The notes under the pieces are model-generated. The model was not told the DNA's origin. It searched no databases and was given only the letters and a program-made list of their open reading frames with translations. The position numbers were made by a program, and so were the translations under genes. A DNA stretch of 64,000 nt, taken from sequence record PZ452584.1; one strand, 5' to 3'. Of the stretch, positions 1-64,000 are shown one piece after another. Source of the DNA: a phage. Each line of letters starts with the position of its first letter. Positions within the stretch are counted from its first letter, which is position 1.

Positions 1-1434
1 AATTCGTGCCTTTTCACCTTCACTAAATGAAGCATAACTAAAATCTTCACGACCACGGGATTTAATTGTCTCATTAAATTCTTCATCTAATGTAAACACA
101 TAATCCGCTTCCATTATTTTAAGATAATGGTTAATCTGCTTATTAAATAATGGAATGTACTTTTTAATAATAGCACCTTTAATACCAGAATCTTTGAGCA
201 TATCAGTCAAAATTCCTCGGTGGTATTTTTCCATTACTAAATTAGTTTTTGTCTTAACAATTTTATCAAGTTCTTCTTGAAGCAGTGCTATTTCATCAGC
301 ATGGTCAATAAACTCAGAAGATGCTTTTTCTATAGCTGCTTTAACTTTTTTAGCTTTATCTACCGTCGTGATTAGAGATTGCTTTTTATTGCGAATATCA
401 TTTGCCAACGACTGCTGGGTTTTAATATTATCTCGGTATTCATCAACAAGAACTTTTAAATTATCACGATGTGTTGAAAGCTGTTCAAACGAATGCGTAC
501 ATTCAGAAACTTTATCTTTAATTTTAGAAACAACTTTATCACCGGAACTTAATTGTGACAGACAGGTTGGACATAATCCGCCTTCGTGATACATATTAAT
601 GACTTTATTATACGAGTCAATTTTTGATTTAATTAAAACTGCTTCTTGACCGATTTTATTAAATGCATCAGTCGGGTCTTCATCCAAAACAATATTAACT
701 AATCTTTCATTAGCTTCTTCTATTTCCGATTTTAGCGTTCTAGCTTCTTTTGCCAAATCATCATACATATTTTGCAGACGAGTAAGATTGTCACCCGTTA
801 ATTTTTTCTGGCGTTCAACGTTATCATTATATATTTTAATTTGTTGGATAATACTATCTTTTTTAACATCAAGCACTTGGTTTTGTGAATTTAATTCACG
901 TATTAGTGCTTTATTAAGCTTATCCATTTCAGCTAATGTTCCTACCTCAAGCAGGTCTTCCACAAGCTTTCTTCGTGCAGGGGTCGACAAACCCATGAAA
1001 GGGGTATACCCTGCTGTACCAAGGACAACAATCTGCTTGAAACTGGCATATGACATTCCGATAAGCTGTTCAAATTCTGCTTGGAAATCTTTACTGCTGG
1101 CAGATTCATTAAGACGTGTACCGTTAACGGTGATTTCGAAAACGTTTGGTTTTTGTCCTCTTTTGATATAGTACTTTTTCTCATCATATTCCATCCACAG
1201 TTCAACTAAAAGTTCTTTCTTATTTGTGCTGTTTATTAATTGACCTTTCTTTACATCACGAAATGGCTTGCCAAAAAGCCCAAATGTGATGGCTTCTAAC
1301 ATAGTAGACTTACCACCGCCATTTCGTCCAGTAATAAGAGTTTTTTGAACCTTATCTAATTGAATGTCAACTCCATTTTGACCAACTGACATTATATTTT
1401 TATATTTTACTCTATTAAGTTTAAATGATTTCAT
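1..1434 (-). CDS. 46: Recombination nuclease subunit gp46 (Rad50/SbcC-like ATPase); 3' end cut by window edge
   Basis: Minus-strand ATG at 1432-1434 gives MKSFKLNRVKYKNIMSVGQNGVDIQLDKVQKTLITGRNGGGKST (Walker A); no complete ORF in this frame appears in the track, consistent with it running off the window; lies downstream of gene 47 as in T4. Confidence 0.85.
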   Translation of the reverse strand, partial: MKSFKLNRVKYKNIMSVGQNGVDIQLDKVQKTLITGRNGGGKSTMLEAITFGLFGKPFRDVKKGQLINSTNKKELLVELWMEYDEKKYYIKRGQKPNVFEITVNGTRLNESASSKDFQAEFEQLIGMSYASFKQIVVLGTAGYTPFMGLSTPARRKLVEDLLEVGTLAEMDKLNKALIRELNSQNQVLDVKKDSIIQQIKIYNDNVERQKKLTGDNLTRLQNMYDDLAKEARTLKSEIEEANERLVNIVLDEDPTDAFNKIGQEAVLIKSKIDSYNKVINMYHEGGLCPTCLSQLSSGDKVVSKIKDKVSECTHSFEQLSTHRDNLKVLVDEYRDNIKTQQSLANDIRNKKQSLITTVDKAKKVKAAIEKASSEFIDHADEIALLQEELDKIVKTKTNLVMEKYHRGILTDMLKDSGIKGAIIKKYIPLFNKQINHYLKIMEADYVFTLDEEFNETIKSRGREDFSYASFSEGEKARI

Positions 1435-1449
1435 TTTGTATCCAATTGT

Positions 1450-2304
1450 TCACAATGAAGAAAATTCTTTAACTAAAGCCTGTAATGAAGCCTCTATTGG
1501 ATATCCATTCTTAACTAACATTTTCCTAAACATCACATGTTTAGGACGATTATATGATATCCACAATTCATACAATTTATCTTTATTATCCCAATGATAG
1601 CCTTTTCGTCGAGATGCTATATGAGCTTTTCTAATCTCCGGATTTTTCCAACTAGCAGCTACTGAATTTGATATAGCTATTTTATATTCAGGTTTTGATA
1701 AAGCAGCACGAACAGCCTTTTGGTGTTTAATTTTATTTTCTTCGTTATTAAACCATTCCCTTGAAGCCATTGAAATTTTTTGTTTTGTTTTAAAATTATT
1801 TAATCTTTCTTTGTTATCTTTCCTATTTTTTGCTACTGAAAAATATTTTAATGCCCTTTCTCTAGCAGCATTTCTATTTTGCGGATTTGAATAATATTGT
1901 TGAAGCCTTTTTGATATTGTGTCACTTACATCTTGTTTTATAAAACTATATTCAGCAGCTATTAAATCAACTTCGGCTAAAGATAAATTTTTATATGTTT
2001 TTCCTGACATCATTCTATTTAAAGCATTTAGCATTTTTCCATTTTTACCTTTTGCTAATAAGAAATGTGCTTTAAAATGATTAAAATGACTTAAATTAAC
2101 TAAATTCCATGTAGATTTTAAATATTCAGGAAATATTGATTTAGGAAGCACGTGATGTGCTTCCGTTTTACCTGGAGTTTTAACAGTTGAATTCATAGAA
2201 ATAAAATTAATGTAAGACTTGGCGTCTTCTTCACTCAACGCTAATTTTTCAACTAATTCCTTTATTAAAAATTCATCATTAATGTCAAGTTTAAAATTCT
2301 TCAC
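1450..2304 (-). mobile_element. Free-standing HNH homing endonuclease gene (Mob-like), copy 1
   Basis: 284-aa ORF with GKTEAHHVLPKSIFPEY...NLVNLSHFNHFKAH (His-His...Asn...His pattern) and basic C-terminal repeats; paralog of ORF 9987-10826; first codon in the track frame is GTG overlapping the upstream stop. Confidence 0.6.
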
Positions 2305-2564
2305 AAAAGATTCCTTTTAATGTATCTTTTAGACCATTCTATCATATCATCATAATCTAAAAAGTATTCATCAAATTCAGCCATGCAAACAACGCCTTGT
2401 GCTGCTTTTGATGTGATATAAATTATTCCAACATATCTAGAATCTTCTTCGGTATAATCAATGTTTGCTATGAATTCATCATTGATGTCAAATGTCGAAA
2501 ACTTCACAGTATGCATCCTTAATACAAGATACAGCCATATCTCGTAATGATTTAGGTGTGTCAT
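2301..2564 (-). CDS. Hypothetical protein (46.x position); contains FDINDEF...EED segment resembling the N-terminus of the adjacent HNH ORF
   Basis: Track ORF; true start probably internal (MHTVKF...); 77-nt overlap with the next ORF. Confidence 0.35.
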   Translation of the reverse strand: MTHLNHYEIWLYLVLRMHTVKFSTFDINDEFIANIDYTEEDSRYVGIIYITSKAAQGVVCMAEFDEYFLDYDDMIEWSKRYIKRNLL

Positions 2565-2751
2565 TATCTAAAATGTTGAAGTTAAAAGATACAGCCCAGT
2601 CAGTGCAGACCGTAACCTTTTTAATACAATTATCTTCAACCTCTAGCGGTTCAAACCAATATTCAATAATTTCTTTATGCCCAATATCATCTTTTACTTC
2701 GCATTCAAAATGCTGACTCATCATAACATTTTTAAATTCATCAAAAGTCAT
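2488..2751 (-). CDS. Hypothetical protein (46.x position)
   Basis: Track ORF between gene 47 and the HNH ORF; possibly one gene with 2301-2564 split at a T-run. Confidence 0.35.
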   Translation of the reverse strand: MTFDEFKNVMMSQHFECEVKDDIGHKEIIEYWFEPLEVEDNCIKKVTVCTDWAVSFNFNILDNDTPKSLRDMAVSCIKDAYCEVFDI

Positions 2752-3767
2752 TGTGTTGCCTCTACATATAACTGATTTGCATATTGAATAAGTGCTTCAC
2801 GGTCAGAATCAGTGATGTCTGGAATTGCATTAATGTATTCTTCCATCAACGTCTGAAGAGATTGAACTTCAACTTCTTCACTGTCATCTGACTCGACAGA
2901 GTTATCAATCTTTGACACAACTCGTAATGAATGCACAACTTTTTCTAGTTCAGATTCGAACTTCGTCAGATTTTTGTCTACTTCAGTTACTATAACACGT
3001 ACTGATAGATTTGTAAAATCTTTATAGTCAATTTTTCCTTTAAATGGATAATGAATTCTACGATGCCAGGTAGTATTGTTTGGAATAAATTCCATTCGTT
3101 CTGTTTCTGTATCAAACATCCAGAACCCGCGAGGGTCATTCTCGTCACCTGCAGTTAGTGTCCATGGTGTCCCAATATATCTGACGTTAGCAGCCTCAGA
3201 GATAGTATGGAAGTGACCAGACCACACCTCTTTATAAGTCTTAAGGAAATCAGGTTCAAGACCATGAGATTTCATTCCTTTATAAAAATAAAATCCATTC
3301 AGTTCCCAGTGACCAACACAAAAAGAAGCAGAAGAAGTTTTTATGTGCTCGAGAATTTCACCAGTATTTTCTTCACACATCCAAGGAATTAAATCAATTA
3401 AACATCCGTCAAAATCTACTGTAGTAGGCTTATCATATACTTTAACATTAGGATATTTAGCCAAAAGCTCAGTAGAGGCATTTGGATGCATTACATTTTT
3501 GTAGTGGAGATCGTGATTTCCTACAATAGTATGTAATGTGATTCCAGCGTCATCAAGCATTTGAACTATTTCACGGGCAAACTCCATAGTTTTATGTGTG
3601 ATTGCTTTTCGCACATCAAAAATATCACCATATTGAATCCATACAGTAATTCCATTTTTCTTAGAATATTCTATCGCTTGCTTAATTCCATCAATTTGAA
3701 TACCGCGAATCCACTCATCATCAGCTTTAACGCCTAAATGCCAATCACCCGAGTTTAGTATTTTCAT
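2748..3767 (-). CDS. 47: Recombination nuclease subunit gp47 (Mre11/SbcD-like metallophosphoesterase)
   Basis: 339 aa; N-terminus MKILNSGDWHLG and GNHD motif typical of calcineurin-like nucleases; position between agt and 46. Confidence 0.9.
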   Translation of the reverse strand: MKILNSGDWHLGVKADDEWIRGIQIDGIKQAIEYSKKNGITVWIQYGDIFDVRKAITHKTMEFAREIVQMLDDAGITLHTIVGNHDLHYKNVMHPNASTELLAKYPNVKVYDKPTTVDFDGCLIDLIPWMCEENTGEILEHIKTSSASFCVGHWELNGFYFYKGMKSHGLEPDFLKTYKEVWSGHFHTISEAANVRYIGTPWTLTAGDENDPRGFWMFDTETERMEFIPNNTTWHRRIHYPFKGKIDYKDFTNLSVRVIVTEVDKNLTKFESELEKVVHSLRVVSKIDNSVESDDSEEVEVQSLQTLMEEYINAIPDITDSDREALIQYANQLYVEATQ

Positions 3768-4377
3768 GGTGTCTTTTCCATCCTAATTTAGCTGCTTTTG
3801 AAACTAGTTCTTTAATTTTTCCTTTTGTCCATTCAGGACCAGGAGGTTCATGACATAACATTTGCTTAACTCCGTTATTATACCATTTTTTACCTTTATT
3901 ATGTGATGAAGCTTTAAATTTATTTGACCTTCCTTTTACATAACCTTCTGGAATATAAGGCAAAAAGGCAGATTTTCCTGTTAATGGATCATGTGAATGT
4001 ATATTTCCTTTACAATTATGAGAACCATATAATGGATGATTTTGTCCTTTATTATCTCTTCCAAATGAACCTTTTGGAGCAGCATATGACATATTAAAGA
4101 ATAATGGATTTTTAACTGCATCATGCAATCGTTGATAATATAACTCGCATTTAATAGCTTCTTCACGCGTATCAAATTCAGCTAAAATGCATGAATCAAA
4201 TAAGTGAGGATTATCTGAAAGCTCTTTATTATAAATTTTCTTATACTTTTTAGATAAAACTGAACCATGATATCCAGCTAAATGCCTATCTAAAGACGTA
4301 GATCCAATATAAAAAGGAGGAAGTTTATCTCCACTATATATATTGTTAAATAAGTTATATATTTTTTCATATATCAA
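3745..4377 (-). mobile_element. GIY-YIG-type (Seg-like) homing endonuclease gene; start region ambiguous
   Basis: N-terminus (L)IYEKIYNLFNNIYSGDKLPPFYIGSTS...R...E...N fits GIY-YIG order; track frame begins at TTG, the nearby ATG is in another frame across an A6 run. Confidence 0.45.
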
Positions 4378-4546
4378 GAACCGTCATTGAAATGCAAAAT
4401 AAAATTATTGAAATAAACCCATCTGGTGTGCTAAAGAACCCAATCCAACATGCTTTAGTGAATAGATAAAATGCAAGAAAAAGTATCACATATCCAAGAA
4501 ATATCATTATATCAAACTCCGTATAAAGCTAAAGGGCCGAAGCCCT

Positions 4547-5749
4547 TTATTTTGTAATAATGTCAAACTGTTCTTTAAAGCAGAAGCTTGAATCTTGATG
4601 CTGATACAAAAATTCATAAGCTTTTTCACGTTCACGGTCATAAAGAGCTCGGTCAGATGACAGTTCTTTAATACGTTCAAATGTTGATTCCATGTCATTT
4701 TCATCAAACCAAACGATACCGCTATCATGTGAAATTAACGGAGTATTATCAACACGGAATTTTAAATTTTCGCCAGTAGATTTCCAAAATACCGGAATTG
4801 TTCCACATGCACCAAGCTCGAGATGAGTATATTCTAAAGAACGTTGTAGATATTTTTTATCCAACTTACTCAACTGATAACCAAAACCGGATTTACTCAT
4901 ACGTTCAAGCATTTCGCTATTTACATAACGGTCAAGAATTTGCGTTGGTAAATTAGGAGCAATTTTAATTTGGTCTACTTGATGAAGACGATAATACTCG
5001 TATGGAATTCCTTTTTCTTTAATAGGAATGAACGCTGGAGAACGTTCCAGACCTTCCATAATAGTACTTAGTCCTGCAGGTTTAAGATGTTTTTCGTGAA
5101 AATCAAACATCTGATAAAAACCTTTCCATGTAGTCGTACGACCAATCCAACGGTTGATATTCATGTTAATTTCAGAAACATCTTTCCAGTAGGTTGATCG
5201 AACCTTCGCAATATCCATAGGAGGCTGAAAGTTGTATACGGTCGGTGCTTCTTCAATGTCATCAAACAGAGAAACTGTTTCAGGATACCATTCTTTCATC
5301 AGAACTTTATTAAAATCGCCATTATCAGAATGACTAAAAATAACATCAGCTCGACGAACAGTTTCTTCTAATCCCAAATTTCGACGCAAAGAAAGAGAAG
5401 AATGGTCATGCTGATAAACTACAACACGAACCGAAGGTTTAATGTTATCAATAATTTTTTTATAGTTATTAATAGTGTCTTCTTCAACTGAAGTAGCAGG
5501 AACTGAATTGATAATTAGAATATCACAATCATTTACCAGCTTAAGTGTTTTATCGTATTCTTTTGCCAATAAAACCGGAATTGAAAATGATTTATAATCA
5601 TGTGCACAGTTACGAGTAAATGATTTATCTTTAGCATAAACCAAAGTTACTTCATGACCATTTTTAATAAACCAATCACGTTGCTCAAGAGAAAATTTAG
5701 TTACACCACAACCTTCAAGACCTCGAGCCATAAAAATACATACTTTCAT
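4547..5749 (-). CDS. agt: DNA alpha-glucosyltransferase
   Basis: 400 aa, MKVCIFMARGLEGCGVTKFSLEQRDWFIKNGHEVTLVYAKDK... recognised as T4 Agt with scattered substitutions. Confidence 0.9.
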   Translation of the reverse strand: MKVCIFMARGLEGCGVTKFSLEQRDWFIKNGHEVTLVYAKDKSFTRNCAHDYKSFSIPVLLAKEYDKTLKLVNDCDILIINSVPATSVEEDTINNYKKIIDNIKPSVRVVVYQHDHSSLSLRRNLGLEETVRRADVIFSHSDNGDFNKVLMKEWYPETVSLFDDIEEAPTVYNFQPPMDIAKVRSTYWKDVSEINMNINRWIGRTTTWKGFYQMFDFHEKHLKPAGLSTIMEGLERSPAFIPIKEKGIPYEYYRLHQVDQIKIAPNLPTQILDRYVNSEMLERMSKSGFGYQLSKLDKKYLQRSLEYTHLELGACGTIPVFWKSTGENLKFRVDNTPLISHDSGIVWFDENDMESTFERIKELSSDRALYDREREKAYEFLYQHQDSSFCFKEQFDIITK

Positions 5750-5815
5750 TTAATATCCTCTTTGTTTTGGTTTATTTTACCAAAAATTTATAAAGCAATA
5801 TAGGAGCCGAAGCTC

Positions 5816-6007
5816 CTATCCGCATAATACACCATACAAAGGCTCATTAGAGCTTCTAAATTTTATGCGCTTATATGTTATAGTTCCTTCTGCTTTAGCT
5901 TTATCATGAGACTCTTTAAAGCGTCTCATCATTTCCTCTTTAGAGGAACGAATTTTATTATAATCTATTTCAGAAGTCTGGTGTTCATCTTTCACAGTTG
6001 CCACCAT
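5816..6007 (-). CDS. Hypothetical small protein
   Basis: Track ORF, same strand and compact spacing as flanking early genes. Confidence 0.3.
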   Translation of the reverse strand: MVATVKDEHQTSEIDYNKIRSSKEEMMRRFKESHDKAKAEGTITYKRIKFRSSNEPLYGVLCG

Positions 6008-6198
6008 TTTTTGACTTGATAAGAATCAACCCACACTTTCATATTAGGGTCTGCTCTTACAATAGGAGGATTAACTTCTTTAATTGAACTATCATGGTAT
6101 TCTTTTTCAGAAATTTTCACACAAAGATGACCATTCAAAGATTCAGTAAATCCTGCATTAATTTTAAGACGCTTGAATTTTACGTGTGTAAGCATCAA
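5992..6198 (-). CDS. Hypothetical small protein
   Basis: Track ORF in agt-55 interval. Confidence 0.3.
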   Translation of the reverse strand: MMLTHVKFKRLKINAGFTESLNGHLCVKISEKEYHDSSIKEVNPPIVRADPNMKVWVDSYQVKKWWQL

Positions 6199-6481
6199 TC
6201 ATATCCTCAATTTGCGATCTAGTAGTCTTCCAAAGAATACTAATGAGTTCATCGTTATATGGCTGTTTTAGAATATCCCGACTTTTCTTGATAGCATATT
6301 CGTATTGAGCAAAATTATTATTTTCAGCTGCGATCTGAGCGTGCTTATAAAGACGATTCAGTTCGCGTTTGTTTTTAGACAATAACTTGTTTGCTTTTCT
6401 TTCTGCTTCAAGACGGTTCTTTTCTTCAATAGAAGAAATAAGCTTTTCCACTTCATCATTAATTTCGGGTTTATCAGTCAT
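6164..6481 (-). CDS. Hypothetical protein
   Basis: 105-aa ORF, charged helical composition. Confidence 0.4.
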   Translation of the reverse strand: MTDKPEINDEVEKLISSIEEKNRLEAERKANKLLSKNKRELNRLYKHAQIAAENNNFAQYEYAIKKSRDILKQPYNDELISILWKTTRSQIEDMIDAYTRKIQAS

Positions 6482-6482
6482 A

Positions 6483-6701
6483 TTATTTCTCTAATATAAA
6501 ATAAAAATCATCATCTGTTAAATGATACCGATAGTTTAATTCTACACCATTAGATTTAAAAGCGGTATCATACGGATTTTCTGGATCAATATCAATGTCA
6601 AGAGCTAAAACTTCCCTGAGATACATTTTAAGTAAATAGGGAATAGCTTCAACTTCAGGTATTTCTTCCAAGAATCCGGAGAGGTTAATCGTTAGCCTCA
6701 T
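6483..6701 (-). CDS. Hypothetical small protein
   Basis: Track ORF directly downstream of gene 55. Confidence 0.35.
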
Positions 6702-7242
6702 ATAAAAAATCCAAACTAGGAGAATCGTCTACAACACTTTTCTTTTCAGCCCCCGGTGTTCTATAGGTTGATTCTTCGTAATGCGTCATTTTATCGTAGA
6801 TGTCTTGAATAAAAGTTTCATCTACTAACGCAACCATATCGTCGTCACGGCTGTCATAGACATTGTGAACGAAGTAACTATATTTCTTTGCAACTTCCTT
6901 ACGTTCTTTTTTAATACGTTGGACGAATGCATTAAAACAAGCTTGAGTTATATACGCATGTGGGTTTTTATATTTCGTTTCATCAAAATTATGAAGCCCC
7001 TTAATAGAAGCTTCTATACCATCTGCAATCATTTCTTGTTTCCAAGACTGGGTGTATCCTGAAAAGTTGAAACGTTTAGATAAGCCTTCTGCAATAAGCA
7101 TAATGGCTAATCCAATAGTATCATTCTGACGAACTACTTTATTTGGGTCTTTATTATTTGCTAATTCTGTTTTCCAATCAATAATAGCTTGTAAAAGCTC
7201 TTTATTGTTTACGTAATTATATTTAGGCTTAGTTTCTGACAT
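6685..7242 (-). CDS. 55: Late-transcription sigma factor gp55
   Basis: [24 protein letters not shown]... recognised as T4 gp55; start set at the Met giving 185 aa (track ORF extends 2 codons upstream to 7248). Confidence 0.9.
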
Positions 7243-7324
7243 TTTCACCTCTTAGCTCAATTCATAGATCTATTATATCATAATATTTGAAGATCTATCT
7301 TAAAGCACAGAGGATGAATCAATT

Positions 7325-7540
7325 TCAAGCATTCATCAGCTTAGCTGCTCCAAGAGCTGCATCTAGTGAATCAAATTGGTCAACATATTCAATCAATTCG
7401 CCGTAATTAGCATATAACCACCATTGGCTAAATTCATACTCAAGGATGAATCCGTTTCCTTCAATTTGAGTTAAACCAATGCCATTTGTATTTACTTCAT
7501 ATCCAGCAAGACGCAAATCGTTAATAAGAGCTTCGTTCAT
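7325..7540 (-). CDS. Hypothetical small protein (55.x region)
   Basis: Track ORF. Confidence 0.35.
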   Translation of the reverse strand: MNEALINDLRLAGYEVNTNGIGLTQIEGNGFILEYEFSQWWLYANYGELIEYVDQFDSLDAALGAAKLMNA

Positions 7541-7542
7541 AA

Positions 7543-7869
7543 TTATACCTTAGTAATTTTCAGGTCTGCAAATTTTTTCTTGCGTTGATTTTTCATGCGA
7601 CGAATAGTTTTATCGGAAATTTCATGCTTTTGATAAGCTTTAGATTCTACACCAAAAGCTTTAACATCAAATTCTGACAAGATATATTGAACCAACAATT
7701 CACGGACAGTATTGCGTCCAATCTTCTGATCATTCTGTTTCATCGTCTGATGAAGCTCTTTTTCCCATTTATCCAAAATTTGAGGAGTTACAATATCGCC
7801 TTTTTCTAGCAAAGAAACTACTTTATCATATGCGTAAGAATTAATGACGTTTTTAATTTGAATAGTCAT
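7543..7869 (-). CDS. Hypothetical protein (55.x region)
   Basis: 108-aa ORF abutting neighbours. Confidence 0.4.
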   Translation of the reverse strand: MTIQIKNVINSYAYDKVVSLLEKGDIVTPQILDKWEKELHQTMKQNDQKIGRNTVRELLVQYILSEFDVKAFGVESKAYQKHEISDKTIRRMKNQRKKKFADLKITKV

Positions 7870-7920
7870 ACATTATCCTCAATTACGTTAAAATTTTATT
7901 ATCCAAAAGGGCCGAAGCCC

Positions 7921-8121
7921 TTAGCTAAACTTTTTGGCACCCTTCCAGCCTTCGTACATCATTGCGACTGACAATGACAAAGCTCCTTCGCATGCTGCAT
8001 ACTTATTATTCCAGAACCAATTTAGAAAAACTTCATCCTCAATACCATTGTGTTTCATGTTCTGGAAAAATTTGGCGCGTTCTTCAGCAATTCGCTGCGA
8101 TAATTTAGATTCAGGATTCAT
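7921..8121 (-). CDS. Hypothetical small protein
   Basis: Track ORF. Confidence 0.3.
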   Translation of the reverse strand: MNPESKLSQRIAEERAKFFQNMKHNGIEDEVFLNWFWNNKYAACEGALSLSVAMMYEGWKGAKKFS

Positions 8122-8337
8122 TTAAATTTTCCAGTTACCGTTTTCATCAATAAATTTAATCCAGTCATTTACTGACCACTTAGTTGTATCGCCTTTTGGG
8201 GCAGAATTTAAAGTGTAGAACCCTTGCTTAAAAAGCCAGCGTTTGATATTCATATTTTCCTCAGCTGTAACGATAACACTCGTTTGATTTACGTTTAGCA
8301 ACTCGTTGAGAAGTATTATAATCAAAATCATCATCAA
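8122..8337 (-). CDS. Hypothetical small protein
   Basis: Track ORF. Confidence 0.3.
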   Translation of the reverse strand: MMMILIIILLNELLNVNQTSVIVTAEENMNIKRWLFKQGFYTLNSAPKGDTTKWSVNDWIKFIDENGNWKI

Positions 8338-8599
8338 TGTAAACTGATTTTTTCAACTTTCTTACTTCACCGCGTAATTGACGATTTAACTCATCTTTAA
8401 CTTCTGAATCAATACCTTTCATTCTACGCCATTTATCTGAGCGAAAAATGTTTTTAACCATATCTTTATGACTTACACCATCAGGAGCTTTACGCTTTCC
8501 GAAATAGTCATAATCACGCACTTTTAAGTCTTTACGACGATACGTTTTACCCATGGAGTTTAATTTCCTTAGCAACTGAACTAAATACAGCACGGTCAC
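8261..8599 (-). CDS. Hypothetical basic protein (start probably internal)
   Basis: Track ORF; lysine/arginine-rich. Confidence 0.3.
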   Translation of the reverse strand: MTVLYLVQLLRKLNSMGKTYRRKDLKVRDYDYFGKRKAPDGVSHKDMVKNIFRSDKWRRMKGIDSEVKDELNRQLRGEVRKLKKSVYIDDDFDYNTSQRVAKRKSNECYRYS

Positions 8600-8729
8600 A
8601 AATCATCTGTTTATGTAACTTAAGTATAAGATAATAAACTTCAAAACCGTTTACATAAGTAACACGAACAACATTACCATTAATAAAATAATATTGTCCC
8701 TTTTTAATTTCTTTATCAACCACAACCAT
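8547..8729 (-). CDS. Hypothetical small protein
   Basis: Track ORF just downstream of an early promoter. Confidence 0.3.
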   Translation of the reverse strand: MVVVDKEIKKGQYYFINGNVVRVTYVNGFEVYYLILKLHKQMICDRAVFSSVAKEIKLHG

Positions 8730-8754
8730 ATCAAATCCTCAAAGGCAATTCATG

Positions 8755-8887
8755 TGTTAATAATACCACAGTTTGAACTTCTTGTAAACAACTTTGTGAA
8801 AATTATTTTAGGGAATGATAAGAAGGGAACGATAGCTTAGAATGGTAATATACAGAATGCGAGAAAGAAAGGCCCAGAGGGCCCGTC
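8755..8887 (-). promoter_or_regulatory. PeSL-like unit: terminator hairpin after nrdH followed by early promoter (-35 GTTTAC)
   Basis: Plus-strand gaaaggcccagagggcccgtc hairpin 8867-8887; gtaaacaactttgtgaaaattatttta at 8784-8810 (minus-strand GTTTAC); AT-rich -10 near 8757-8768. Confidence 0.5.
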
Positions 8888-9196
8888 TTAATCTTCTATG
8901 ATATCTCTATCATATCCAAGTGAAATGAGAGTTTCTTTGAAGTGTTTAATGTTCTTTTGTCTAGAATCATTAATGAAAATGACCGGATAACGAATGTTAA
9001 GAGATGTGAATCCAGCGCGTTTAGCAAGAGATACAATCAGCGGACGATCATACTCAATCTTACCGTTATTTGTAAGAACTTTATAGAAAGTAAAAGGAGC
9101 ATTGAGCTCCTTTAGAAGTTTTGTAACTGATTGACATCCAGGACAACGACCTACTTCATCTGGAATTCCATAGACTTCAATCTTATTTTGTTTCAC
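8888..9196 (-). CDS. nrdH: Glutaredoxin-like protein NrdH
   Basis: 102 aa with CPGC redox motif, located next to nrdG/nrdD. Confidence 0.7.
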   Translation of the reverse strand: MKQNKIEVYGIPDEVGRCPGCQSVTKLLKELNAPFTFYKVLTNNGKIEYDRPLIVSLAKRAGFTSLNIRYPVIFINDSRQKNIKHFKETLISLGYDRDIIED

Positions 9197-9198
9197 AA

Positions 9199-9411
9199 CT
9201 ATTCCTTACTAAGAGCAGCATTCAGCTTGTTAGTAATTTTATCCAGACGCTCATTGAACTCACTAGAAGATAAGCCCTTTTCTGGAGAAATCAAACTAAT
9301 TACGAAAAATATAACAATAAAAGGAATAAGGAAAATAGCTCCAACTGCCATGAACAAAAAGAATGTTACAGTTGTAAGAAAATCAGCTAAACCTTTACGA
9401 AATTTATACAT
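9199..9411 (-). CDS. Hypothetical small membrane protein
   Basis: 70 aa with one strongly hydrophobic segment. Confidence 0.4.
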   Translation of the reverse strand: MYKFRKGLADFLTTVTFFLFMAVGAIFLIPFIVIFFVISLISPEKGLSSSEFNERLDKITNKLNAALSKE

Positions 9412-9526
9412 ATTTTACCCTTAATTGATTAACCAAGCATTGATAAGCACTAAACTATATTGCGAATAAAATTCTGGACCAAAATGAAAAATCATATCAT
9501 TTATAGTATCCATAATGTAATTCAAT

Positions 9527-9997
9527 TTAATCATGTTTCCACACCCCATCGGTATTTGACCAAAGTCGCTGATTATCTGATCCTCGCCACAGCTTTTTGG
9601 TCGGAAGATTTTTCTCATACTTCCCATCAATAATAACATCAACATATTTAAGCATTTCTAGTTGTTTAATATCTTCAAACTTATATCCTGTCCACAACCA
9701 AATGCTTTTATTGGGATAAAGATTTTTTACTGTTTGAACAATGCAATGAATAACATCTCGATTGTCAGGATAAAGAGGGTCACCTCCGGTTATAGTTAAT
9801 CCTTCTATATAATCATTATTCAAACATTCAATTAATTGTTCTAGTGTTTCACCAGTGAATGGAATACCATTTCTAGCATTCCATGTTGATTTATTATAAC
9901 ACCCTTCGCATTTATGCAAACAACCTGTAACGAAAAGAACTGTCCTGCATCCAGGACCATTAACAAAGCAGCACGGGTATATTCTGTCATAATTCAT
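9527..9997 (-). CDS. nrdG: Anaerobic ribonucleotide reductase activating protein (radical SAM)
   Basis: MNYDRIYPCCFVNGPGCRTVLFVTGCLHKCEGCYN: CxxxCxxC cluster, 156 aa. Confidence 0.9.
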   Translation of the reverse strand: MNYDRIYPCCFVNGPGCRTVLFVTGCLHKCEGCYNKSTWNARNGIPFTGETLEQLIECLNNDYIEGLTITGGDPLYPDNRDVIHCIVQTVKNLYPNKSIWLWTGYKFEDIKQLEMLKYVDVIIDGKYEKNLPTKKLWRGSDNQRLWSNTDGVWKHD

Positions 9998-10826
9998 TTA
10001 TATATTTCCAATTATAGCCTTCAACACTTTTACGTTCGCCATTTAAACATTTTAAAATATTTCCTTTGCTAGAAATATTAAAATATTTTGCTGCGTCTGG
10101 TATATAATTAAATGTTTTTAAAAGAACACCATCTTTATATGCGCCAAATAAATTAAGAGTATATTTTTCTCGAAGACGCTGATGTTTCCTTTTCATAACC
10201 TCAGGATTTGCATACGCCAACTTCAATGAATTTCTGTGTTTTTCTTTTACTTCAGGTTTTTGCATTGCTAACTTAGTTAGCCTGGAAATTTTATTTCTAA
10301 CTTCGTCAGTTTTCATTGCATTTGACAAATTTAATAAAGTTTTATTTCTAACTTCAGGTTTTTGCATTGCTAACTTAGTTAGTTCTCTATGTCTTTTTCT
10401 AAAATCGTCATCCTTCCATATATTTTTCGATAATTTTGACATAGAGCGGTGAAATAATTCCTTTTCACTGGAATACAATTTAAAAATTTCATCCAATTCA
10501 TCCGCATTAAATCTATCGGTATTCGAGTTTATCATTCTATGAAAGGCATAACACATTTTACTATTGCTTGTTTTAGCTAAATAGTAATGAGCTAACGCAT
10601 GGTCATAATATGACAAATTAACAATATTCCATTTATCTGTTTTATATTCAGGAAATATAGATTTGGGAAGCACGTGATGTGCTTCCGTTTTTCCTTTTAT
10701 TTTAGGATTATTATAATTTTTTGTTATCAAATCAACATATGACAATAGTAAATCATTATTTTCTTCAAATATTAAAGCTAATTTATCATTCACAAAATCG
10801 CAAGGATAAAATCTATCATAATTCAT
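9987..10826 (-). mobile_element. Free-standing HNH homing endonuclease gene (Mob-like), copy 2, inserted between nrdD and nrdG
   Basis: 279 aa; GKTEAHHVLPKSIFPEY motif shared with ORF 1450-2304; first 13 codons (MNYDRFYPCDFVN) duplicate the nrdG N-terminus; perfect 32-bp tandem repeat inside. Confidence 0.65.
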
Positions 10827-12640
10827 TGGTGTTTAACCCTATGCATGATTTCTTTATTTTTACCGAGATTAAATCCGCGTTCGTTCGGGTTTCCAAGATA
10901 TCCGCATGTTCTTCTTATTGTATTCATCTTTTTAGGATCAGTTTCTCCACAAATAGAACAAACAAATCCGTTTTCAGTAGGAGTCATTTCATGGGTACTT
11001 CCACATGTAAAACATTTATCTACTGGCATATTAACACCAAAATAATCTAAATGTTGTGCAGCATAATCCCATACGGCCTCAAGGCCTTTTAGGTTATTTT
11101 TCATATCAGGAAGTTCAACATAAGAAATGTGACCACCTGTCGCAATGAAATGATATGGTGCTTCACGAGAAATTTTTTCAAACGGAGTAATATTTTCTTC
11201 TACTGAAACGTGGAAACTGTTAGTGTACCATCCTTTATCAGTAACATCCTTTACACTTCCATATTTTTCGGTATCGAGTTTACAGAAGCGATAACAAAGG
11301 TTTTCAGCAGGAGTAGAATACAAACTAAAAGCAAATCCGGTTCTTTCAGTCCACTGTTTAAGATGGGCATTCATTTTAGTTAAAATTTCTTGTCCAATAT
11401 CACGACCGGCAAGAATATTCAATTCGTGAATACCAATGTATCCTAGAGACACTGAACTTCTACCGTTTTTAAATAACTCAATTATGTCGTCATCAGGTTT
11501 AAGACGAACCCCGAATGCACCTTCTTGGTAAAGAATAGGAGCAACAGTAGCTTTAACTCCTTTTAAGGAACTAATTCTACACATCAAGGCTTCAAAACAT
11601 AAATCCATTCGTTCATTGAACAATTCGATAAATTTCTGTTCATTGAACTGTGTTCCAATATAAGAATCTAACGCAATACGAGGAAGATTCAGTGTTACAA
11701 CACCGAGATTATTACGTCCATCAAGAATTTCATTGCCAGTCGAATCTTTCCATACGCTCAAGAAACTACGACAACCCATTGGAGAAACAGGAATAGATGA
11801 GCCGGTGATAGCTTTATTGTTCTTAGCTGAAATAATATCAGGATACATTCTTTTGCTTGCGCACTCTAGAGCAAGCTGTTTAATATCATAGTTCGGATCG
11901 TCTTTATAAAGATTAACACCTTCTTCAACGAACATAACAAGCTTAGGGAAAATAGGAGTTATCCCATCACGACCGAGACCTTTAATACGATTTTTCAGAA
12001 TTGCTTTCTGAATCATTCGTTCAGTCCAGTCAGTTCCTGTACCAAATGTAATTGTTACAAAAGGTGTTTGTCCGTTTGAACTAAAGAGAGTATTTACTTC
12101 ATATTCATAAGCTTGGAATGCATCGTATACGTCTTTTTCTGTTTTAGATTGGGCATAATTCAGTGCATCGGCGATTTGCCATTTTTCTGCGTCCTCGATA
12201 TGTTTTGCATAGGTGCGTTTAACATAAGGAGAAAGTACTTTATCTACATTCGCAAAAGTCGTTCCGCCGTATTGGTGAGAAGCAACCTGTGCGGTAATTT
12301 GTGCCATAATTGCAGTAGCAACGCCAATTGATTTAGGAGTTTCAATCTGCGCATTACCAAGCTTAAATCCGTTCTCAAGCATTCCTTTTAAATCTACTAA
12401 ACAGCAATTAGTAAATGGAAGAGCAGGGGAATAATCAATATCATGAAAATGAATAATTCCGCTTTCATGCGCTTTCATAATAAAAGACGGGACCATATTT
12501 TTGGCAATGTGTTTAGACACAATACCAGCCATAAGGTCCCGTTGAGTTGGAAAAACACGAGAATCTTTGTTAGCATTCTCGTTTAAAAGGTCTTTATTAG
12601 TTTTATGAATCAATCCTTCAATTTCTTTTTCAATTGTCAT
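10823..12640 (-). CDS. nrdD: Anaerobic ribonucleoside-triphosphate reductase (glycyl-radical enzyme), uninterrupted
   Basis: 605-aa continuous ORF with C-terminal zinc ribbon and glycyl-radical region (...RRTCGYLGNP...). Confidence 0.95.
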   Translation of the reverse strand: MTIEKEIEGLIHKTNKDLLNENANKDSRVFPTQRDLMAGIVSKHIAKNMVPSFIMKAHESGIIHFHDIDYSPALPFTNCCLVDLKGMLENGFKLGNAQIETPKSIGVATAIMAQITAQVASHQYGGTTFANVDKVLSPYVKRTYAKHIEDAEKWQIADALNYAQSKTEKDVYDAFQAYEYEVNTLFSSNGQTPFVTITFGTGTDWTERMIQKAILKNRIKGLGRDGITPIFPKLVMFVEEGVNLYKDDPNYDIKQLALECASKRMYPDIISAKNNKAITGSSIPVSPMGCRSFLSVWKDSTGNEILDGRNNLGVVTLNLPRIALDSYIGTQFNEQKFIELFNERMDLCFEALMCRISSLKGVKATVAPILYQEGAFGVRLKPDDDIIELFKNGRSSVSLGYIGIHELNILAGRDIGQEILTKMNAHLKQWTERTGFAFSLYSTPAENLCYRFCKLDTEKYGSVKDVTDKGWYTNSFHVSVEENITPFEKISREAPYHFIATGGHISYVELPDMKNNLKGLEAVWDYAAQHLDYFGVNMPVDKCFTCGSTHEMTPTENGFVCSICGETDPKKMNTIRRTCGYLGNPNERGFNLGKNKEIMHRVKHQ

Positions 12641-13110
12641 TTTAAACTCTTTCTAAGCTGCTTCTTAAATGAAGCTATTAATTGTGTTTTGGTGTCAGAT
12701 TCATTATATTCAAATCCTCTTTGAAGCATCTCGGCCATCATTTCCTCTTTTCCTAAACGAGAAAATTCCTTTGATTTATCTCCAACAAAGTTAGGGTGAA
12801 TATTATTTTGGGTGTAATCGGATTTTAAATAAGTAAGTAAATTTTCTAACCATTCAAGATAATCAACACCTTGTCCCTTTAAGCCAGAACGATTAAATTT
12901 ATGCTTCATTTGACCTTCTGCGGCATTGCAGAGATTACAAAGCAATCCACGCACCTTTCCTGCTTTTGGTCCATTTAATTCATGGTCATGGTCGAGGTGA
13001 TTAGCTTGAACGTCAGGATTTAGTTCTCGTTGGCAAATTAAGCATTTACCGTTTTGTGCATCATAAAATTTCTGTTTTTCTTCTTTATATAATTTGCCAG
13101 TCAATAACAT
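12637..13110 (-). CDS. 49: Endonuclease VII (Holliday-junction resolvase)
   Basis: 157 aa, CLICQRELNP...HLDHDH...CNLCN motifs, recognised as T4 gp49. Confidence 0.9.
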   Translation of the reverse strand: MLLTGKLYKEEKQKFYDAQNGKCLICQRELNPDVQANHLDHDHELNGPKAGKVRGLLCNLCNAAEGQMKHKFNRSGLKGQGVDYLEWLENLLTYLKSDYTQNNIHPNFVGDKSKEFSRLGKEEMMAEMLQRGFEYNESDTKTQLIASFKKQLRKSLK

Positions 13111-13151
13111 AATAAACCCTTACCTTAAATAGATAAGGGTATTTATTATTT

Positions 13152-13655
13152 TCAAGTATTGTAAAACATTTGATTCAATCGCTTATATTGCCGAATCTTT
13201 TGGTCAGAAAAAGAAATTTGAGTTTCAAGCCATTCAATATATTCTGCCGCAGCTTGCATCAAATTTCCTTCATAACCATCGTTATTTTCTTGTGCAGCTA
13301 ATTTAGCTAATGCATATGAAATACGTTCACCTTGAAAATCGGCTTTAGGCTTCTGAACAACTTGATTAGTTCGCTCTACAACTTCTTCAATTTCGCCATT
13401 TTCGACTGATTCAGTATTCCACAAGCACCAATACGTAATTGGCTTATCGTAGATGTTAATAATCTTTCCATCAGAAAGTTCAATTTCAATAATTCCAGTA
13501 TCAGGCTCTATATCATCTTCACATTCTTTTGCAAGTTCACGAACTTTAAAGACAGTACCTGCACTAAGTTCCGGCCAGTAATTACATAGCCCTGTATCAG
13601 CACGATTAATTCTAAACCACTTATCTACTGTAATCATGTCCCATCTCCATATCAA
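13152..13655 (-). CDS. Hypothetical protein at the pin position
   Basis: 167-aa ORF (161 aa from internal Met) immediately downstream of gene 49; identity to T4 Pin not verifiable from sequence alone. Confidence 0.4.
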   Translation of the reverse strand: MIWRWDMITVDKWFRINRADTGLCNYWPELSAGTVFKVRELAKECEDDIEPDTGIIEIELSDGKIINIYDKPITYWCLWNTESVENGEIEEVVERTNQVVQKPKADFQGERISYALAKLAAQENNDGYEGNLMQAAAEYIEWLETQISFSDQKIRQYKRLNQMFYNT

Positions 13656-13759
13656 TTAAGTCATTTATCGTTGGTTCATTATATACTGTTTCTTCATCAG
13701 TGTAAACCGGTTCTTCCGGCTCTGGCTCTACAGTTTCCCATCTAACCGCCCACCAGGGT

Positions 13760-13954
13760 TTAACCCCGAAGCTTATTAAGTTCTTCATAATCAATCCAGG
13801 ATTCTAATCCTGATGGCAAATCAGATTCAATTTCCCAAAGAAGTTCTTCAATTTTCTGAAGACGATCTAATTCTTCAGCTGGAATAGTAACCATTGATGG
13901 AGTTCTTGATACACTAATATCGTAAATCATATTTACCCCAGCTTGACCATGCAA
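13760..13954 (-). CDS. Hypothetical small protein
   Basis: Track ORF. Confidence 0.3.
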   Translation of the reverse strand: MHGQAGVNMIYDISVSRTPSMVTIPAEELDRLQKIEELLWEIESDLPSGLESWIDYEELNKLRG

Positions 13955-14148
13955 TCACCGTATTTCCACTTAGAAATAGACTTTTCGCCATTAGAATAAT
14001 AAACTTCAAGTTTAGCACGGTTATTTTTAATTTGAATAACCTTGGCTGTCATCAAAGTTCCATACCCATAGTAAACTGCAACTTCATCACCTACATATAC
14101 CGCGCTTCCGCGGTAATCGTGAATATAGTCAGTTCCTTCGAGCATCAT
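13933..14148 (-). CDS. Hypothetical small protein
   Basis: Track ORF. Confidence 0.3.
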   Translation of the reverse strand: MMLEGTDYIHDYRGSAVYVGDEVAVYYGYGTLMTAKVIQIKNNRAKLEVYYSNGEKSISKWKYGDCMVKLG

Positions 14149-14408
14149 TTAAAATATTCCCGCAATTGGTCAAAGCCGCCAATATGACTTCCATCAGGAG
14201 CAAATACCTGAGGCATTGTCAAGCCGATTTGAGTATCACGACCTAGTTTAGTCAGAAGCTCAGCGATTTTCTCATCATCAAAAACACCTTTTTCCGGCAT
14301 AATGTTGATAAATTCAAACGGCTGTTTCTTCACGGTCAAAAGACGTTTTGCATTATCGCAATACACACATTTATGGATGTTGCTATCATAACCATATACT
14401 TTAAACAT
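14145..14408 (-). CDS. nrdC: Thioredoxin/glutaredoxin NrdC
   Basis: 87 aa, CVYC active site, recognised as T4 NrdC. Confidence 0.9.
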   Translation of the reverse strand: MFKVYGYDSNIHKCVYCDNAKRLLTVKKQPFEFINIMPEKGVFDDEKIAELLTKLGRDTQIGLTMPQVFAPDGSHIGGFDQLREYFK

Positions 14409-14409
14409 A

Positions 14410-14667
14410 TTATTCCTTAATTCCTAGTACTTGTTTAAAAGTCTCGTCGTAATCAAGACTTTGGCCCGTTTGTTCTTTATGTTTGTATATAATATCACTT
14501 ACTTCTGATAGCATATTTTTATATGAACGAGTTAAAGCAGATTTAAGCACGCTGTATCTATCAGGAAATTTACCGTGTTCATTATAATAAGCTATTGCTA
14601 ATTCACGGACTGCCTTTTCGGCAGTCTCCATATATTCTTTACGCTTTGTCATTTTCTTCTCGGTCAA
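14410..14667 (-). CDS. Hypothetical protein
   Basis: Track ORF. Confidence 0.4.
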
Positions 14668-14956
14668 ATCGGTGTTTACAATGGCGACATTTATAACGAA
14701 GATTATTAGTCTGCCAATGGACTAATTGCACCTGTTCAGTTCCACATTCAGGGCAATTAGGAACGTTTTTAGAAGCTCTTTCACGTCGCTCAACCATAAC
14801 CATAATAGCGTCCCAGGCTGGCGGTTTAAAATCTAAATCGTCACAACCATGAATCTTTCCACGCATTTCCAAATCGTCTTCTTCACCAGCCATAATAATT
14901 TTAATTAGACTAGAATTACTTGAAGCTGCAATATCTTCTAATAAACGCTTTTTCAT
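14639..14956 (-). CDS. Hypothetical zinc-ribbon protein
   Basis: C-terminal CPECG...(16 aa)...CRHCKH pair of Cys motifs. Confidence 0.4.
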
Positions 14957-15879
14957 TTCAATACCTCAATAGCATTACGTAAACCATTTGCTTTGGCGGT
15001 TAAAGTCTTAAGAACTTTAGTATGCTCTTCAATCTGTTTTTCAACTTCAATCAAACGGGCACTGAGATATTCGCGTTCTTCTTTCATATTATCATTCCCA
15101 TGATTGGGCTTTGGCGTAGGTTTAAATTTATTAGGGTCCTTTAACTTAATAACAACTTTAGTTTCAAACAGTGAAAGACCATAATTCGTATTATCATCAA
15201 AGGATTCAACTACGTCCATTTTAGACAATAACGTATGAAGATTATAAGTCAAAGAACGAATCGTTTTATTATGTTTATTAGCTTCACATGGTTTCATATA
15301 TGGAAGATTTTTATATATTTCATGCGGAGCACAAACAATAATTGACAATTCAAATGGTCCATTCTGTGATGATGGAATGAATTTAGCCGTAACCCAATCT
15401 TTTACATTTACATTAATAGTACGATCATCGCCATGACAAAACAGTCTACGAGAATGCTTAAAAAGCATATTCACATTATTATTAAATTCGTGTGAAAACT
15501 CACTGGCAAATTTTTCTTTACTATTTTTAGAAAACCATTCTTCTAAATAAGTTCTTTTCACGTCATTAATAATATTAAATGTAACAACATTATCATTTGA
15601 TACATTAGTCTCAATGTAGCTTGGATACATAAATTTTTTAACATTATTAACAGCTATCACAGAAGATAGTAATCGGGAACGTTTGAACCACTCGAGCAAA
15701 GAACCAAGAGAATGTGAATACGCATTTTGTGTATCTTTACAAATATGGTTTTCCCATCCAATATAGTCTAAAAAATCACGAAGAATATTATTGATTACTG
15801 CTCTGTGTCCTATCTGATAATTACGATGTTTAGTAATAAGACTGTCAAAATAATCAATATAATGTTTACGAGTTTTCAT
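14953..15879 (-). CDS. Hypothetical protein with C-terminal coiled coil
   Basis: 308 aa; last ~40 aa strongly helical/heptad-like (EEREYLSARLIEVEKQIEEHTKVLKTL...). Confidence 0.5.
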   Translation of the reverse strand: MKTRKHYIDYFDSLITKHRNYQIGHRAVINNILRDFLDYIGWENHICKDTQNAYSHSLGSLLEWFKRSRLLSSVIAVNNVKKFMYPSYIETNVSNDNVVTFNIINDVKRTYLEEWFSKNSKEKFASEFSHEFNNNVNMLFKHSRRLFCHGDDRTINVNVKDWVTAKFIPSSQNGPFELSIIVCAPHEIYKNLPYMKPCEANKHNKTIRSLTYNLHTLLSKMDVVESFDDNTNYGLSLFETKVVIKLKDPNKFKPTPKPNHGNDNMKEEREYLSARLIEVEKQIEEHTKVLKTLTAKANGLRNAIEVLK

Positions 15880-15931
15880 GTTCTTCTCACTTGGTTAATG
15901 ATTTATACTCCGAGCCATCCTTGGCTTTAAA

Positions 15932-16984
15932 TTACTTAATTAACTGTAAAGCTTGTTCCAAACTATCAAGACGATTAACAGATTCTTCCCAAATCCTTTT
16001 AGCCTGCTCATATTCTTTCTGCGCTTTATTAGAAATTTCTAGAGCTTCTTTATAAGCTTTTTCTAATGCAATAACTTCTGGACGAATTTCTACCGGTTCA
16101 GGTGAATCATCAAGATTATCCATTAGTTCCTCAAGGGTAGTTTCTTCTTTAGGAGTATTCACAATTTCATCACATTTTTGTTGGTAAATTTCTTTATCAG
16201 TAGGTGAGTACGCGCACTTTACTTCACGAAGACTAATTACAATTTTATATCCTTCCCAGCCGCATATATTCTTAAAAGGATATGTATGAATATTTTCTAC
16301 TGTTTCCATACAAAGTAATGCGGTCTCTAATTGACGAGTTATAGTGCTAGCAATTGAGAAAAATTTATTAATGTTCTTTTGGTTAGTTTCTGGTGTAAAA
16401 AATCCATAATTCACAAAAATAGATACTTTATTTTTATCAAGTTCATATTCTTTTATGATAATCATATCAGAAGCCAAAGGATGAATTTGACGATAATCGC
16501 CATAACATAATTTAGAAGCTGATTTTAGAATCTGTCCTTTGAAAAGTCTGAAATTACTAATCCAACGACGAGTAAAAATATTCTCAGGGTCTTCTTTATT
16601 ATTAAGATGATAAGAATTAACATCACCGAACCAATTATATCCTACTACATCTTTGGTTCGTTTAATTTCTTTCCCAAAATTACCAAGAATATCCCGATTA
16701 ACCAAATATGAAAGAAGACGAGACTCTTTAAAGGTTTTCTTGATAACATCTTTATCTACACGGCTAGAAATTTTACGAATTTCATGAATAAATTTAGTAG
16801 AAGAAACAATACTTGCATCAACACTATTGAGCCATTGATTGATAATAGAAAGAACGATATTTTGACCAAACATCGGTATAGCTTTATCATCAATAACGCT
16901 ATTGAATGATTTGATATATTCGTTACGAGTCATATTAATCTCCTCAGTAGAAAGTAAGAACATTATACCACATCCTTGTGGCAA
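15932..16984 (-). CDS. Hypothetical protein with C-terminal coiled coil (start probably at internal Met near 16933)
   Basis: Promoter-like sequence overlaps the first 17 codons of the track ORF; C-terminus LEKAYKEALEISNKAQKEYEQAKRIWEE... Confidence 0.5.
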   Translation of the reverse strand: MPQGCGIMFLLSTEEINMTRNEYIKSFNSVIDDKAIPMFGQNIVLSIINQWLNSVDASIVSSTKFIHEIRKISSRVDKDVIKKTFKESRLLSYLVNRDILGNFGKEIKRTKDVVGYNWFGDVNSYHLNNKEDPENIFTRRWISNFRLFKGQILKSASKLCYGDYRQIHPLASDMIIIKEYELDKNKVSIFVNYGFFTPETNQKNINKFFSIASTITRQLETALLCMETVENIHTYPFKNICGWEGYKIVISLREVKCAYSPTDKEIYQQKCDEIVNTPKEETTLEELMDNLDDSPEPVEIRPEVIALEKAYKEALEISNKAQKEYEQAKRIWEESVNRLDSLEQALQLIK

Positions 16985-16990
16985 AGTAAA

Positions 16991-18010
16991 CTAGTTCAGT
17001 GCATTTAGTGCATTGTTCAGTTTAGAACGTTGCTTTGTCAGATTTTGAACCCTTGACTGAGCTTGTTCTAACACCTTTTCAGCTTCTAGCACTTCATTGG
17101 TCGCTTTAACGAGTTCATCATCTACTGCCTTAAGAGACTTCTCAATCGCGTCAGCGTGCCATTTTTCTACAGGTTTAAAATTTGAATTTTCAGTAGGAAG
17201 AAAACTCACTTTATTAAGTTTACATGCATCTATATTGCTTGAGCTATACATCCAAAATTTAGGATCGTTTGATAAGTAATTGGATAAATTTAAGTTATCT
17301 TGCACTTCCTGCTTTTTCTCTTGCGGGACTTCGTCCTTTCTCAAAAAATCGTATTTAAATGAAACGATCATATCAAGTTCATATGATGTTGTATCTAACT
17401 TAAATCGTTCAAAACGAGGTAAAATCTTAGATTGAACAGCAGCAACAACATCCATATACTTAAATGCTTCTGTCAATTGTGATTTAAGGCATTCACAAAT
17501 TGAAAGAGAATTTTTTGTATTAGGTTTAAAGCTAATTCGTGCAGTTCTATTATTTTCTTTTAACGGTCTTACTTCCATCTGAAGAGTATAACCATCAAAT
17601 TTCAGGTTCTTTAAGTTAATATCAGAGCCTTTTAATCGACTAGCAGTAGACAAAATTTGCTTTAATTGTCTACGGAACAGAGCAATAAATCTCCATTCAA
17701 TACGATAATGATTTGGATTGAAAAATCCAGATGATAAATCGACCTTACTTTGACCAACGCCTTGAACAAATAGAGGATTTTTATAATCAATAGTTTTACA
17801 GAAATCGGTGAGCTGCTCACGAGCAGTTATTTGTGTAATATACCCCGCTTTACTAAAATGACGTAACCATTCACTGTTGTTCATATATTTAAAGTGAATA
17901 TCACGATTAACTTTATCAGGGTCTAAATTATTTTGGCACAAAAATGTCATAACATCACGAGTATAGCTGGCATTACGAACCATATCTTCAATTTGAGAAC
18001 GAGTTTTCAT
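16991..18010 (-). CDS. Hypothetical protein with C-terminal coiled coil
   Basis: 339 aa; C-terminus ...EVLEAEKVLEQAQSRVQNLTKQRSKLNNALNALN. Confidence 0.5.
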   Translation of the reverse strand: MKTRSQIEDMVRNASYTRDVMTFLCQNNLDPDKVNRDIHFKYMNNSEWLRHFSKAGYITQITAREQLTDFCKTIDYKNPLFVQGVGQSKVDLSSGFFNPNHYRIEWRFIALFRRQLKQILSTASRLKGSDINLKNLKFDGYTLQMEVRPLKENNRTARISFKPNTKNSLSICECLKSQLTEAFKYMDVVAAVQSKILPRFERFKLDTTSYELDMIVSFKYDFLRKDEVPQEKKQEVQDNLNLSNYLSNDPKFWMYSSSNIDACKLNKVSFLPTENSNFKPVEKWHADAIEKSLKAVDDELVKATNEVLEAEKVLEQAQSRVQNLTKQRSKLNNALNALN

Positions 18011-18018
18011 GGTGTTCC

Positions 18019-18933
18019 TTAAGATTTAAGTAAATCAACAATTTTAATTAACTTTTCACGCTCAGATTTAGCTTTACTACTCAATCCAGATAGTCTGAAA
18101 ATTTCATCATCATATTGTTGAATAGAAATATTCAGCTCTTCAATTTGCTTATTAAAATAATCAATTTGTTCAGAATGTTTTTCGTTACTACGAACTGGTA
18201 CAGGTTTTGTAGGCAATTTAGTTGAACTGAATTCATCCGGGTGATAAATTAAAATACAACTTGAACCAATAGGGCATTTTGCACCAGATGAATATTCTAA
18301 TGTTCCGGCTTCTTTTAAAACTTCAAAAGCTAAACAGAGATGATGCCCCATATTAACATAATCTGTAGAGTGAGCTCTGACGTAATAATCATCTCCACGA
18401 GTGCTAAATTTAAAGCATTTAAGGTCTTCTGTATTATTAGTTTTAAAAATCATTTGTTTATCTAGACCTTTAGCCAATCGAGCACCTAATGCTAATAATC
18501 GTCGTTGATTTTCCCACAAATCCGCAATCATTTGATCGAATGATAATTTTGGCATTAGTCGACCATAAAGGTCATATCCTTTATTATAATTACGAAGGAT
18601 TTCACTCGCGTTAATACGAGACAATGCTCCAATTTTATTAAGGGCTTTCATAATGCGATTAGATAAACTCATTCCAGATCCGTTTGTTCGCTGTAAATGT
18701 TTTTCTAATCCAAATCCAATATCAACTTTAAACTTATCTAAAATTTCGGCGTGAACATCTCTGTCAATAACATTCAAATCCAAAGTTGTGTTAAATCTAT
18801 GAAAAAATTTATCTGGCTCTCCACGACGAAATACAGTCCATTCATTCATCATTTTTTTATTAACTAAAGATTTAATTACTGCATTGACATTATTAATTAC
18901 TACTGACATATTTTCCTCACTCAATTTTACCAA
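18019..18933 (-). CDS. Hypothetical protein with C-terminal coiled coil
   Basis: 304 aa; C-terminus ...QIEELNISIQQYDDEIFRLSGLSSKAKSEREKLIKIVDLLKS. Confidence 0.5.
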   Translation of the reverse strand: MVKLSEENMSVVINNVNAVIKSLVNKKMMNEWTVFRRGEPDKFFHRFNTTLDLNVIDRDVHAEILDKFKVDIGFGLEKHLQRTNGSGMSLSNRIMKALNKIGALSRINASEILRNYNKGYDLYGRLMPKLSFDQMIADLWENQRRLLALGARLAKGLDKQMIFKTNNTEDLKCFKFSTRGDDYYVRAHSTDYVNMGHHLCLAFEVLKEAGTLEYSSGAKCPIGSSCILIYHPDEFSSTKLPTKPVPVRSNEKHSEQIDYFNKQIEELNISIQQYDDEIFRLSGLSSKAKSEREKLIKIVDLLKS

Positions 18934-19318
18934 TTACGCGGAATAAGATTGAACAGACTATATAAGTACCACATATAGATTGAACTAATGCCATTCCAAA
19001 GAACCAAACAATATTATCAAACCATGTCTGTTTTACGTCGAAAGGACGTAAACTTACAGTAATATTATCACCTTTTTCTATTGAAGAATACATCTCTGGG
19101 GAAATATATTCACTAAATCTATAACCGTCTTTGAGTTCATATACAGCAATAAACGATAAACTAGACCCCTTTCCTTGAGTTCCTGTAAGGGTATTAACTA
19201 CAGTAACATCATAATCTTTATAATGCATATAATCATTAATTGCGTAATAACCATATGCAATTACTATACATAAACAACATATCAATAAATTCAATCTTTT
19301 AATTATCAACTGTTTCAT
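18917..19318 (-). CDS. Hypothetical membrane protein
   Basis: 133 aa with N- and C-terminal hydrophobic segments. Confidence 0.4.
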   Translation of the reverse strand: MKQLIIKRLNLLICCLCIVIAYGYYAINDYMHYKDYDVTVVNTLTGTQGKGSSLSFIAVYELKDGYRFSEYISPEMYSSIEKGDNITVSLRPFDVKQTWFDNIVWFFGMALVQSICGTYIVCSILFRVIGKIE

Positions 19319-19373
19319 AATAATCTCAATTAAAAGGGCTTAGAACCATTATACCATCCTTGGTATAAAGCGG

Positions 19374-19901
19374 TTATGCGAGTACCGTCTTTAACCGTTC
19401 TTCAAACTTCCGAAGAGTGTTCTGGCGTTCAGCTCTTTGCTTTTTGTAAGTTTCAATACGCTCTGAAATGAGAGTGTATCGTTCATTTACTGATTCTTTC
19501 ATAAAATCAGGAATTTCACGAGAAGCTTTAATCTCGTCAAATTTATCAATAACAGCTTGCTCTTCAGCAATTAAGTTATCATACATCAAAATATCTTTCT
19601 TGATGAACTCAATATCTTCTTGAGTTACACGAGATAATTTAGATGCTTTATCCTTTTTGTACTGTTCGTTAGTATCACGAGACCAGTGTAATGTACGATT
19701 TTTATTCGTATTTTTGTAAATTTCTACAATACCAATCTCATCGATAATAACGATCCAATTCCAACGGGATTTATAAATTTGTCCTCCATCAACCGTGATT
19801 TCACCTCCGATTGAGATGTCATTAAAGAACTTGCTTTGTGCTTCAGATTTAAATTTACCATCGTTGTAATTTACCAGGTTGAAAATATCTTTAGCATTCA
19901 T
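19374..19901 (-). CDS. Hypothetical protein
   Basis: Track ORF 19374-19961 trimmed to the Met (MNAKDIF...) downstream of the promoter at 19925-19960. Confidence 0.45.
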   Translation of the reverse strand: MNAKDIFNLVNYNDGKFKSEAQSKFFNDISIGGEITVDGGQIYKSRWNWIVIIDEIGIVEIYKNTNKNRTLHWSRDTNEQYKKDKASKLSRVTQEDIEFIKKDILMYDNLIAEEQAVIDKFDEIKASREIPDFMKESVNERYTLISERIETYKKQRAERQNTLRKFEERLKTVLA

Positions 19902-19924
19902 TTTCTGTTCCTCCGTAGTTGATA

Positions 19925-19960
19925 GTTGTATAGTACCACAGAGGAACGGTCTTGTAAACA
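19925..19960 (-). promoter_or_regulatory. Early promoter-like element (-35 GTTTAC, -10 region within tatagtaccacag)
   Basis: Plus-strand gttgatagttgtatagtaccacag...cttgtaaaca; same motif recurs at 21365, 26000, 37440. Confidence 0.5.
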
Positions 19961-19961
19961 A

Positions 19962-20276
19962 CTAAAAGAAACTTCTTTCACAATTTTTTCCACTGAACCA
20001 AGCGCTCACTGCTTTCTTAGTCTCAGGAGCAGTATTATCCATAAACCATTCAAAGGCAGCCTTTTTATGATTCTGGAGGGCTTCTCGGGCTTTAATCTGC
20101 TCACGGTCTATTAACACTAACATATGAGCCTTTCTTGTCACCAGGGGCTTCTTATGATTTTTTGAATATTCCCAATCATTTGTCCATCGCATCGTTGTTG
20201 CGAATTGAAGTACAGCTTCTTTAATCTTAGTTTCGTAAATTTCACGAGCCTTTGAGTATAACATCATTACCTCCAT
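19962..20276 (-). CDS. Hypothetical protein
   Basis: Track ORF. Confidence 0.4.
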   Translation of the reverse strand: MEVMMLYSKAREIYETKIKEAVLQFATTMRWTNDWEYSKNHKKPLVTRKAHMLVLIDREQIKAREALQNHKKAAFEWFMDNTAPETKKAVSAWFSGKNCERSFF

Positions 20277-20366
20277 TTACCAGTTTAATTCTAGTCATCT
20301 TTTTAATGGCAGTCCATATAATCTATTTCTGAACTGCCTTTTTGTCTTAGAAGTCCTCTTATGAAT

Positions 20367-21347
20367 TTATTTCAGAAGAGTAACCTCAGCGATTTCTTCC
20401 CAGCCGTTTTTGTCGGTCATAATAAAGTCAGCAAGATAAAGAGCAGTACGCAGTGAAACATTGCGTAAACGATTAACATTGACTTTCATCCATGATAATG
20501 CTTTATAAGTTTCTTCATCAGAAAGACCACGCTTTTGCATCATGTCGGTTGAAAGAATAACATCTTCAACCCTGACCATAATTTCTTCATTAGTGTGAAC
20601 ACCCAAATCCAAATAAACTGAGCGGGACACTAATGCTTGTAAATGTGGAGCAAGTTTAGTACCACGGTCTAATTCGCGGTCAATGTCAACGTTTGTGATA
20701 AAAACAATCGTTCCTTTAAATTCAAACTCACGCTCAATGCCTTTTTCTTCTAAGTAAGAAGATGCAGTGCTCCAGCAGACTTTACGGGTCTCTCCAGTGT
20801 CCAGAGCGGCTTTTAGAAGATTAAGAATATCCATATCAGAGAAAACATCCACATCATCAATCAAAAGGACAGAATTCTCTTCACGATTATTCCAAAGCTG
20901 CTCATAAAGACCGATACCGGAGATTTTACCGTTAATGCTTTTATATTCAATGTATCCATTATCATTTGCTTTATTTAAAGCTTTATCTAAAGAATACGTT
21001 TTACCAATACCCGCCGCACCAGAGATAATTAATGAACGAATGTTTCCGTTAATAATACCATTCGTCATCATTCCCATAACATTAAATCTTTTATTAATGC
21101 GGGTTTTCATATCTTCATATGATTCTTTAACTTCTTCAACTTTTACACCATCATATGAAATGTCTGATTTGTAAACCCAAACACCGCGACGTTTACCGTC
21201 AATTTCAACAAAAACTTTACCATCTCCTTGTGCATCTACCGGAGCATTATCTGGGAACCATTCACCTAAGAGCTCAAAAGTTCCAGAGATTTCTTTACCA
21301 AAGTAGATACCCTTATTGATAGTTACAGTTTTCATTTTATTCTCCAA
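20367..21347 (-). CDS. P-loop ATPase (AAA-like)
   Basis: Walker A IISGAAGIGKTYS and Walker B VLLIDDVDVF. Confidence 0.6.
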   Translation of the reverse strand: MENKMKTVTINKGIYFGKEISGTFELLGEWFPDNAPVDAQGDGKVFVEIDGKRRGVWVYKSDISYDGVKVEEVKESYEDMKTRINKRFNVMGMMTNGIINGNIRSLIISGAAGIGKTYSLDKALNKANDNGYIEYKSINGKISGIGLYEQLWNNREENSVLLIDDVDVFSDMDILNLLKAALDTGETRKVCWSTASSYLEEKGIEREFEFKGTIVFITNVDIDRELDRGTKLAPHLQALVSRSVYLDLGVHTNEEIMVRVEDVILSTDMMQKRGLSDEETYKALSWMKVNVNRLRNVSLRTALYLADFIMTDKNGWEEIAEVTLLK

Positions 21348-21364
21348 ATCCGTATCAGTTGATA

Positions 21365-21452
21365 GTTGTATAGTACCATAAAGCTTTATGCTTGTAAACA
21401 GTTTTGTGAAAAAATTTTTGAAATAAAAAGGGGGACCTCTAGGGCCCCCTTT
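21365..21452 (-). promoter_or_regulatory. PeSL-like unit: terminator hairpin plus early promoter
   Basis: aaaagggggacctctagggccccc hairpin 21427-21452 preceded on plus strand by gtaaacagttttgtgaaaaaatttttgaaat and tatagtaccat. Confidence 0.55.
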
Positions 21453-21458
21453 ATGCTT

Positions 21459-21944
21459 TTATTCCATTTCTATTATATGCATGTTCTTTTTGCTATCAAA
21501 ATATATGTTTTTAACTGTTAACTCCGAATTAATTGGCAATAAAAACTCTCTTTCATAATCTACCATACAAAGGTTATCATAAAGCTTGTTAAGCTTATCA
21601 TCGTCAGTTTGGCCAGATTCTTCAATTGCGATTAAATTTTCTAAAATGTCAATCATAGCAGTCGAATAGTCAAAAACGTTTGCATTTTTTAACACTACTA
21701 AAACATTAGTCATATAGCGTTCTGCAGCAAACGTTTCAGCTATATGAGACTCACTGCTAAAGGAAGTTATTCTTTTAAATTTGATTCTCCTATTAACTTC
21801 AAACTTATAAGATAGTACTTCCTCTATTGTAAGTCCTCTAAAAAGCACGTCTTTAATCTCAAGTTTGTCTTTAATGTAATCATTAACACGCTTATGATTA
21901 AAATCATTAATTTTGTTGCCAAGGCATTTCATTAAAATATGCAT
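21459..21944 (-). CDS. Hypothetical protein in PeSL-flanked cassette; candidate ADP-ribosyltransferase-like fold (motif-level only)
   Basis: Track ORF 21459-21974 (TTG start) trimmed to first ATG; FRG ... ITSFSSES ... YEREFLLP motifs in R-S-ExE order. Confidence 0.45.
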   Translation of the reverse strand: MHILMKCLGNKINDFNHKRVNDYIKDKLEIKDVLFRGLTIEEVLSYKFEVNRRIKFKRITSFSSESHIAETFAAERYMTNVLVVLKNANVFDYSTAMIDILENLIAIEESGQTDDDKLNKLYDNLCMVDYEREFLLPINSELTVKNIYFDSKKNMHIIEME

Positions 21945-21989
21945 TGTGTTTCTCTTCAATTTTTTAAAGAACAATTAATTAACTACAAA

Positions 21990-22071
21990 TATATTATAAT
22001 ATGCTTTATGATAGAAGTAAACAACTTTGTGAAAAATTTTTGAAATAAAAAGGGAGCCCGAAGGCTCCCTA
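21990..22071 (-). promoter_or_regulatory. PeSL-like unit: terminator hairpin plus early promoter (-35 GTTTAC, -10 TATAAT)
   Basis: gtaaacaactttgtgaaaaatttttgaaataaaaagggagcccgaaggctccc; minus strand reads GTTTAC-18nt-TATAAT. Confidence 0.55.
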
Positions 22072-23085
22072 TCATTTATAATAACTTCGGTGGTTTTCAA
22101 GATACACCTTCTCAAGGAAGTCATCCCAGAAACCCATGTCTACTTTTTGCTGCATACCGTTCTTAGAAGCTTCAGTAGATGCTGCTTCTACTTGATCGAC
22201 CACATCTTCCAAAAACTCTTGAACTGTTTTAAATGGATGCTTACCCAACTTCACGTCGAGAATAAATGGAGCATCTTGGAGTGGATAAACCAAGTCACCA
22301 GTTTTGTAAATTTCCAATAGTTGGAGTCCACCACGACAAGCATGACTCAGAGCTTTCCAGTCAATACCTTCATTGGCTTCGGCCTTACGAGCACGTTCAC
22401 CGTATTCAGCATCAAGTTTATTCAAAGACTGCTTAAGCTCAATAAGAGAAAGCGTTGTCTGATATTTACGACCCAACACAGTGTAGAACGTTTGTGGGCC
22501 TGTTTTCTCATGATTATGGAACACCCATTCACAGAATTCGTTTTCTGGAAGACGATGCTTAATATCTTCAACTTTAGTACGACGCTGCTTAATGGAACCG
22601 TCTTCTTGGTAATCAACCCATTGCTCAGGGATTTGATTAACTACTTTCAATACATCGCGTAATGCAGCCAAACGAGAACCCTTGACACCGTATTTAGAAG
22701 CTTGCTTGCGAACATATCCTAAATAAGATTTCATGTTAGTCGTATAAAAACGAGAACGGTTGTCTTGAATAAACTTCCACACATCAGGCAAATCAGATTT
22801 AACCACTAATTCAGGTGGAGTGTGAAGCATATCCAATGCTACAGTTTCACCATCTGCTGCTAATTTAAAGAAATACTTAAGACTATACAATTCGTGGTCA
22901 ATATCATCTTTAGTGTTTTTAGATGATGTGTTGTTGGTGTTTTTACTCATGTGCTCTTTGACATTTCCGATAAGAATATCGCGAGCAGGAGGAACAAAAA
23001 TTTCTTTAAAATCTACATCAGATTCTGGGGTAGAAGTTCCATAAAGATGACTACCAAAATAGCTTTTCATTACTGTTTTCATCAT
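22072..23085 (-). CDS. Pol-beta-superfamily nucleotidyltransferase-like protein
   Basis: N-terminal YFGSHLYGTSTPESDVDFKEIF matches GS-x(9-13)-DxD nucleotidyltransferase signature; 337 aa. Confidence 0.5.
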   Translation of the reverse strand: MMKTVMKSYFGSHLYGTSTPESDVDFKEIFVPPARDILIGNVKEHMSKNTNNTSSKNTKDDIDHELYSLKYFFKLAADGETVALDMLHTPPELVVKSDLPDVWKFIQDNRSRFYTTNMKSYLGYVRKQASKYGVKGSRLAALRDVLKVVNQIPEQWVDYQEDGSIKQRRTKVEDIKHRLPENEFCEWVFHNHEKTGPQTFYTVLGRKYQTTLSLIELKQSLNKLDAEYGERARKAEANEGIDWKALSHACRGGLQLLEIYKTGDLVYPLQDAPFILDVKLGKHPFKTVQEFLEDVVDQVEAASTEASKNGMQQKVDMGFWDDFLEKVYLENHRSYYK

Positions 23086-23203
23086 TCAGCCTTATATTCA
23101 ATAACAGGACATACTTTAGCTTTACGGGCTTTTAAAAATTCGACGATAATAGATTTCTTGGGTTGAATAGGAGGTAAACCTTTATACGCCCTATCAATAT
23201 TTT

Positions 23204-23542
23204 CTACATGTAAAGCATAATCCTTTTCCATTTATAATCTTTATATTTTTCATGCAGTTGTGCAGGAATAACAAATGAACCGATAATAAGTAAAACAAGC
23301 AAAATGGCAAGTATAAATGCTGATGGAATAAGAGTCCATAAACTACCAAAAATAAGCCATTTCTGTATGATTTCTGCACAGATGATAGTTAGCCCTACGA
23401 GTATAGCACATCCGAAAAAAGAAACGAAAAATGTAGGAATAACAATAGACCAAAAATATGCACATAGTGTCTTAGGTCGTTGCCATTCATCGTTAAACAA
23501 TTTGAATAATTTATAGTGCCAAGAGTTTTCATTAATAATCAT
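23204..23542 (-). CDS. Hypothetical membrane protein
   Basis: 112 aa, several hydrophobic helices. Confidence 0.4.
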   Translation of the reverse strand: MIINENSWHYKLFKLFNDEWQRPKTLCAYFWSIVIPTFFVSFFGCAILVGLTIICAEIIQKWLIFGSLWTLIPSAFILAILLVLLIIGSFVIPAQLHEKYKDYKWKRIMLYM

Positions 23543-23544
23543 AA

Positions 23545-24066
23545 TTATCCTTTCATTGAAGGCGTAACGGTTGTTAAATATTTAATCATAGCTTCAGCTT
23601 CTGATTTTGATAATGAAATTTCTCCATTGTTTTGACGAATAGAAATAAAATCCGGATGACGGTCACCACCAGCTTTTAAAACACACATATAAGTATCAAC
23701 TTCGCCTTCAATATTTGAAATGATTGAAGCAGTTCCACATGAATGCGGTTTTTGATAAATCAACACAGCTTTTCTTCCGCCATTTGACTGCTCATAGGCT
23801 TTTAATACATCAAGCAAATCAGTTCTTTTATCAATAGCTAAAATGTTATTTTCATCTTCAATGTTAAATCCTTCGGATACTTCATAAAGCGTTACCCATA
23901 AATCACCAATGTCAATAACAGCATTTACTTTTCCACGGCTTTCAAGAGTATGACAAATTTTCTTGATTTCGTCATAACTCATTTTAATAATATCATCTCC
24001 TTGACTAAGAAAGATGTCATTTTTAAATTCAACACGAATTAAACCGCTTCCACTTGAAATAAACAT
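23545..24066 (-). CDS. Hypothetical protein (paralog-like with 24073-24627)
   Basis: C-terminus ...SEAEAMIKYLTTVTPSMKG resembles neighbour's ...DEAIALKTYLDSVIPTMISK. Confidence 0.45.
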   Translation of the reverse strand: MFISSGSGLIRVEFKNDIFLSQGDDIIKMSYDEIKKICHTLESRGKVNAVIDIGDLWVTLYEVSEGFNIEDENNILAIDKRTDLLDVLKAYEQSNGGRKAVLIYQKPHSCGTASIISNIEGEVDTYMCVLKAGGDRHPDFISIRQNNGEISLSKSEAEAMIKYLTTVTPSMKG

Positions 24067-24072
24067 ATTTCC

Positions 24073-24627
24073 TCACTTTGAAATCATAGTTGGAATAACA
24101 GAATCAAGATAAGTCTTTAGTGCAATAGCTTCGTCTTTGGTAAATGTGACAATATGTGCTCGAAAATCATCAATTTGACGAATAGTTAAGACATCTCCAT
24201 CTTCATAACATTTTGATACGTTTAAAACAGTTTCATCATTCTGATTGCAAGCGTTAGTAATAATAGCATTGCAATTTTTAAACCATTTTAAACTATGTTT
24301 TCTTTCATTAGAATAATAAAAATATTTAATCTTATCTATAAAACTGTCCCAATGGATAACTGATAAGCATATTGACTCGCTTTCAATATTAAATCCTGGG
24401 CATGAAGAATAAAAATGAATTTTATGCTCATCATTAATGCTTACAATTTTATCAGTATAAGGATATTCAATTTGGGTTAAATGAATAATTTCACTAGGTG
24501 TAAAATACAGCATATCGTCTTCTTGCGTCAAACGATACATATTATTTACTTTTTCTATAGCCAATTCGCCAAAAAGCGGACTAACTTCTAATACTAATCG
24601 TTTCATATTAATCCTTTTTAATGGCAT
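24073..24627 (-). CDS. Hypothetical protein (paralog-like with 23545-24066)
   Basis: See above. Confidence 0.45.
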   Translation of the reverse strand: MPLKRINMKRLVLEVSPLFGELAIEKVNNMYRLTQEDDMLYFTPSEIIHLTQIEYPYTDKIVSINDEHKIHFYSSCPGFNIESESICLSVIHWDSFIDKIKYFYYSNERKHSLKWFKNCNAIITNACNQNDETVLNVSKCYEDGDVLTIRQIDDFRAHIVTFTKDEAIALKTYLDSVIPTMISK

Positions 24628-24886
24628 GAATTTGTTCTAAAATTTTAGAGTATTCCTTTATATCAGATTTACGTACAATCGATACACTATAAGGCATACT
24701 ATCGGTGTCTTTTATAAAGCGTTCCAAATGACACTCTAACAAAATTTCTGGATTATAAATCGTGTACATCAAATTACCTGTTGCTCCACGATATTGACAG
24801 ATTTCTACTGATTGAGCATCATTCCACAATTTTGTTAAGACTAAATCACCTACTTCTAATTTAGGAAAGCCCATGTTATTCACCAA
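24608..24886 (-). CDS. Hypothetical protein
   Basis: Track ORF. Confidence 0.35.
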   Translation of the reverse strand: MVNNMGFPKLEVGDLVLTKLWNDAQSVEICQYRGATGNLMYTIYNPEILLECHLERFIKDTDSMPYSVSIVRKSDIKEYSKILEQIHAIKKD

Positions 24887-25061
24887 TTAAAGTTTCAATA
24901 TAAGAATCAAGATTTACTTTAGCTTCTTCCATAAGAGTTTTGTATTTAATCTTGTTAGCATGTCCGGAGAAAGCTGATTCATCAATAACTGTTGCTGTAT
25001 GAACAGCTTTGCTATATGTTTCAATTAATTCTCTTAATTTAAAAGCCTGCTCACTTGTCAT
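24876..25061 (-). CDS. Hypothetical small protein
   Basis: Track ORF. Confidence 0.3.
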   Translation of the reverse strand: MTSEQAFKLRELIETYSKAVHTATVIDESAFSGHANKIKYKTLMEEAKVNLDSYIETLIGE

Positions 25062-25388
25062 TACATACTCCTCTGAATCATATCAATAATATTGTTCACC
25101 AGATTATAAGTAAACATTGGGTAATTATATTGAATCATCACATACACAACAAACAAAACTTTCATTCTCTTCTCCTTGGCAGTTGACAAGATTACTATAC
25201 CATAACCTTGCCAACTTGTAAACCATTAAATGACGTTTTCAATAAAATTCTGGAGTTTTGTGTGAGCATCAACCATGATTTTCATTTCTTCCTTTGCGAA
25301 AGCTATGCCTCTTTCCCGAGAAGAACACTCATAGTCAGAAACTGCATTAGCATATTCTTCAATTAGCTTCATTAAAAACATCTGCTTT

Positions 25389-25583
25389 TCAGTTTTCATT
25401 ATTCCACCTAATCATTTCAAGATATTGAACTAACTTAGCTTTGGATTTATCCAAATCCTTTTTAGCTGCTTCTATACCGTCGTATGAATATCCTTCACAA
25501 TGCTCAACTGCTAATTGATATGAATCTATTTCAATATCACGTGCTAATTTAATGATTTTTTCAAACTGTTCGCGTGTTAGCAT
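25389..25583 (-). CDS. Hypothetical small protein
   Basis: Track ORF. Confidence 0.3.
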   Translation of the reverse strand: MLTREQFEKIIKLARDIEIDSYQLAVEHCEGYSYDGIEAAKKDLDKSKAKLVQYLEMIRWNNEN

Positions 25584-25585
25584 AC

Positions 25586-25825
25586 TTAAACTCTCGTATT
25601 ATGATCGATAATTTCATCAAGAAACATATCTAACGCTTCTAAAGCATTATCAACTTTAGCTTCAAATTCATCAATGCCTTTATTTGCAATGCCTGACGAA
25701 AACCAAGCAAAGTCACTAAGTTCCTCGTCTGCTTTACGAATTAAAGCTACTAATTCCTTAATTTTATCCGCTTGTTCGATACTAATCATTATTCCACCAC
25801 ATATGAAAGAGAGAATATTGCACAC
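25586..25825 (-). CDS. Hypothetical small protein
   Basis: Track ORF. Confidence 0.3.
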
Positions 25826-26022
25826 GCCATGTGAGTTGCAGCTTCATCACACATATTATAACGTTTCTTAAGAAGTTCTACAAGTTCTTCACTAGTAACT
25901 TCATCCATGTCGACGAAAAAATCACCATTAATGATGACGTAGATATTTCCTTCTTGATTGAGTGCTTCAATTTTCATGATGTTCTCCTCTTTATCCGATA
26001 GTTGTATAGTACCACAGCTCAA
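25789..26022 (-). CDS. Hypothetical small protein (start probably internal)
   Basis: Track ORF; first codons overlap the promoter at 26000-26035. Confidence 0.3.
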
Positions 26023-26068
26023 ACGGAAAGTAAACCGGTAAAATGAAAAAAGTCTCCCGAAGGAGACT
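26000..26068 (-). promoter_or_regulatory. PeSL-like unit: terminator hairpin plus early promoter
   Basis: gttgtatagtaccacag...gtaaaccggtaaaatgaaaaaagtctcccgaaggagact. Confidence 0.5.
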
Positions 26069-26072
26069 AATG

Positions 26073-26459
26073 TTATTCGAGGGAAAGAAGATACTTACTC
26101 TGGTAAAACATTCCAGTAATATCATCTATCGTGCTTTGAATGGCTGGAGGCATTTCTTTATAAATGCTGTTAGATTGGTCTAGTATGCGATCAATCATTT
26201 TAATTGTGTCGGTAGGAAGTTTACTGGCATCTGGAATTGAAGGTGTGTATTTTCTACCAGAATACCCCAAATATTGCTCACCAAATTTATCAATCAAATC
26301 TGGCAACTCGGAGAAAATAAAATCGTATGCTTTGTGTCTAGCATAACTTTTAGTTTCAAAATGCGCAGAATGAAAATAAGCTTGTGCAGCCATTAATAAA
26401 CCTAAGTATTCATCTGCCTTTGAAGGTTTTCCACTTTGTGAAAAGTCGCTGAATTTCAT
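26073..26459 (-). CDS. Hypothetical protein upstream of rI (rI.-1 position)
   Basis: 128-aa ORF abutting rI. Confidence 0.4.
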
Positions 26460-26749
26460 TCAGTCTCCAATTTAATGTTCATAATTCTAGCGTATGATTG
26501 TGCCATCTCCGCGCCTCGTTCTATACATTCAAAATCAGAAGAGCACGGGTCATTTTTATAGGTCGTTCTCATAAAACTATAGAATTGTTCAGACGATTCT
26601 ACGCTTTTATTTTCAAAAAGTGTATAAACGTGCCTAATACCAGATTCCATAAATTTATCAAAATGAGGATCGACATTCGCTTCAATCGATGGAGATAAAA
26701 CAAATGACAATCCTAGCATGGCAAAAAGTGCCGTTGCTTTTAAGGCCAT
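26456..26749 (-). CDS. rI: Lysis-inhibition regulator RI (periplasmic antiholin)
   Basis: 97 aa with N-terminal signal-anchor MALKATALFAMLGLSFVLSPSIEA, recognised as T4 RI. Confidence 0.85.
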   Translation of the reverse strand: MALKATALFAMLGLSFVLSPSIEANVDPHFDKFMESGIRHVYTLFENKSVESSEQFYSFMRTTYKNDPCSSDFECIERGAEMAQSYARIMNIKLETE

Positions 26750-26761
26750 AAAGGCCTCCTA

Positions 26762-26974
26762 TCATTTTTGTCCTGTATTTACTTTATGCCGGTGCACGGC
26801 CTTAACTTTATCAAGGTATTTTTCAAAATTTCGCAATCTAGTATAGTCTGCCGGAGATTGGTTGAGCGATACTTCTCGACGCAAAGCTGAAATGATATTT
26901 CCAACTTCCCTACGAATTTCATCTAATTGAAGCACAGTAAGATTGCGAAGTTGCTTTTCAGTTAATTGTAGCAT
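26762..26974 (-). CDS. Hypothetical small protein (rI.1 position)
   Basis: Track ORF. Confidence 0.4.
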
Positions 26975-27016
26975 ATATACCCCTTTAGTTAGATAAACCT
27001 ATTTATAACTTTTGCA

Positions 27017-27598
27017 CTAACCGAGTTTTTTAGTTAATTCATTCCAATGTTTTCTACACAAAGAAACATAAATTTCATCACCAATACAGATTTGATTACC
27101 TTCTTTAACTGGTGTTCCATCTTCCATTAATCGAGCTGTCATAATCGCTTTTTTACCGCAATGACAAACTGCCTTTAGTTCAATAAGTTTATCTGCAATC
27201 GCCAAAAGTTCTTTAGAACCTTCAAACAATTTTCCAGCGAAATCAGTCCTTAATCCATAAGCCATAACAGGAACATTATATGTATCAACAATTCGGCTCA
27301 ATTGATGCACTTGTTCAGTTTTTAAAAACTGAGCTTCATCTACAAATACGCAATGAATATCTTTTTGTGCTTCAGCCCATTTATAGAACTCGAAAATATC
27401 CATATCATCTGTAATAATATTCGCTTCCTGTTTAATTCCAATGCGAGAAACAACTTCACAGACAGAATCGCGAGTATCAATAGCAGGCTTAAGAACTAAT
27501 ACACTCATTCCACGTTCTTTATAATTATGTGCAGCAGTCAAAAGAGAAGCAGATTTTCCAGCATTCATTGCTGCATAAGTAAAAATTAAACTCGCCAT
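27017..27598 (-). CDS. tk: Thymidine kinase
   Basis: 193 aa; P-loop AMNAGKSASLL and C-terminal zinc-ribbon cysteines. Confidence 0.9.
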   Translation of the reverse strand: MASLIFTYAAMNAGKSASLLTAAHNYKERGMSVLVLKPAIDTRDSVCEVVSRIGIKQEANIITDDMDIFEFYKWAEAQKDIHCVFVDEAQFLKTEQVHQLSRIVDTYNVPVMAYGLRTDFAGKLFEGSKELLAIADKLIELKAVCHCGKKAIMTARLMEDGTPVKEGNQICIGDEIYVSLCRKHWNELTKKLG

Positions 27599-27607
27599 AT
27601 CACCTTC

Positions 27608-27814
27608 TTAAAGCGTATTCACATAAGCTATTAATTCATTTTCTTTCTTATCAAACCGATCAGCAAATTCTTCCTGCTGTTCGGGAGATAGCGGGCCGTA
27701 TTCATCATAAAAGGTGTTTGCTTCTGTATGCTCATCTAGAAGTTCATGGATAAGCTCAAACAATTTATCTTTTTGTTCTTTACTCAGACTCATAACCATG
27801 TCACCTTTAAGCAA
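27608..27814 (-). CDS. Hypothetical small protein
   Basis: Track ORF. Confidence 0.35.
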   Translation of the reverse strand: MLKGDMVMSLSKEQKDKLFELIHELLDEHTEANTFYDEYGPLSPEQQEEFADRFDKKENELIAYVNTL

Positions 27815-28002
27815 TATTCTTCTACATGTTGTTTACGACCTTTCTTATCAATAAAGGTATATTCAACGAATGTTCCAATGTAGTCTTTATCTACATCATG
27901 TGGACTATTAATTGGACATTTAGTACGGCAAATGCGTTCCCATTGACGAATAATTACTGCTTTGTTTTTAGGATCAAACGGATGTGGGTAATGTACTTTC
28001 AT
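27790..28002 (-). CDS. Hypothetical small protein
   Basis: Track ORF. Confidence 0.35.
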   Translation of the reverse strand: MKVHYPHPFDPKNKAVIIRQWERICRTKCPINSPHDVDKDYIGTFVEYTFIDKKGRKQHVEEYCLKVTWL

Positions 28003-28453
28003 AATCCACCACTATTAAATCAATATCAGGAGTAAACATGTCGATTAATTTAGAAACCTTATCCCAATCACCGCCAGCAATACCACAACCTATGCGTGGA
28101 ATGTAAATTACCGGTTTAAACAAAAGGGTTTCTGCCTGTAGATTTAATTCTATCATGCAGTTTACTAAAGCACCATAATCAAGATTAGGACCTGGTTCGT
28201 ATTGCGTATACAGGTTATAGCATATACCAAATCCCGTAGGACTATGTTTAAAAACAATAGACATATCACCTAATTTATCACGAGAACCGTACTCGGTAGT
28301 GGTTTTATCTATTTCTAAAATTTTGGGATAGGCTCTTGCTAATTGACCCGCTACACCTGAACCCATAGTATGAAAACAATTGCACCCATGCGCAATAATA
28401 TTACCTTGAAGAAATAGGGCGACAATATCGCCCTTGATATATTTTACAATCAT
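27974..28453 (-). CDS. Macro-domain-like protein (ADP-ribose binding/processing fold)
   Basis: KGDIV...IIAHGCNCFHTMGSGVAGQLARAYP and later PVIYIPRIGCGIAGGDW parallel the two conserved macro-domain glycine-rich motifs. Confidence 0.5.
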   Translation of the reverse strand: MIVKYIKGDIVALFLQGNIIAHGCNCFHTMGSGVAGQLARAYPKILEIDKTTTEYGSRDKLGDMSIVFKHSPTGFGICYNLYTQYEPGPNLDYGALVNCMIELNLQAETLLFKPVIYIPRIGCGIAGGDWDKVSKLIDMFTPDIDLIVVDYESTLPTSV

Positions 28454-28797
28454 CTAGTACTCAATCCTCGATTATAAGAATCTACCAAACGGTCAACCAT
28501 TGAATGACAAGCGGCTTTATCTTTCTCCTCCGCAACTGAACATTCTAAGGTATTCCACTTTTTAGCATATCGTTTTAACAATGTATCGTTTTTGTATCTG
28601 CTTGATTTATCTCTTTCTCCGTCTTTATATGCATATATTAATTTCTGTGCAAATTCAGCTTGGCATGCTTTATTTTTCCCGCAATAATCTGCCGCAGTGC
28701 GGTTTACATATTCTCTAATTTCAGTATATGATGTATCTGCTGACGCAGAAGCAGAAAATGAAATTAATCCTATACATAAAACCAAAATTTTAGTCAT
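28450..28797 (-). CDS. Hypothetical secreted protein
   Basis: N-terminal signal-peptide-like MTKILVLCIGLISFSASASA; 115 aa. Confidence 0.4.
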   Translation of the reverse strand: MTKILVLCIGLISFSASASADTSYTEIREYVNRTAADYCGKNKACQAEFAQKLIYAYKDGERDKSSRYKNDTLLKRYAKKWNTLECSVAEEKDKAACHSMVDRLVDSYNRGLSTR

Positions 28798-29335
28798 TTA
28801 CTATTTCCAAAAGTTTATTATTTTTAAGGTAATTAGCCTTTTCTAGGACTTCAGAAGCATATTTAGAACCAGCTTTAACATTCCATCCCGAATTATAAGA
28901 GGATATTGCTTTTCTTATATCGCCCTTATGTATATTTAACCAATAAGAAAGTTCAATGTACGCCCAGGAAGCTGAATTGGACCGTTTATTCAACATTCTT
29001 TTTATTTCAGCATCGGTCATATTATAACCAAGTTCCTTAACTCTTGCTCGCATAGTAGGCAAATAATTTTGGAACATTCCATAAGCGTGATGCTTTGGTT
29101 TAGATTTTAAATTAACTCCGCCAGAGCTTTCTTGCCATAAAATAGCAGCCATTATATGACCTAATCCGCTCTTGTGGATATTTTTGTGTGTTTTATATTT
29201 TCCATCCTTAGAAAACTGTTCCCCGAATTGATACGCGTAACGCATGTTATCGAGTTGGACATTACTGAAAGTATGCTCGGAGCTATGTGCCATCATTGAA
29301 ATGGCCAATAGACCAGCGAGTAGTGCTTTTCTCAT
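28790..29335 (-). CDS. Secreted lytic-transglycosylase-like protein (SLT-domain motifs)
   Basis: Signal peptide MRKALLAGLLAISMMAHS; AILWQESSGG ... YGMFQ ... SSYNSGW resemble the family-1 lytic transglycosylase motifs. Confidence 0.5.
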   Translation of the reverse strand: MRKALLAGLLAISMMAHSSEHTFSNVQLDNMRYAYQFGEQFSKDGKYKTHKNIHKSGLGHIMAAILWQESSGGVNLKSKPKHHAYGMFQNYLPTMRARVKELGYNMTDAEIKRMLNKRSNSASWAYIELSYWLNIHKGDIRKAISSYNSGWNVKAGSKYASEVLEKANYLKNNKLLEIVND

Positions 29336-29342
29336 GCTTACC

Positions 29343-29804
29343 TCATTGAGTTTTAATTACTGCTTTAGAAGCCTTTCCTGGTAAACGACGACTATTGATA
29401 ATTGCCATCCTGCACTGAAGTGACGGGTTTTTGAACTTCGCATTAGGTTTACAAACTGTAAATCCAAGCCAAAGATTTCCATCTGTGATTTCTAAACGTC
29501 CAGGACGATATTCAACCCCATCAATAAAATCCTCGTCAATGTCAGGACGCGGAGGCATACTCAGGAATTCATTAACTTCTAAAACATGGTCTTTTATTTT
29601 ATGGAATAATTCAAAAACATATGTCTCGTCAATCTCCCGTTGAATTGCACGATCAAGAAGATGCTGAGAATATTTTAGATGAAACGATGAGACCCCTGCT
29701 GCTTTTGATGCCTCACGAATCTCATTGTTAATTTGACGAAACTCCGACTCAAAGTGACGACGGAGCTTATTTCGACGGATAAAAACTTCTGTGTTGATAG
29801 TCAT
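29343..29804 (-). CDS. regB: Sequence-specific endoribonuclease RegB
   Basis: 153 aa beginning MTINTEVFIRRNKLRRHFESEFRQINNEIREASK, recognised as T4 RegB. Confidence 0.85.
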   Translation of the reverse strand: MTINTEVFIRRNKLRRHFESEFRQINNEIREASKAAGVSSFHLKYSQHLLDRAIQREIDETYVFELFHKIKDHVLEVNEFLSMPPRPDIDEDFIDGVEYRPGRLEITDGNLWLGFTVCKPNAKFKNPSLQCRMAIINSRRLPGKASKAVIKTQ

Positions 29805-29809
29805 GTTAT

Positions 29810-29860
29810 TCTCCTCTTAACTGATAGAAAAATTATACCACAGTCAAGAGGAAAAGTAAA
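29810..29860 (-). promoter_or_regulatory. Early promoter-like element upstream of regB
   Basis: ttataccacag...gaaaagtaaacag: minus-strand GTTTAC -35 with AT-rich -10. Confidence 0.4.
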
Positions 29861-29863
29861 CAG

Positions 29864-30184
29864 TTATTCTTTAAATCTGATCAATTTATTCATAGACTTT
29901 GAAACTTCTGCACGAACCTCATGTAGATTTTTGAGCTGTTCAAGACGCTGCGCATAGTAAGCAATTTCATCTTCTTCGAGACAGTCCTGCGAATCTTCTT
30001 TAAGATAGCGTGCATAATCCTGGAAAGCATTACGAATTACTTCTTGGAAGTCATCAAGACTTTGAATTTTCTTAGGAGCGGCAGATACACGACGAGGTGC
30101 AGTATAATACTCATAACCAAACCCTGCGCTTAATTGAGCCATTAGTATTTTTCCTCTGGTTGGAACACAGCACGGCAAGCCCAC
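29864..30184 (-). CDS. Hypothetical protein (vs.3 position)
   Basis: Track ORF. Confidence 0.35.
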
Positions 30185-30444
30185 ATACTTGCTTCTTTGA
30201 GTTTCGTTTTAGCAATAGTTAACTGATCGAGGCTTTCGGCGTAATTCTTCGCGAGTTCATCATCTTCACAGCTATCAAATGCTTCCCAAAATTCATTGTA
30301 TAAAGCATCAAAGATAAGTCCTAAACGAACTTCAGCGTCTTTAATAGCATTTACTTTACCGATTTTTTCGTCGGTATGTGGCTTATAACCTTTAATATCT
30401 TCAATCATATTTGACTTCCTCACCAGTACATAAATCGTATTCAA
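30142..30444 (-). CDS. Hypothetical small helical protein (vs.4 position)
   Basis: Track ORF; occupies the position of T4 vs.4 by gene order only. Confidence 0.35.
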
Positions 30445-30622
30445 CTAAACGAATAGGTTCATGAATGCCATATCCCTGAACAGAAATTTCTGTAGTAGGA
30501 TAAATTCCATTAATATCACCCATGTTCCATGCTTCGTTAAATTGCTGTTCGCCTGAATTACTAAACCATTCGGCAAAAGCATTTAGCACATCTTCAGAAC
30601 CTTCAATAATTATCTTTGCCAT
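30401..30622 (-). CDS. Hypothetical small protein
   Basis: Track ORF. Confidence 0.3.
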   Translation of the reverse strand: MAKIIIEGSEDVLNAFAEWFSNSGEQQFNEAWNMGDINGIYPTTEISVQGYGIHEPIRLVEYDLCTGEEVKYD

Positions 30623-30983
30623 TACAAACTTTCAGTAAAGGTACGAGCGATAACGTCGCGCTGCTGTTCCGGAGTCAGAGAGTTAAAGCGAACTGCATAA
30701 CCGGATACACGGATGGTCAGCTGCGGATATTTTTCCGGATGCTTAACTGCATCTTCCAGAGTTTCACGACGCAGAACGTTAACGTTCAGGTGTTGACCAC
30801 CTTCAATTTTAACTGTAGGCTGTGGCTCAATTTCAATTTCACGGGCATGCAAACCATAGAAAATTTCCGGGTCTACAAAAGAGTCCTCTTTAAAGGTTTA
30901 GAAACGATAATTCGTGCTTGAATACCATCTTCAAAATAAATAGTACCTTTATGTGTGCCTTCAAGAATTTGATATGCTTTCAT
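30622..30983 (-). pseudogene. GrcA/YfiD-like autonomous glycyl-radical cofactor gene, reading frame broken once
   Basis: C-terminal frame encodes ...[63 protein letters not shown]; a different frame from ATG at 30981-30983 encodes [30 protein letters not shown] then stops; one extra base at gtttctaaaccttta would join them. Confidence 0.5.
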
Positions 30984-30990
30984 ATAAACC

Positions 30991-31371
30991 TCAATTAGAA
31001 AATAAATTTATCCAAGATTGTTCTTTAATTAAAAATGGCTCAGAATCATATGCCATTAAACTTTGCGTAATTAATCCTTTAAAAGGTCCATCAATAAATT
31101 CCATGGTAAAATATGGAATTTTATTCATTAGCCGTGCATTAGGAGCAGTGCACAAAACTCTGCATCCTTTGAATACGCCTTTTTGTAATTTGTATTGCTT
31201 GGGATAAAATTCGCTTAAAATGTTGTTATTTGCCAAAATTTCAAAATGATTCACCAATTTATTTTTAATAGTTTTTGGCGAAAAATAAAGATATTCGAAA
31301 AGCTGAGTGTCTGTCATCATTGCATTCCGATTACGAAAAACTGTGGACGAGTAATACCACCAATGCAACAT
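30991..31371 (-). CDS. Hypothetical protein
   Basis: Track ORF. Confidence 0.35.
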
Positions 31372-31793
31372 TTAATATTACAGCAGCAGTGTACTGTGTC
31401 AATATGGACACTATAAATCTTATCCATATCAGGAGATTTGACAGGCTCATCAATTATATATAAAATTCGCGAAAGCGATAAACCTCTGAACTTGCTTCCT
31501 TTATTACCGATAAAACTGCGCACAGAATCAGTAAATAAACGAAAACGTATATCATCATTAGAATAACGCGAAAATTCCTTTTTGATGCTATTTGCAGAAA
31601 TTTTAGCGTAAGCTGAAGTATTAGAAAGAACAATAACTGTTCCACCATCTATACGAAGTGTGCAATACTGCTTAAGTAAGTCTTCAAATGGTGGGATATA
31701 ATCGTTTTTACAAATTTCTTCTACTCTAGCATCAGAATGGTGTGTAAAAGCATTCATCAGGGATAGATAAGGACCAGTTAAAAATGTTCTCAT
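31317..31793 (-). CDS. Hypothetical protein
   Basis: Track ORF. Confidence 0.35.
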   Translation of the reverse strand: MRTFLTGPYLSLMNAFTHHSDARVEEICKNDYIPPFEDLLKQYCTLRIDGGTVIVLSNTSAYAKISANSIKKEFSRYSNDDIRFRLFTDSVRSFIGNKGSKFRGLSLSRILYIIDEPVKSPDMDKIYSVHIDTVHCCCNIKCCIGGITRPQFFVIGMQ

Positions 31794-31937
31794 TTCTTCT
31801 CTCTAAATTTGGGCCATTCCGTGGCGCATGAATTGTCCATTTCTGTATTTACCCATTACCGCGCTTGGGCTCGACCTTATTACAGGTTGGCGGGAATCCC
31901 TCATATAATCATGAGGTCCAGGTTGTTCCCATGTTAT

Positions 31938-32354
31938 TTAAATGTAAATATTTTTGCCGTAATACTTATACCAGTGCGGCTTCATTAAAATTTTTTCATC
32001 GAGTCGTTGTTGACTCAACCTAATAGCTGATTTGCATGGATTATAATCATTTTTCCATTCTACTGGAATATCACTGATGTCAGGAACTTCAGTATCTTTT
32101 ATACTAAACCTGCGTTTTAAGCATTCCGTTATAATGTCTGATTGACGCTTTCGCAAAAATTCTAACTTATCGTAAAAGAACGTAACATGACCAGAACCTA
32201 AAATAAACTCGGAAGATATTTTAAAATCTTTAACCCGTTTACCATTTTCCACGTGTTTACGAATTATACCAAAAACACGTGGCAATTCACGGTATTCCGC
32301 GATTAAATGTTGATCAGCAAGTTCAGATACTAAAGTCAAATTAATACGAGTCAT
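31938..32354 (-). CDS. denV: Endonuclease V (pyrimidine-dimer DNA glycosylase)
   Basis: 138 aa, [28 protein letters not shown]..., recognised as T4 DenV. Confidence 0.9.
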
Positions 32355-32359
32355 TTTAC

Positions 32360-32410
32360 CCCTCCAAGTAATTATGAATATACTATCACAATTCTAGGAG
32401 AAAGTAAACT
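32360..32410 (-). promoter_or_regulatory. Early promoter-like element upstream of denV
   Basis: atgaatatactatcacaattctaggagaaagtaaactg; near-identical copy at 33390-33445. Confidence 0.4.
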
Positions 32411-32411
32411 G

Positions 32412-32714
32412 TTATTTACCTTTAATTACTTTAGCTGCTTCGATAGCCGCTTGCTGAAGGTCATCCATAGACATACCGAATTTAGAAGCAAAGTTATCAA
32501 TTTTCTTTTCGACAGCATTCAAAGGCTTGGCCTGTTTACCTTCATTAGCGCCAGGAAGAGCGAGAATACGCTCTTTGTCAATATAAAGGCTTACAAGTTT
32601 CTTACGGTCTTTATCGGACAAATCATGAAATGAATGGGCCTTTTTATTTATAGCGGCTTCTAATTTACCTGCACTCACTCGCGCTTCAGTAATAAATTCT
32701 TGATATGTTTTCAT
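32412..32714 (-). CDS. ipII: Internal head protein IPII
   Basis: 100 aa with capsid-targeting leader MKTYQEFITEA. Confidence 0.85.
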   Translation of the reverse strand: MKTYQEFITEARVSAGKLEAAINKKAHSFHDLSDKDRKKLVSLYIDKERILALPGANEGKQAKPLNAVEKKIDNFASKFGMSMDDLQQAAIEAAKVIKGK

Positions 32715-32755
32715 ATGTTTCCTTTAAATGTAAATAGGTCTGAGTATTAGCTTTA

Positions 32756-33352
32756 TTAGGAATTACGGGCTGCATTAGCAACGGCGTAAGCGTACTGAAC
32801 ATTAGCGTCTTTAAACTTACCTTTAGAGGTATCTATTTCTGCCTTAAAGCCACCTTTAGTCATAACATCGGCAAATTCTTTACGGAAAGCCATTGCATCA
32901 AGACCTTTCCATGATGATTTATGCTTGGCAAATTCAAGACCTGCGAAGTTGACAGCTTTAGCCAATTTATTATCAATGACCCATTTACCGGCTTTAGGCA
33001 CAAACTTCGGGCCTTTCTGTTTAGAGAACAGTTTTAAATTCCAGCGGCGAAGGTCACTGTCGGCTTTAACAAAAGCTGCGTCTAAGTTACTAGCAACAAC
33101 ATCTTCAATATGAGCAAATTTAAGTCCGTCAACTTCAATATTTAAATCGGTACGCCAGCGAAGTCCTTCCCAAGCGAAGGCTTTAAAGTCGGAAGCCTTT
33201 GTAGCTAAGTACCGTTCAATAGGAGCTGTTTTAGGGTCAAAGCCGTTTCCTGGGCGGTCAACACCATTTCCTCGGTAGGTCCACTCATCTTTGTTAATGC
33301 CTTTGGCCTTTACTACAGAAGCTTCGGCAATAAATTCTTGATATGTTTTCAT
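32756..33352 (-). CDS. ipIII: Internal head protein IPIII
   Basis: 198 aa with leader MKTYQEFIAEA. Confidence 0.85.
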   Translation of the reverse strand: MKTYQEFIAEASVVKAKGINKDEWTYRGNGVDRPGNGFDPKTAPIERYLATKASDFKAFAWEGLRWRTDLNIEVDGLKFAHIEDVVASNLDAAFVKADSDLRRWNLKLFSKQKGPKFVPKAGKWVIDNKLAKAVNFAGLEFAKHKSSWKGLDAMAFRKEFADVMTKGGFKAEIDTSKGKFKDANVQYAYAVANAARNS

Positions 33353-33389
33353 ATGTTTCCTTTAAATGTAAATATTTTAATTAGTAATT

Positions 33390-33445
33390 GTCTATTCAAG
33401 TAATTGTGAATATACTATCACAGTTCCAAGAGAAAGTAAACAACT
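33390..33445 (-). promoter_or_regulatory. Early promoter-like element upstream of e
   Basis: gtgaatatactatcacagttccaagagaaagtaaacaactttatag. Confidence 0.4.
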
Positions 33446-34414
<969 letters not shown>

Positions 34415-34433
<19 letters not shown>

Positions 34434-34903
34434 TCAGTGATAAAGTTATTTAAATTTTGAGCATATTTCTTTTCATCAAAAATCTTTTGCTGTCTGCGTA
34501 AACGCCATGGCATTTCAATGAACATACGCCATATTCCTGATAATACTGCTGCTGTAAAAATATTAACAAGTATAGTTAAAAGAATCCAATCGCCTATTCT
34601 GTCCATTGGATTTTTTATAAAAAAGTAAAATACGAATGATGATATAGGAAGACTAATGATATACCACAGAAGAACCTTCTTATCTGTGAACCAATCAGCA
34701 TTTGTTAACTTAGCGCGACCATTTTGAATACACACGAATTTATCATCTGTTACAGTAAATGGCTTAGCTGCTTGATATCCCATTCTAAACTCCCTAATTA
34801 ATCGTTTCTTTGTATCTTCGGAACAACCATTCCAGTCAACTCTATCAACTGAAATGCCATCATCCCCATCATCTAAATCATACCAGCGAGTTTTTAAAAT
34901 CAT
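34415..34903 (-). CDS. Hypothetical membrane protein (family of three tandem ORFs)
   Basis: Hydrophobic helices; ends ...FITECRKLK with stop overlapping the next start. Confidence 0.4.
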
Positions 34904-35262
34904 TTAATTTTCCTACAATCACTCACAAACTCTTTCATTGCTTCATTTTCAATATAAGACATGTAGCTATTATATTCTTTTAATTGTATTTTGTAATCTT
35001 TTTTTCTTTGCCAATTTATTTTAAAATTATCATAATGAAAATATAAAATGATACCAAAGAATGAAAATAATGAAATAATTTTAGTATAGTGAAGTTCACT
35101 CCAAACTTCTATTATATCTACTGTACCACTGATTTTTAAAATAAAACAGTCAATTAATAGTCCAATAAGACTACCCGTAAGAGCTGCAGCCAACGCCACA
35201 GCAAAAATCAAAAATGACTCAGGAAGCGAATATTTGACTTTATTTAGTTTTGGCTTTTGCAT
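34900..35262 (-). CDS. Hypothetical membrane protein (family of three tandem ORFs)
   Basis: Two hydrophobic helices; ends ...FVSDCRKIK. Confidence 0.4.
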   Translation of the reverse strand: MQKPKLNKVKYSLPESFLIFAVALAAALTGSLIGLLIDCFILKISGTVDIIEVWSELHYTKIISLFSFFGIILYFHYDNFKINWQRKKDYKIQLKEYNSYMSYIENEAMKEFVSDCRKIK

Positions 35263-35636
35263 CGTGATTCCTTAACAAATTTCATAATTTCATCAAATTC
35301 ATATGCAGCAAGTTTAAGCTGGTGTTCCTTTTTAATCTTTTTACACTGTGCTTTCCAATCACGTACGCGTTTACGATAATGCCTTCCTTGATACCAGTAT
35401 CCTACCCAATTTACAGGTACTAATAAAAATGGAACTATTAATGGAAGAATTAGCATTAATACAAGTATTTCGCCAGAATCAATATCAGTCATAACATCTA
35501 AAACACCTCCAATAATCAATAGAATTACAAATGATATGAGTATAACAGGACCTATTAATACATCAGTAGAAATTATCTGACGCTTTAATTCATACTTTAA
35601 GGGTTTACTTGGAAGATACATTGATGGCTTTGACAT
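35244..35636 (-). CDS. Hypothetical membrane protein (family of three tandem ORFs)
   Basis: Two hydrophobic helices; ends ...FVKESRCKSQN. Confidence 0.4.
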   Translation of the reverse strand: MSKPSMYLPSKPLKYELKRQIISTDVLIGPVILISFVILLIIGGVLDVMTDIDSGEILVLMLILPLIVPFLLVPVNWVGYWYQGRHYRKRVRDWKAQCKKIKKEHQLKLAAYEFDEIMKFVKESRCKSQN

Positions 35637-36213
35637 ATTCTCTGCATTCCTTCACAAATTTTTCTAGTAATAAATCGCTTTCAAAATTGGGATTTTCCAC
35701 GAATTTATCAAAAAGATCATCAACAATAGTTAAGATATTCTTTTTACTAAGAATACGTTTATTTTCATGCTTCGTTTCAGAATCAACTATAAGAGTAAAG
35801 AAATATTTCTTTCCCTGAAATTTTACCGTAGTATCAATATAAAATAAATTTGACTTTTGTAAATTACGTTTAAACCATGCGTCACTTAAACTATAAACGC
35901 CAAGATAATCATAATCGTCGTTTAAATAACAAACTGTCCATTCAGGAGAAATGAAATCAGTAAATTCAACATCAAAATCACATGTCAATGAATAAATTGA
36001 TTCAATACTGTTAATAAGTATTCCAGGACGTATTAAAGACTTTTTACCTCTGGAAAATCTTCCAGAAAGGCTTTCATCAGTTTCATATGAAGAACCCCAA
36101 TAATAATTACGTCCTTCTGCCATACGTTTAAGAGCATTTAGTAATTGGTCTGGAACATCAACCTGTCTTTGGAACTCTTCAAACATTGAATTGAAATCAC
36201 TTTGCATTTTCAC
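35605..36213 (-). CDS. Hypothetical protein
   Basis: 202-aa track ORF. Confidence 0.4.
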   Translation of the reverse strand: MKMQSDFNSMFEEFQRQVDVPDQLLNALKRMAEGRNYYWGSSYETDESLSGRFSRGKKSLIRPGILINSIESIYSLTCDFDVEFTDFISPEWTVCYLNDDYDYLGVYSLSDAWFKRNLQKSNLFYIDTTVKFQGKKYFFTLIVDSETKHENKRILSKKNILTIVDDLFDKFVENPNFESDLLLEKFVKECREYVKAINVSSK

Positions 36214-36254
36214 TCCTATTTACTCCAAGTAATAGGGGCCGAAGCCCCTTATCA

Positions 36255-36848
36255 TTATTTCAGAGAATTAATATATTCCTGAACATCGGCAGAGGTAGTT
36301 TCAACCCCAGAAATATTACCATTAAAGGTTTCAACTCGAGCAAGGGTATCTTCAATATCAACCTTAGTCAGTGCTGCAATTTCAACTACATCATCAGCAG
36401 TACTAATTCCAAGGGCATTTGCTGCACGAGTTTCACGGATATATTCCAATTTAACTGCAAGTTCTTGGCGAGCATCATCTAACTCAACTACTTTCTTGGC
36501 GATTTCAATTCGCATTTCAGCATAACCATCAGCTTTAGTAGTCAGCTGTTCAGCTGTTCGACGATATAGCAAACCGAGTTTAGCATGCATTGTTACATCT
36601 TGACCTTCGGAAAGAAGTTTACGAATTTCACGCTCTTTTGATTCGGCCTGTCGATTCTTTTCGGCAATAAGTTCACGAATACGTTTTTCTTCATTAATAG
36701 ATTTAACAGAAGCAGTTTTTAGGTCTTTAATTTTATCAAGTAGTTTTGCTGCTGCGGCAGTATACTGTTCTTCAACAGATAGATTTTTGGCCATAGCAGA
36801 ACCAAGTTTAGTGCGAATAAACTCAACAATTTTCTTCAGTGTGTTCAT
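36255..36848 (-). CDS. Coiled-coil protein, PspA/IM30-like composition
   Basis: 197 aa, almost entirely helical with E/K/R/A-rich heptads; resemblance to PspA is compositional only. Confidence 0.4.
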
Positions 36849-37137
36849 AGTATTTCCTTAGGTTAATTAAGATTTAAAATCCATGAGAGTATTATACTCC
36901 GGATAGTTTGTAAACTATTTCAACATCGTCTTTTGCTGCTTTATAACCTTCAGCCCAAGATACAACCGAGTTTTTATCTGAAGATTCAAATTCTGGCATT
37001 GGGCTTTCGCCAATGTTCACGCAGTGTGTTTCTTCATTTTCGTCAAACCAAATAATTAAAGTAGTCATTTATTTCTCCGTTTTCTGTATTTGTTTTGATA
37101 AGTCTATAATAACACCGTCCTTGGTGTTTGTACACAA

Positions 37138-37413
37138 TTATTTCATATTATTGAAATATTCTTCTGCGATTTCATCGTTATCATGGTAAACTTTAGAAGA
37201 CAGTTTAACATAACCTTCAGCAGTGAACATGTTAATCACAACCTTTACAGTATACCACTGACCGTCTTCATTACCCATTACTGCGTAAGTTTCAAACATC
37301 GGATGATCAGGACCGATAACTTTAATATCATTCACTGTACGACCAAAATCTTCTGAAACACATTTCATAAAGAAGTTGAACAGTTCGCCGTAATTATCCA
37401 TTTCATTCTCCAA
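37138..37413 (-). CDS. Hypothetical protein (e.8 position)
   Basis: Likely start MDNYGELF preceded by GGAG; downstream of the promoter at 37440-37475. Confidence 0.4.
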   Translation of the reverse strand: MENEMDNYGELFNFFMKCVSEDFGRTVNDIKVIGPDHPMFETYAVMGNEDGQWYTVKVVINMFTAEGYVKLSSKVYHDNDEIAEEYFNNMK

Positions 37414-37439
37414 GTTGTTTTCTGTATCAGTAGTTGATA

Positions 37440-37475
37440 GTTGTATAGTACCATGGAAGAACAGGGATGTAAACA
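37440..37475 (-). promoter_or_regulatory. Early promoter-like element (-35 GTTTAC)
   Basis: gttgatagttgtatagtaccatgg...gatgtaaacagttttgtgaaaaaaaaaaatttt. Confidence 0.5.
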
Positions 37476-37610
37476 GTTTTGTGAAAAAAAAAAATTTTTA
37501 AAGGTTTTGGGGAATTCTAGGGCAGGGAGGGGAAATCAAAGGATAGGATAATATATTATAAAGGATAGAAACTAAATGATGCCTAGAGAGGCCTGGAAAG
37601 GCCTAGATAC

Positions 37611-37640
37611 CAAAAAATCCCTATCATTTAGATAGGGATT
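37611..37640 (-). terminator. Rho-independent terminator after the IP-like gene
   Basis: Minus strand reads aaatccctatctaaatgatagggattttttgg: 8-bp stem followed by T6. Confidence 0.55.
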
Positions 37641-37645
37641 TAAAA

Positions 37646-38209
37646 TTATTTACCCAGTTTAGTTATTATAGCTTCGGCAGCAGCTTTTAGCTTAGATGCA
37701 GTGTTAATACGATTTTTAATTTCAGTATACGCATCGCCAAGAACATCAAGGCTGTCAGAATAAACACTTACACTATTGCGTTCGCTATTTGAAATAGAAC
37801 CTTTAGTTTTACGATCAAAATCGGTGTACACGTCTTGAAGATCGCGGGCTGCCTTCTTTGCATCATCCAATGCATCAAGAGCTTTATTCAAAGCATTGAC
37901 ATATTTTTTAGTGTCAAACATATTCTTAGAAATTTTAACAGGTGCACGTTCAGGAGTAGCTAAGGCAGATTTAGGAACCTGAGCGCCTGATGCTAATTTC
38001 TTAGAAATTTTGAAAAATGCTTTATTGAATTTATTTTCTTGACTCATCGTAAAAGAACTATTATCAATGTTATACATTTCAATAGCTTTAGCTTTCCACT
38101 TAAGAAAATCGCCCCGGTCTTTTGGGTCCAAGTGGAAGAATACTTTAGTAAGATCTGTTTCAGATGGTAATTTTGCTGCTTCGGTTAAAAATTCGGCATA
38201 GGTTTTCAT
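37646..38209 (-). CDS. Internal-protein-like capsid-targeted protein (novel IP family member)
   Basis: 187 aa beginning MKTYAEFLTEA, same leader pattern as IPII/IPIII with L-x-E cleavage context; rest unlike IPII/IPIII. Confidence 0.55.
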   Translation of the reverse strand: MKTYAEFLTEAAKLPSETDLTKVFFHLDPKDRGDFLKWKAKAIEMYNIDNSSFTMSQENKFNKAFFKISKKLASGAQVPKSALATPERAPVKISKNMFDTKKYVNALNKALDALDDAKKAARDLQDVYTDFDRKTKGSISNSERNSVSVYSDSLDVLGDAYTEIKNRINTASKLKAAAEAIITKLGK

Positions 38210-38295
38210 TTAAAATCCTTGAAATAATCTATCGGTTGGTTATTAATTATTTATTACTTTGTTATTATCCGTAACAGCATTCTCTGAGTGATTCA

Positions 38296-38322
38296 AACTA
38301 AAAAGCCCCAACCTTTCGGTCG
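38296..38322 (-). terminator. Rho-independent terminator ending the tRNA/stable-RNA transcription unit
   Basis: Minus strand reads agccccgaccgaaaggttggggctttttag. Confidence 0.55.
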
Positions 38323-38643
38323 GGGCTAAGCCTTGCGGCAACCTTGTCGGGGTTCCACCTGCTAAGGCAAGTGTTTGTACGAAACGCCGGGATTTGAACC
38401 CGGTTATTAAGTAGTTGACGCTACTCAATATTTTTAAAAGGCCATATCTCAACCATATCCGAACGTTCCGTCAAAAACGCTACTCGGCTTACGGCAAAGA
38501 TATTTCCTCGAATCGATAATTCGGTGCGCCGTTTCTGCTGTGATATAAGGGGGCATTAATAAAACATAAAGATTTATTAATGCCAGTCCTTAAACAGGGA
38601 GCATCAGTCCGACGACTTACCGGTAGCGACCCGGTTTCTTGTT
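38323..38643 (-). ncRNA. Stable small RNA region (position of T4 RNA C / RNA D); boundaries approximate
   Basis: About 320 nt non-coding between tRNA-Arg and terminator; contains a tRNA-like T-arm (ccgggttcaaatcccgg on minus strand). Confidence 0.35.
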
Positions 38644-38720
<77 letters not shown>

Positions 38721-38723
38721 TAA

Positions 38724-39389
38724 TTAAAATTTCATTTTTCGACCTTTAAACCATCCTTCTGGAATTGGGTCAGTTTTCTTAATACGTTTAGAAACTTTTT
38801 CATCTAATGAATGAATCCACATCATACCAAATTGGGAATTCTTTTCACCTTGTTGGTGTTTATTTCTGGCGTGAGATTCTTTCATTTTATTAATAGTTTC
38901 AGGAGTATGGGTCTTACCCAAGAAAGATTTAGTATTTAAAAATTTCTCTCTATACTTAGGATTATCCCAAAGCTGTTTAAACCTTTCTGAACCCATTTTA
39001 CGATATTTTTCTTTAAGGTCTAGGTCGTTCTCAAATCTGGTTTTAAAAGCAGCAGCCCCTTTTAAGGAAGCTTCTTTCTTTTTATCCAAATATTCTTTAG
39101 TGTTTAAATGGTCCCAACCACCTTCACCACCTAATTTCAAATTATAAACATCAGGGCGCTTTAAAAACTCTTCAGTCACAATATTCTTTTCTGACTCAAA
39201 CATAGAGGTTTTATCGTCAAAGAACTCTAATATTTCTTTAGAGAAATTTTCTATACCATACTTGTCTTGGGCTCTTTTTAATAATTTACCAGAACCCATA
39301 TATCCATCATCTAAATTTTCGGTAGAATGAGCGCCTATATAGATTTTATTATTAATTTTATTTGTTATTTTATAAGTGTAATGGAACAT
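38724..39389 (-). mobile_element. segB: GIY-YIG homing endonuclease SegB within the tRNA cluster
   Basis: MFHYTYKITNKINNKIYIGAHST... GIY-YIG motifs; placed between tRNA-Arg and the seven-tRNA block as in T4. Confidence 0.8.
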
Positions 39390-39430
39390 AAATATCTCCT
39401 ATTTCTAAGAGTATTTATGTTCCCAAAATA

Positions 39431-39502
39431 TGGCCCTGGGTGGAATTGAACCACCATCTGGCGATTATGAGTCGCTTGCTTGAACCTTCCAGCTACAGGG
39501 CC
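39431..39502 (-). tRNA. tRNA-Ile (anticodon CAU; Met cannot be excluded)
   Basis: Acceptor GGCCCUG/CAGGGCC, T-arm GGUGGUUCAAUUCCACC, anticodon loop CUCAUAA. Confidence 0.7.
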
Positions 39503-39508
39503 TTGATA

Positions 39509-39581
39509 TGCTGATTGACGGAATCGAACCGCCGACATCCTCATTACAAGTGAGGTGCTCTACCTACTGAGCTAAATCAGC
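39509..39581 (-). tRNA. tRNA-Thr (anticodon UGU)
   Basis: Acceptor GCUGAUU/AAUCAGC, T-arm GGCGGUUCGAUUCCGUC, anticodon loop CUUGUAA. Confidence 0.75.
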
Positions 39582-39588
39582 GAAATTA

Positions 39589-39675
39589 CGGAGGCGATAG
39601 GATTTGAACCTATGAGTCGCCGGAGCGACTGCCGGTTTTCAAGACCGGTGCATTAAACCACTCTGCCACGCCTCC
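39589..39675 (-). tRNA. tRNA-Ser (anticodon UGA), long variable arm
   Basis: Acceptor GGAGGCG/CGCCUCC, anticodon stem-loop CCGGUCUUGAAAACCGG, T-arm AUAGGUUCAAAUCCUAU. Confidence 0.75.
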
Positions 39676-39677
39676 AG

Positions 39678-39751
39678 TCTCCGCGGCAGGATTTGAACCT
39701 GCGACATTCTGCTCCCAAAGCAGACGCTCTACCAAACTGAGCTACACGGAG
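39678..39751 (-). tRNA. tRNA-Pro (anticodon UGG)
   Basis: Acceptor CUCCGUG/CGCGGAG, anticodon stem-loop UCUGCUUUGGGAGCAGA, T-arm GCAGGUUCAAAUCCUGC. Confidence 0.75.
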
Positions 39752-39763
39752 TAAATTAAATTT

Positions 39764-39835
<72 letters not shown>

Positions 39836-39841
39836 AAACTT

Positions 39842-39928
39842 TGGTACGAGAAGTGGGACTCGAACCCACAAGGAAATCATTCCGCAGCATTTTAAGTGCT
39901 GTGCCTTTACCAATTTGACCATTCTCGC
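39842..39928 (-). tRNA. tRNA-Leu (anticodon UAA), long variable arm, CCA encoded
   Basis: Acceptor GCGAGAA/UUCUCGU, anticodon stem-loop CAGCACUUAAAAUGCUG, T-arm GUGGGUUCGAGUCCCAC. Confidence 0.7.
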
Positions 39929-39929
39929 G

Positions 39930-40002
39930 CTGGGAATAAAGGACTCGAACCTTTGCATCTAGCAGTCAAAGTGCTATGCCTTACCAACTTGGCTAATTCC
40001 CA
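39930..40002 (-). tRNA. tRNA-Gln (anticodon UUG)
   Basis: Acceptor UGGGAAU/AUUCCCA (U1-A72), anticodon loop CUUUGAC, T-arm AAAGGUUCGAGUCCUUU. Confidence 0.75.
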
Positions 40003-40088
40003 ATTATTAACAAAGGCTCTCTAACAAGAACCCTTGATGATAGAGGGTATTAATCAGTGCGGTATGAGTTAATAATAACAAATAATTC

Positions 40089-40604
40089 TTAAAGCAAATT
40101 AAACATTTTAACTGCAGGTATTACAATTTCTTTTTCTATATAAGAGCATTTAACACTCTCAACTACACGCAAAAAATCATAATCATAATACTCAGAAGCA
40201 TTACCTAAAATATTAATAAGTCCTTCAAGCACTTTATTACCATTCACAAAGAATAAGTCAAATACACGTTCTTCGTCTTCTTCGGATTCATTACCAAAGT
40301 CAACTTCTATATCAAAGACCTTTTTAATGAATTCTGGATAAAGCTGGTCTGAGAACAGTCCTTCAACCAAGTATTCATAAATAAAAAGCGATTGCTCACT
40401 GAACAAGCCATTACCACAATAACGTTCAACTTTAGTATTAGAATGTCGGCTTTTAAACTTCTTTAAAAGATATTGGAACTGTAAGATTTCATGTTCTTTA
40501 ATTCCAAATATTGATTTAGTTTTATAATTATCACCATCATTTTCCCATGTAGTGACATCAATTACATAACCCTTAGGAATTGTACAGCCTAAACGAATAT
40601 TCAT
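40089..40604 (-). CDS. Hypothetical protein (variable region between tRNAs and ipI locus)
   Basis: 171-aa track ORF. Confidence 0.4.
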   Translation of the reverse strand: MNIRLGCTIPKGYVIDVTTWENDGDNYKTKSIFGIKEHEILQFQYLLKKFKSRHSNTKVERYCGNGLFSEQSLFIYEYLVEGLFSDQLYPEFIKKVFDIEVDFGNESEEDEERVFDLFFVNGNKVLEGLINILGNASEYYDYDFLRVVESVKCSYIEKEIVIPAVKMFNLL

Positions 40605-40894
40605 TTGCTCACCATATTAATGTAAGTATATTTAATACATTCAAGACCCAAAGGATTCTTGAAAATATCATATTCAAGAGGACCTTTTTCTGTTTCAATA
40701 AAGAAATCAAAATTTACTGTATTAAATTTACGGTCTTCCTTCAATAATTTAACCTGAGAAGATGAACGGTCAACATAAACCTTTTCAACTTCAAAACATG
40801 TTAAAACGCCATAATCATCAATCAAGGCTTTAGCCGCGTCTTGATCATATTTATATCCATTTTCAATGGACGATACTTTAGCATAAAGAATCAT
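40601..40894 (-). CDS. Hypothetical protein
   Basis: 97-aa track ORF, stop/start coupled to neighbours. Confidence 0.4.
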   Translation of the reverse strand: MILYAKVSSIENGYKYDQDAAKALIDDYGVLTCFEVEKVYVDRSSSQVKLLKEDRKFNTVNFDFFIETEKGPLEYDIFKNPLGLECIKYTYINMVSK

Positions 40895-40897
40895 TAT

Positions 40898-41317
40898 TTA
40901 CCCTTCATCAACAATAGTATGAGTGTGGGCATTTACAATTTGCCACCAATCAAAGCGATTAGAACCATACATTGGTTTGTTCTCATTTTCTTTGATAATG
41001 TTACGGAGTTCATCTTCGGTAGCGGCTTTCGCGATTAAATCAGCATATCCACCGCGAGGATAATAATTATCACCTGCAAAAAGTAAAAAGTTCGGTTTAA
41101 TATTATTGAACTCTTCAAGAGTAATAACTTTTCCTGTCGGTTGAACAATCTCTACATATTTATATCCTAATTTTTGAGCAGCATCTACTGCTTCAAGCAA
41201 AGTATCATGAGCCCATCCAATTTGACAACCTGGCTTTTCAGATGGATTAGCCTGATAATCCGCGTACACTTTATACATTCTATTCACCTTTAGAAATTTT
41301 ATCCATAACGATAGCAA
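40898..41317 (-). CDS. Hypothetical protein (start probably internal, MYKVYADYQ)
   Basis: Track ORF. Confidence 0.4.
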   Translation of the reverse strand: MLSLWIKFLKVNRMYKVYADYQANPSEKPGCQIGWAHDTLLEAVDAAQKLGYKYVEIVQPTGKVITLEEFNNIKPNFLLFAGDNYYPRGGYADLIAKAATEDELRNIIKENENKPMYGSNRFDWWQIVNAHTHTIVDEG

Positions 41318-41465
41318 TTAAACCAATTAAAAATGCTACTACAAGTGAAAACACATTTTCTGCTGTAGTCAATAATCCGCATATAAATCCAACAAACATT
41401 GAAAAACTAAAAGCAGAAGCAGAAATTGCAATAGCAACATTTCGAATTAATTCACAACGTTTCAT
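41280..41465 (-). CDS. Hypothetical small membrane protein
   Basis: 61 aa, two hydrophobic segments. Confidence 0.35.
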   Translation of the reverse strand: MKRCELIRNVAIAISASAFSFSMFVGFICGLLTTAENVFSLVVAFLIGLIAIVMDKISKGE

Positions 41466-41525
41466 TTTATTCTCCTCAGTAGTTGATAGGGTAATAGTAT
41501 CACTACTAAAACCCTATGTAAACAA
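41466..41525 (-). promoter_or_regulatory. PeSL-like early promoter with inverted repeat around the -10 region
   Basis: gatagggtaatagtatcactactaaaaccctatgtaaacaactttgtgaaattatttt: 7-bp stem atagggt/accctat flanking taatagtatcact; minus-strand GTTTAC -35. Confidence 0.55.
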
Positions 41526-41535
41526 CTTTGTGAAA

Positions 41536-41793
41536 TTATTTTAAATCTTCTAATCGTTTCTTCATCTTAGAACCATTTTTAGCGATTTCTCCTGCATCGG
41601 AGCATAATGCTAAAAGAGCTTTAACTTTAGTTTGGTCTCCTTTAAAAGATGAAGGATCGACTGCAGCAGCAAGTTCTTTAATACGAGAAAAAAGACGCTC
41701 AGCTTCAGCTAAAGCCATTCCAAGTTTTACTTCCATACCGTGGGAAGATTCAGTGATAGTAGTTTTTGTAGCAAACTCTTTGAAAGTTTTCAT
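41536..41793 (-). CDS. Internal-protein-like small protein at the ipI locus (sequence differs from T4 IPI as I recall it)
   Basis: 85 aa, leader-like MKTFKEFATKTTITE then helical body; bracketed by two near-identical promoter units. Confidence 0.5.
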   Translation of the reverse strand: MKTFKEFATKTTITESSHGMEVKLGMALAEAERLFSRIKELAAAVDPSSFKGDQTKVKALLALCSDAGEIAKNGSKMKKRLEDLK

Positions 41794-41799
41794 TTTATT

Positions 41800-41860
41800 T
41801 TCCTAATTAATTTTGATGAGGTAATAGTATCACTACCTCATCAGCATGTAAACAACTTTG
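41800..41860 (-). promoter_or_regulatory. PeSL-like early promoter with inverted repeat around the -10 region
   Basis: tgatgaggtaatagtatcactacctcatcagcatgtaaacaactttgtgaaattatttt: 9-bp stem tgatgaggt/acctcatca with same loop as the 41466 copy. Confidence 0.55.
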
Positions 41861-41865
41861 TGAAA

Positions 41866-42562
<697 letters not shown>

Positions 42563-42563
<1 letters not shown>

Positions 42564-43288
42564 TATAGTACCTTTAGTGTATTTTTAATTTTAGAAAAAA
42601 GTTCTTCAAGAGAACCATCGTTTGTAATTACTAAATCGCCATCACGAATTGGCAATCCAGCTTCTGTAATATGTATATCATTGGATTTTTGACCAGGACG
42701 AACTACATGAATTACTGTAGCACCCATCGCCCTAGCCGCATCCATTTCATGATCTTGACGGGTATCAGGAACGATATAATAATCATAACCTGAGTTAAAT
42801 TTATCAAGATAATCTAAAGCAAATAATTTTACCCAGTACATGCGGTCGAAGTTATTAACAATCAAATCCGTACCTAGGGCTTGCATCAGACGACGGACTG
42901 ACCATTGATCTTCAATATTATTTATAACGTCAGTAATCTTATTAAATGCTACGAAATTAACTGATTCTTTTCCTTCGTCATCAAAAACAAACACACCTTT
43001 GATTGGGCTTTTACCATTAAGATAGCAAAATGCTTGTTCCATAATCGTGATTACTTCTAATTTAGTCAGATTTAAATTAGTCTCACGATCATAGTCAATT
43101 CCTTCAAACTCTTTACGAGTTAAGCAAGGATAGTCAGTGTTTGCTGCAAATACTCCCCATGCATAAGCTAATGCATCCTTAATAGGACCAGCAAGTTGGT
43201 ATTTAACTGCAGAATAATTGCTCATGATAAAATCAGCAGTAGTATCTTTTCCACTACGCTTTACACCGCTTAAAAAGATTAGTTTCAT
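42563..43288 (-). CDS. 1: Deoxynucleoside monophosphate kinase
   Basis: MKLIFLSGVKRSGKDTTADFIM... P-loop; start set at the Met giving 241 aa (track ORF extends 13 codons upstream). Confidence 0.9.
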
Positions 43289-43337
43289 GTGTTTCTCCTC
43301 AAATTTAATTAAGATTATAACACACAAAACTGAAGCA

Positions 43338-43868
43338 TTAAACTTCTGCTATAATTTTTCCATCTTTTTCTACTTGAAAATAGGTGTAAGGAATCGTTGC
43401 TGTACATACTAAAGCCGGGTCTGAATCTTCCGTGTAGCTAAATTCTACTTCAGATAGGTCAGAAACCCAAGGCTTATAAAAATTTATTGACATCACGATT
43501 TCAGTTTTGCTATTATCTAAAATGTAAAGCGTAATGTACTCAGGACCTGTTTTTTGGGCAGTATTTTCACCTGTAAGATAGTTGCTAGTTCCTAGCATCC
43601 ATTCATACATTCCTATCCATGACTTAAGTTCTTCATCAACTATAAATCTCACAATGAGTGGGTCATACTCGAATGTAACACCAGGTCGTTGTGCTCGGCC
43701 CAGTCCAAACGGCCCAGTCACGGTATCAGTAACAGGTATTCTAATTCCTGGAATAGGAACTGACTGAGCATTTAAAGTAAAAGCAGATGTAGTATTACTA
43801 TGTGGTATTGATACTACAAAGTTAGTTGTATTTGCTTGGTTAAAAATTTGTTGCAGAGCTTGCGACAT
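43338..43868 (-). CDS. 3: Tail completion / sheath stabiliser protein gp3
   Basis: Start set at MSQALQQIFNQ giving 176 aa; track ORF extends to 43949. Confidence 0.75.
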   Translation of the reverse strand: MSQALQQIFNQANTTNFVVSIPHSNTTSAFTLNAQSVPIPGIRIPVTDTVTGPFGLGRAQRPGVTFEYDPLIVRFIVDEELKSWIGMYEWMLGTSNYLTGENTAQKTGPEYITLYILDNSKTEIVMSINFYKPWVSDLSEVEFSYTEDSDPALVCTATIPYTYFQVEKDGKIIAEV

Positions 43869-43974
43869 ATATTCCTCATAATGCTTTATAACTGTTGGTG
43901 GTATAATGGGTCTAAGTCCCTTCCATTCAATTCCATTTAGAACAAACAACAGAAAAGAATGGAAGATAATAGAA

Positions 43975-44799
43975 TTAGATATTTGACCAGACTTTGTTTG
44001 CAGAGAAACGTTTTCCTTTTGAAACGAACTGCTGAAGTGGCATCAACACAACGTTCGCCCAGTCTTTCGGGGCGATTTCAACAAGGCTACCCATAATATT
44101 ACCAGGTATATATGCCTTAATCATTTGGTCTGCACCCCTAAATCCTTTCACTTGACTCCAATCAATTTTTAATTTCGTTTTATTAGTAATAGTAGGTGTA
44201 TTTGCATATTGCTTTAAAAGCTCTTCTAGGAATTGCTGACGAGCTTTAGGTGGAATATAGTGCAAGTTTAATCCGTACATTAAATTATGCTTACCTAAAC
44301 CAAGGTAAATTATCAAAGGAAATTTATCCCAGTAAGGAAGAGTTTCCTTGTGTTTAGCATCATAAGCAAAAGCATATATTCGTCCCGGCTGCGGGCGAAC
44401 AACTTTATGTCCTTTTACTTGCTTAATAGTTTCAGCAAACCACTTTCTGGTTTTATTATTAATTGCTGCGCCTTCATTGCGAATTTTATCACGCAATGTT
44501 TGTCTGAATGAATTTATCATAAGCAGTTGTCTTTCTTGCTTATTGAGTTTATTCATTGGTTTTGATTCAAGCTTTTGAATCTTTTCGGCTGTTTTAATTC
44601 CTGAAGCATATTTTGACATTGCCGAAGTAAACGTAGAGTATTTGATTCCTCTTTCTTCAGCAAATTGCTTTCCTGTCATTCCTTTTGCTTTGGCCTTTTT
44701 GTATTCAAGACCTATTTGAATCCATTTCTTTTCGTTTAATGATTGCTTAACCTTTGGAACTTGGGGAGTGCTTTCATTAATTATTTGAAAAATAGCCAT
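43975..44799 (-). CDS. 2: DNA end-protector protein gp2
   Basis: 274 aa, basic, position between genes 3 and 4. Confidence 0.8.
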
Positions 44800-45251
44800 T
44801 ATGCCCCCTTAAAGCCAAGAGCTCGTAATCCATCTTCTGTTAAAATTCTAAATTTTATTCCACGCTTTTCAGCTAAAGATTGTGCTGCTTTCCATTTGTC
44901 AGTGTTCACAGACCAGGTATAAATTTCATTCATAAATCTTTTCTTCGCTGCGGTCGTTAGATGTGCTGGTTTAACTGGTGGTTGTGTTTCTTTTTTAGGT
45001 TTTATTTCAATAAAAAATTCTTGTCCAGAAGAATCTTTCATCCAAATATCCATGAAGTATCTACGTTTTTTCCCTTCTGCATTACAAAAATAAGGAATTA
45101 CTGCTGTTTCACTACCCCATGCAATAATTTCTGGATTTTTATCTAACCATTCAAAAAAGAATTTTTCCCAATTTGATCTATACGTAATTTTTTTAGGGTC
45201 ACCTCTATACTTTGATATATTTTTAGGAACCCATTTTCCAGAATATGCCAT
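44799..45251 (-). CDS. 4: Head completion protein gp4
   Basis: 150 aa [11 protein letters not shown]...; late promoter TATAAATA (minus) 27 nt upstream. Confidence 0.8.
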
Positions 45252-45262
45252 TGGATTCTCCT

Positions 45263-45270
45263 TATAAATA
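45263..45270 (+). promoter_or_regulatory. Late promoter TATAAATA for gene 53
   Basis: Exact tataaata about 29 nt upstream of the gene 53 ATG. Confidence 0.6.
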
Positions 45271-45277
45271 GATAATA

Positions 45278-45285
45278 TATTTATA
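45278..45285 (-). promoter_or_regulatory. Late promoter TATAAATA (minus strand) for gene 4
   Basis: Plus-strand tatttata is TATAAATA on the minus strand, 27 nt upstream of the gene 4 ATG; back-to-back with the gene 53 promoter. Confidence 0.6.
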
Positions 45286-45298
45286 AACAGGAGGGCCC

Positions 45299-45889
45299 AT
45301 GCTCTTTACATTTTTTGATCCGATTGAATATGCGGCCAAAACGGTGAATAAAAACGCGCCGACTATTCCTATGACAGATATTTTTAGAAACTATAAAGAC
45401 TATTTTAAACGCGCTCTTGCGGGATACCGCTTACGTACTTATTATATTAAAGGTTCACCACGCCCGGAAGAATTAGCAAATGCTATATATGGAAATCCAC
45501 AGTTGTATTGGGTTTTATTGATGTGTAATGATAATTACGATCCGTATTATGGATGGATTACTTCGCAGGAAGCTGCTTATCAAGCATCTATACAAAAATA
45601 CAAAAACGTAGGTGGAGACCAAATAGTATATCATGTGAATGAGAATGGTGAAAAATTTTATAATTTAATATCATACGATGATAATCCATATGTTTGGTAT
45701 GATAAAGGTGATAAAGCTAGAAAATATCCTCAATATGAAGGAGCACTTGCTGCGGTCGATACGTATGAAGCTGCTGTTCTTGAAAATGAAAAACTTCGTC
45801 AAATAAAAATAATAGCAAAATCAGACATCAATTCATTTATGAACGACCTTATACGTATAATGGAGAAATCTTATGGAAATGATAAGTAA
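45299..45889 (+). CDS. 53: Baseplate wedge protein gp53
   Basis: 196 aa; AGGAGG ribosome-binding site; first gene of plus-strand late module. Confidence 0.85.
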   Translation: MLFTFFDPIEYAAKTVNKNAPTIPMTDIFRNYKDYFKRALAGYRLRTYYIKGSPRPEELANAIYGNPQLYWVLLMCNDNYDPYYGWITSQEAAYQASIQKYKNVGGDQIVYHVNENGEKFYNLISYDDNPYVWYDKGDKARKYPQYEGALAAVDTYEAAVLENEKLRQIKIIAKSDINSFMNDLIRIMEKSYGNDK

Positions 45890-47600
45890 TAGCCTTAATT
45901 GGTTTGTTGGTGTTGTTGAAGATAGAATGGACCCATTAAAATTAGGTCGTGTTCGTGTTCGTGTGGTTGGTCTGCATCCACCCCAAAGAGCACAAGGCGA
46001 TGTAATGGGTATTCCAACTGATAAATTGCCATGGATGTCAGTTATTCAACCGATAACTTCTGCAGCAATGTCTGGAATTGGAGGTTCTGTTACAGGGCCA
46101 GTAGAAGGAACTAGAGTATATGGTCATTTTTTAGACAAATGGAAAACTAACGGAATTGTCCTTGGCACTTATGGCGGAATAGTTCGCGAAAAACCTAATA
46201 GACTTGAAGGATTTTCTGACCCAACTGGACAGTATCCTAGACGTCTAGGAAATGATACTAACGTATTAAACCAAGGCGGAGAAGTAGGATATGATTCGTC
46301 TTCTAATATTATCCAAGATAGCAATCTAGACACTGCGATAAATCCCGATGATAGACCGCTATCAGAGATTCCAACTGATGATAATCCAAATATGTCAATG
46401 GCTGAAATGCTTCGCCGTGATGAAGGATTAAGACTAAAAGTTTATTGGGATACCGAAGGATATCCGACAATTGGTATTGGTCATCTTATCATGAAGCAGC
46501 CAGTTCGTGATATGACCCAAATTAATAAAGTTTTATCAAAACAAGTTGGTCGTGAAATTACTGGAAACCCAGGTTCTATTACAATGGAAGAGGCGACAGC
46601 TTTATTTGAGCGTGATTTGGCTGATATGCAACGGGACATTAAATCACATTCTAAAGTAGGACCAGTCTGGCAAGCTGTCAACCGTTCTCGTCAAATGGCA
46701 TTAGAAAATATGGCATTTCAGATGGGTGTTGGTGGTGTTGCTAAATTTAACACAATGTTAACTGCTATGTTAGCCGGAGATTGGGAAAAAGCATATAAAG
46801 CCGGTCGTGATTCATTGTGGTATCAACAAACAAAAGGCCGTGCATCCCGTGTTACCATGATTATTCTTACGGGAAATTTAGAATCATATGGTGTTGAAGT
46901 GAAAACCCCAGCTAGGTCTCTATCAGCAATGGCTGCTACTGTAGCTAAATCTTCTGACCCTGCTGACCCTCCTATTCCAAATGACTCGAGAATTTTATTC
47001 AAAGAACCAGTTTCTTCATATAAAGGTGAATATCCTTATGTGCATACAATGGAAACTGAAAGCGGACATATTCAGGAATTTGATGATACCCCTGGGCAAG
47101 AACGATACAGATTAGTTCATCCAACTGGAACTTATGAAGAAGTATCACCGTCAGGAAGAAGAACAAGAAAAACTGTTGATAATTTGTATGATATAACCAA
47201 CGCTGATGGTAATTTTTTGGTAGCCGGTGATAAAAAGACTAACGTCGGTGGATCAGAAATTTATTACAACATGGATAATCGTCTTCACCAGATAGATGGA
47301 AGCAATACAATATTTGTACGTGGCGACGAAACGAAAACTGTTGAAGGTAATGGAACTATCCTAGTCAAAGGTAATGTTACTATTGTAGTTGAAGGTAATG
47401 CTGATATTACAGTTAAAGGAGATGCTACCACTTTAGTTGAAGGAAATCAAACTAATACAGTAAATGGAAATCTTTCTTGGAAAGTTGCTGGGACAGTTGA
47501 TTGGGACGTTGGTGGTGATTGGACAGAAAAAATGGCATCTATGAGTTCTATTTCATCTGGTCAATACACAATTGATGGATCGAGGATTGACATTGGCTAA
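45873..47600 (+). CDS. 5: Baseplate central spike / cell-puncturing protein gp5 with lysozyme domain
   Basis: 575 aa; OB-fold N-terminus, internal lysozyme block MSMAEMLRRDEGLRLKVYWDTEGYPTIGIGHL, C-terminal beta-helix repeats (VEGN.T..V.GN). Confidence 0.95.
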   Translation: MEMISNSLNWFVGVVEDRMDPLKLGRVRVRVVGLHPPQRAQGDVMGIPTDKLPWMSVIQPITSAAMSGIGGSVTGPVEGTRVYGHFLDKWKTNGIVLGTYGGIVREKPNRLEGFSDPTGQYPRRLGNDTNVLNQGGEVGYDSSSNIIQDSNLDTAINPDDRPLSEIPTDDNPNMSMAEMLRRDEGLRLKVYWDTEGYPTIGIGHLIMKQPVRDMTQINKVLSKQVGREITGNPGSITMEEATALFERDLADMQRDIKSHSKVGPVWQAVNRSRQMALENMAFQMGVGGVAKFNTMLTAMLAGDWEKAYKAGRDSLWYQQTKGRASRVTMIILTGNLESYGVEVKTPARSLSAMAATVAKSSDPADPPIPNDSRILFKEPVSSYKGEYPYVHTMETESGHIQEFDDTPGQERYRLVHPTGTYEEVSPSGRRTRKTVDNLYDITNADGNFLVAGDKKTNVGGSEIYYNMDNRLHQIDGSNTIFVRGDETKTVEGNGTILVKGNVTIVVEGNADITVKGDATTLVEGNQTNTVNGNLSWKVAGTVDWDVGGDWTEKMASMSSISSGQYTIDGSRIDIG

Positions 47601-48129
47601 TATACTTCCAATGAGCGCTGATTTAGGAGAATCCATGGAAGGTTCTTCTATCGACGTCACCTTTACCGCTCAATTAGAAACGGGTGAAACGTTAGTATCT
47701 ATAAATATAACTAGTTACGAAGAAACTCCTGGGGTTTTAGTAGAAGAAAATCGCTTATATGGAACATATGAATCTGTGTTTGGATTTGGAGATGACGCGT
47801 TGAAATATCGTTTAGGCAATGAATTTAAAACTGCTGCTTCATGGGAAGAACTTCCAACTGATTCTAATACTCAGTTGTATTTGTGGAAAGCTCCTCAAAA
47901 CCTCCAGAAGACATTCACTTACGAAGTAACATTAATATATGACTACCAAGAACAAAGTGAATCTGGAGGTTCTGGCAGTAATTCTAGGTCATCTTCTGAT
48001 ACTACTGAACCGACAGTTCCCCCTGCTCCAGTAAGAAAAACTCTCGTTAAAAATTATACTAAAACTATAGTTGGAAATTGGAGTCGTTGGGCTAATAAAC
48101 TGAGAAGCTATGTATATGAGAGGCCATAA
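47572..48129 (+). CDS. 5.1: Protein gp5.1 (start probably internal)
   Basis: ORF between 5 and 5.4; overlaps the end of gene 5. Confidence 0.6.
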
Positions 48130-48423
48130 ATGTCAGGATTAAGTTATGATAAGTGTGTTACTGCTGGCCATGAAGCGTGGCCTCCAACAGTTGTGAATGC
48201 TACACAAAGCAAAGTATTCACTGGAGGAATTGCTGTTCTCGTAGCAGGCGATCCAATTACAGAACATACAGAAATTAAAAAGCCGTATGAAACACATGGC
48301 GGAGTGACACAACCTAGAACTTCTAAGGTATATGTCACTGGAAAGAAAGCTGTTCAAATGGCTGATCCAATATCATGCGGTGATACCGTGGCTCAGGCAT
48401 CATCTAAAGTATTCATTAAATAG
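48130..48423 (+). CDS. 5.4: Spike tip PAAR-repeat protein gp5.4
   Basis: 97 aa, small cysteine/histidine-containing protein at the 5.4 position. Confidence 0.8.
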
Positions 48424-48431
48424 GATTTAAA

Positions 48432-50414
48432 ATGGCAAATACCCCTGTAAATTATCAATTAACAAGAACAGCAAATGCTATTCCCGAGATATTCGTCGGG
48501 GGTACGTTTGCTGAAATAAAACAAAACCTCATTGAATGGCTTAATGGCCAAAATGAATTTTTGGATTATGATTTTGAAGGCTCAAGATTAAACGTTCTGT
48601 GTGACCTTTTGGCTTATAATACGCTGTACATTCAGCAGTTTGGTAATGCTGCCGTGTATGAAAGCTTTATGCGTACTGCTAACTTACGAAGTTCAGTAGT
48701 TCAAGCGGCACAAGATAATGGATATTTACCTACTTCAAAATCAGCTGCTCAAACTGAAATTATGCTAACTTGTACAGACGCATTGAATAGAAATTACATT
48801 ACTATTCCTCGTGGTACTCGCTTTTTAGCATATGCAAAGGATACTTCTGTTAATCCTTATAACTTTGTCTCTACCGAAGATGTTATTGCTATTCGTGATA
48901 AAAATAACCAGTATTTTCCACGTTTAAAATTGGCCCAAGGACGTATAGTAAGAACTGAAATCATTTATGATAAATTAACACCTATTATCATTTATGACAA
49001 AAATATAGATAGAAACCAAGTTAAACTGTACGTTGATGGAGCAGAATGGATTAACTGGACAAGAAAGTCAATGGTTCATGCTGGTTCTACATCAACAATT
49101 TACTACATGCGTGAAACTATTGATGGAAATACTGAATTTTATTTTGGTGAAGGTGAGATTTCTGTTAACGCGGCAGAAGGAGCATTGACCGCTAATTATA
49201 TTGGAGGTCTTAAACCTACCCAGAACTCTACGATTGTTATTGAGTACATCAGTACTAATGGTGCAGATGCGAATGGTGCAGTCGGATTTTCATACGCTGA
49301 TACATTAACAAATATAACTGTCATCAATATTAATGAAAACCCAAACGATGACCCAGATTTTGTTGGTGCTGATGGTGGTGGTGATCCAGAAGATATTGAA
49401 CGTATTCGTGAATTGGGTACTATTAAACGTGAAACCCAACAACGCTGCGTAACTGCGACAGATTATGATACATTTGTCTCAGAAAGATTTGGTTCTATTA
49501 TTCAAGCCGTTCAGACTTTCACTGATTCTACTAAACCTGGTTATGCATTTATTGCTGCTAAACCTAAATCAGGATTGTATTTAACTACTGTGCAGCGTGA
49601 AGATATTAAAAATTATCTCAAAGATTATAATTTAGCACCTATTACACCATCAATTATTTCTCCTAATTATCTTTTCATTAAGACTAATTTAAAAGTCACA
49701 TATGCTTTAAATAAGCTGCAAGAATCTGAACAGTGGCTTGAAGGTCAAATAATTGATAAAATTGACCGCTATTATACTGAAGATGTAGAAATTTTTAACT
49801 CATCTTTCGCTAAGTCTAAGATGTTAACTTATGTAGATGATGCAGATCATTCTATCATTGGTTCATCAGCGACTATTCAAATGGTTCGTGAAGTACAAAA
49901 CTTCTATAAAACGCCTGAAGCTGGTATTAAATACAATAATCAAATAAAAGACCGTTCTATGGAATCTAATACGTTTTCATTTAATTCTGGACGAAAAGTT
50001 GTAAATCCTGATACTGGTTTAGAAGAAGATGTATTATATGACGTTCGTATAGTATCAACAGACCGAGATTCTAAAGGAATTGGTAAAGTTATTATCGGTC
50101 CATTTGCTTCTGGCGATGTTACAGAAAATGAAAATATTCAGCCATACACAGGAAATGATTTTAACAAATTAGCAAATTCTGATGGACGCGACAAATACTA
50201 TGTTATCGGTGAAATAAATTATCCAGCTGATGTGATTTATTGGAATATCGCTAAAATTAATTTAACATCTGAAAAATTTGAAGTTCAAACTATTGAATTA
50301 TATTCTGACCCAACCGATGATGTTATCTTTACTCGCGATGGTTCACTGATTGTATTTGAAAATGACTTACGTCCACAATACTTAACTATCGATTTGGAGC
50401 CTATATCACAATGA
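48432..50414 (+). CDS. 6: Baseplate wedge protein gp6
   Basis: 660 aa, order and size as T4. Confidence 0.9.
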   Translation: MANTPVNYQLTRTANAIPEIFVGGTFAEIKQNLIEWLNGQNEFLDYDFEGSRLNVLCDLLAYNTLYIQQFGNAAVYESFMRTANLRSSVVQAAQDNGYLPTSKSAAQTEIMLTCTDALNRNYITIPRGTRFLAYAKDTSVNPYNFVSTEDVIAIRDKNNQYFPRLKLAQGRIVRTEIIYDKLTPIIIYDKNIDRNQVKLYVDGAEWINWTRKSMVHAGSTSTIYYMRETIDGNTEFYFGEGEISVNAAEGALTANYIGGLKPTQNSTIVIEYISTNGADANGAVGFSYADTLTNITVININENPNDDPDFVGADGGGDPEDIERIRELGTIKRETQQRCVTATDYDTFVSERFGSIIQAVQTFTDSTKPGYAFIAAKPKSGLYLTTVQREDIKNYLKDYNLAPITPSIISPNYLFIKTNLKVTYALNKLQESEQWLEGQIIDKIDRYYTEDVEIFNSSFAKSKMLTYVDDADHSIIGSSATIQMVREVQNFYKTPEAGIKYNNQIKDRSMESNTFSFNSGRKVVNPDTGLEEDVLYDVRIVSTDRDSKGIGKVIIGPFASGDVTENENIQPYTGNDFNKLANSDGRDKYYVIGEINYPADVIYWNIAKINLTSEKFEVQTIELYSDPTDDVIFTRDGSLIVFENDLRPQYLTIDLEPISQ

Positions 50415-53400
50415 CAGTAAAAGCACCTTCAGTCACTAGTCTCAGAATTTCCAAGTTATCCGCAAATCAGGTGCAAGTACGCTGGGATGACGTTGGTGCT
50501 AATTTCTACTATTTTGTAGAAATCGCTGAGACAAAAACAGACTCGGGGGAAAATCTCCCGAGTGATCAATATCGTTGGATTAATTTAGGGTATACAGCAA
50601 ATAATAGTTTCTTTTTTGATGATGCTGATCCACTGACATCATATGTTATTAGAGTAGCTACGGCGGCTCAAGATTTTGAGCAGTCTGACTGGATTTATAC
50701 CGAAGAGTTTGAAACTTTTGCTACGAATGCTTACACATTTCAAAATATGATTGAAATGCAATTAGCTAATAAATTCATTCAGGAAAAGTTCACTCTTAAT
50801 AATTCTGATTATGTTAATTTTAATAATGACACCATAATGGCTGCATTGATGAATGAATCATTTCAATTCAGCCCATCGTATGTTGATGTTTCATCAATAA
50901 GTAATTTTATTATTGGTGAAAATGAGTATCATGAAATACAAGGTTCTATTCAACAAGTATGTAAGGATATTAACCGAGTTTATTTGATGGAATCAGAAGG
51001 GATTCTATATCTTTTTGAGCGTTATCAACCTGTAGTTAAAGTATCCAATGATAAAGGACAAACTTGGAAAGCTGTAAAGCTCTTCAATGACCGCGTAGGA
51101 TATCCTTTATCTAAGACTGTATATTACCAATCTGCAAACACAACATACGTTCTAGGATACGACAAGATTTTCTATGGCCGTAAATCGACTGACGTTAGAT
51201 GGTCAGCTGATGATGTCAGATTTAGTTCACAGGATATAACATTCGCTAAACTTGGTGACCAATTGCATCTAGGATTTGATGTAGAAATTTTTGCCACTTA
51301 TGCGACTTTACCAGCGAATGTATACCGCATTGCAGAAGCTATTACTTGCACCGATGATTACATTTACGTTGTCGCCAGAGACAAAGTTAGATACATAAAA
51401 ACTAGTAATGCACCTATAGATTCTGATCCATTATCTCCAACATATTCGGAAAGACTTTTTGAACCTGATACAATGACTATAACTGGAAATCCTAAAGCAG
51501 TATGCTATAAAATGGATTCTATCGGTGATAAAGTTTTTGCTCTTATTATTGGTGAAGTTGAAACATTAAATGCTAATCCTAGAACATCAAAAATAATTGA
51601 TTCCGCTGATAAAGGAATATATGTTTTAAATCATGACGAAAAAACATGGAAAAGAGTTTTTGGTAATACCGAAGAAGAAAGAAGACGTATTCAACCCGGA
51701 TATGCGAATATGTCAACTGATGGTAAATTAGTTTCTCTGTCTTCGAGTAATTTTAAATTTTTAAGTGATAACGTTGTTAATGACCCTGAAACTGCTGTAA
51801 AATACCAGTTAATCGGTGCTGTTAAATATGAATTTCCTCGTGAATGGTTAGCTGATAAACATTATCATATGATGGCGTTTATAGCGGATGAAAAATCTGA
51901 TTGGGAAACTTTTACACCTCAGCCAATGAAATACTACGCAGAACCGTTCTTTAACTGGTCTAAAAAATCTAACACACGTTGTTGGATAAACAACTCTGAC
52001 AGAGCTGTAGTAGTTTATGCTGATTTAAAATACACTAAAGTTATAGAAAATATTCCGGAAACATCACCAGATAGATTAGTTCATGAATACTGGGATGATG
52101 GTGATTGCACTATAGTAATGCCAAATGTCAAATTCACTGGATTTAAAAAATACGCATCAGGAATGCTTTTTTATAAGTCTTCTGGTGAAATAATTTCTTA
52201 CTATGATTTTAACTATCGAGTGAGAGACACGGTTGAAATAATTTGGAAGCCAACTGGAATATTTTTAAAAGCATTTTTACAAAACCAAGAGCGTGAAACT
52301 CCTTGGTCCCCGGAAGAAGAGCATGGATTAGCTGATCCTGATTTAAGACCATTGATTGGCACAATGATGCCTGATTCTTATTTGCTACAGGATTCTAATT
52401 TTGAGGCATTCTGCGAAGCATATATTCAGTATCTTTCCGATGGATATGGAACTCAGTATAACAATTTACGAAATTTAATTCGTAACCAATATCCGCGAGA
52501 AGAGCACGCGTGGGAATATTTGTGGTCAGAGATATATAAAAGAAACATTTATTTAAATGCTGATAAACGTGATGCTGTTGCAAGATTTTTTGAATCACGT
52601 AGCTATGATTTTTATTCTACTAAAGGAATTGAAGCATCATACAAATTTCTTTTTAAAGTTCTTTATAATGAAGAAGTTGAAATTGAAATTGAATCTGGGG
52701 CTGGTACTGAATATGATATAATCGTTCAATCTGATTCTTTGACCGAAGACTTAGTAGGACAAACGATTTATACAGCTACAGGAAGATGTAATGTTACTTA
52801 TATAGAAAGAAGCTATTCTAATGGTAAATTGCAATGGACCGTAACTATTCATAATCTTTTGGGAAGATTAATTGCTGGTCAAGAAGTTAAAGCAGAAAGA
52901 CTCCCTAGTTTCGAAGGCGAAATTATTCGCGGGGTTAAAGGAAAGGATTTGCTTCAAAATAATATAGACTATATTAATAGAAGTAGATCATATTATGTAA
53001 TGAAAATTAAATCCAATTTACCTTCTTCCCGCTGGAAATCTGACGTTATTCGTTTTGTTCATCCAGTAGGATTTGGATTTATAGCAATTACCCTTTTAAC
53101 AATGTTTATTAATGTTGGTTTAACTCTTAAACATACAGAGACTATAATTAATAAATACAAAAACTATAAATGGGATTCTGGATTACCTACTGAATATGCT
53201 GATAGAGTAGCTAAATTAACTCCAACCGGTGAAATTGAGCATGATTTAGTAACAGGCGAAGCAATTTATGAACCTGGCCCAATGGCTGGTGTAAAATATC
53301 CTCTTCCTGATGACTATAATGCTGAAAATAATAATTCAATATTTCAAGGTCAATTGCCATCTGAACGACGTAAATTAATGAGTCCTCTATTTGATGCATC

Positions 53401-53509
53401 TGGAACAACATTTGCACAATTTAGGGATTTAGTTAATAAACGTCTAAAAGATAATATAGGAAATCCAAGAGACCCTGAAAATCCAACACAGGTTAAAATA
53501 GATGAATGA
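50411..53509 (+). CDS. 7: Baseplate wedge protein gp7
   Basis: 1032 aa, order and size as T4. Confidence 0.9.
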   Translation: MTVKAPSVTSLRISKLSANQVQVRWDDVGANFYYFVEIAETKTDSGENLPSDQYRWINLGYTANNSFFFDDADPLTSYVIRVATAAQDFEQSDWIYTEEFETFATNAYTFQNMIEMQLANKFIQEKFTLNNSDYVNFNNDTIMAALMNESFQFSPSYVDVSSISNFIIGENEYHEIQGSIQQVCKDINRVYLMESEGILYLFERYQPVVKVSNDKGQTWKAVKLFNDRVGYPLSKTVYYQSANTTYVLGYDKIFYGRKSTDVRWSADDVRFSSQDITFAKLGDQLHLGFDVEIFATYATLPANVYRIAEAITCTDDYIYVVARDKVRYIKTSNAPIDSDPLSPTYSERLFEPDTMTITGNPKAVCYKMDSIGDKVFALIIGEVETLNANPRTSKIIDSADKGIYVLNHDEKTWKRVFGNTEEERRRIQPGYANMSTDGKLVSLSSSNFKFLSDNVVNDPETAVKYQLIGAVKYEFPREWLADKHYHMMAFIADEKSDWETFTPQPMKYYAEPFFNWSKKSNTRCWINNSDRAVVVYADLKYTKVIENIPETSPDRLVHEYWDDGDCTIVMPNVKFTGFKKYASGMLFYKSSGEIISYYDFNYRVRDTVEIIWKPTGIFLKAFLQNQERETPWSPEEEHGLADPDLRPLIGTMMPDSYLLQDSNFEAFCEAYIQYLSDGYGTQYNNLRNLIRNQYPREEHAWEYLWSEIYKRNIYLNADKRDAVARFFESRSYDFYSTKGIEASYKFLFKVLYNEEVEIEIESGAGTEYDIIVQSDSLTEDLVGQTIYTATGRCNVTYIERSYSNGKLQWTVTIHNLLGRLIAGQEVKAERLPSFEGEIIRGVKGKDLLQNNIDYINRSRSYYVMKIKSNLPSSRWKSDVIRFVHPVGFGFIAITLLTMFINVGLTLKHTETIINKYKNYKWDSGLPTEYADRVAKLTPTGEIEHDLVTGEAIYEPGPMAGVKYPLPDDYNAENNNSIFQGQLPSERRKLMSPLFDASGTTFAQFRDLVNKRLKDNIGNPRDPENPTQVKIDE

Positions 53510-54506
53510 TTCAAGTGTTATCTATCGTGCGATAGTTACTTCAAAATTTAGAACAGAAAAAATGTTGAATTTTTATAATTCAATTGGAAGTGGTCCGGAT
53601 AAAAACACTATCTTTATCACATTTGGAAGATCAGAACCGTGGTCATCAAATGAAAATGAGGTGGGCTTTGCCCCACCTTATCCAACCGATTCCGTATTAG
53701 GCGTAACTGACATGTGGACGCATATGATGGGAACAGTAAAAGTTCTTCCATCAATGCTTGATGCTGTTATTCCTCGCAGAGATTGGGGAGATACTAGATA
53801 TCCGGATCCATACACATTTAGAATTAATGATATTGTAGTGTGTAACTCAGCTCCTTACAACGCTACTGAATCAGGCGCAGGCTGGTTAGTATATCGTTGT
53901 TTAGATGTTCCTGATACCGGAATGTGCTCAATAGCATCTTTAACTGATAAGGATGAATGTCTTAAATTAGGCGGAAAATGGACACCTTCTGTTAGGTCAA
54001 TGACTCCTCCTGAAGGTCGAGGAGATGCTGAAGGAACAATTGAACCTGGGGATGGGTATGTATGGGAATATCTTTTTGAGATTCCGCCTGATGTATCTAT
54101 AAATAGATGCACGAATGAATATATCGTGGTTCCTTGGCCTGAGGAATTAAAAGAAGACCCGACTAGATGGGGATATGAAGATAATCTCACTTGGCAACAA
54201 GATGATTTTGGATTAATTTACCGTGTTAAGGCAAATACTATCCGTTTTAAAGCATATTTAGATTCAGTTTATTTTCCTGAAGCTGCATTGCCAGGAAATA
54301 AAGGATTTAGACAAATATCAATAATCACGAATCCTCTTGAAGCTAAAGTTCATCCAAATGACCCAAACGTTAAAGCTGAAAAGGATTATTATGACCCAGA
54401 AGATTTAATGAGGCATTCGGGCGAAATGATTTATATGGAAAATAGGCCACCTATTATTATGGCAATGGATCAAACAGAAGAAATCAATATTCTGTTTACA
54501 TTTTAA
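53502..54506 (+). CDS. 8: Baseplate wedge protein gp8
   Basis: 334 aa, order and size as T4. Confidence 0.9.
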   Translation: MNDSSVIYRAIVTSKFRTEKMLNFYNSIGSGPDKNTIFITFGRSEPWSSNENEVGFAPPYPTDSVLGVTDMWTHMMGTVKVLPSMLDAVIPRRDWGDTRYPDPYTFRINDIVVCNSAPYNATESGAGWLVYRCLDVPDTGMCSIASLTDKDECLKLGGKWTPSVRSMTPPEGRGDAEGTIEPGDGYVWEYLFEIPPDVSINRCTNEYIVVPWPEELKEDPTRWGYEDNLTWQQDDFGLIYRVKANTIRFKAYLDSVYFPEAALPGNKGFRQISIITNPLEAKVHPNDPNVKAEKDYYDPEDLMRHSGEMIYMENRPPIIMAMDQTEEINILFTF

Positions 54507-54510
54507 ATTA

Positions 54511-54537
54511 AGGGAGCCCATGGGCTCCCTTTTTTCT
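54511..54537 (+). terminator. Stem-loop terminator after gene 8
   Basis: agggagcccatgggctccct followed by tttttc. Confidence 0.6.
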
Positions 54538-54538
54538 T

Positions 54539-54546
54539 TATAAATA
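54539..54546 (+). promoter_or_regulatory. Late promoter TATAAATA for gene 9
   Basis: Exact tataaata 25 nt upstream of the gene 9 ATG. Confidence 0.6.
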
Positions 54547-54570
54547 TTATAAACTCATAAGGAAACCGCT

Positions 54571-55437
54571 ATGTTCATTCAAGAACCAAAGAAATTGATT
54601 GATACCGGCGAAATTGGTAACGCTTCTACTGGTGATATCTTATTCGACGGTGGTAATAAAATTAATAGTGATTTTAACGCAATTTATAATGCGTTTGGCG
54701 ATCAGCGTAAAATGGCAGTAGCAAATGGCACCGGAGCTGATGGTCAAATTATCCATGCTACTGGATATTATCAAAAACACTCTATTGCTGAGTATGCAAC
54801 TCCAGTAAAAGTTGGCACTAGACATGATATTGATACCTCTACTGTAGGTGTTAAAGTTATCATTGAAAGAGGAGAACTTGGCGATTGTGTTGAATTCATT
54901 AACTCTAATGGATCAATATCAGTTACTAATCCTTTAACGATTCAGGCTATTGATTCAATTAAAGGTGTTTCGGGTAATTTGGTAGTAACTAGCCCATATA
55001 GTAAAGTAACTTTGCGCTGTATTTCATCTGATAATTCTACGTCAGTTTGGAATTATTCTATTGAAAGTATGTTTGGCCAAAAGGAATCACCGGCCGAAGG
55101 TACATGGAATATTTCTACATCTGGATCAGTTGATATTCCACTATTTCATCGTACTGAATACAATATGGCTAAATTGCTAGTTACTTGTCAATCGGTAGAT
55201 GGAAGAAAAATTAAAACAGCAGAAATAAATATTCTTGTAGATACTGTTAATTCAACGGTCATTTCTTCTGAATATGCTGTCATGCGGGTTGGGAATGAAA
55301 CTGAAGAAGACGAAATCGCTAATATTGCATTTAGTATTAAAGAAAATTATGTAACGGCGACTATAAGTTCTTCAACTGTCGGTATGAGAGCAGCAGTTAA
55401 AGTTATCGCTACGCAGAAAATCGGGGTGGCTCAATAA
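54571..55437 (+). CDS. 9: Baseplate protein gp9 (long-tail-fibre socket)
   Basis: 288 aa, order and size as T4. Confidence 0.9.
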   Translation: MFIQEPKKLIDTGEIGNASTGDILFDGGNKINSDFNAIYNAFGDQRKMAVANGTGADGQIIHATGYYQKHSIAEYATPVKVGTRHDIDTSTVGVKVIIERGELGDCVEFINSNGSISVTNPLTIQAIDSIKGVSGNLVVTSPYSKVTLRCISSDNSTSVWNYSIESMFGQKESPAEGTWNISTSGSVDIPLFHRTEYNMAKLLVTCQSVDGRKIKTAEINILVDTVNSTVISSEYAVMRVGNETEEDEIANIAFSIKENYVTATISSSTVGMRAAVKVIATQKIGVAQ

Positions 55438-57242
55438 TGAAACAAAATATTAATATCGGTAATGTTGTTGATGATGGTACCGGTGACTACCTGCGTAAAG
55501 GTGGTATAAAAATAAATGAAAACTTTGATGAGCTTTATTACGAGCTTGGTGACGGTGATGTTCCATATTCAGCTGGTGCCTGGAAAACTTATAATGCTTC
55601 ATCAGGACAAACATTAACAGCAGAATGGGGAAAATCATATGCCATTAACACTTCATCTGGAAGAGTAACTCTACAACTTCCTAAAGGAACCGTTAATGAT
55701 TATAATAAAGTAATTAAAGCTAGGGATGTATTTGCAACATGGAATGTTAATCCAGTTACTCTAGTAGCCGCTTCTGGTGATACTATTAAAGGATCATCGT
55801 CATCAGTTGAAATTAATGTTCAATTTAGCGATTTAGAATTAGTTTATTGTGCTCCAGGACGTTGGGAATATGTCAAAAACAAACAAATTGACAAAATTAT
55901 TAGTTCAGATATTAGTAATGTAGCACGTAAAGAATTTTTAGTCGAAGTTCAAGGACAAACAGACTTTTTAGATGTTTTCCGTGGAACTAGCTATAATGTT
56001 AATAACATCCGAGTAAAACACCGCGGTAATGAATTATATTATGGCGATGTATTTAGTGAAAACAGTGACTTTGGCTCTCCTGGGGAAAATGAAGGAGAAT
56101 TGATTCCTCTTGATGGATTTAATATTAGGTTAAGACAGCCTTGTAATATTGGTGACACTGTTCAAATTGAAACATTTATGGATGGTGTATCACAATGGAG
56201 AAGTTCATATACAAGACGCCAAATAAAGGTATTAGATTCAAAATTAACGTCAAAAACTTCTTTAGAAGGAAGTATTTACGTTACTGATTTATCAACAATG
56301 AAATCAATTCCATTCTCTGCATTTGGATTAATTCCTGGAGAACCTATTAATCCTAATTCTCTTGAAGTTCGTTTTAATGGAATTTTACAACAACAAGCTG
56401 GAACAGCCGGATATCCTCTGTTTTTGTGTGAAGGTGCTAATTCAGATACGCAAGCAGGATGTATATCTCTTGGTGGTGAATGGAAAGAATCGAATACAGA
56501 TTATTCTATAGAATATGAAGATGGAAAACCTGTCAGTCTTTTATTTGATAGAAAATTTGAATCCGGCGATATAATCGTTATAACATGGTTCAATAATGAT
56601 TTAGGAACTCTTTTAGAAAAAGATGACATTATTGAATTAACTGATGACCGTTATGTTAGTAAAGGATCATCTACTGAAGTTACTGGTGATGTAGCCTTAA
56701 CAGATTTTGATAAAATCGGTTGGCCAAATGTTGAAAAAGTTGATTCTTATACTAGAACGTATAATTCAATATCATCTATTTTCGACAGCATTTATCCTGT
56801 TGGTTCAATTTATGAAAATGCTATAAACCCAAATAATCCGGTGACTTATATGGGATTTGGTTCATGGAAATTATTTGGTAAAGGACAAGTTTTAGTAGGA
56901 TGGAATGATGATGTTACAGATCCAAACTTTGCATTAAACAATAATGATTTAGATTCTAGCGGAAATCCTTCACATACCGCCGGTGGAACAGTTGGTACAA
57001 CATCAGTAACGCTTGAAAACGCAAATCTTCCTGCGACTAAAACTGATGAAAGAGTTTTAATTGAAGATGAAAATGGATCGGTTATTATTGGAGGTTGCCA
57101 ATATGACCCAGATGAAACTGGTCCTATATATACAAAATATCGTGAAGACTACGCAACAACAAACTCTTCACATACTCCTCCTGCTAATATTAGTAATATT
57201 CAACCGTCTATTACTGTATACCGTTGGATAAGGATTGCATAA
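55437..57242 (+). CDS. 10: Baseplate wedge / short-tail-fibre attachment protein gp10
   Basis: 601 aa, order and size as T4. Confidence 0.9.
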
Positions 57243-57901
57243 TGAGTTTACTTAATAATAAAGCGGGAGTTATTTCCCGCTTAGCAGATTTTCTTGGTTT
57301 TAGAACTAAGAAAAATGATATTTCGGTTATGAATAATCAGCCAGTAGGTGCTGTAACAATTTCACAAATAGCAAAAGGTTTTTATGACCCAAATGTAGAA
57401 TCTGCTATTAATGATGTTAGAAATATGGCAGAGCAACAGGTTGGAGCTGTATTAGTTAATATAAGCGGCGTATCTCCTACTGGAGTGCAACAAACAGACT
57501 ACTGGTCATTTGAAGGAACTGTCAATGATACTTCAGCCAAACCAGGTGACACAGTTATTGTTAACATGTTTGGTATTCCAGTTAAAGCTACTAATGGAAT
57601 GACTTCAATCGAATTTACCAGTGCCGTTAGAACAGCTCTGCAGGAAATGGTTGCAAAATTTATTGCAATTGATTCATTTGAAGACCATCCTACCATAGGA
57701 AATAAAATACAAGTTAAGTATTTAGATAACCAAGAACATATCTTAGAACAATACTCTGATAAAGGAATTACTTTCAAACAAGAAATAATTTCTCCTTCTA
57801 AACCCGGATACGGAACTTGGCAATTATTAGGTGCGCAAACTGTTACGCTAGATAGTCACACACAACCTACGGTATTTTATTATTTTGAGAGAATAGCATG
57901 A
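57242..57901 (+). CDS. 11: Baseplate wedge protein gp11
   Basis: [20 protein letters not shown]...; start set at the Met giving 219 aa. Confidence 0.9.
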
Positions 57902-59454
57902 GTAACAATACATATCAGCACGTATCAAATGAATCAAAATATGTTAAATTCGATCCTACTGGATCGAATTTTCCTGACACTGTCACGACAGTGCAGTCTG
58001 CATTATCAAAAATAAGTAATATCGGCGTAAATGGTATTCCTGATGCAACTATGGAAGTTAAAGGAATAGCAATGATTGCGTCAGAGCAAGAGGTTTTAGA
58101 TGGAACTAATAATTCTAAAATCGTTACACCAGCTACATTAGCAACAAGATTATTGTATCCAAATGCTACTGAAACTAAGTATGGTTTAACGCGCTATTCA
58201 ACAAATGAAGAAACATTAGAAGGCTCAGATAATAATTCATCAATAACGCCGCAAAAACTGAAATACCATACTGATGATGTGTTCCAAAATAGATATTCGT
58301 CTGAGTCATCAAACGGGGTTATTAAAATATCATCTACGCCTGCAGCTTTGGCTGGTGTCGATGATACTACGGCGATGACTCCGCTGAAAACCCAAAAACT
58401 TGCAATAAAATTAATTTCACAAATAGCTCCTTCAGAAGACACTGCAACAGAATCTGTGAGAGGAGTAGTTCAATTATCTACTGTTGCACAAACTCGTCAA
58501 GGAACTCTCCGTGAAGGATATGCAATTTCCCCGTATACCTTTATGAATTCTGTTGCAACACAAGAATATAAGGGTGTTATACGTCTAGGAACACAAGCAG
58601 AAATTAATAATAATTTGGGGGATGTTGCAGTAACAGGTGAAACACTAAATGGTCGAGGAGCTACCGGTTCTATGCGTGGGGTAGTAAAATTAACGACGCA
58701 AGCCGGTATTGCCCCTGAAGGTGATAGCTCTGGAGCATTAGCATGGAACGCAGATGTAATTAATACTCGCGGTGGACAAACTATTAATGGTTCTTTAAAT
58801 TTAGATCATTTAACAGCAAATGGAATTTGGTCACGCGGCGGAATGTGGAAAAATGGCGATCAACCTGTTGCCACTGAAAGATATGCGTCCGAAAGGGTTC
58901 CAGTTGGAACTATTATGATGTTTGCTGGAGATTCAGCTCCTCCTGGTTGGATTATGTGCCATGGTGGAACTGTGTCAGGAGATCAATATCCTGATTATAG
59001 AAACACAGTTGGAACGAGATTTGGTGGCGATTGGAATAATCCTGGCATTCCTGATATGCGAGGTCTTTTCGTCAGAGGAGCGGGCACCGGCGGTCATATT
59101 TTAAATCAACGAGGGCAAGATGGTTACGGGAAGGATAGACTTGGTGTAGGATGTGACGGAATGCATGTTGGCGGTGTTCAAGCACAACAAATATCATACC
59201 ATAAACATGCTGGTGCCTGGGGGGAAAATGGAAATAACAGAGGTTATGCACCGTTTGGCGCATCTAATGGCAATGGATATTTGGGCAATGGTAAAAGCGC
59301 CGACTGGGACAACCATTTGTTCTTTACTAACGACGGATTTGAAATGGGTGGTGCTCGTGACTCGTTCGGCACGTTAAATCGCGAAGGATTAATTGGTTAT
59401 GAAACTAGACCATGGAATATATCATTAAACTATATTATTAAAATTCATTACTAA
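57898..59454 (+). CDS. 12: Short tail fibre protein gp12
   Basis: 518 aa [21 protein letters not shown]...; C-terminal ...[15 protein letters not shown]. Confidence 0.9.
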
Positions 59455-59463
59455 GGATTACAA

Positions 59464-60921
59464 ATGATTGAATTAAAAGATTTACCTTTTGTTGATAGCG
59501 TTCCTGGCGAAGGTCAGGAACGTATTTCATGGATTAAAAATGGTGAAGAAATACTAGGAGCTAGTACTAAGTATGGAAACGATGGATCAATGAATAGACC
59601 AACTGTTTCCGTGTTTAAAAACGTCGAAGTTCTTGATGAAAATGTGGGAATTCTTAAAACTGCTGTTGAAACATCACAGGAAGATATTAAAACAATTCAA
59701 GGCATTTTAGATGTATCAGGAGATATAGAAGCACTATCGCAGATCAGCGTTAATAAAAATGATATATCAAATTTAAAGACACTCACAAATGAACATACTG
59801 ATATATTAAATGGTACAAATACCACAGTTGATAATATTCTTTCTGATATTGGTCCATTTAATTCGCAAGCAAATTCAGTTTATAGAACGATTAGAAATGA
59901 TTTGTTATGGATTAAAAGGGAATTAGGACAATATGCTGGGCAAGATATTAATGGTCTTCCTGTTGTAGGAAATAGCAGCACGGGGATGAAGCACCGTATC
60001 ATTAATAATACAGATGCTATAACTTCCCAAGGAATACGTCTAAGTGATTTGGAAGAAAAATTTATTGAATCTGATGTAGGTTCGCTTACAATCGAAGTAG
60101 GAAATCTTAGACAGGAATTAGGGCAAAGACCACCTTCATTTAGTGAAAGCATATATTCACGTGTGCATAATTTAGATCAATCTCAAATTAATCTTAGTTC
60201 CGAAATTAAATCTATCAAAACTTCTATTGGATATCCAGGAAATACTTCAATAATCACAGATGTTAACACTAATACCCAAGAAATTTCAGCTTTAAATGAT
60301 GAACTAAATAAAAGCGGAGGTATTAAACAGCGATTGACTGTCATTGAAACATCAATTGGCTCAGATGATATTCCTTCTAGTATTAAAGGTCGAATTAAAG
60401 ATAATACAACATCTATTGAGTTTTTAAATGGAATTGTTGGTGAAAACACTTCATCTGGACTACGAGCAAATGTTTCATGGCTAAACCAAATCGTTGGAAC
60501 TGATTCTAGCGGAGGTCAACCTTCTCCTCCGGGGTCTCTTTTAAATAGAGTTTCAACTGTTGAAACCTCTGTTAATAGACTTAACAATGATGTTCAAAAC
60601 TTACAAGTTGAAATTGGTAATAACAATTCTGGAATTAAAGGACAAGTTGTAGCATTAAATAAATTAGTAAATGGAACAAATCCAAATGGTTCAACTGTCG
60701 AAGAACGCGGATTGACTAATTCAATAAAAGCTAATGAGACTAACATTGCTTCAATTAATCAAGAGATTCGTAGCATTAAAAGCGATGTATCTTCATTACA
60801 AAGGGATGTCCAGACTTTACAGGAAGCCGGTTATATTCCTGAAGCACCAAGAGATGGGCAAGCTTACGTTCGTAAAGACGGCGAATGGGTATTGCTTTCT
60901 ACCTTTTTATCACCAGCATAA
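59464..60921 (+). CDS. wac: Fibritin (whisker antigen control protein)
   Basis: 485 aa, long coiled-coil body, C-terminal foldon [27 protein letters not shown]. Confidence 0.9.
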
Positions 60922-60924
60922 CAT

Positions 60925-60940
60925 GGGGCCGCAAGGCCCC
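60925..60940 (+). terminator. Stem-loop between wac and gene 13 (weak T-run; terminator or RNA-stabilising hairpin)
   Basis: ggggccgcaaggcccc. Confidence 0.4.
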
Positions 60941-60952
60941 AAAGGATTTTAA

Positions 60953-62654
<1,702 letters not shown>

Positions 62655-62695
62655 TAAATATTATAAACTAATTAAAGCCCAGATTAGGAGAAATC

Positions 62696-64000
<1,305 letters not shown>

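Follow-up and report, generated by a model that had tools for sequence, protein, structure and literature searches.

A putative MobD-like HNH homing cassette at the gene 46.1/46 boundary of a T2/T6-like Tequatrovirus

Introduction

In a 64,000-nucleotide stretch of DNA from a T2/T6-like Tequatrovirus (PZ452584.1, hereafter called the window), gene 46 differs from its T4 counterpart by an extra 870-bp block, which lies exactly between codons 6 and 7 and which carries a free-standing HNH endonuclease ORF together with a replacement start for gene 46. We consider it quite probable that this block is a homing cassette of the Mob family (MobD-like) at the 46.1/46 boundary, with the function and history proposed below. 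By sequence, the 284-residue ORF product is a MobD-like HNH homing endonuclease, and it is paralogous to a second HNH protein of the window, located at the nrdD/nrdG site.

Of all the mobile elements of T-even phages, Mob-type HNH endonucleases are the least understood; the targets of MobB, MobC and MobD (and, for MobD, also the activity) are listed as unknown. The available functional model is MobE, whose promoterless gene lies between nrdA and nrdB, with its ATG overlapping the nrdA stop codon. MobE nicks the downstream nrdB at nt 122-126 in phages without MobE, with co-conversion of the flanks, and carriers are protected by a polymorphic region. We found no paper in the literature describing the HNH gene reported here, or a duplication of 5' codons by Mob genes, and the word stem 'duplicat' is absent from the Edgell review.

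Results

The block and the two heads of gene 46

The alignment with T4, in which the block length was checked, places the block at 1417-2286 (minus strand, as for all features given here). Its boundary is ambiguous within a 9-nt direct repeat, TTTAAACTT, found on both sides of it, and a deletion between the two repeats gives the T4 sequence exactly. The empty T4 junction reads AAAAGGAATCTTTTGTGAAGAATTTTAAACTT followed directly by AATAGAG, and both halves are present, identical but 870 bp apart, in the window. The block is also missing from PST, JEP6, JoYop, pSs-1 and Sf24, the flanks of these phages and of T4 being otherwise 95-100% identical.

Because the block falls between codons 6 and 7, the HNH ORF (1450-2304, with a TGA stop at 1450-1452) starts with the GTG and the first six codons of gene 46. 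This captured head, GTGAAGAATTTTAAACTT (MKNFKL; 2287-2304), is identical at 18 of 18 positions to the T4 gene 46 start and has kept its junction with the 46.1 stop codon, and its first 17 nt are invariant in all six empty-site Tequatroviruses examined (the six phages just named). The GTG, which is gene 46's own original start, overlaps the TGA of gene 46.1 as GTGA, as had already been pointed out in the preliminary description of this DNA. At its 3' end, the block supplies a 15-nt spacer, ACAATTGGATACAAA (1435-1449), containing a GGA that we assign as a putative Shine-Dalgarno-like element, a new ATG and replacement codons 1-6, ATGAAATCATTTAAACTT (MKSFKL; 1417-1434), the first 15 nt of which are identical to the RB69 gene 46 start; gene 46 is therefore kept intact (with the change N3S). 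This gene, which encodes an SbcC/Rad50-like recombination nuclease subunit, occupies 1-1434, where it is cut by the window edge, and was assigned from the RB51 and T4 annotations. The likeness between the first codons of the HNH ORF and the gene 46 start, 15 nt past the HNH stop codon, had also been noticed beforehand; it holds for 13 of 18 positions when old and new head are compared within the window, and is complete against T4. On the other side of 46.1 lies gene 46.2 (2488-2751; T4_Y03C family, Pfam PF25721, E 2.6e-43), given here as context only.

Folding gave no indication of regulatory RNA structure at either translation start (z 0.26 and 0.36), and in the region 1200-2900 neither an own promoter nor the late promoter TATAAATA gave a signal above chance.

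The endonuclease and its relatives

The 284-residue protein matches PHROG 655 ('homing endonuclease', E 7.8e-45, residues 1-282) and PHROG 12434 ('HNH endonuclease', E 4.4e-15). Its nearest named relative is T4 MobD, found by tblastn with 30% identity over 83% of the query (residues 47-281, E 2e-11). The two proteins share an N-terminal HH...N...H arrangement and a C-terminal RRKGYHW..LY..WI..N.PK..F...L...GYP region, so that similarity over the full length, an N-terminal HNH motif and a lineage-specific C-terminal region, all expected of the Mob family, are found together. In RefSeq the gene is labelled 'homing endonuclease' in T2, T6 and others, and is left unannotated in RB51. The catalytic motif TEAHHVLPKS...WNLVNLSHFNHFKAH (residues 47-80; 2065-2166) was delimited by aligning six family members including T4 MobD, in all of which T47, H50, H51, P54, N67, L71, H76 and H80 are invariant; the HH pair, the Asn and the metal-binding His/Asn of an HNH enzyme are thus present at the sequence level. 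Secondary-structure prediction gives a strand-strand-helix order (residues 49-51, 68-70 and 73-84), and in a profile comparison the motif stretch aligns weakly (E 0.39) with 6me0_C, at the HNH domain of this group II intron maturase. The Pfam models HNH, HNH_3 and HNH_5 returned nothing for this ORF even at E 10, nor did any NCBIfam HNH model; T4 MobD itself stays under the Pfam HNH threshold (18.1 against 21.4 bits), and a word-indexed protein search with the ORF found five matches only.

As had been claimed before, the ORF is paralogous to the nrdG-associated endonuclease (ORF 9987-10826), with 35.6% identity over 233 aa (E 7e-28). The first 39 nt (13 codons) of that second gene are identical at 39 of 39 positions to the nrdG start of RB69, where the nrdD/nrdG junction is empty, while the regenerated nrdG head behind the gene keeps only 30 of 39. 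Both HNH genes of the window share one architecture, with a captured head that matches an empty-site reference in full, and the pattern is therefore recurrent, as the preliminary description had proposed. The two genes also share, within the catalytic-motif codons, a perfect 8-bp hairpin, GGAAGCAC-ATCAC-GTGCTTCC (2144-2164; dG -13.6 kcal/mol, z -5.75, 0 of 200 shuffles), which is identical in both and missing from the other homologs.

Three HNH lineages, mutually 42-55% identical, adjoin gene 46. In F2, the first 22 nt (7 codons) of the homolog are those of RB69-type 46.1, the remainder of which has given way to the HNH gene, and in the Melville homolog the ATG overlaps the gene 47 stop codon.

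Gene 46.1 and the shared 19-mer

The small ORF upstream of the HNH gene (2301-2564) is over-extended: the true gene begins at the GTG at 2505-2507 and is T4 gene 46.1 (2301-2507, 68 aa; DUF5487, PHROG 2327), as indicated by the T4 annotation, the family alignment and the Pfam model, which scores 162.7 bits against a cut-off of 27 (E 2.1e-48) and covers residues 20-85 of the long ORF. DUF5487 homologs were found in RB69, RZH, QL01, fHe-Yen9 and S16, and the gene stands beside gene 46 in Mosigvirus, Karamvirus, Dhakavirus, Tegunavirus and Gelderlandvirus. Codons 6-12 of the HNH ORF (LDINDEF) contain a 19-nt stretch, TTGACATTAATGATGAATT (2270-2288), which is identical at all 19 positions to codons 6-12 of T4 gene 46.1 and at 18 of 19 to the 46.1 copy in the window, TTGACATCAATGATGAATT (2473-2491). 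The previously reported resemblance between the small ORF and the endonuclease N-terminus is thus real at the DNA level, and the best local alignment of the two genes, in register from both start codons, matches 29 of 35 positions with T4 46.1 and 28 of 35 with the window copy.

With such short motifs in an AT-rich genome, one could suspect that these resemblances are chance matches between low-complexity codons; the probability of this is practically nil, given the two complete head identities with independent empty-site references, the fact that RTGAARNNNTTTAAACTT occurs at two sites only in 64 kb (two matches in 0 of 100 shuffles), the uniqueness of the 19-mer pair in the window and the failure of all 500 shuffles to equal the alignment score. 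Shuffles and empty-site identities together refute an explanation by low complexity. The preliminary description had taken the small ORF for a decayed partial HNH copy, which would make the locus a series of tandem remnants or, in a weaker form, would leave just the first 12 codons of T4-type 46.1 as an HNH scar. Such an origin would agree with the 19-nt identity in register from both starts, with the fPS-2 HNH homolog, which begins MDIN, and with the F2 HNH start codon, placed as the 46.1 start is relative to the end of 46.2, but it is nevertheless quite improbable overall, and for the small ORF as a whole it is refuted by Pfam, by the cross-genus alignment (46.1 is kept beside gene 46 in HNH-less phages of other genera) and by hhalign, which compares 46.1 with the HNH family at probability 0.1 and E 0.53 with the N-terminus not aligned. 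Besides, the MDIN of fPS-2 overlaps the end of the preceding gene, C-terminal codons and stop included. T4 carries an unchanged 46.1 with no HNH gene at the site, an observation that the preliminary description itself had named as a ground for refutation; it refutes the decayed-copy part of the earlier claims and leaves the others standing.

In the DUF5487 alignment, DINDEF of T4 occupies the family's N(I/L)GDGW position gap-free and therefore looks native to 46.1. The likelier direction, judged from the alignments, is that the HNH gene acquired its codons 7-12 from 46.1, and the identity is most simply explained by a former fusion of the HNH gene to the 46.1 start, as still seen in the F2 homolog. 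The ancestor predicted by this reading, with the HNH fused to codons 1-12 of 46.1 (MKFSTFDINDEFL...), was not found in the phage collection by tblastn (73 of 73 copies align from residue 6), nor in IMG/VR (two exact patterns) or metagenome contigs (one pattern), where the T2-type sequence was likewise absent.

Distribution, decay and the linked variant tract

Of about 560 related records, 72 carry the HNH element, its presence or absence being polymorphic, with precise boundaries and next to a conserved neighbour gene, as expected of a free-standing homing endonuclease. Most sampled copies, including that of the window, retain the 284-aa ORF intact and every HNH residue in it; about a fifth are disrupted, with frameshifted or truncated copies in T2, RB51, G2133 and RB68, and the element may therefore be largely decaying.

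Allele comparisons show that the element is linked to a variant tract with sharp limits, of the YKNIMSVGQ type, at gene 46 nt 10-66 (1369-1425). Over the 100 nt past the insertion point, identity to the window is at least 99% in exactly 72 records, 95-99% in 70 and 80-90% in 370, whereas a control 100 nt, located 200 nt further on, is at least 99% identical in 384 records. When compared with HNH-less relatives, carriers on three genomic backgrounds diverge at gene 46 nt 9-66 only: Melville matches STML-198 at 35 of 57 tract positions and then at 223 of 224, and the window matches pSs-1 at 43 of 57 and then at 222 of 224. HNH-diagnostic SNPs are found at gene 46 nt 0, 5-8, 62 and 63, and none in the 1.4-kb left flank. 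At the protein level, Y(K/S)NIMSVGQ is encoded in all five HNH-positive genomes examined and YQNIMSVGG in 7 of 12 empty genomes, from five genera. The K12/Q19 tract is also present in HNH-less T4, PST, JEP6 and JoYop, and the HNH-less QL01 has it in other codons; the tract may therefore be a hitch-hiking flank rather than an immunity allele. Polymorphism, degenerate copies and linked tract, taken as genomic patterns, are classic signatures of homing with a cycle of invasion, decay and loss.

Two other histories were considered. The T2-type arrangement could be the older one, the 'empty' T4-type site then being a scar left when recombination between the TTTAAACTT repeats removed the HNH gene and so brought the resident head GTGAAGAAT next to the HNH-linked tract, with YQNIMSVGG marking sites never invaded. 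We give this somewhat less than an even chance: a deletion between the repeats accounts exactly for the T4 sequence, T4, PST and JEP6 share the nt 10-61 tract of the HNH-positive phages, while the alternative tract is found in about 360 Tequatrovirus records and in five other genera, and the HNH-linked tract accompanies the three divergent HNH lineages described above; yet insertion into a T4-type recipient yields the same pair of sequences, and the HNH-less QL01 also has K12/Q19. The two models are not exclusive, since invasion, decay and loss form a cycle. It is, on the other hand, unlikely that the element is an immobile relic, inherited vertically in the T2/T6-like lineage and spread by ordinary recombination, with the tract as a hitch-hiking flank and no active nuclease. 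The broken copies, and one identical left junction in 73 of 73 copies, which implies a single origin, agree with it, and the HNH-positive genomes could be one lineage sharing the element by descent amid rampant recombination. However, most copies are intact, the carriers differ in gene 47 haplotype (that of the window is also found in HNH-less T4 and JEP6), and two further HNH lineages, belonging to other genera, have the sharp 57-nt tract beside them as well, a recurrence that vertical descent cannot account for.

Discussion

The HNH ORF is fused in frame to the original GTG, Shine-Dalgarno sequence and first six codons of gene 46. In the homing mechanism that we propose by analogy with MobE, the gene would lack its own promoter, share a transcript with 47-46.2-46.1-46 and be weakly translated through coupling to 46.1, and the predicted enzyme would nick or cut HNH-less gene 46 alleles within about the first 70 nt, our best guess for the target being nt ~34-57, which encode the conserved YQNIMSVGG. 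Repair by recombination with a co-infecting HNH-positive genome would then copy the cassette with a short flanking tract, and the carrier would be immune because its site is split, or recoded by the new head and the K12/Q19 tract. Codons 7-12 would derive from T4-type gene 46.1, to the start of which the element was presumably once fused, the move to the present site having probably occurred via in-register microhomology of the two similar starts (GTGAAG...TTT); the flanking repeats would offer a route to precise loss, restoring the exact T4 sequence. Target, cleavage and mobility are put forward here as predictions.

The comparison with known Mob systems is instructive. MobE serves as functional model, with only distant sequence kinship; its activity is shown experimentally, that of the window enzyme being predicted, and in-frame capture of host codons has not been described for it. 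MobD, located between mobD.1 and nrdC.11, resembles the window gene in that its ATG overlaps the upstream stop codon and its 3' end runs into the start of the gene that follows; it differs in locus, and in having at most ATGAA in common with its neighbour's start, with no capture of several codons. MobC and the window's nrdD/nrdG-site gene both have a start ATG overlapping the nrdD stop codon, a re-headed nrdG downstream and nrdG-like first codons (MNYDRIY in MobC, 13 codons in the window paralog), but MobC is of another HNH subtype (Pfam HNH, 27.6 bits), and capture is ambiguous for it because Mob proteins natively start MNY..IY.

Other endonucleases have also altered adjoining genes. MobA is reportedly associated with the gene 60 bypass cassette, and mobE of Aeh1 is said to split nrdA; in both, the insertion reportedly lies within coding sequence, and the added sequence is said to preserve host gene function while abolishing the target site. 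In these cases the host gene yields two polypeptides, whereas in the window the insertion is near the 5' end and gene 46 gets a new head. In the intronless homing of SegF and SegG, a free-standing endonuclease is accompanied by a co-converted recoded stretch of the adjoining gene, and in fungal mitochondria endonuclease ORFs are fused in frame to host genes with duplication of a gene terminus; the Seg enzymes are of the GIY-YIG type, unlike the HNH enzyme of the window, and the mitochondrial cases duplicate 3' ends instead of a 5' end. The nrdA split of Aeh1 is described in PMC3045599.

The known picture of homing is left unchanged by this locus, which adds a clean example: an ordinary phage element with a tidy and informative architecture. 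It shows how such a gene can colonise a translationally coupled junction and leave an important recombination gene unharmed, since it takes over the existing start and brings a substitute, and the locus accounts for the hypervariable patch at the gene 46 start across hundreds of sequenced Tequatroviruses. It is also a warning for annotation, as the starts of 46, 46.1 and the HNH ORF are mis-called, and it hints that even T4, the reference, may bear a scar in its sequence. We advance tentatively, and with more doubt than conviction, the generalisation that MobD-like endonucleases travel as gene-head replacement cassettes, made of the ORF, a portable start codon, a Shine-Dalgarno element and a recoded immunity tract of about 60 nt. 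If this were true, the 5' end of T4 gene 46 (K12/Q19) would be the scar of a lost cassette, excised via the 9-bp direct repeats, the HNH 5' end would be a serial record of insertion sites (gene 46 in codons 1-6, then 46.1 in codons 7-12), and the YQNIMSVGG-coding stretch of gp46 would be a homing site for which at least three HNH lineages compete in several genera. For a MobD-like enzyme, the locus yields a concrete, testable prediction: the target should lie among the first ~70 nt of gene 46, and K12/Q19 should act as the immunity allele.

Results and Discussion

An endonuclease gene that opens with the start of gene 46

The region is T2/T6-like Tequatrovirus DNA, with 2.2 kb at 99% identity to many such phages, and its minus strand carries, in order, gene 47 (2748-3767), gene 46.2 (2488-2751), gene 46.1 (2301-2507), an ORF of 284 aa (1450-2304) and gene 46, which begins with the ATG at 1434 and runs off the window. 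In T4 the stop of 46.1 overlaps the gene 46 GTG (...AAAAGGAATCTTTTGTGAAGAATTTTAAACTT|AATAGAGTAAAATAT...), and GTGAAGAATTTTAAACT immediately follows 46.1 in 6/6 Tequatroviruses without an endonuclease here. The window is identical to T4 as far as CTT and the T4 sequence picks up at AATAGAG, 870 bp later, so that the ORF opens with gene 46's own initiation region, its first six codons being those of T4 gene 46 (18/18 nt). At its end the 870-bp block has TGA, followed by a 15-nt spacer (ACAATTGGATACAAA) and then a new ATGAAATCATTTAAACTT, whereby gene 46 acquires the head MKSFKL, replacing MKNFKL; the first 15 nt of this new head are identical to the RB69 gene 46 start. The likeness between the two starts had been noticed in the preliminary description, whose sequence statements are all correct and beyond chance: RTGAARNNNTTTAAACTT occurs at these two sites only in 64 kb, and two matches were obtained in 0/100 shuffles.

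The ORF matches PHROG 655 'homing endonuclease' (E 8e-45) and T4 MobD (E 2e-11, 30% identity), and its HH...N...H...H residues are unchanged across a six-member alignment. Since the Pfam HNH models do not match it and a fold search was undecisive, we assign it by motif and Mob homology to the HNH endonucleases of the Mob family. 'Homing endonuclease' is already the RefSeq label in T2, T6 and others, and a literature search returned no paper on this HNH protein.

Gene 46.1 and the shared DINDEF segment

The small ORF drawn earlier at 2301-2564 is an over-extended gene 46.1: Pfam DUF5487 (E 2e-48) covers its residues 20-85, so that the gene should begin with the GTG at 2507, in agreement with the T4 annotation. 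Its interpretation as a decayed partial HNH copy does not hold, as 46.1 is a conserved gene without similarity to the HNH family in profile comparison, and it adjoins gene 46 in Mosigvirus, Karamvirus, Dhakavirus, Tegunavirus and Gelderlandvirus phages that lack an HNH gene at this site. The DINDEF resemblance behind that interpretation is nevertheless real, being a 19-nt DNA identity (18/19 in the window, 19/19 against T4) and the sole such pair in the window. In the family alignment, DINDEF of T4 46.1 falls gaplessly at the relatives' N(I/L)GDGW position, and the best local alignment of 46.1 with the HNH block is in register from both start codons (29/35 with T4's 46.1), a score reached by 0/500 shuffles. 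Because 46.1 is a real conserved gene to which DINDEF looks native, we read the 19-nt identity as capture by the HNH gene.

Two start calls in this region of public records are likely annotation errors: in S16 (297-503) 46.1 is annotated from an internal ATG, the full DUF5487 ORF starting at a GTG that overlaps the gene 47 stop, and in Sf24 (1704-1746) the annotated start of gene 46 lies 42 nt 3' of the conserved GTG.

Relatives of the HNH gene

The two closest lineages, from phage F2 and Salmonella phage Melville (42% and 43% identical to the window HNH, 55% to each other), adjoin gene 46 as well. In F2, the first 22 nt of the HNH gene (7 codons, MTKTDYE) are identical to RB69-type 46.1, the remainder of which is replaced, and homology with RB69 returns at the gene 46 start; in Melville, the HNH gene starts with an ATG that overlaps the stop of gene 47. 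These positions indicate that a deep MobD-like clade is bound to the start region of gene 46, every member using a resident start codon.

More distant family members (30% identical) are found in fPS-2 (341-2337) and Phi_KR8, after a nucleoside triphosphate pyrophosphohydrolase gene in whose final codons their ATG lies (MDIN...); in fPS-2 a second homing endonuclease gene is directly upstream of the pyrophosphohydrolase gene. RB51 has a mobB-like HNH gene (5951-6664 of its own locus, opposite strand) adjoining the 3' end of gene 46, so that in some T2-like phages endonuclease genes flank gene 46 on either side; the frameshifted 46.1/46 HNH gene carries no annotation in the RB51 record.

Homing signatures and proposed mechanism

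The block is carried by 72/560 related records, with disrupted copies in T2, RB51, G2133 and RB68. Over the first 100 nt 3' of the insertion point, identity to the window is at least 99% in 72 records, 95-99% in 70 and 80-90% in 370, versus at least 99% in 384 records for a control 100 nt located 200 nt further on; the 100 nt directly downstream are a hot spot. About 360 records have the pSs-1-type allele, which matches the window at 43/57 over gene 46 nt 9-66 and at 222/224 beyond. The same sharply bounded tract separates Melville from its congener STML-198 (35/57, then 223/224), Melville's tract being nearer the T2/T4 type (47/57), and F2 from RB69 (45/57, then 218/224). Y(K/S)NIMSVGQ is coded in 5/5 HNH-bearing genomes examined, and YQNIMSVGG in 7/12 empty ones, from five genera. 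The tract parallels MobE, which nicks downstream nrdB at nt 122-126 and spares its own genome through nearby polymorphisms.

To the anatomy, family relationship, distribution and tract observed at gene 46 we add a proposed mechanism. The HNH gene would be co-transcribed with the 47-46 operon, as no promoter signal above chance was found in the region, and translated through coupling at the GTGA overlap. Its enzyme would nick or cleave HNH-less gene 46 inside the first ~70 nt, repair would copy the cassette in, and the carrier would be self-immune, its site being split or recoded. Codons 7-12 of a T4-type 46.1 may have been captured during an earlier F2-like residence, and the present junction would fit a priming or recombination event that joined the two similar starts GTGAAGAATTTTAAACTT and GTGAAGTTTTCGACATTT (12/18, counted from the 46.1/HNH alignment), which are in register. 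Such an event would automatically keep the reading frame. A donor with the HNH gene fused to the 46.1 start was not found in the phage collection, IMG/VR or metagenome contigs.

The T4 site could be a scar left by loss of the cassette rather than a naive target, which we regard as plausible if somewhat doubtful. The HNH-linked tract is present without the HNH gene in T4, PST and JEP6, and the T4 sequence is exactly what would be left if the cassette were deleted through the 9-nt repeats TTTAAACTT on either side of it; however, insertion into a T4-type recipient yields identical sequences, and QL01 shows that the HNH-linked residues K12 and Q19 can occur independently.

The same architecture at nrdG and gene 47

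The proposed paralogy with the nrdG-associated endonuclease (9987-10826, minus strand) was borne out (35.6% identity over 233 aa, E 7e-28), as was the idea of two insertions sharing one architecture. The nrdD/nrdG junction is empty in RB69, to which the window is identical across the end of nrdD and as far as nt 40 of nrdG, the HNH body starting thereafter; the paralog's captured start, the first 13 nrdG codons, matches RB69 at 39/39 nt, and the regenerated nrdG downstream (9527-9997, minus strand) has a diverged head (30/39). In T4 the unrelated MobC fills this slot and also begins MNYDRIY. With its final codons (INEL*) the paralog overlaps the ATG of the regenerated nrdG, as does MobC (KDEL*), and residue 10 of the nrdG product is C in the window, D in T4 and RB69. 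At its C-terminus the paralog is NUMOD-like (Pfam I-HmuI_NUMOD-like, E 2e-4), a feature that the gene 46 HNH lacks.

A perfect 8-bp hairpin, GGAAGCAC-ATCAC-GTGCTTCC (2144-2164, minus strand; dG -13.6, z -5.75), coding for EAHHVLP, has an equivalent in the paralog, the two genes sharing a 51-nt core at 48/51 and ~55% DNA identity elsewhere. It is missing from the F2, Melville, fPS-2, mobD and mobC homologs; gene conversion from one paralog to the other could account for it, or it could be a regulatory stem comparable to the internal terminator of mobE.

A seg-like GIY-YIG ORF (3745-4377, minus strand; PHROG 10820, E 5e-91, with a weak Pfam GIY-YIG match) lies in the 47.1/47 overlap, with junctions at ~4367-4380 and 3745-3767, and follows the start-duplication logic of both HNH genes. 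The T4 overlap is GATATATGAAAATTTTAAATTTAGGT; the window retains GATATATGAAAA, diverging after, and gene 47 restarts with ATGAAAATACTAAACTCGGGT, in which codons 3-6 are recoded (L6S). The 5' part of gene 47 (~3500-3767) has two haplotypes, at ~87-90% and 95-99% identity to the window, defined on the opening ~300 nt of the alignment of the left flank, ~1.1-1.4 kb 5' of the GTG of gene 46, in comparison loci L001, L007, L008 and L016-L020. Haplotype does not follow HNH presence, T4 and JEP6 grouping with the window and RB51 and G2133 not. This change could mark a second boundary in the mosaic, perhaps linked to the seg-like gene.

The element at gene 46 is a Mob-family homing endonuclease cassette, of a known kind although this member is new and uncharacterised, and its architecture of start capture and head replacement recurs in the window, at the nrdG HNH gene and at the seg-like gene at 47.1/47.

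Follow-up and report, generated by a model that had tools for sequence, protein, structure and literature searches.

The closest described systems are the free-standing Seg endonucleases of phage T4, for which intronless homing and marker exclusion have been characterised (PMC2988022). For mobE, low expression through translational coupling has been proposed (PMC2988022). The prototype of the GIY-YIG enzymes, I-TevI, is intron-encoded and contains a zinc finger and a helix-turn-helix. Genes of this kind are also encountered in degenerate form: mobA and I-TevIII are defective in the T4 annotation, phage isolates often carry frameshifted copies of homing endonuclease genes (PMC10448857), and the endonuclease genes of ICP1 are frequently frameshifted among its isolates (PMC10448857).

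The stretch of DNA analysed here (64,000 nt in total; hereafter the window) belongs to a T4-like phage of the genus Tequatrovirus, to which T2 and its relatives are closest (~96% identity over 25 kb). On its minus strand, a-gt (4547–5749) is followed by gene 47.1, an endonuclease ORF and gene 47. The endonuclease resembles T4 SegE and SegG in its size of ~205–210 aa and in its profile matches, which extend over the full length for SegE and include SegG. Like them, it is free-standing between conserved genes, has the orientation of its neighbours and is absent from some close relatives; a GYxGS motif that follows YIGS in the family resembles the "DGYMGSG" of the Seg proteins. It differs from SegE and SegG in sharing only ~27–28% identity with them and in that the window copy is frameshifted. 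Its site also differs, as PMC2988022 does not list the 47.1/47 junction for any of the T4 seg genes.

Likeness to the I-TevI catalytic domain (PDB 1LN0 and 1MK0) is structural (probability 0.99; target-normalised TM-score 0.59–0.60) and comprises the strand-strand-helix order along with Glu75 and Asn92, both invariant in the family alignment. In contrast, sequence identity is 17–19% and the Foldseek E-value only 0.03–0.05, and the window protein is free-standing with a different C-terminal region. The orthologs in phages teqhad (YP_010074265.1) and PaulHMueller (Bas45; QXV83538.1) are 99.4–99.6% identical to the window in DNA over 901 bases and occupy the identical position with the same ATGA start overlap, but they have an (AT)3 run and an open frame of 207 aa, where the window has (AT)4 and a broken frame. 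As with mobA and I-TevIII, a selfish endonuclease gene is broken by a small indel while its neighbours are intact. Unlike the degenerate T4 and ICP1 genes, the lesion in the window is single, very recent and without further decay, and it could be an assembly error.

The endonuclease family is already catalogued but uncharacterised, and the window copy is an ordinary broken or mis-assembled member of it. In our preferred reading, to which we assign a probability of about 0.55, a Seg-type homing endonuclease gene gained one AT unit by slippage and became a null allele. What keeps the figure from being higher is that the presence of the extra AT in the phage itself, and not just in its assembly, is inferred.

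Gene order and reading frames at the locus

Gene 47.1 (4367–4507, minus strand), so named in T2 and T4, encodes a 46-aa predicted membrane protein (phrog_6693, E = 7.6e-31). Its TGA stop (4369–4367) overlaps the native ATG of the endonuclease gene (4368–4370, minus strand) as ATGA. Intact relatives have their annotated CDS start at this very ATG: for teqhad, PaulHMueller and Killian, the CDS begins at position 531 of the locus, and the ORF upstream of it ends at 534. Around the endonuclease start, the minus strand of the window reads ...ACGGTTCTTGATATATGAAAAAATATATAACTTATTTAACAATATATATAGTGGAGAT....

From the ATG, codons 1–11 (4338–4370, minus strand) encode MKKYITYLTIY, assigned by translation and family consensus to strand β1 with the "GIY" half of the motif. 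Codons 2 and 3 (Lys-Lys) coincide with an A6 run (4362–4367, minus strand), which has the wild-type length and is not the lesion. The ATG frame extends over 26 codons, MKKYITYLTIYIVEINFLLFILDLRL, and is closed in the window translation by a TAG at 4292–4290 (minus strand). The body of the endonuclease, from Ser12 to the stop (3745–4335, minus strand), is intact and lies in the –1 frame relative to its own ATG, which puts the ATG in the +1 frame relative to the body. It is predicted to encode the remainder of the GIY-YIG domain, which reaches ~residue 95, followed by a linker and, at the C-terminus, a DNA-binding region. The sole ORF that contains it covers 3745–4377 (210 aa) and opens at a TTG (4375–4377, minus strand), a by-product of the frameshift whose use as a start is not conserved. 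Downstream, the 3' end of the endonuclease gene and the first 23 nt of gene 47 overlap; the latter (2748–3767, minus strand) encodes an SbcD-like recombination nuclease subunit, as identified from its ORF and from annotations.

An initial annotation made from the window had described a body frame that opens at the TTG and an ATG that is out of frame with it. Our analysis reproduced this arrangement, with the TTG at 4377–4375, the ATG at 4370–4368 and the A run at 4367–4362. This is a statement about frames and not a statistical pattern, to which a test against chance is not applicable.

An extra AT unit breaks the reading frame

A 901-base query was searched against 50,697 phage records, of which 507 matched and 66 covered at least 80% of the query; in nearly all of these 66, the matching span is two bases shorter than in the window. 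A second query of 101 bases, centred on the site, matched 69 phage records over its full length. The 60 of these that were listed each span 99 bases, and identity does not exceed 98.0% in any of the 69. The extra AT unit is hence present in 0 of the 69 phage records that cover the site. Alignment with intact relatives places the difference 19 nt downstream of the A6 run, where the window reads AACAATATATATAGTGG and the relatives AACAATATATAGTGG. The (AT)4 run of the window (4336–4343, minus strand) is 2 bp longer than the (AT)3 of the relatives and shifts the frame after codon 11. When one AT is deleted from the window, the resulting 207-aa protein is 100% identical to that of teqhad, which represents a 55-member cluster. 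On these alignments, the lesion is almost certainly one extra AT unit that converts (AT)3 into (AT)4 at 4343–4336.

The A6 run is present in seven of the eight relatives that were fetched, including the three with an intact annotated CDS (teqhad, PaulHMueller and Killian), which also share the ATG; the exception is ERS-1, a noisy record labelled UNVERIFIED. The initial annotation had taken this run to be one A short, and one added A does restore the frame arithmetically, but the intact relatives contradict that proposal. The comparison with homologs that it had recommended confirmed the frameshift while moving its cause from the A run to the AT run. The homopolymer nearest to a frameshift is hence not necessarily its site, and only the comparison of orthologs located this lesion.

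Larger collections were consulted for both alleles. An exact look-up in a set of 15 billion proteins returned neither the 210-aa TTG product nor the 26-aa peptide, and thus no second, independent assembly of this phage. Metagenome contigs contained the normal allele only, in two contigs, and not the (AT)4 allele. Neither allele was present in a genome contig collection, and an exact-pattern scan of IMG/VR also yielded neither (AT)4 nor the normal allele and was therefore uninformative.

Family assignment and predicted fold

Sequence profiles and structure prediction identify the gene as a free-standing Seg-type GIY-YIG homing endonuclease, and the GIY-YIG assignment of the initial annotation is borne out by the Pfam matches, the fold search and the Seg profile matches. 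The intact 207-aa product is predicted to consist of an N-terminal GIY-YIG domain and a C-terminal DNA-binding region. Against Pfam PF01541, the intact ortholog scored 21.4 bits (E = 3.1e-4; residues 4–84 on profile positions 2–74) and the TTG product of the window 20.1 bits, the cut-off being 22.6. An alignment of 29 sequences was assembled from 27 homologs, the intact ortholog and the TTG product of the window; 12 of the 29 match PF01541 at E ≤ 0.01 (best, 2.4e-5), and one homolog (P0064) has a precomputed PF01541 hit.

The AF2 model has pLDDT values above 90 over residues 1–95, with strands at 4–11, 19–25 and 57–65 and helices at 26–30, 43–52 and 68–81. A Foldseek search of the PDB with this model returned chains of the I-TevI catalytic domain as the top three matches (probability 0.90–0.99; 0.99 for the best two), followed by Slx1, and the predicted domain accordingly has the α/β fold of GIY-YIG enzymes. 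Across the 29 aligned sequences, E75 and N92 do not vary at all, and Y7, Y11, Y20-I21-G22 and R68 hardly do. As judged from the sequence alignment only, no Arg is clearly conserved directly after YIG, unlike Arg27 of I-TevI.

Homology to characterised Seg enzymes was found with hmmsearch of the family profile against T4 proteins, which matched SegE at 3.5e-15 (profile positions 8–196 on SegE 2–199), SegG at 1.7e-8, SegC at 1.1e-6 and SegB at 1.6e-5. A C-terminal segment, NKGKKWYNNG...PxGW.KG, is conserved in the family alignment. The Pfam NUMOD3 motif is present in 11 of the 29 aligned sequences (best, 4.1e-46) and was not detected in the protein encoded at this locus. Neither the protein nor the family profile found a meaningful match among PDB sequences, and NCBIfam yielded none; the family was settled only by the fold search together with the Pfam and Seg profile comparisons.

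Orthologs are variously labelled "HNH endonuclease" (RefSeq and PHROGs), "putative homing endonuclease" and "GIY-YIG domain-containing protein". Since profile, fold and Seg homology all indicate GIY-YIG, the label "HNH endonuclease" (YP_010074265.1, phrog_10820) looks like a propagated misannotation. We recommend that the annotation of the window gene name a Seg-like homing endonuclease gene of the GIY-YIG type with a frameshift (or that the sequence be corrected, should reads show (AT)3), and neither a TTG-initiated CDS nor an "HNH endonuclease". Beyond annotation, its significance is little.

Distribution, insertion site and proposed homing

The endonuclease gene is found between 47.1 and 47 in 66–69 of the ~507 matching records (~13% of Tequatrovirus records). 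T4 and T2 are devoid of it, and there the 47.1 stop directly overlaps the ATG of gene 47. In the junction alignment, two copies of ATGAAAA flank the insert (4364–4370 and 3761–3767, minus strand), and T2 has a single copy at the 47.1/47 overlap. From the flanking repeat and the overlap in T2 and T4, it follows that the endonuclease gene took over the ATGA junction of 47.1 and 47. The gene is thus free-standing and polymorphic in presence and absence, as are the Seg genes of the T4 type. No name for, or study of, a seg gene at the 47.1/47 junction was found in the literature.

In its intact form, the gene would be translated from the ATG that overlaps the 47.1 stop to give the 207-aa product, probably by coupling to 47.1, which we propose because no Shine-Dalgarno sequence is present. 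By analogy with the proposal for mobE (PMC2988022), an ATGA overlap that is devoid of a Shine-Dalgarno sequence suggests that coupling keeps expression low. Similarly by analogy, with T4 SegE and SegG as models of homing, the endonuclease presumably cuts endonuclease-free genomes near the 47.1/47 junction, and repair would then copy the gene into them.

The first six codons of gene 47 (3750–3767, minus strand) read ATG AAA ATA CTA AAC TTG in endonuclease-bearing phages and ATG AAA ATT TTA AAT TTA in T2, which lacks the endonuclease, with four synonymous differences exactly at the insertion junction. These differences possibly represent target-site immunity or a co-conversion tract. In the window alone, codon 6 is TCG (Ser) in place of Leu, a change that is silent in the overlapping endonuclease frame.

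Origin of the extra AT unit

We favour a real mutation, at a probability of about 0.55, over an artefact as the origin of the extra AT. By this reading, replication slippage would have added one AT unit at 4343–4336, (AT)3 becoming (AT)4, and the frame would shift after codon 11. Ribosomes that start at the native ATG would then make the 26-aa peptide and no endonuclease, and this selfish, dispensable gene would carry a null allele of very recent origin. As the gene shows no other damage, the event is either very recent or not real.

The latter option, in which the AT insertion, like the one-base differences at 23224 and 30897, is a sequencing or assembly error at a short repeat and the phage itself has an intact gene for 207 aa, is a serious contender that we hold to be short of even odds. 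It would account for the presence, within 64 kb, of three singleton indels of the slippage type, each unique among 69, 420 and 485 relatives, respectively, and each embedded in sequence that is otherwise 98–99% identical to the relatives. It would also fit a gene body that is otherwise undamaged and, once repaired, 100% identical to that of teqhad, and errors of this sort visibly abound in at least one related record (ERS-1, UNVERIFIED). The type of change speaks against it, as the gain of a 2-bp unit in a short (AT)3 run is not a typical homopolymer error, and the longer homopolymers of the gene (two A6 runs and an A5) match those of the relatives.

The distribution of the breaks argues in the same direction. 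Frame-switch and ORF-integrity scans against the proteins of teqhad, T2 and T4 were used to find further breaks. The three singleton frameshifts all affect dispensable genes, and no large or essential ORF of the window is broken; genes 47, 55, nrdD, 5–15 and wac are among those that are intact. If errors fell at random, three hits in ~43 kb of dispensable sequence would lead one to expect ~1.5 in the essential genes, which amount to ~21 kb; this is our own estimate and only a weak argument. A count of indels across the whole window against teqhad and T2 (57–72 events) is confounded by ~4% divergence and provides no estimate of the error rate.

Also in keeping with a real mutation, other isolates have frameshifts of their own in this endonuclease gene. 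In ZCEC15, ESh16 and ESh36, the A run in GGT(A)nTGG, at ~1010–1020 of the locus, is A7 in place of A6, and ESh34 probably also has A7, as judged by length; the shared change may be either inherited or recurrent. KMB22 differs in having A4 for A5, and the UNVERIFIED record ERS-1 shows many homopolymer differences.

If the (AT)4 allele is real, the window phage together with teqhad or PaulHMueller (Bas45) constitutes a natural minus/plus pair. Such a pair is suited to the question whether the endonuclease causes the essential 46/47 recombination-nuclease region to be inherited preferentially when phages infect together.

Alternative readings of the frameshifted start

The repeats of the gene, namely (AT)3–4 at the 5' end and the A6 and A5 runs downstream, could in principle form an on/off contingency switch operated by slippage, and its off state may be leaky through +2 re-pairing on AUAUAUAUA or re-initiation at the TTG. 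Three repeat-length alleles that break the gene, (AT)4, A7 and A4, occur among the ~66 records. We consider a switch of this kind very unlikely.

A gene that is functional as written, with initiation at the TTG (4377), for instance by re-initiation near the 47.1 stop, would yield a 210-aa endonuclease with a different 12-residue N-terminus. Its frame runs open from 4377 down to 3745, the 47.1 stop follows the TTG by 8 nt, which puts the latter within reach of termination-reinitiation, and the product would be native from I-Y-S-G onward. This reading is nonetheless highly improbable. Inspection of the sequence upstream of the TTG revealed no Shine-Dalgarno sequence (GGAG- or GAGG-like), and the ATG that overlaps the stop would compete for the same ribosomes. 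In all relatives, the TTG frame is closed by a TAG after 13 codons; the start is not conserved, and the orthologous CDSs begin at ATG, so the signs of a genuine UUG start are missing. The long TTG ORF exists only because the AT insertion fuses two frames.

In the alignment, 27 homologs, down to ~33% identity, have in common the N-terminus xYxTYLTIYxGxKLPPFYIGSTS, in which Y7, T9, Y11, G13, P17 and Y20-I21-G22-S23 are near-invariant. The ATG frame of the window encodes the N-terminus of the family, MKKYITYLTIY, up to the AT run. The TTG frame encodes KIYNLFNN, which replaces Y7 by F and T9 by N and loses native strand β1, and its resemblance to GIY is only apparent. The tyrosines of the GIY motif are catalytically important in GIY-YIG enzymes. 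The Pfam GIY-YIG match begins at residue 4 in the intact protein and at residue 22 (profile position 15) in the TTG product. The TTG was consequently rejected as the native start on account of the early closure in relatives, the non-consensus N-terminus and the shorter Pfam match. Of the three options put forward in the initial annotation, the frameshifted gene, or an equivalent sequencing error, withstood this comparison, and initiation at the TTG did not.

Even less credence is given to programmed or tolerated recoding, in which slippage of the ribosome or the RNA polymerase on the A6 run or on AUAUAUAUA would restore the frame in some of the products and yield an attenuated endonuclease. 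With respect to the ATG, the body does lie in the –1 frame, and on AAA AAA a tRNA-Lys in the A site can re-pair at –1. Within the AT run, tRNA-Tyr (UAU) or tRNA-Ile (AUA) could re-pair 2 nt downstream and restore exactly the native T-I-Y-S-G, in a product that would begin MKKYITYLTIYSG. However, 0 of 69 relatives have the two-frame arrangement, their genes being read without a shift, and the 0-frame heptamer, G AAA AAA, departs from the canonical X XXY YYZ. A stimulatory structure is missing as well: the fold of 4270–4410 has z = 0.32, and 126 of 200 shuffled sequences fold at least as well. Furthermore, slippage on the A run would still give a non-native N-terminus, and re-pairing by +2 is very rare. 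The locus hence lacks the heptamer, the structure and the conservation of a programmed –1 ribosomal frameshift site, and programmed frameshifting was rejected for want of a stimulatory structure and of a conserved arrangement.

Least probable, and refuted by the comparison with homologs, is the model of the initial annotation in which an ancestral A7 lost one A after the ATG in the window: A7 would open the ATG frame and create a KIY that resembles the GIY motif, but all three relatives with an intact annotated CDS carry A6 and begin with MKKYITYLTIYSGDKLPPFYIGSTS, which fits the family consensus, whereas the MKKIYNLFNN described there as a typical GIY-YIG N-terminus is not the natural one and would give residues 4–12 (IYNLFNNIY) unlike the consensus YxTYLTIY, and the window differs from its relatives at the AT run and not at the A run.

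Further breaks and minor observations in the window

The initial annotation had also advised that homopolymer lengths be verified, which is reasonable for short repeats in this assembly, as two further singleton 1-nt indels break ORFs. The first affects vs.6 (30625–30983, minus strand), a GrcA-like autonomous glycyl radical cofactor of 120 aa in T2, T4 and teqhad, which is split into two frames by a 1-nt deletion at ~30897 (on the plus strand, T3 versus T4) and which the initial annotation had already mentioned as a GrcA-like break. Among 485 matching records, the best hits all have the base and are otherwise identical. The second is in the small accessory ORF that adjoins nrdC.11 (23085–23545, minus strand; 153 aa in teqhad), where a 1-nt deletion at ~23224 gives T4 versus T5; of 420 records, the best hits differ from the window in that base alone.

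An HNH-type endonuclease ORF of 279 aa (9987–10826, minus strand) is located between nrdD and nrdG (9527–9997). Its opening codons nearly repeat codons 1–13 of nrdG (MNYDRFYPCDFVN versus MNYDRIYPCCFVN), a borrowed start of the downstream gene that is laid out as is the ATGAAAA repeat flanking the Seg-like gene. It has the motif EAHHVLPKSIFPE in common with the ORF at 1450–2304.

At ~37490, in the e.7/e.8 region, the window has A11 where teqhad and T2 have A6; these five extra bases are apparently intergenic, and a 1-nt difference lies close to the run at 37504. Finally, at the a-gt.2/a-gt.3 junction, a window-specific 1-nt deletion outside any homopolymer is found at 5982 (minus strand), near the start of a-gt.2, with TCTGG-TGTTC in the window and TCTGGATGTTC in teqhad and T2. 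The a-gt.2 ORF of the window begins at a different upstream ATG and encodes 63 aa, versus 57 aa in T2.

Follow-up and report, generated by a model that had tools for sequence, protein, structure and literature searches.

Do the promoter-like motifs that recur along one stretch of phage DNA mark the boundaries of exchanged gene cassettes? The window that we analyzed is a stretch of 64,000 nucleotides from a Tequatrovirus (T4/T2/PST-like) genome (sequence record PZ452584.1). From about 33.5 kb on, it is collinear with T4. Across the collinear blocks of the window, its identity to T4, T2, and PST is 95–98%, and the part that aligns with PST is about 95% identical. The original prediction was that 11 copies of a motif, each with a GTTTAC −35 element, a conserved −10 region, and usually an adjacent GC hairpin, delimit recently exchanged genes. 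We consider it likely that the repeats are T4-type early promoters, and that three pairs of them secondarily serve gene exchange. Both ideas are already known: the motif is a textbook T4 early promoter, and papers from 2010 and 2014 have proposed the role in shuffling, in part from work on PST.

We compared orthologous units across six relatives (T4, PST, T2, ACG-C40, TB004, and Ec_MI-02), and we looked for indel or replacement breakpoints in 10 relatives, four of which are partial. The gene list was curated by hand from the table of open reading frames and the annotations of T4, PST, and T2, and it replaces rough automatic gene calling.

The repeats match the early promoters of T4

The search pattern suggested along with the original prediction is close to the published consensus for the early-promoter/stem-loop (PeSL) units of PST and T4, which is TTTACW-N17-TAYWAT (PMC4122927). 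Running the search bore the suggestion out: GTTTAC-N18-TAnnAT has 15 matches in the window, all of them on the minus (coding) strand, versus 0.37 ± 0.6 expected by chance (from shuffled sequences). Three of the matches (8339, 13702, and 25110), all inside genes, were rejected as look-alikes. All 11 of the sites that had been listed carry the motif, at most 9 nt from the position given. On the plus strand, the corresponding GTAAAC is at 8784, 19954, 21394, 22017, 26030, 29856, 32404, 33436, 37469, 41518, and 41848, and we refer to the units by these positions. Eight of the listed positions were exact, and three had to be shifted (from 29850 to 29856, from 32395 to 32404, and from 33437 to 33436). 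The list was also incomplete, as it missed a strong site at 16986 and weaker sites at 25218 and 37130 (GTGTAC). The 11 listed sites and 16986 make up the 12 strong units.

Using a position weight matrix that was built from the sites themselves, we found 14 minus-strand matches of over 20 bits in the window and no plus-strand match of over 14 bits. In the six relatives, the matrix finds 11–14 matches per ~49 kb, on the coding strand every time. The early region (45 kb) contains 12–14 units; where the window carries late genes, there are none. A generic scan for sigma-70 promoters was uninformative because the genome is AT-rich (111 sites were found versus 89 expected, and 79 versus 74).

In all 12 strong units, the gap between GTTTAC and TAnnAT is 18 nt (a sigma-70 spacing of 17 nt if counted from TTTACW). 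The −10 box has the form TA(C/T/G)(T/A)AT, and an extended −10 element (TGn) is present at the end of the spacer in 11 of the 12. Upstream of GTTTAC there are conserved A/T-rich columns that resemble an UP element; in six units, this region is TTTCACAAA(G/A)(T/C)T. All 12 strong units are intergenic, with a start codon 45–100 nt downstream of the G of the −35 element. The repeated 18-mer GTAAACAACTTTGTGAAA, which had been put forward as the common motif, is present with up to three mismatches at 6 of the 11 listed sites (8784, 21394, 22017, 37469, 41518, and 41848). The other five have just the −35, TGn, and −10 elements in common. Both of the −10 regions quoted for the family do occur, TGTGGTACTATA at 19954 and 26030 and ATGGTACTATA at 21394 and 37469, while the −10 region of 41518 and 41848 is AGTGATACTATTA.

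Wherever one of the six relatives has the downstream gene of a unit, it also has the unit in front of that gene. Compilations of the early promoters of T4 (Pe) are attributed to Wilkens and Rueger and to Miller et al. 2003. GTTTAC at −36 to −31 is the −35 region of these promoters (PMC1524935), which are of the UP/−35/TGn/−10 type (Hinton 2010, PMC2988021). Our units likewise have GTTTAC, TGn, TAnnAT, and an AT-rich upstream region, and they lie on the early-gene strand, ahead of early genes. In T4, the sequence at the orthologous sites is the same (with the G of GTTTAC at 41706, 50973, 53943, 55384, 58780, 62797, 65413, 66498, 70696, 73572, and 73939). Relative to T4, there is one extra unit in the window (22017), which arrived with an ADP-ribosyltransferase-like cassette that T4 lacks. 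Also, the spacer of the denV unit is 18 nt instead of 17 nt; otherwise, nothing of substance differs. Given the published T4 consensus and this orthology, the units are predicted to be active as promoters: the host's sigma-70 RNA polymerase would read them immediately after infection, and each would head an immediate-early transcription unit. The T4 record (AF158101) has only CDS and RNA features and no promoter annotation, and a search of the available papers for a dataset of T4 transcription start sites found none. An Rfam scan reported tRNAs only, with no RNA family overlapping any unit.

We also considered whether the motif could be a MotA-dependent middle promoter, a gp55-dependent late promoter, or a chance or compositional repeat. 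The sequence refutes this explanation, which has almost no chance of being correct, and we found no point in its support. Neither the MotA box (TGCTT) nor the late-promoter motif TATAAATA is present in any of the 12 strong units, TGn is found in 11 of them, and both the excess over the shuffled expectation and the complete strand bias argue against chance.

Table 1. Putative early promoter units and cassette cargo in the window. Bit scores are from the weight matrix; breakpoints are from the comparison with 10 relatives.
Feature	Position	Strand	Details
Early promoter unit, gene 55.6	8753–8814	−	GTAAAC 8784–8789; −10 TATTAT 8760–8765; 18-mer UP/−35 motif; 40–45 bits in six relatives; no indel breakpoint in 10 relatives
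Early promoter unit, nrdC.4	16955–17016	−	GTAAAC 16986–16991, overlapping the nrdC.5 stop codon; 31 bits; kept in 5/5 relatives with nrdC.4; no breakpoint
Early promoter unit, nrdC.8	19923–19984	−	Weight-matrix match, conserved; no breakpoint
Early promoter unit, nrdC.10, with GC terminator hairpin (21431–21449) of the cassette ORF	21363–21449	−	
Cargo: 161-aa homolog of Alt/Mod-type ADP-ribosyltransferases	21459–21944	−	phrog_832, E = 1.2e-23
Early promoter unit, ADP-ribosyltransferase-like ORF, with GC terminator hairpin (22051–22070) after nrdC.11	21986–22070	−	
Weaker early-promoter-like unit, mobD.2	25187–25248	−	GTTTAC ... TATAGT, 23 bits; 22–23 bits in 6/6 relatives
Early promoter unit, mobD.5	25999–26068	−	GC terminator hairpin 26051–26068 directly upstream; no breakpoint
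Early promoter unit, regB	29825–29886	−	33 bits in six of six relatives; no breakpoint
Early promoter unit, denV	32373–32434	−	Downstream edge of ipII+ipIII cassette; breakpoint at 32409
Cargo: ipII (32412–32714) and ipIII (32756–33337)	32412–33337	−	phrog_7857, phrog_5341
Early promoter unit, ipIII	33405–33466	−	Upstream edge of ipII+ipIII cassette
Weaker unit, variable ORF at e.7 position (36892–37068)	37099–37160	−	GTGTAC (37130) ... TATTAT, 20 bits; breakpoints at 37088 and 37139
Early promoter unit, e.8	37438–37499	−	18-mer motif with two mismatches; closest breakpoint at 37616, at a hairpin outside the promoter
Early promoter unit, trna.4	41487–41548	−	Downstream edge of IP slot
Cargo: Ip5-type internal head protein, 85 aa	41536–41793	−	phrog_3499, E = 1e-49
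Early promoter unit, IP gene	41817–41878	−	Upstream edge of IP slot

Three pairs of units flank variable genes

The claim that the units mark cassette boundaries held for three pairs (21394/22017, 32404/33436, and 41518/41848) but not for the family as a whole. The segments that these pairs flank are missing or replaced in relatives, and at the first two pairs, what is left is one clean chimera of the units in the window. The cargo ORFs were identified by comparison to PHROGs, as searching them against Pfam gave nothing usable.

The first pair encloses an ADP-ribosyltransferase-like ORF, with 21394 as the downstream boundary and 22017 as the upstream boundary of the cassette. The ORF is in 44 phage records (about 9% of Tequatrovirus records), versus 508 for its neighbor nrdC.10, and it is missing from T4, PST, and Ec_MI-02. 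Relative to these three phages and to three metagenomic phage contigs from IMG/VR, the window has an insertion at 21433–22003, with a 50-bp overlap of its ends. The lone unit of T4 and PST is a chimera, with the hairpin of 22017 and the spacer, −10 box, and leader of 21394; the switch lies inside a common TTTTTATTTCAAAAATTTTTCACAAA..GTTTAC stretch. In all three of the carriers that we sampled, the cassette is between nrdC.10 and nrdC.11, and we looked for it in other genomic contexts in these carriers and saw none. Thus, we have no evidence of the cassette moving to another promoter unit, as a mini-circle model would allow.

The best cassette, which the original prediction did not name, is ipII+ipIII, between 32404 and 33436. 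Ec_MI-02, T2, ACG-C40, L005, and L026 either lack these two genes or have others in their place. The two units are identical at 41 of 45 nt, and the e/denV junction of Ec_MI-02, which has neither ipII nor ipIII, has a single chimeric unit with a 45-bp overlap.

At the internal head protein (IP) slot, units 41518 and 41848 have an exact 32-nt repeat in common. The Ip5-type gene between them is in 252 records, versus 561 for its neighbor 57B. The slot contains ipI in T4, ipVI+ipV in PST, and ip7+ip5 in T2: the repeated units of relatives enclose a single IP gene, a pair, or different IP genes, with overlaps of 24–84 bp.

Four ORFs had been proposed as exchanged cargo. Two of them, at 21459–21944 and 41536–41793, are variable across relatives and have promoter repeats on both flanks, as proposed. 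The record counts went against the other two: mobD.5 (25789–25977; 501 records) and e.8 (37138–37401; 528 records) are conserved and about as common as their core neighbors, which by the standard set in the original prediction refutes it for these two genes.

The units are alike over 25–45 nt, so two that point the same way can function as short direct repeats. Homologous recombination by the phage could delete, insert, or swap the segment between two units, and we infer that such recombination is what caused the indels. The signature expected of such exchange is present at three loci (nrdC.10/nrdC.11, denV/ipII-ipIII/e, and trna.4/IP/57B), and the remaining six strong units would simply be conserved promoters. 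That the homology between units is only 25–45 nt is a point against a role in exchange.

Are breakpoints concentrated at the units?

Another explanation is that the units are promoters only and play no causal role in exchange. They would be alike because of selection for strong binding of RNA polymerase; accessory genes need a promoter of their own, and in a hyperplastic region, indels hit gene boundaries anyway. Several results fit this explanation. Within this already hyperplastic region, we found no significant enrichment of breakpoints at promoter junctions (7 of 12, versus 36 of 83 other junctions, or 95 in all; one-sided Fisher test, p = 0.25; p = 0.36 if only gaps of at least 30 nt are considered). 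The number of distinct breakpoints per junction was higher for promoter junctions (1.17 versus 0.48; Mann-Whitney p = 0.043), but the excess shrinks if breakpoints are counted per kb of junction span (6.3 versus 4.7). Just 9 of the 69 distinct breakpoints lie inside a promoter unit, and most of the region's indels are at the 36 promoter-less junctions that have breakpoints. Conversely, five strong units (8784, 16986, 19954, 26030, and 29856) have no indel or replacement breakpoint in the 10 relatives. Also, each promoter goes with its downstream gene, and mobD.5 and e.8 lie behind strong units yet are present in essentially all relatives.

Nevertheless, we think it unlikely that the units are promoters only. 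The junctions that lack a cassette are precise chimeras that switch within the shared 40–45 nt; ends joined at random between genes would not restore one intact unit. Furthermore, the longest end-overlaps of all the events (45–84 bp) fall at promoter pairs. These features are those expected if, as we favor, early promoters were secondarily used for exchange at three loci.

Might the units instead be the termini of a dedicated mobile element, or sites at which a homing endonuclease or site-specific recombinase acts to move the cassettes? The region is rich in homing-endonuclease genes, which are involved in several of the indels. This explanation is highly improbable. None of the three cassettes encodes a recombinase or an endonuclease, and 6 of the 12 strong units are never the site of an event. 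The crossover zones are also unlike: they are in the UP/−35 region at nrdC.10/nrdC.11 and at the IP locus, and between −35 and +8 at the denV/ipIII pair.

Relation to published PeSL cassettes

PeSL cassettes have been described in phi1 and RB49 (Arbiol et al. 2010, PMC2839356) and in PST/T4 and nt-1/KVP40 (Comeau et al. 2014, PMC4122927), and the published model predicts the picture of chimeras and cassettes that we observed. As in PeSLs, the order of elements is the upstream stop codon, an AT-rich region, the early promoter, the Shine-Dalgarno sequence, and the start codon. Eleven of the 12 strong units conform to the PST/T4 consensus (16986 has a G at the W position); stem-loops, where present, lie just upstream of the promoter or around the −10 box. 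The repeats are numerous, and most are in hyperplastic regions, ahead of small uncharacterized ORFs. Pairs of units at three loci (six units) flank ORFs that differ among relatives, and a genome without the ORF keeps a single chimera. A difference from the published PeSLs is that the upstream stem-loop of the PST drawing occurs in just 3 of the 12 units; for half of the units, we saw no link to exchange. Both mini-circles and the terminator activity of the stem-loops were demonstrated experimentally for phi1/RB49 only (PMC2839356).

The IP locus is a historical example that the PeSL authors themselves cite (PMC4122927), and the polymorphism of the IP loci in T-even phages is attributed there to Repoila et al. 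1994. We see the same phenomenon, with ipI, ip5, ipVI+ipV, or ip7+ip5 at one locus and ipII/ipIII versus ipIV or none at the other, in slots whose flanking sequences are conserved. The alleles in the window are Ip5 alone and ipII+ipIII, respectively.

The analysis yields a clean map of the predicted promoters in the early region of this genome and three clear promoter-flanked accessory cassettes (the Alt/Mod-like ADP-ribosyltransferase and the two internal-head-protein slots). Genes of both kinds could plausibly function in host takeover or against defenses. Because the units are not detectably richer in breakpoints than other junctions in the hyperplastic region, the association of PeSLs with exchange should be tested against a null model of gene boundaries.

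Stem-loops in and beside the units

The prediction that the motif usually adjoins a GC hairpin was too broad: a terminator-like GC hairpin with a run of T's lies directly upstream at just three sites (21394, 22017, and 26030). These three units would be composites of the upstream gene's intrinsic terminator and a promoter, i.e., the published PeSLs. For 8784, there is a GC hairpin ~85 nt upstream, and for 37469, an AT-rich hairpin ~140 nt upstream. At 19954, 29856, 32404, 41518, and 41848, a stem-loop encloses the −10 box and is more stable than in controls with shuffled spacers. The stem-loop at 16986 is small, and we saw no convincing one at 8784, 33436, or 37469. Overall, about 8 of the 12 strong units have a stem-loop in or next to the unit by the broad definition of 2010, versus 3 of 12 by the PST drawing of 2014.

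In the nrdC.8 unit (19954), the spacer between −35 and −10 pairs with the leader and the Shine-Dalgarno sequence in a 13-bp stem (z = −3.7 and −4.7). The stem in the regB unit (29856) is between the spacer and the Shine-Dalgarno region (z = −4.8), and the weaker mobD.2 unit (25218) has a 15-bp stem around its −10 box (z = −3.4). Among 34 distinct units, drawn from seven genomes, z falls below −3 for 11 when shuffling is limited to the spacer.

We tentatively suggest, with more doubt than confidence, that the stem-loops around the −10 box could serve as translational or transcriptional insulators in many units. The 5′ arm would be in the untranscribed −35/−10 spacer and the 3′ arm in the leader, so the hairpin would form on read-through RNA from upstream promoters and, at nrdC.8, regB, and denV, would bury the Shine-Dalgarno sequence. 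RNA from the unit's own promoter would lack the 5′ arm and stay open. The gene would then depend on its own promoter alone for expression, and the promoter-gene module, no longer tied to its context, would be easy to shuffle. The principle of an insulating hairpin is already known in T4 (for example, at genes e, 49, and soc). Since stem-loops over the −10 box have already been described for PeSLs, only the generality of the arrangement would be new.

The T4 denV unit has the same stem architecture, with other arm sequences. At the IP locus, the hairpin has two variants, which are out of register in the alignment.

Genomic setting

In a Megablast search of a phage collection, two parts of the window matched Tequatrovirus records by the hundreds at 95-97% identity, among them T2, ACG-C40, PST, and TB004, and local blastn placed the start of collinearity with T4 (AF158101) about 33.5 kb into the window. 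Up to about 45.3 kb, the minus strand is the coding strand (gene 46 to gene 4); the plus strand takes over from there, with late genes 53, 5, and those after them. Given this layout and the collinearity with T4, 8755-41865 is the classical early "hyperplastic" region; it spans 55.x, nrdC.x, mobD.x, tk, vs.x, IP (internal head protein), e.x, and the tRNAs, up to ipI.

The repeats match T4 early promoters

The original prediction described a family of 11 promoter/stem-loop repeats in this region. All 11 sites are present, with three coordinates shifted by 1-9 nt (to 29856, 32404, and 33436), and the list lacked one strong site (16986) and two weaker ones (25218 and 37130). We name each unit by the plus-strand position at which GTAAAC starts. 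The pattern GTTTAC-N18-TAnnAT has 15 matches, exclusively on the minus strand, as compared to 0.37 +/- 0.60 expected from dinucleotide shuffles. (Pattern matches at 8339, 13702, and 25110 are look-alikes situated within ORFs.) We also trained a weight matrix on 12 sites; with each site left out of its own scoring, the sites scored 15-37 bits. A scan of the window with this matrix gave 14 minus-strand matches above 20 bits and no plus-strand match above even 14 bits. Two details of the predicted motif did not survive: the 18-mer GTAAACAACTTTGTGAAA occurs at only six sites, even with up to three mismatches, and a GC-rich hairpin with a T-run, said to be a usual neighbor, lies directly upstream of only three units (see table).

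Alignment of the units gives the consensus (A/T-rich)-TTTCACAAAgtt-GTTTAC-N14-tGTGg-TAcTAT-acaacTATCaacTa. The spacing between these elements is invariant among the strong units, TGn is present in 11 of the 12, and none of the 12 contains a MotA box or the late TATAAATA. The strong units are all intergenic, with the -35 element 2-170 nt past the upstream stop codon (at 16986, the stop overlaps the -35) and the start codon 45-100 nt downstream from the G of GTTTAC. This architecture is shared with published T4 early promoters: GTTTAC occupies positions -36 to -31 in the consensus for T4 early promoters (Nolan et al., PMC1524935), which have been characterized as UP/-35/TGn/-10 promoters (Hinton, PMC2988021).

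The sites are also conserved. In T4, PST, T2, ACG-C40, TB004, and Ec_MI-02, an equivalent site lies at equal distance before each of the downstream genes that the genome has; the sole miss in these six relatives was nrdC.10 in TB004. (The T4 denV unit, which has a 17-nt spacer, was recovered by a pattern scan.) Per 49 kb, the relatives have 11-14 of these sites, all of them on the coding strand, and the orthologous sites in T4 are at 41.7, 51.0, 53.9, 55.4, 58.8, 62.8, 65.4, 66.5, 70.7, 73.6, and 73.9 kb. Overall, these repeats are real and highly non-random, and they represent the known set of early promoters in a T2/T4-like phage; the match to the T4 consensus and the orthology suggest that the units are active as promoters. 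Behind the -10 box, three units have the leader motif CTATCAACTAC, which stretches the similarity to about +25; near-copies are found at units 21394 and 26030.

Locations of the features discussed in the text
Feature	Position	Strand	Remark
Strong promoter units	8784, 16986, 19954, 21394, 22017, 26030, 29856, 32404, 33436, 37469, 41518, 41848	-	
Units with stem-loop around -10 box	19954, 25218, 29856, 32404, 41518, 41848		also in units of L001, L035, L036, L037
GC terminator hairpins	21431-21449; 22051-22070; 26051-26068		directly upstream of units
Leader motif	19915-19925; 37430-37440; 41479-41489	-	
ADP-ribosyltransferase homologue	21459-21944	-	named cargo
Ip5-type gene	41536-41793		named cargo
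mobD.5	25789-25977		named cargo
e.8	37138-37401		named cargo
ORF at e.7 position	36892-37068		
187-aa ORF	37646-38209		phrog_2280
Hairpins flanking 187-aa insertion	37615-37641; 38304-38327		not promoter units
Insertions without flanking promoters	10001-10787; 34444-34900		overlapping ends
Homing-endonuclease-type	1450-2304	-	phrog_655; between genes 46 and 46.1
Homing-endonuclease-type	3745-4368	-	weak GIY-YIG match; between 47 and 47.1
Homing-endonuclease-type	9987-10826	-	mobC-like
Homing-endonuclease-type	38724-39389	-	segB
vs.6 and ORF095-like	30622-30984; 23082-23545	-	one base missing vs PST

Three loci have a recombination signature

The claim that such units mark cassette boundaries is the published promoter-early stem-loop (PeSL) hypothesis (Arbiol et al., PMC2839356; Comeau et al., PMC4122927). 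Comeau and colleagues worked with PST, a close relative of the window, and cited the IP locus as a historical precedent. The signature that the PeSL model describes is seen at three loci in the window.

Between nrdC.10 and nrdC.11, a 486-nt ORF lies between units 21394 and 22017 in the window, T2, and ACG-C40. In T4, PST, Ec_MI-02, and three metagenome-derived (IMG/VR) phages, 570 bp are missing, and on the other genome there is a 50-bp overlap between the gap's two ends. The single unit of T4 and PST is a chimera: its terminator hairpin is that of unit 22017, its spacer, -10, and leader are those of unit 21394, and the switch is inside the common TTTTTATTTCAAAAATTTTTCACAAA..GTTTAC stretch.

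At denV/ipII-ipIII/e, units 32404 and 33436 are identical at 41 of 45 positions from -35 to +8. The 987 bp between them are missing in Ec_MI-02 and in another relative (L026), with a 45-bp overlap, and the e/denV unit of Ec_MI-02 has the upstream half of 33436 and the downstream half of 32404.

At trna.4/IP/57B, units 41518 and 41848 have an exact 32-mer in common (GATTTAAAATAATTTCACAAAGTTGTTTACAT), which takes in the final codons of each of the two upstream genes. The slot holds ipI in T4, ipVI+ipV in PST, ip7+ip5 in T2, and Ip5 only in the window; the joints have overlaps of 24-84 bp.

The family as a whole does not mark cassette boundaries

We aligned positions 1-46000 of the window to six full-length relatives and four IMG/VR loci, chained the collinear matches, and recorded all gaps of at least 60 nt as events, which yielded 69 distinct breakpoints across the 10 relatives. 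A curated list of 96 genes provided 95 junctions, and a breakpoint was counted if it was within 40 nt. Breakpoints were near 7 of 12 promoter-bearing junctions versus 36 of 83 others, which is not a significant enrichment (one-sided Fisher p = 0.25), nor was there one among junctions with gaps of at least 30 nt (7/12 versus 10/22, p = 0.36). Junctions with a promoter did have more distinct breakpoints each (1.17 versus 0.48, Mann-Whitney p = 0.043); normalized to junction span, the two classes differed little (6.3 versus 4.7 per kb). Just nine of the 69 breakpoints were inside promoter units, all of them confined to the three loci, and five units (8784, 16986, 19954, 26030, and 29856) had no indel or replacement event in any of the 10 relatives. 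Many events were elsewhere, at homing-endonuclease-type genes, the nrdD intron, and small promoter-less ORFs. Because of these breakpoint counts, the lack of enrichment, and the event-free units, the cassette reading does not hold for the family, but it convincingly fits six of the 12 units, at three loci, and two of the four genes that had been named as cargo.

Promoter units are not alone in having short direct repeats at the ends of indels, because the insertions of a mobC-like gene (44-bp end overlap relative to T2) and an e.2-like ORF (30-bp end overlap relative to PST and T2) overlap as well.

Cargo genes

The two cargo genes that fit are variable. The 486-nt ORF was found in 44 phage records, versus 508 for nrdC.10; among Tequatrovirus records, only about 9% have it, T2 included. 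Its 161-aa product is a homologue of the Alt/ModA/ModB ADP-ribosyltransferases (phrog_832, E = 1e-23); it is unrecognised by Pfam. The location is identical in three sampled carriers; this is a presence/absence polymorphism and not evidence for movement between units. The gene for the Ip5-type internal head protein was found in 252 records, versus 561 for 57B.

The other two are conserved: mobD.5 in 501 records and e.8 in 528. (The end originally predicted for mobD.5, 26022, is the start of the longest ORF.) It is the neighbors of e.8 that vary, namely the ORF at the e.7 position and a 187-aa ORF, which is an insertion relative to T4, PST, T2, and ACG-C40.

Stem-loops that enclose the -10 box

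Several units fold so that the untranscribed -35/-10 spacer holds the 5' arm and the leader, past the -10 box, holds the 3' arm. Of 34 distinct units (window plus six relatives), 11 had z under -3 and 15 had z under -2 when compared with shuffles of the spacer only. The Shine-Dalgarno sequence falls within the 3' arm at nrdC.8, regB, and denV, and the T4 denV unit has an equal architecture with different arms. The stem-loop might be an insulator that silences read-through transcripts.

Other genes

The homing-endonuclease-type genes explain several indels relative to T4, PST, and T2. T4's nrdD intron with I-TevII, mobB, and mobD are absent from the window. The reading frames of vs.6 (GrcA-like) and the ORF095-like gene are broken because each has one base fewer than its PST orthologue; the genes are true pseudogenes, or else the missing bases are sequencing errors in homopolymers.

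Follow-up and report, generated by a model that had tools for sequence, protein, structure and literature searches.

The analysed DNA (hereafter, the window) is a 64,000-nt stretch of phage record PZ452584.1. Three overlapping genes on its minus strand are considered here:

10823..12640, minus strand: nrdD, large subunit of anaerobic ribonucleotide reductase (RNR), 605 aa, intronless here (ORF call; annotated nrdD in near-identical phages).
9987..10826, minus strand: HEG1, HNH homing-endonuclease ORF, 279 aa, starting MNYDRFYPCDFVND (ORF call).
9527..9997, minus strand: nrdG, anaerobic RNR activase, 156 aa, intact, starting MNYDRIYPCCFVNG (ORF call).

A previous inspection of these letters without database searches (the sequence-only reading) had described a 279-aa HNH ORF beginning on an ATGA overlap with the nrdD stop, with its first 13 codons copying the nrdG start about 830 bp downstream and its last codons lying inside that second copy; ORF calls on the minus strand confirmed each of these points. 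The HEG1 ATG (10826-10824) shares bases with the nrdD TGA stop as ATGA, and the HEG1 end, AAT GAA TTA TGA, overlaps the nrdG ATG region by 11 nt, with the nrdG ATG 8 nt before the HEG1 stop.

A repeat search of the window returned the two copies as a direct repeat (9958-9998 and 10787-10827; 41 nt, 78% identity, spacing of 829), so that the element is indeed bracketed by two forms of the nrdG 5' end, as had been claimed. Counted from the ATG, identity is 31/41 (31-32/41 overall). The chance probability of a match at this level is about 2e-10 for one fixed pair, and five pairs of such quality at 200- to 2000-nt spacing were found in the real window versus none in three shuffled windows; the remaining four are intergenic, promoter-like and unrelated to endonuclease genes. 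The HEG1/nrdG direct repeat is not due to chance. Promoter and terminator scans of the nrdD-HEG1-nrdG region gave nothing above shuffled expectation, and the sole late-promoter-like match was TATAAATG (7/8), at the nrdG start.

The HEG1 product was divided as follows:

10575..10694, minus strand: HNH catalytic core, approximately residues 45-84, GKTEAHHVLPKS...WNIVNLSYYDHALAH (aligns with the T4 MobC HNH core; model pLDDT, ~90).
10239..10382, minus strand: internal repeat, 42 nt at a 102-nt period (LTKLAMQKPEV... units), 90% identity, in the linker/DNA-binding region.
9993..10145, minus strand: putative C-terminal NUMOD/I-HmuI-like helix-turn-helix DNA-binding module, ending GYNWKYINEL (weak Pfam matches; PHROG 7140).

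The motif reads AHHVLPKS...WNIVNLS...DHALAH, and H50, H51, N67, H76 and H80 are invariant among aligned homologs. Profiles matched were PHROG 655 ("homing endonuclease"; E, 7e-37) and PHROG 12434 ("HNH endonuclease"; E, 7e-15), BLASTP aligned T4 MobC at 38% over the 60-aa HNH core (E, 1e-7), and the Pfam HNH models all scored below threshold on HEG1. Weak, sub-cut-off Pfam matches covered residues 235-272 (PF22083, 21.1 bits, cut-off 27; PF07453, 17.3 bits, cut-off 22.8), and PHROG 7140 matched residues 228-278, where model confidence is low. On its HNH motif, HEG1 is a predicted HNH homing endonuclease of the phage Mob type. Natural variant P0002 has one repeat unit fewer. A structure model of moderate quality (mean pLDDT of 67, 8 sequences) has residues 1-8 as coil and a helix at residues 9-20 that crosses the fusion joint described below; paralogs have ELVEKLAL or DLLKSKL where HEG1 has this helix.

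Alignment with the HEG-free phage F1 defined the empty site, a comparison that the sequence-only reading had called for, and placed the insertion after nrdG nt 39. The F1 junction reads ...CACCAATGAATTATGATAGATTTTATCCTTGCGATTTTGTGAATG followed directly by GCCCTGG; the window is the same up to the boundary between the two and then runs into the endonuclease. The resulting segments are as follows:

10788..10826, minus strand: leader, nt 1-39 of the resident nrdG (start codon and 13 codons; MNYDRFYPCDFVN), which now forms the 5' end of the HEG1 ORF.
9959..10787, minus strand: proposed inserted cassette, 829 bp, consisting of the HEG1 body from codon 14 and a replacement nrdG nt 1-39 (alignment with the F1 empty site; repeat spacing of 829).
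9959..9997, minus strand: replacement nrdG 5' module, CC type, MNYDRIYPCCFVN, cassette-borne in this reading and the working nrdG start.
9941..9958, minus strand: short extra tract in nrdG, putatively co-converted (single-nucleotide polymorphisms [SNPs] at nt 42 and 57 versus HEG-free F1).

The leader matches the F1 nrdG start at 39/39 positions, which bears out the claim that HEG1 starts on the codon that is the nrdG start in HEG-free phages. This allele (FD type) is present in ~460 records, mostly HEG-free, and adjoins nrdD in 54/55 full-length matches from a spread sample of records. The CC-type start is present in 81 records; among the 60 listed, at least 50 adjoin an annotated endonuclease gene (HEG1-type HNH or segH) and 2 are clearly HEG-free. 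Module and resident allele differ at 8 positions, all within nrdG nt 12-30 (window 9986..9968), and the module as a whole, made up of an ATG and 13 codons, carries 8-9 substitutions, leading to F6I and D10C. The first 70 nt of nrdG, module included, recur with 100% identity in other phages that bear the HEG and are seldom seen in HEG-free ones. Against F1, the window has 11 differences in nrdG nt 1-60 and none in nt 61-200 (SNP density per 100 nt of 18 and 0, respectively, and ~3 in the flanks). The changes at nt 42 and 57 are absent in phage KK4, so the length of the co-conversion tract varies. Co-conversion of a flanking patch beside HEG1 is the reading that these comparisons give. From codon 14 onward the NrdG protein is identical to that of F1, in keeping with the statement that nrdG (156 aa) had been left intact.

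By these alignments, the working nrdG start belongs to the 829-bp insert, and the leader is the recipient's resident allele. We put at roughly 75% the probability that HEG1 is an 829-bp cassette with a free-standing HNH homing-endonuclease gene, inserted in frame inside nrdG between nt 39 and 40, that borrows the resident start and supplies a replacement 5' end. Acquisition together with donor flanking sequence, as suggested in the sequence-only reading, is thereby supported with its polarity reversed: the HEG-proximal copy is the resident one, and the HEG-distal, working start is the imported one.

The other origin offered there, a recent target-site duplication in which ~41 bp of the recipient's nrdG start were doubled on insertion and then drifted apart, would explain why a direct repeat brackets the element, and an nrdG 5' end has to have been duplicated or captured once, when the cassette arose. 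The copies, however, differ at 9-10/41 positions (~22%) versus ~3% for the surrounding DNA against the HEG-free relative, and each is identical to a circulating nrdG allele (39/39 to the HEG-free allele for the leader; 100% over the first 70 nt in other phages for the downstream copy). In a second genus, moreover, the leader follows the allele resident there, and the downstream copy remains CC type. We regard drift after simple duplication as extremely improbable. Transposon-style target-site duplication was rejected for HEG1, as the copies are two natural alleles of which only the upstream one is of recipient type, in both genera. Duplicate nrdG 5' ends in HEG-free relatives, which the sequence-only reading had named as evidence that would count against it, were looked for, and these relatives had a single copy of the nrdG start.

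The second genus was represented by Klebsiella T4-like phages, which at the sequence level are an independent replicate of the leader/module arrangement and likewise fix the empty site to the nucleotide. In HEG-free Klebsiella phages Roth34, K65_evo7 and KMI12, nrdG starts MNFDRIYPSDFVNG (SD type). HEG-bearing Roth04 has a leader 39/39 identical to the K65_evo7 nrdG start, and its nrdG after the HEG opens with MNYDRIYPCCFVN (29/39 to the resident allele), becoming resident again from ~nt 31; both Roth04 and KP01 (HEG-bearing), read base by base, have a CC-type nrdG start. Across the two genera the same rule was obeyed by 6/6 HEG-bearing genomes read base by base (6 of ~32 HEG-bearing records), and all full-length proteins retrieved from two close clusters (P0001/P0003) had a resident-type leader, none a CC-type one. 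The upstream neighbour of HEG1 in the Klebsiella phages is a 77-aa DUF7415 ORF, not nrdD, and a strong GAGGTAAGG precedes the leader ATG. The idea that the endonuclease takes over an nrdD-coupled start thus stands as far as capture of the nrdG initiation region goes; coupling to nrdD is not what these phages have in common.

Identity between the window and Roth04 is 85.2% for the HEG body and 84.6% for the replacement module, versus 76.9% for the leader, 76.0% for the nrdD 3' end and 67.2% for the rest of nrdG. The module therefore diverges in step with the HEG body and not with the host flanks, which is evidence that it is part of the cassette. By the same figures (cassette, 85% between genera; nrdD/nrdG, 67-76%), horizontal spread is independent of the host backbone, and the alignments place the endonuclease and its replacement module as having passed between two kinds of T4-like phage, Escherichia-type (Tequatrovirus) and Klebsiella-type (Jiaodavirus). 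HEG1 was present in 32 of ~837 records with the region, and near-identical genomes differed in its presence or absence; together with the PHROG 655 match this supports the assignment, also made in the sequence-only reading, of a free-standing HNH endonuclease gene at the nrdD/nrdG junction. A search of 5.8 billion proteins found three close clusters only, and IMG/VR held no copy of HEG1, yielding HEG-free nrdG starts only.

The CC-type start is also seen in a few HEG-free phages and beside segH, and it could be a hitch-hiking population allele and not a built-in part of the cassette. HEG1 would then happen to sit in genomes with this ordinary allele, or would have been exchanged with segH by crossover, and the linkage would be hitch-hiking only. 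Such an allele would fit its occurrence in HEG-free U5 and ESh24, its presence beside the unrelated segH (100% over 70 nt in SYGD1, 98.6% in T6) and the finding of segH with the FD allele in Pu-Krd-SF6. It fits less well with Klebsiella, where the three HEG-free genomes examined are SD type and HEG-bearing Roth04 and KP01 are CC type, or with module divergence that follows the HEG body and not the host; an insertion after nt 39 would, in addition, leave nrdG startless unless the insert brought a start. We consider this account unlikely, and a cassette carrying its own replacement nrdG 5' end remains the preferred reading.

This reading takes the leader as the expressed start of HEG1. If the leader were instead the dead stump of an interrupted nrdG, HEG1 would be translated from an internal start, e.g., the GTG at codon 12, where some automatic annotations do begin (268-aa versions P0017 and P0018), and residues 1-8 are predicted to be unstructured. 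Yet every full-length copy, in both genera, keeps an uninterrupted frame beginning at the resident ATG, as does a gene 46 paralog (below), and codons 9-13 open helix 1 in the model. Phage PST has GTT in place of the codon-12 GTG, and the first Met within the protein comes at residue 91; ahead of the HNH motif the aligned copies share no further start codon, and none there has a ribosome site, whereas the Klebsiella phages have their strong upstream motif before the leader ATG. A stump is, in our judgement, quite unlikely.

A decaying, immobile remnant, that is, a T4 mobC ortholog inherited vertically with the repeat as an inconsequential relic, appears very unlikely. HEG1 does share its position and its stop/start overlap with nrdG with T4 mobC, and some copies seem shortened or changed (228 aa is the annotated length of the BF15 product, and P0002 is one repeat unit short). 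Against this, identity to T4 MobC is just 38% over 60 aa versus >95% for the flanks, the gene comes and goes among near-identical genomes, and between genera the cassette is more similar than the host genes. Comparison of HEG1 with the Klebsiella-phage copy gave a dN/dS of 0.08 (dS, 0.86), as expected of a protein under strong purifying selection; this ratio and the spread over two genera indicate that the cassette probably carries an active, mobile gene.

A paralogous endonuclease in the window has the same build, so far as its sequence can tell, and treats gene 46 as HEG1 treats nrdG:

1450..2304, minus strand: HEG2, paralogous HNH endonuclease, 284 aa, in frame after gene 46 codon 6 (ORF call).
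2304..2287, minus strand: HEG2 leader, equal to the T4 gene 46 start (18/18).
1434..1417, minus strand: recoded gene 46 start, downstream of HEG2.

HEG2 and HEG1 are 32-36% identical. In T4, which is without HEG2, the gene 46 start, GTGAAGAATTTTAAACTT, lies on the 46.1 stop and matches the HEG2 leader at 18/18 positions; after HEG2, gene 46 restarts with ATGAAATCATTTAAACTT (resident start, GTGAAGAAT; recoded start, ATGAAATCA). A junction search found 71 records with HEG2 and the recoded start and 74 that match only from gene 46 nt 10. At both loci the recoded patch lies ~10 nt upstream of the insertion (nrdG nt 12-30 versus 39/40; gene 46 nt 1-9 versus 18/19). Two further candidates were rejected as capture cases: a third related endonuclease at the 47/46 site of phage F2 has its own start (MTKTDY...) and merely overlaps the gene 46 start, and the relative in DK-13 does not resemble the start of the ORF that follows it.

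Free-standing HEGs of T4-like phages are usually described between genes, and getting into coding sequence is generally taken to require an intron, an intein or the splitting of the host gene. The HEG1 cassette would lie inside a reading frame by a solution at the DNA level, combining a portable replacement gene start with takeover of host translation signals. As the first 39 nt of its ORF are the recipient's nrdG start, HEG1 would have no initiation region of its own and would be translated from the ribosome-binding region and ATG of nrdG. The replacement module would rejoin resident nrdG in frame to give full-length NrdG, whose translation may be coupled to that of the endonuclease. We infer that the enzyme cuts naive nrdG near the insertion point and that insertion splits the recognition site. 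Lying 10-28 nt upstream of the junction, the recoded patch may shield the rebuilt nrdG from re-cleavage, especially through GA->TG at nt 28-29, and the divergence of the two copies may also hinder cassette loss by repeat recombination. SegH at the nrdD/nrdG junction reportedly cuts HEG-bearing and HEG-free DNA alike (attributed to Sandegren et al. in 2005), so immunity through flank recoding is not a given for HEG1, and protection by the recoded patch from self-cleavage is offered here as a conjecture. The cassette could have originated by illegitimate, microhomology-guided fusion, with the native start of the N-terminal helix (ELVEKLAL or DLLKSKL in paralogs) replaced by the DFVN of nrdG.

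More tentatively, and with somewhat less than even confidence, HEG1 and HEG2 may represent a class of cassettes, lacking both start and promoter, that settle in the opening codons of conserved phage genes and in which a recoded spare 5' end rebuilds the gene, gives self-immunity and blocks loss by repeat recombination. If so, coding sequence could be entered in a third way, alongside introns and inteins, with predicted target sites at nrdG nt ~10-45 and gene 46 nt ~1-30. The arrangement would account for the dense substitution patch at the extreme 5' ends of nrdG and gene 46 in some phages, offers nucleotide-level predictions of target and immunity determinants for two uncharacterised enzymes, and makes the HNH endonuclease of the mobC site directly testable.

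The sequence-only reading had thought the arrangement undescribed for T4-type mob genes. A full-text literature search found no description of such a duplication or in-frame capture in phages (Sandegren et al. 2005 and Miller et al. 2003 lay outside its scope, and mention there is possible); the junction itself is known to host mobC in T4 and segH in T6. T4 mobC lies at the nrdD/nrdG junction with its ATG on the nrdD stop and a DEL* end that overlaps the nrdG ATG by 11 nt and, like HEG1, falls within the broad PHROG 655 family. Its product, however, is 210 aa and a distant paralog, aligning with HEG1 only over the 60-residue HNH stretch (38%), whereas true MobC relatives in phages Matisse and leE show 45% over 96% of the length. 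HEG1 thus shares the position of T4 mobC and lacks full-length similarity to it, and by sequence is not its ortholog, so that the annotation "mobC" spans at least two different genes; in phage PST that annotation is positional. The MNYDRIY start of T4 MobC matches NrdG and was considered as a capture of nrdG codons, then downgraded, since MNYxxIY is native to the Mob subfamily at other loci (T4 MobB, MNYLNIY; MobC-like proteins of Matisse and leE, MNYQKIY and MNYHKIY); on these alignments, capture is ambiguous for T4 mobC and unambiguous for HEG1. No mob gene product had reportedly been shown to cleave DNA by the time of the 2005 work of Sandegren et al. MobC activity was listed as "not determined" in a 2010 review (Edgell 2010, PMC2988022).

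The GIY-YIG free-standing endonuclease gene segH replaces mobC in T6 and relatives (Sandegren et al. 2005, as cited in PMC2988022). Like HEG1, it occupies the nrdD/nrdG junction and is often followed by an identical CC-type nrdG start; unlike HEG1, it belongs to an unrelated enzyme family, has no nrdG-derived leader, opens with MHRYY across a recoded 3' end of nrdD (T6 NrdD ends ...TPSVVPWNLGKMKEMVKRVKHA) and sits just outside nrdG, not inside it. The T4 mobA/gene 60 element and Aeh1 mobE in nrdA are HNH Mob cassettes inside essential genes with no intron or intein, and extra cassette-borne sequence offsets the interruption (bioRxiv 10.1101/2022.08.31.505936; PMC3653736). In those cases the host product ends up as two polypeptides, with added tails or translational bypass, whereas NrdG would remain a single chain, its first 13 codons having been provided afresh. 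Intron- and intein-encoded homing endonucleases share with HEG1 an insertion in conserved coding sequence that disrupts a putative recognition site; there is no splicing with HEG1, and continuity would be restored at the DNA level by the spare 5' end. A parallel in build comes from fungal mitochondria (Allomyces atp6, Ophiostoma rps3, Phlebia atp6/cox2), where HEGs are inserted at gene 3' ends (PMC4019555, PMC12308204), the ORF is fused in frame to the end of the host gene, and the displaced terminus is brought in or duplicated so that the host gene is complete, with another copy of that terminus beyond the element. Those are LAGLIDADG or GIY-YIG genes at 3' ends in an organelle, whereas HEG1 is an HNH gene that lies at a 5' end in a virulent phage and takes over the translation start; by analogy, its arrangement is the mirror image of the fungal 3'-end case.

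At the nrdD/nrdG junction of the window, ORF calls place an HNH endonuclease ORF (HEG1, the homing-endonuclease gene under study) between the two reductase genes, all on the minus strand.

12640..10823, minus strand: nrdD, 605 aa, no intron (ORF call)
10826..9987, minus strand: HEG1, HNH endonuclease ORF, 279 aa (ORF call)
9997..9527, minus strand: nrdG, 156 aa (ORF call)
10787..9959, minus strand: mobile unit, 829 bp, made up of the endonuclease body (codon 14 onward) and a spare copy of nrdG nt 1-39

The nrdD stop overlaps the HEG1 ATG (ATGA), and the final HEG1 codons (AAT GAA TTA TGA) overlap the nrdG ATG; the HEG1 ORF begins MNYDRFYPCDFVN and NrdG begins MNYDRIYPCCFVN. A repeat search of the window returned a direct DNA repeat at 9958-9998 and 10787-10827 (41 nt, 78% identity, 829 nt apart), with a chance probability of ~2e-10 for one fixed pair and no pair of matching quality in three shuffled windows. 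The sequence-only reading had described an HNH ORF bracketed by a diverged duplication of the nrdG 5' end; both methods bear this out, with the strand corrected to minus. Four further diverged direct repeats (41-57 nt, spacing 330-1440 nt) lie at 19917/21357 (intergenic, between ORFs), 32354/33386, 32674/33312 and 41483/41813; all resemble repeated promoter regions, unconnected with endonuclease genes. The nrdD gene (10823-12640) is intronless, but in PST and T4 it carries the I-TevII intron, and the two mobile elements of the operon therefore appear to be inherited independently; the F1 nrdD annotation is likewise split, consistent with an intervening sequence.

HEG1 matched PHROG 655 ("homing endonuclease," E = 7e-37) and PHROG 12434 ("HNH endonuclease," E = 7e-15), its His-His...Asn...His residues did not vary among homologs, and its C-terminus gave weak NUMOD/I-HmuI-like matches under Pfam cut-offs. 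By these matches, HEG1 is a free-standing HNH homing-endonuclease gene, as first read, and near-identical phages annotate it as "mobC" or "homing endonuclease." The gene is rare, with a patchy distribution: of ~837 phage records that cover the region, 32 have it (22 at ≥90% identity, from phages of Escherichia, Shigella, Salmonella and Yersinia; 10 at 80-90%, from Klebsiella phages), and only three close clusters were found among 5.8 billion proteins. Between the two phage genera, dN/dS was 0.08 (dS, 0.86), indicating strong purifying selection on the protein. A 42-nt repeat with 102-nt spacing lies inside HEG1 (10239-10382; LTKLAMQKPEV units); the metagenomic variant P0002 has one unit fewer, with the frame kept, the outcome that inter-repeat recombination would give.

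The empty site was fixed by alignment, as the sequence-only reading had proposed, with the HEG-free phage F1 (flanks ~97% identical to the window), which reads nrdD...CACCA ATGAATTATGATAGATTTTATCCTTGCGATTTTGTGAATG GCCCTGG.... The leader (the upstream copy, first 39 nt of the HEG1 ORF) matched the F1 nrdG start at 39/39 positions, and the window departs from F1 only where the endonuclease body starts. This FD-type start, the Escherichia-type resident, is the common allele: ~460 records matched it over 70 nt, 54 of 55 full-length matches in a spread sample sit directly after nrdD, and it occurred in all but one IMG/VR contig found (the exception, L023, has the variant MNYDRIYPCDFVN). The replacement module (the downstream copy, nt 1-39 of the working nrdG) is a different allele, CC-type, matched by 81 records, 17 of them 100% identical over 70 nt. 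At least 50 of the 60 CC-type records listed adjoin an annotated endonuclease gene (HEG1 or the unrelated segH); two among these 60, U5 and ESh24, are clearly HEG-free. The window differs from F1 at 11 positions in nrdG nt 1-60, at none in nt 61-200 and, across the flanks, at ~3 in every 100 nt. Just 3' of the insertion point, a co-converted GGT codon (9942-9957, minus strand) makes a perfect 6-bp hairpin (GTCCTG GATG CAGGAC), then a T-rich run; the stem in F1 has a mismatch.

Since the two copies match distinct natural alleles, the repeat does not derive from one drifted sequence: the leader equals the resident allele at 39/39 positions, and the downstream copy is the other circulating allele. 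From these alignments, we read the repeat as two natural alleles, resident upstream and imported downstream. The first interpretation had offered simple target duplication or acquisition with donor flank, with the HEG-proximal copy as a candidate allele of another phage. Duplication is rejected on this evidence; donor flank holds with the roles swapped, as the HEG-proximal copy is the resident one and the nrdG start downstream is the import.

Klebsiella T4-like phages (Jiaodavirus) provide an independent replicate. These carry a 77-aa DUF7415 ORF between nrdD and nrdG, which overlaps both neighbours and is resident with or without the endonuclease (L003, 1853-2086; L027/L028, 1267-1500). In the HEG-free phages Roth34, K65_evo7 and KMI12, nrdG starts ATGAATTTCGACAGAATCTACCCTTCTGACTTTGTGAATGG (MNFDRIYPSDFVNG), the SD-type or Klebsiella-type resident. 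The Roth04 endonuclease (86% identical to HEG1 in protein) has a leader identical to this resident start (39/39 with K65_evo7), and its downstream nrdG begins MNYDRIYPCCFVN, matching the resident allele at only 29/39 positions before resident sequence resumes from ~nt 31. A resident leader and a CC-type downstream start also occur together in KP01, EcMI02, KK4 and PST; among all full-length proteins retrieved (two close clusters), leaders were FD- or SD-type and never CC-type. Window-Roth04 identity was 85.2% in the endonuclease body and 84.6% in the replacement module, versus 76.9% in the leader, 76.0% in the nrdD 3' end and 67.2% in the rest of nrdG. By this comparison, the replacement module moves with the endonuclease and the leader moves with the host.

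In the alignments, the 829-bp unit follows nt 39 of the resident nrdG and stays in the nrdG frame; HEG1, as read from them, lacks its own initiation region and uses that of nrdG, namely its ribosome site and ATG together with its first 13 codons. Ahead of the HNH motif, HEG1 has no alternative conserved start: internal Met residues begin only at position 91, and codon 12, a GTG here, reads GTT in PST. As first noted, nrdG stays intact, a complete 156-aa ORF, at the price of F6I and D10C. The nrdG ATG precedes the HEG1 stop by 8 nt in the window and directly follows the endonuclease stop in KP01; translation is therefore predicted to be coupled in the order upstream gene, endonuclease, nrdG. 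HEG1 does use the nrdG ATG on the nrdD stop, as claimed, but nrdD is not the general partner: because the upstream gene in Klebsiella phages is the DUF7415 ORF, the common factor is the nrdG start. An AlphaFold model of HEG1, moderate in quality (mean pLDDT, 67), shows coil at residues 1-8 and a first helix at residues 9-20 (pLDDT about 90) that crosses the fusion joint (CDFVN, then DKLALIF). Paralogs have ELVEKLAL or DLLKSKL here, so the nrdG codons probably replaced a similar native helix start, which suggests that chance similarity guided the first nrdG-endonuclease fusion.

A paralog, HEG2, repeats the capture of a start and the recoding of the displaced one at gene 46, so the architecture appears to be a habit of the lineage and not an nrdG accident.

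2304..1450, minus strand: HEG2, HNH endonuclease paralog of HEG1 (32-36% identity), 284 aa, flanked by 46.1 and gene 46
1417-2304, minus strand: HEG2 plus recoded gene 46 start, in-frame insertion after gene 46 codon 6

In T4, which is without HEG2, gene 46 starts GTGAAGAATTTTAAACTT on a GTGA overlap with the 46.1 stop. HEG2 begins on that GTG with T4's 18 nt (18/18) before the endonuclease; its stop is followed by a 15-nt spacer and a gene 46 restart, ATGAAATCATTTAAACTT (MKSFKL), the recoded start being ATGAAATCA. A junction query matched 71 records full-length (HEG2 plus recoded start) and 74, T4 and PST included, only from gene 46 nt 10. HEG2 codons 7-12 (2269-2286, minus strand; GACATTAATGATGAATTT, DINDEF) match T4 gene 46.1 codons 7-12 at 17/18 positions and the window's own 46.1 (2472-2489, minus strand; VKFSTFDINDEF) at 16/18; the HEG2 leader therefore resembles gene 46 codons 1-6 plus 46.1 codons 7-12, and the latter may be an older capture. 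Phage F2 carries a third relative at the 47/46 site (L037, 1223-2083); this gene has its own ATG (MTKTDYETQIY...) and overlaps the gene 46 GTG start by 14 nt, with 46.1 absent. By this example, capture is not universal in the lineage; the conventional arrangement in F2 may be a different or earlier state.

We regard the in-frame position, resident leader, cassette-borne start, horizontal spread between genera, protein constraint and recurrence in a paralog as established, and these structural conclusions as solid at the level of sequence comparison; the following model of immunity and target site is predicted and sharply testable. The enzyme would recognise a site in naive nrdG near the insertion point; that site would be split on insertion, and the recoded patch would shield the rebuilt nrdG. 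The positions at which the two CC versions both differ from either resident type are nt 24 and nt 28-29 (GA to TG), 10-15 nt upstream of the nrdG junction, and the gene 46 recoding (nt 1-9, junction 18/19) would have a similar geometry. Divergence between the copies should also slow precise cassette loss through repeat recombination; the 60/60 identity between the KK4 downstream copy and HEG-free U5 is what such loss would leave. In the work of Sandegren et al. in 2005, SegH at the nrdD/nrdG junction is said to cut HEG-bearing DNA too, so immunity by recoding is not assured.

Known occupants of the nrdD/nrdG junction are T4 mobC and segH (PMC2988022; bioRxiv 10.1101/2022.08.31.505936). T4 mobC sits at exactly this junction with matching start and stop overlaps, but MobC shares only 38% identity with HEG1, over a 60-residue HNH core, and true MobC relatives are located elsewhere; HEG1 is therefore a distant paralog at the mobC site, not a mobC ortholog. 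T4 mobC likewise starts MNYDRIY, resembling NrdG, but MNYxxIY is native to MobB and MobC-like genes, so nrdG capture by T4 mobC is ambiguous. In T4 (L004, 4907-5539 and about 531-680), MobB starts MNYLNIY, and MobC-like genes adjoining nrdG in Slopekvirus and Pseudotevenvirus start MNYQKIY and MNYHKIY (L030 Matisse and L031 leE, both 1456-2097), closely resembling the NrdG start MNY(D/I)RIY; this native similarity may have guided insertion beside nrdG. Unlike HEG1, the T6 segH gene lacks a leader from nrdG and is accompanied by a recoded nrdD 3' end. The segH-linked NrdD ends TPSVVPWNLGKMKEMVKRVKHA, not NPNERGFNLGKNKEIMHRVKHQ (L013, T6, AY262137, 1440-2400; L026, SYGD1; L025, Pu-Krd-SF6), and the nrdG start 3' of segH is usually CC-type, as after HEG1 (SYGD1, 100% over 70 nt; FD-type in Pu-Krd-SF6), suggesting that endonuclease cassettes are exchanged on a shared flank. 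MobA/gene 60 and Aeh1 mobE/nrdA are also phage HNH cassettes within coding sequence, but there the host protein is split. No description of the HEG1-type arrangement turned up in the papers searched, the most relevant paper lying outside that set. Closest in logic are fungal mitochondria, where endonuclease ORFs fused to atp6, cox2 or rps3 at the 3' end bring or duplicate the displaced gene terminus (PMC4019555; PMC12308204); HEG1 is the 5'-end mirror image, with a translation start taken over in a virulent phage.
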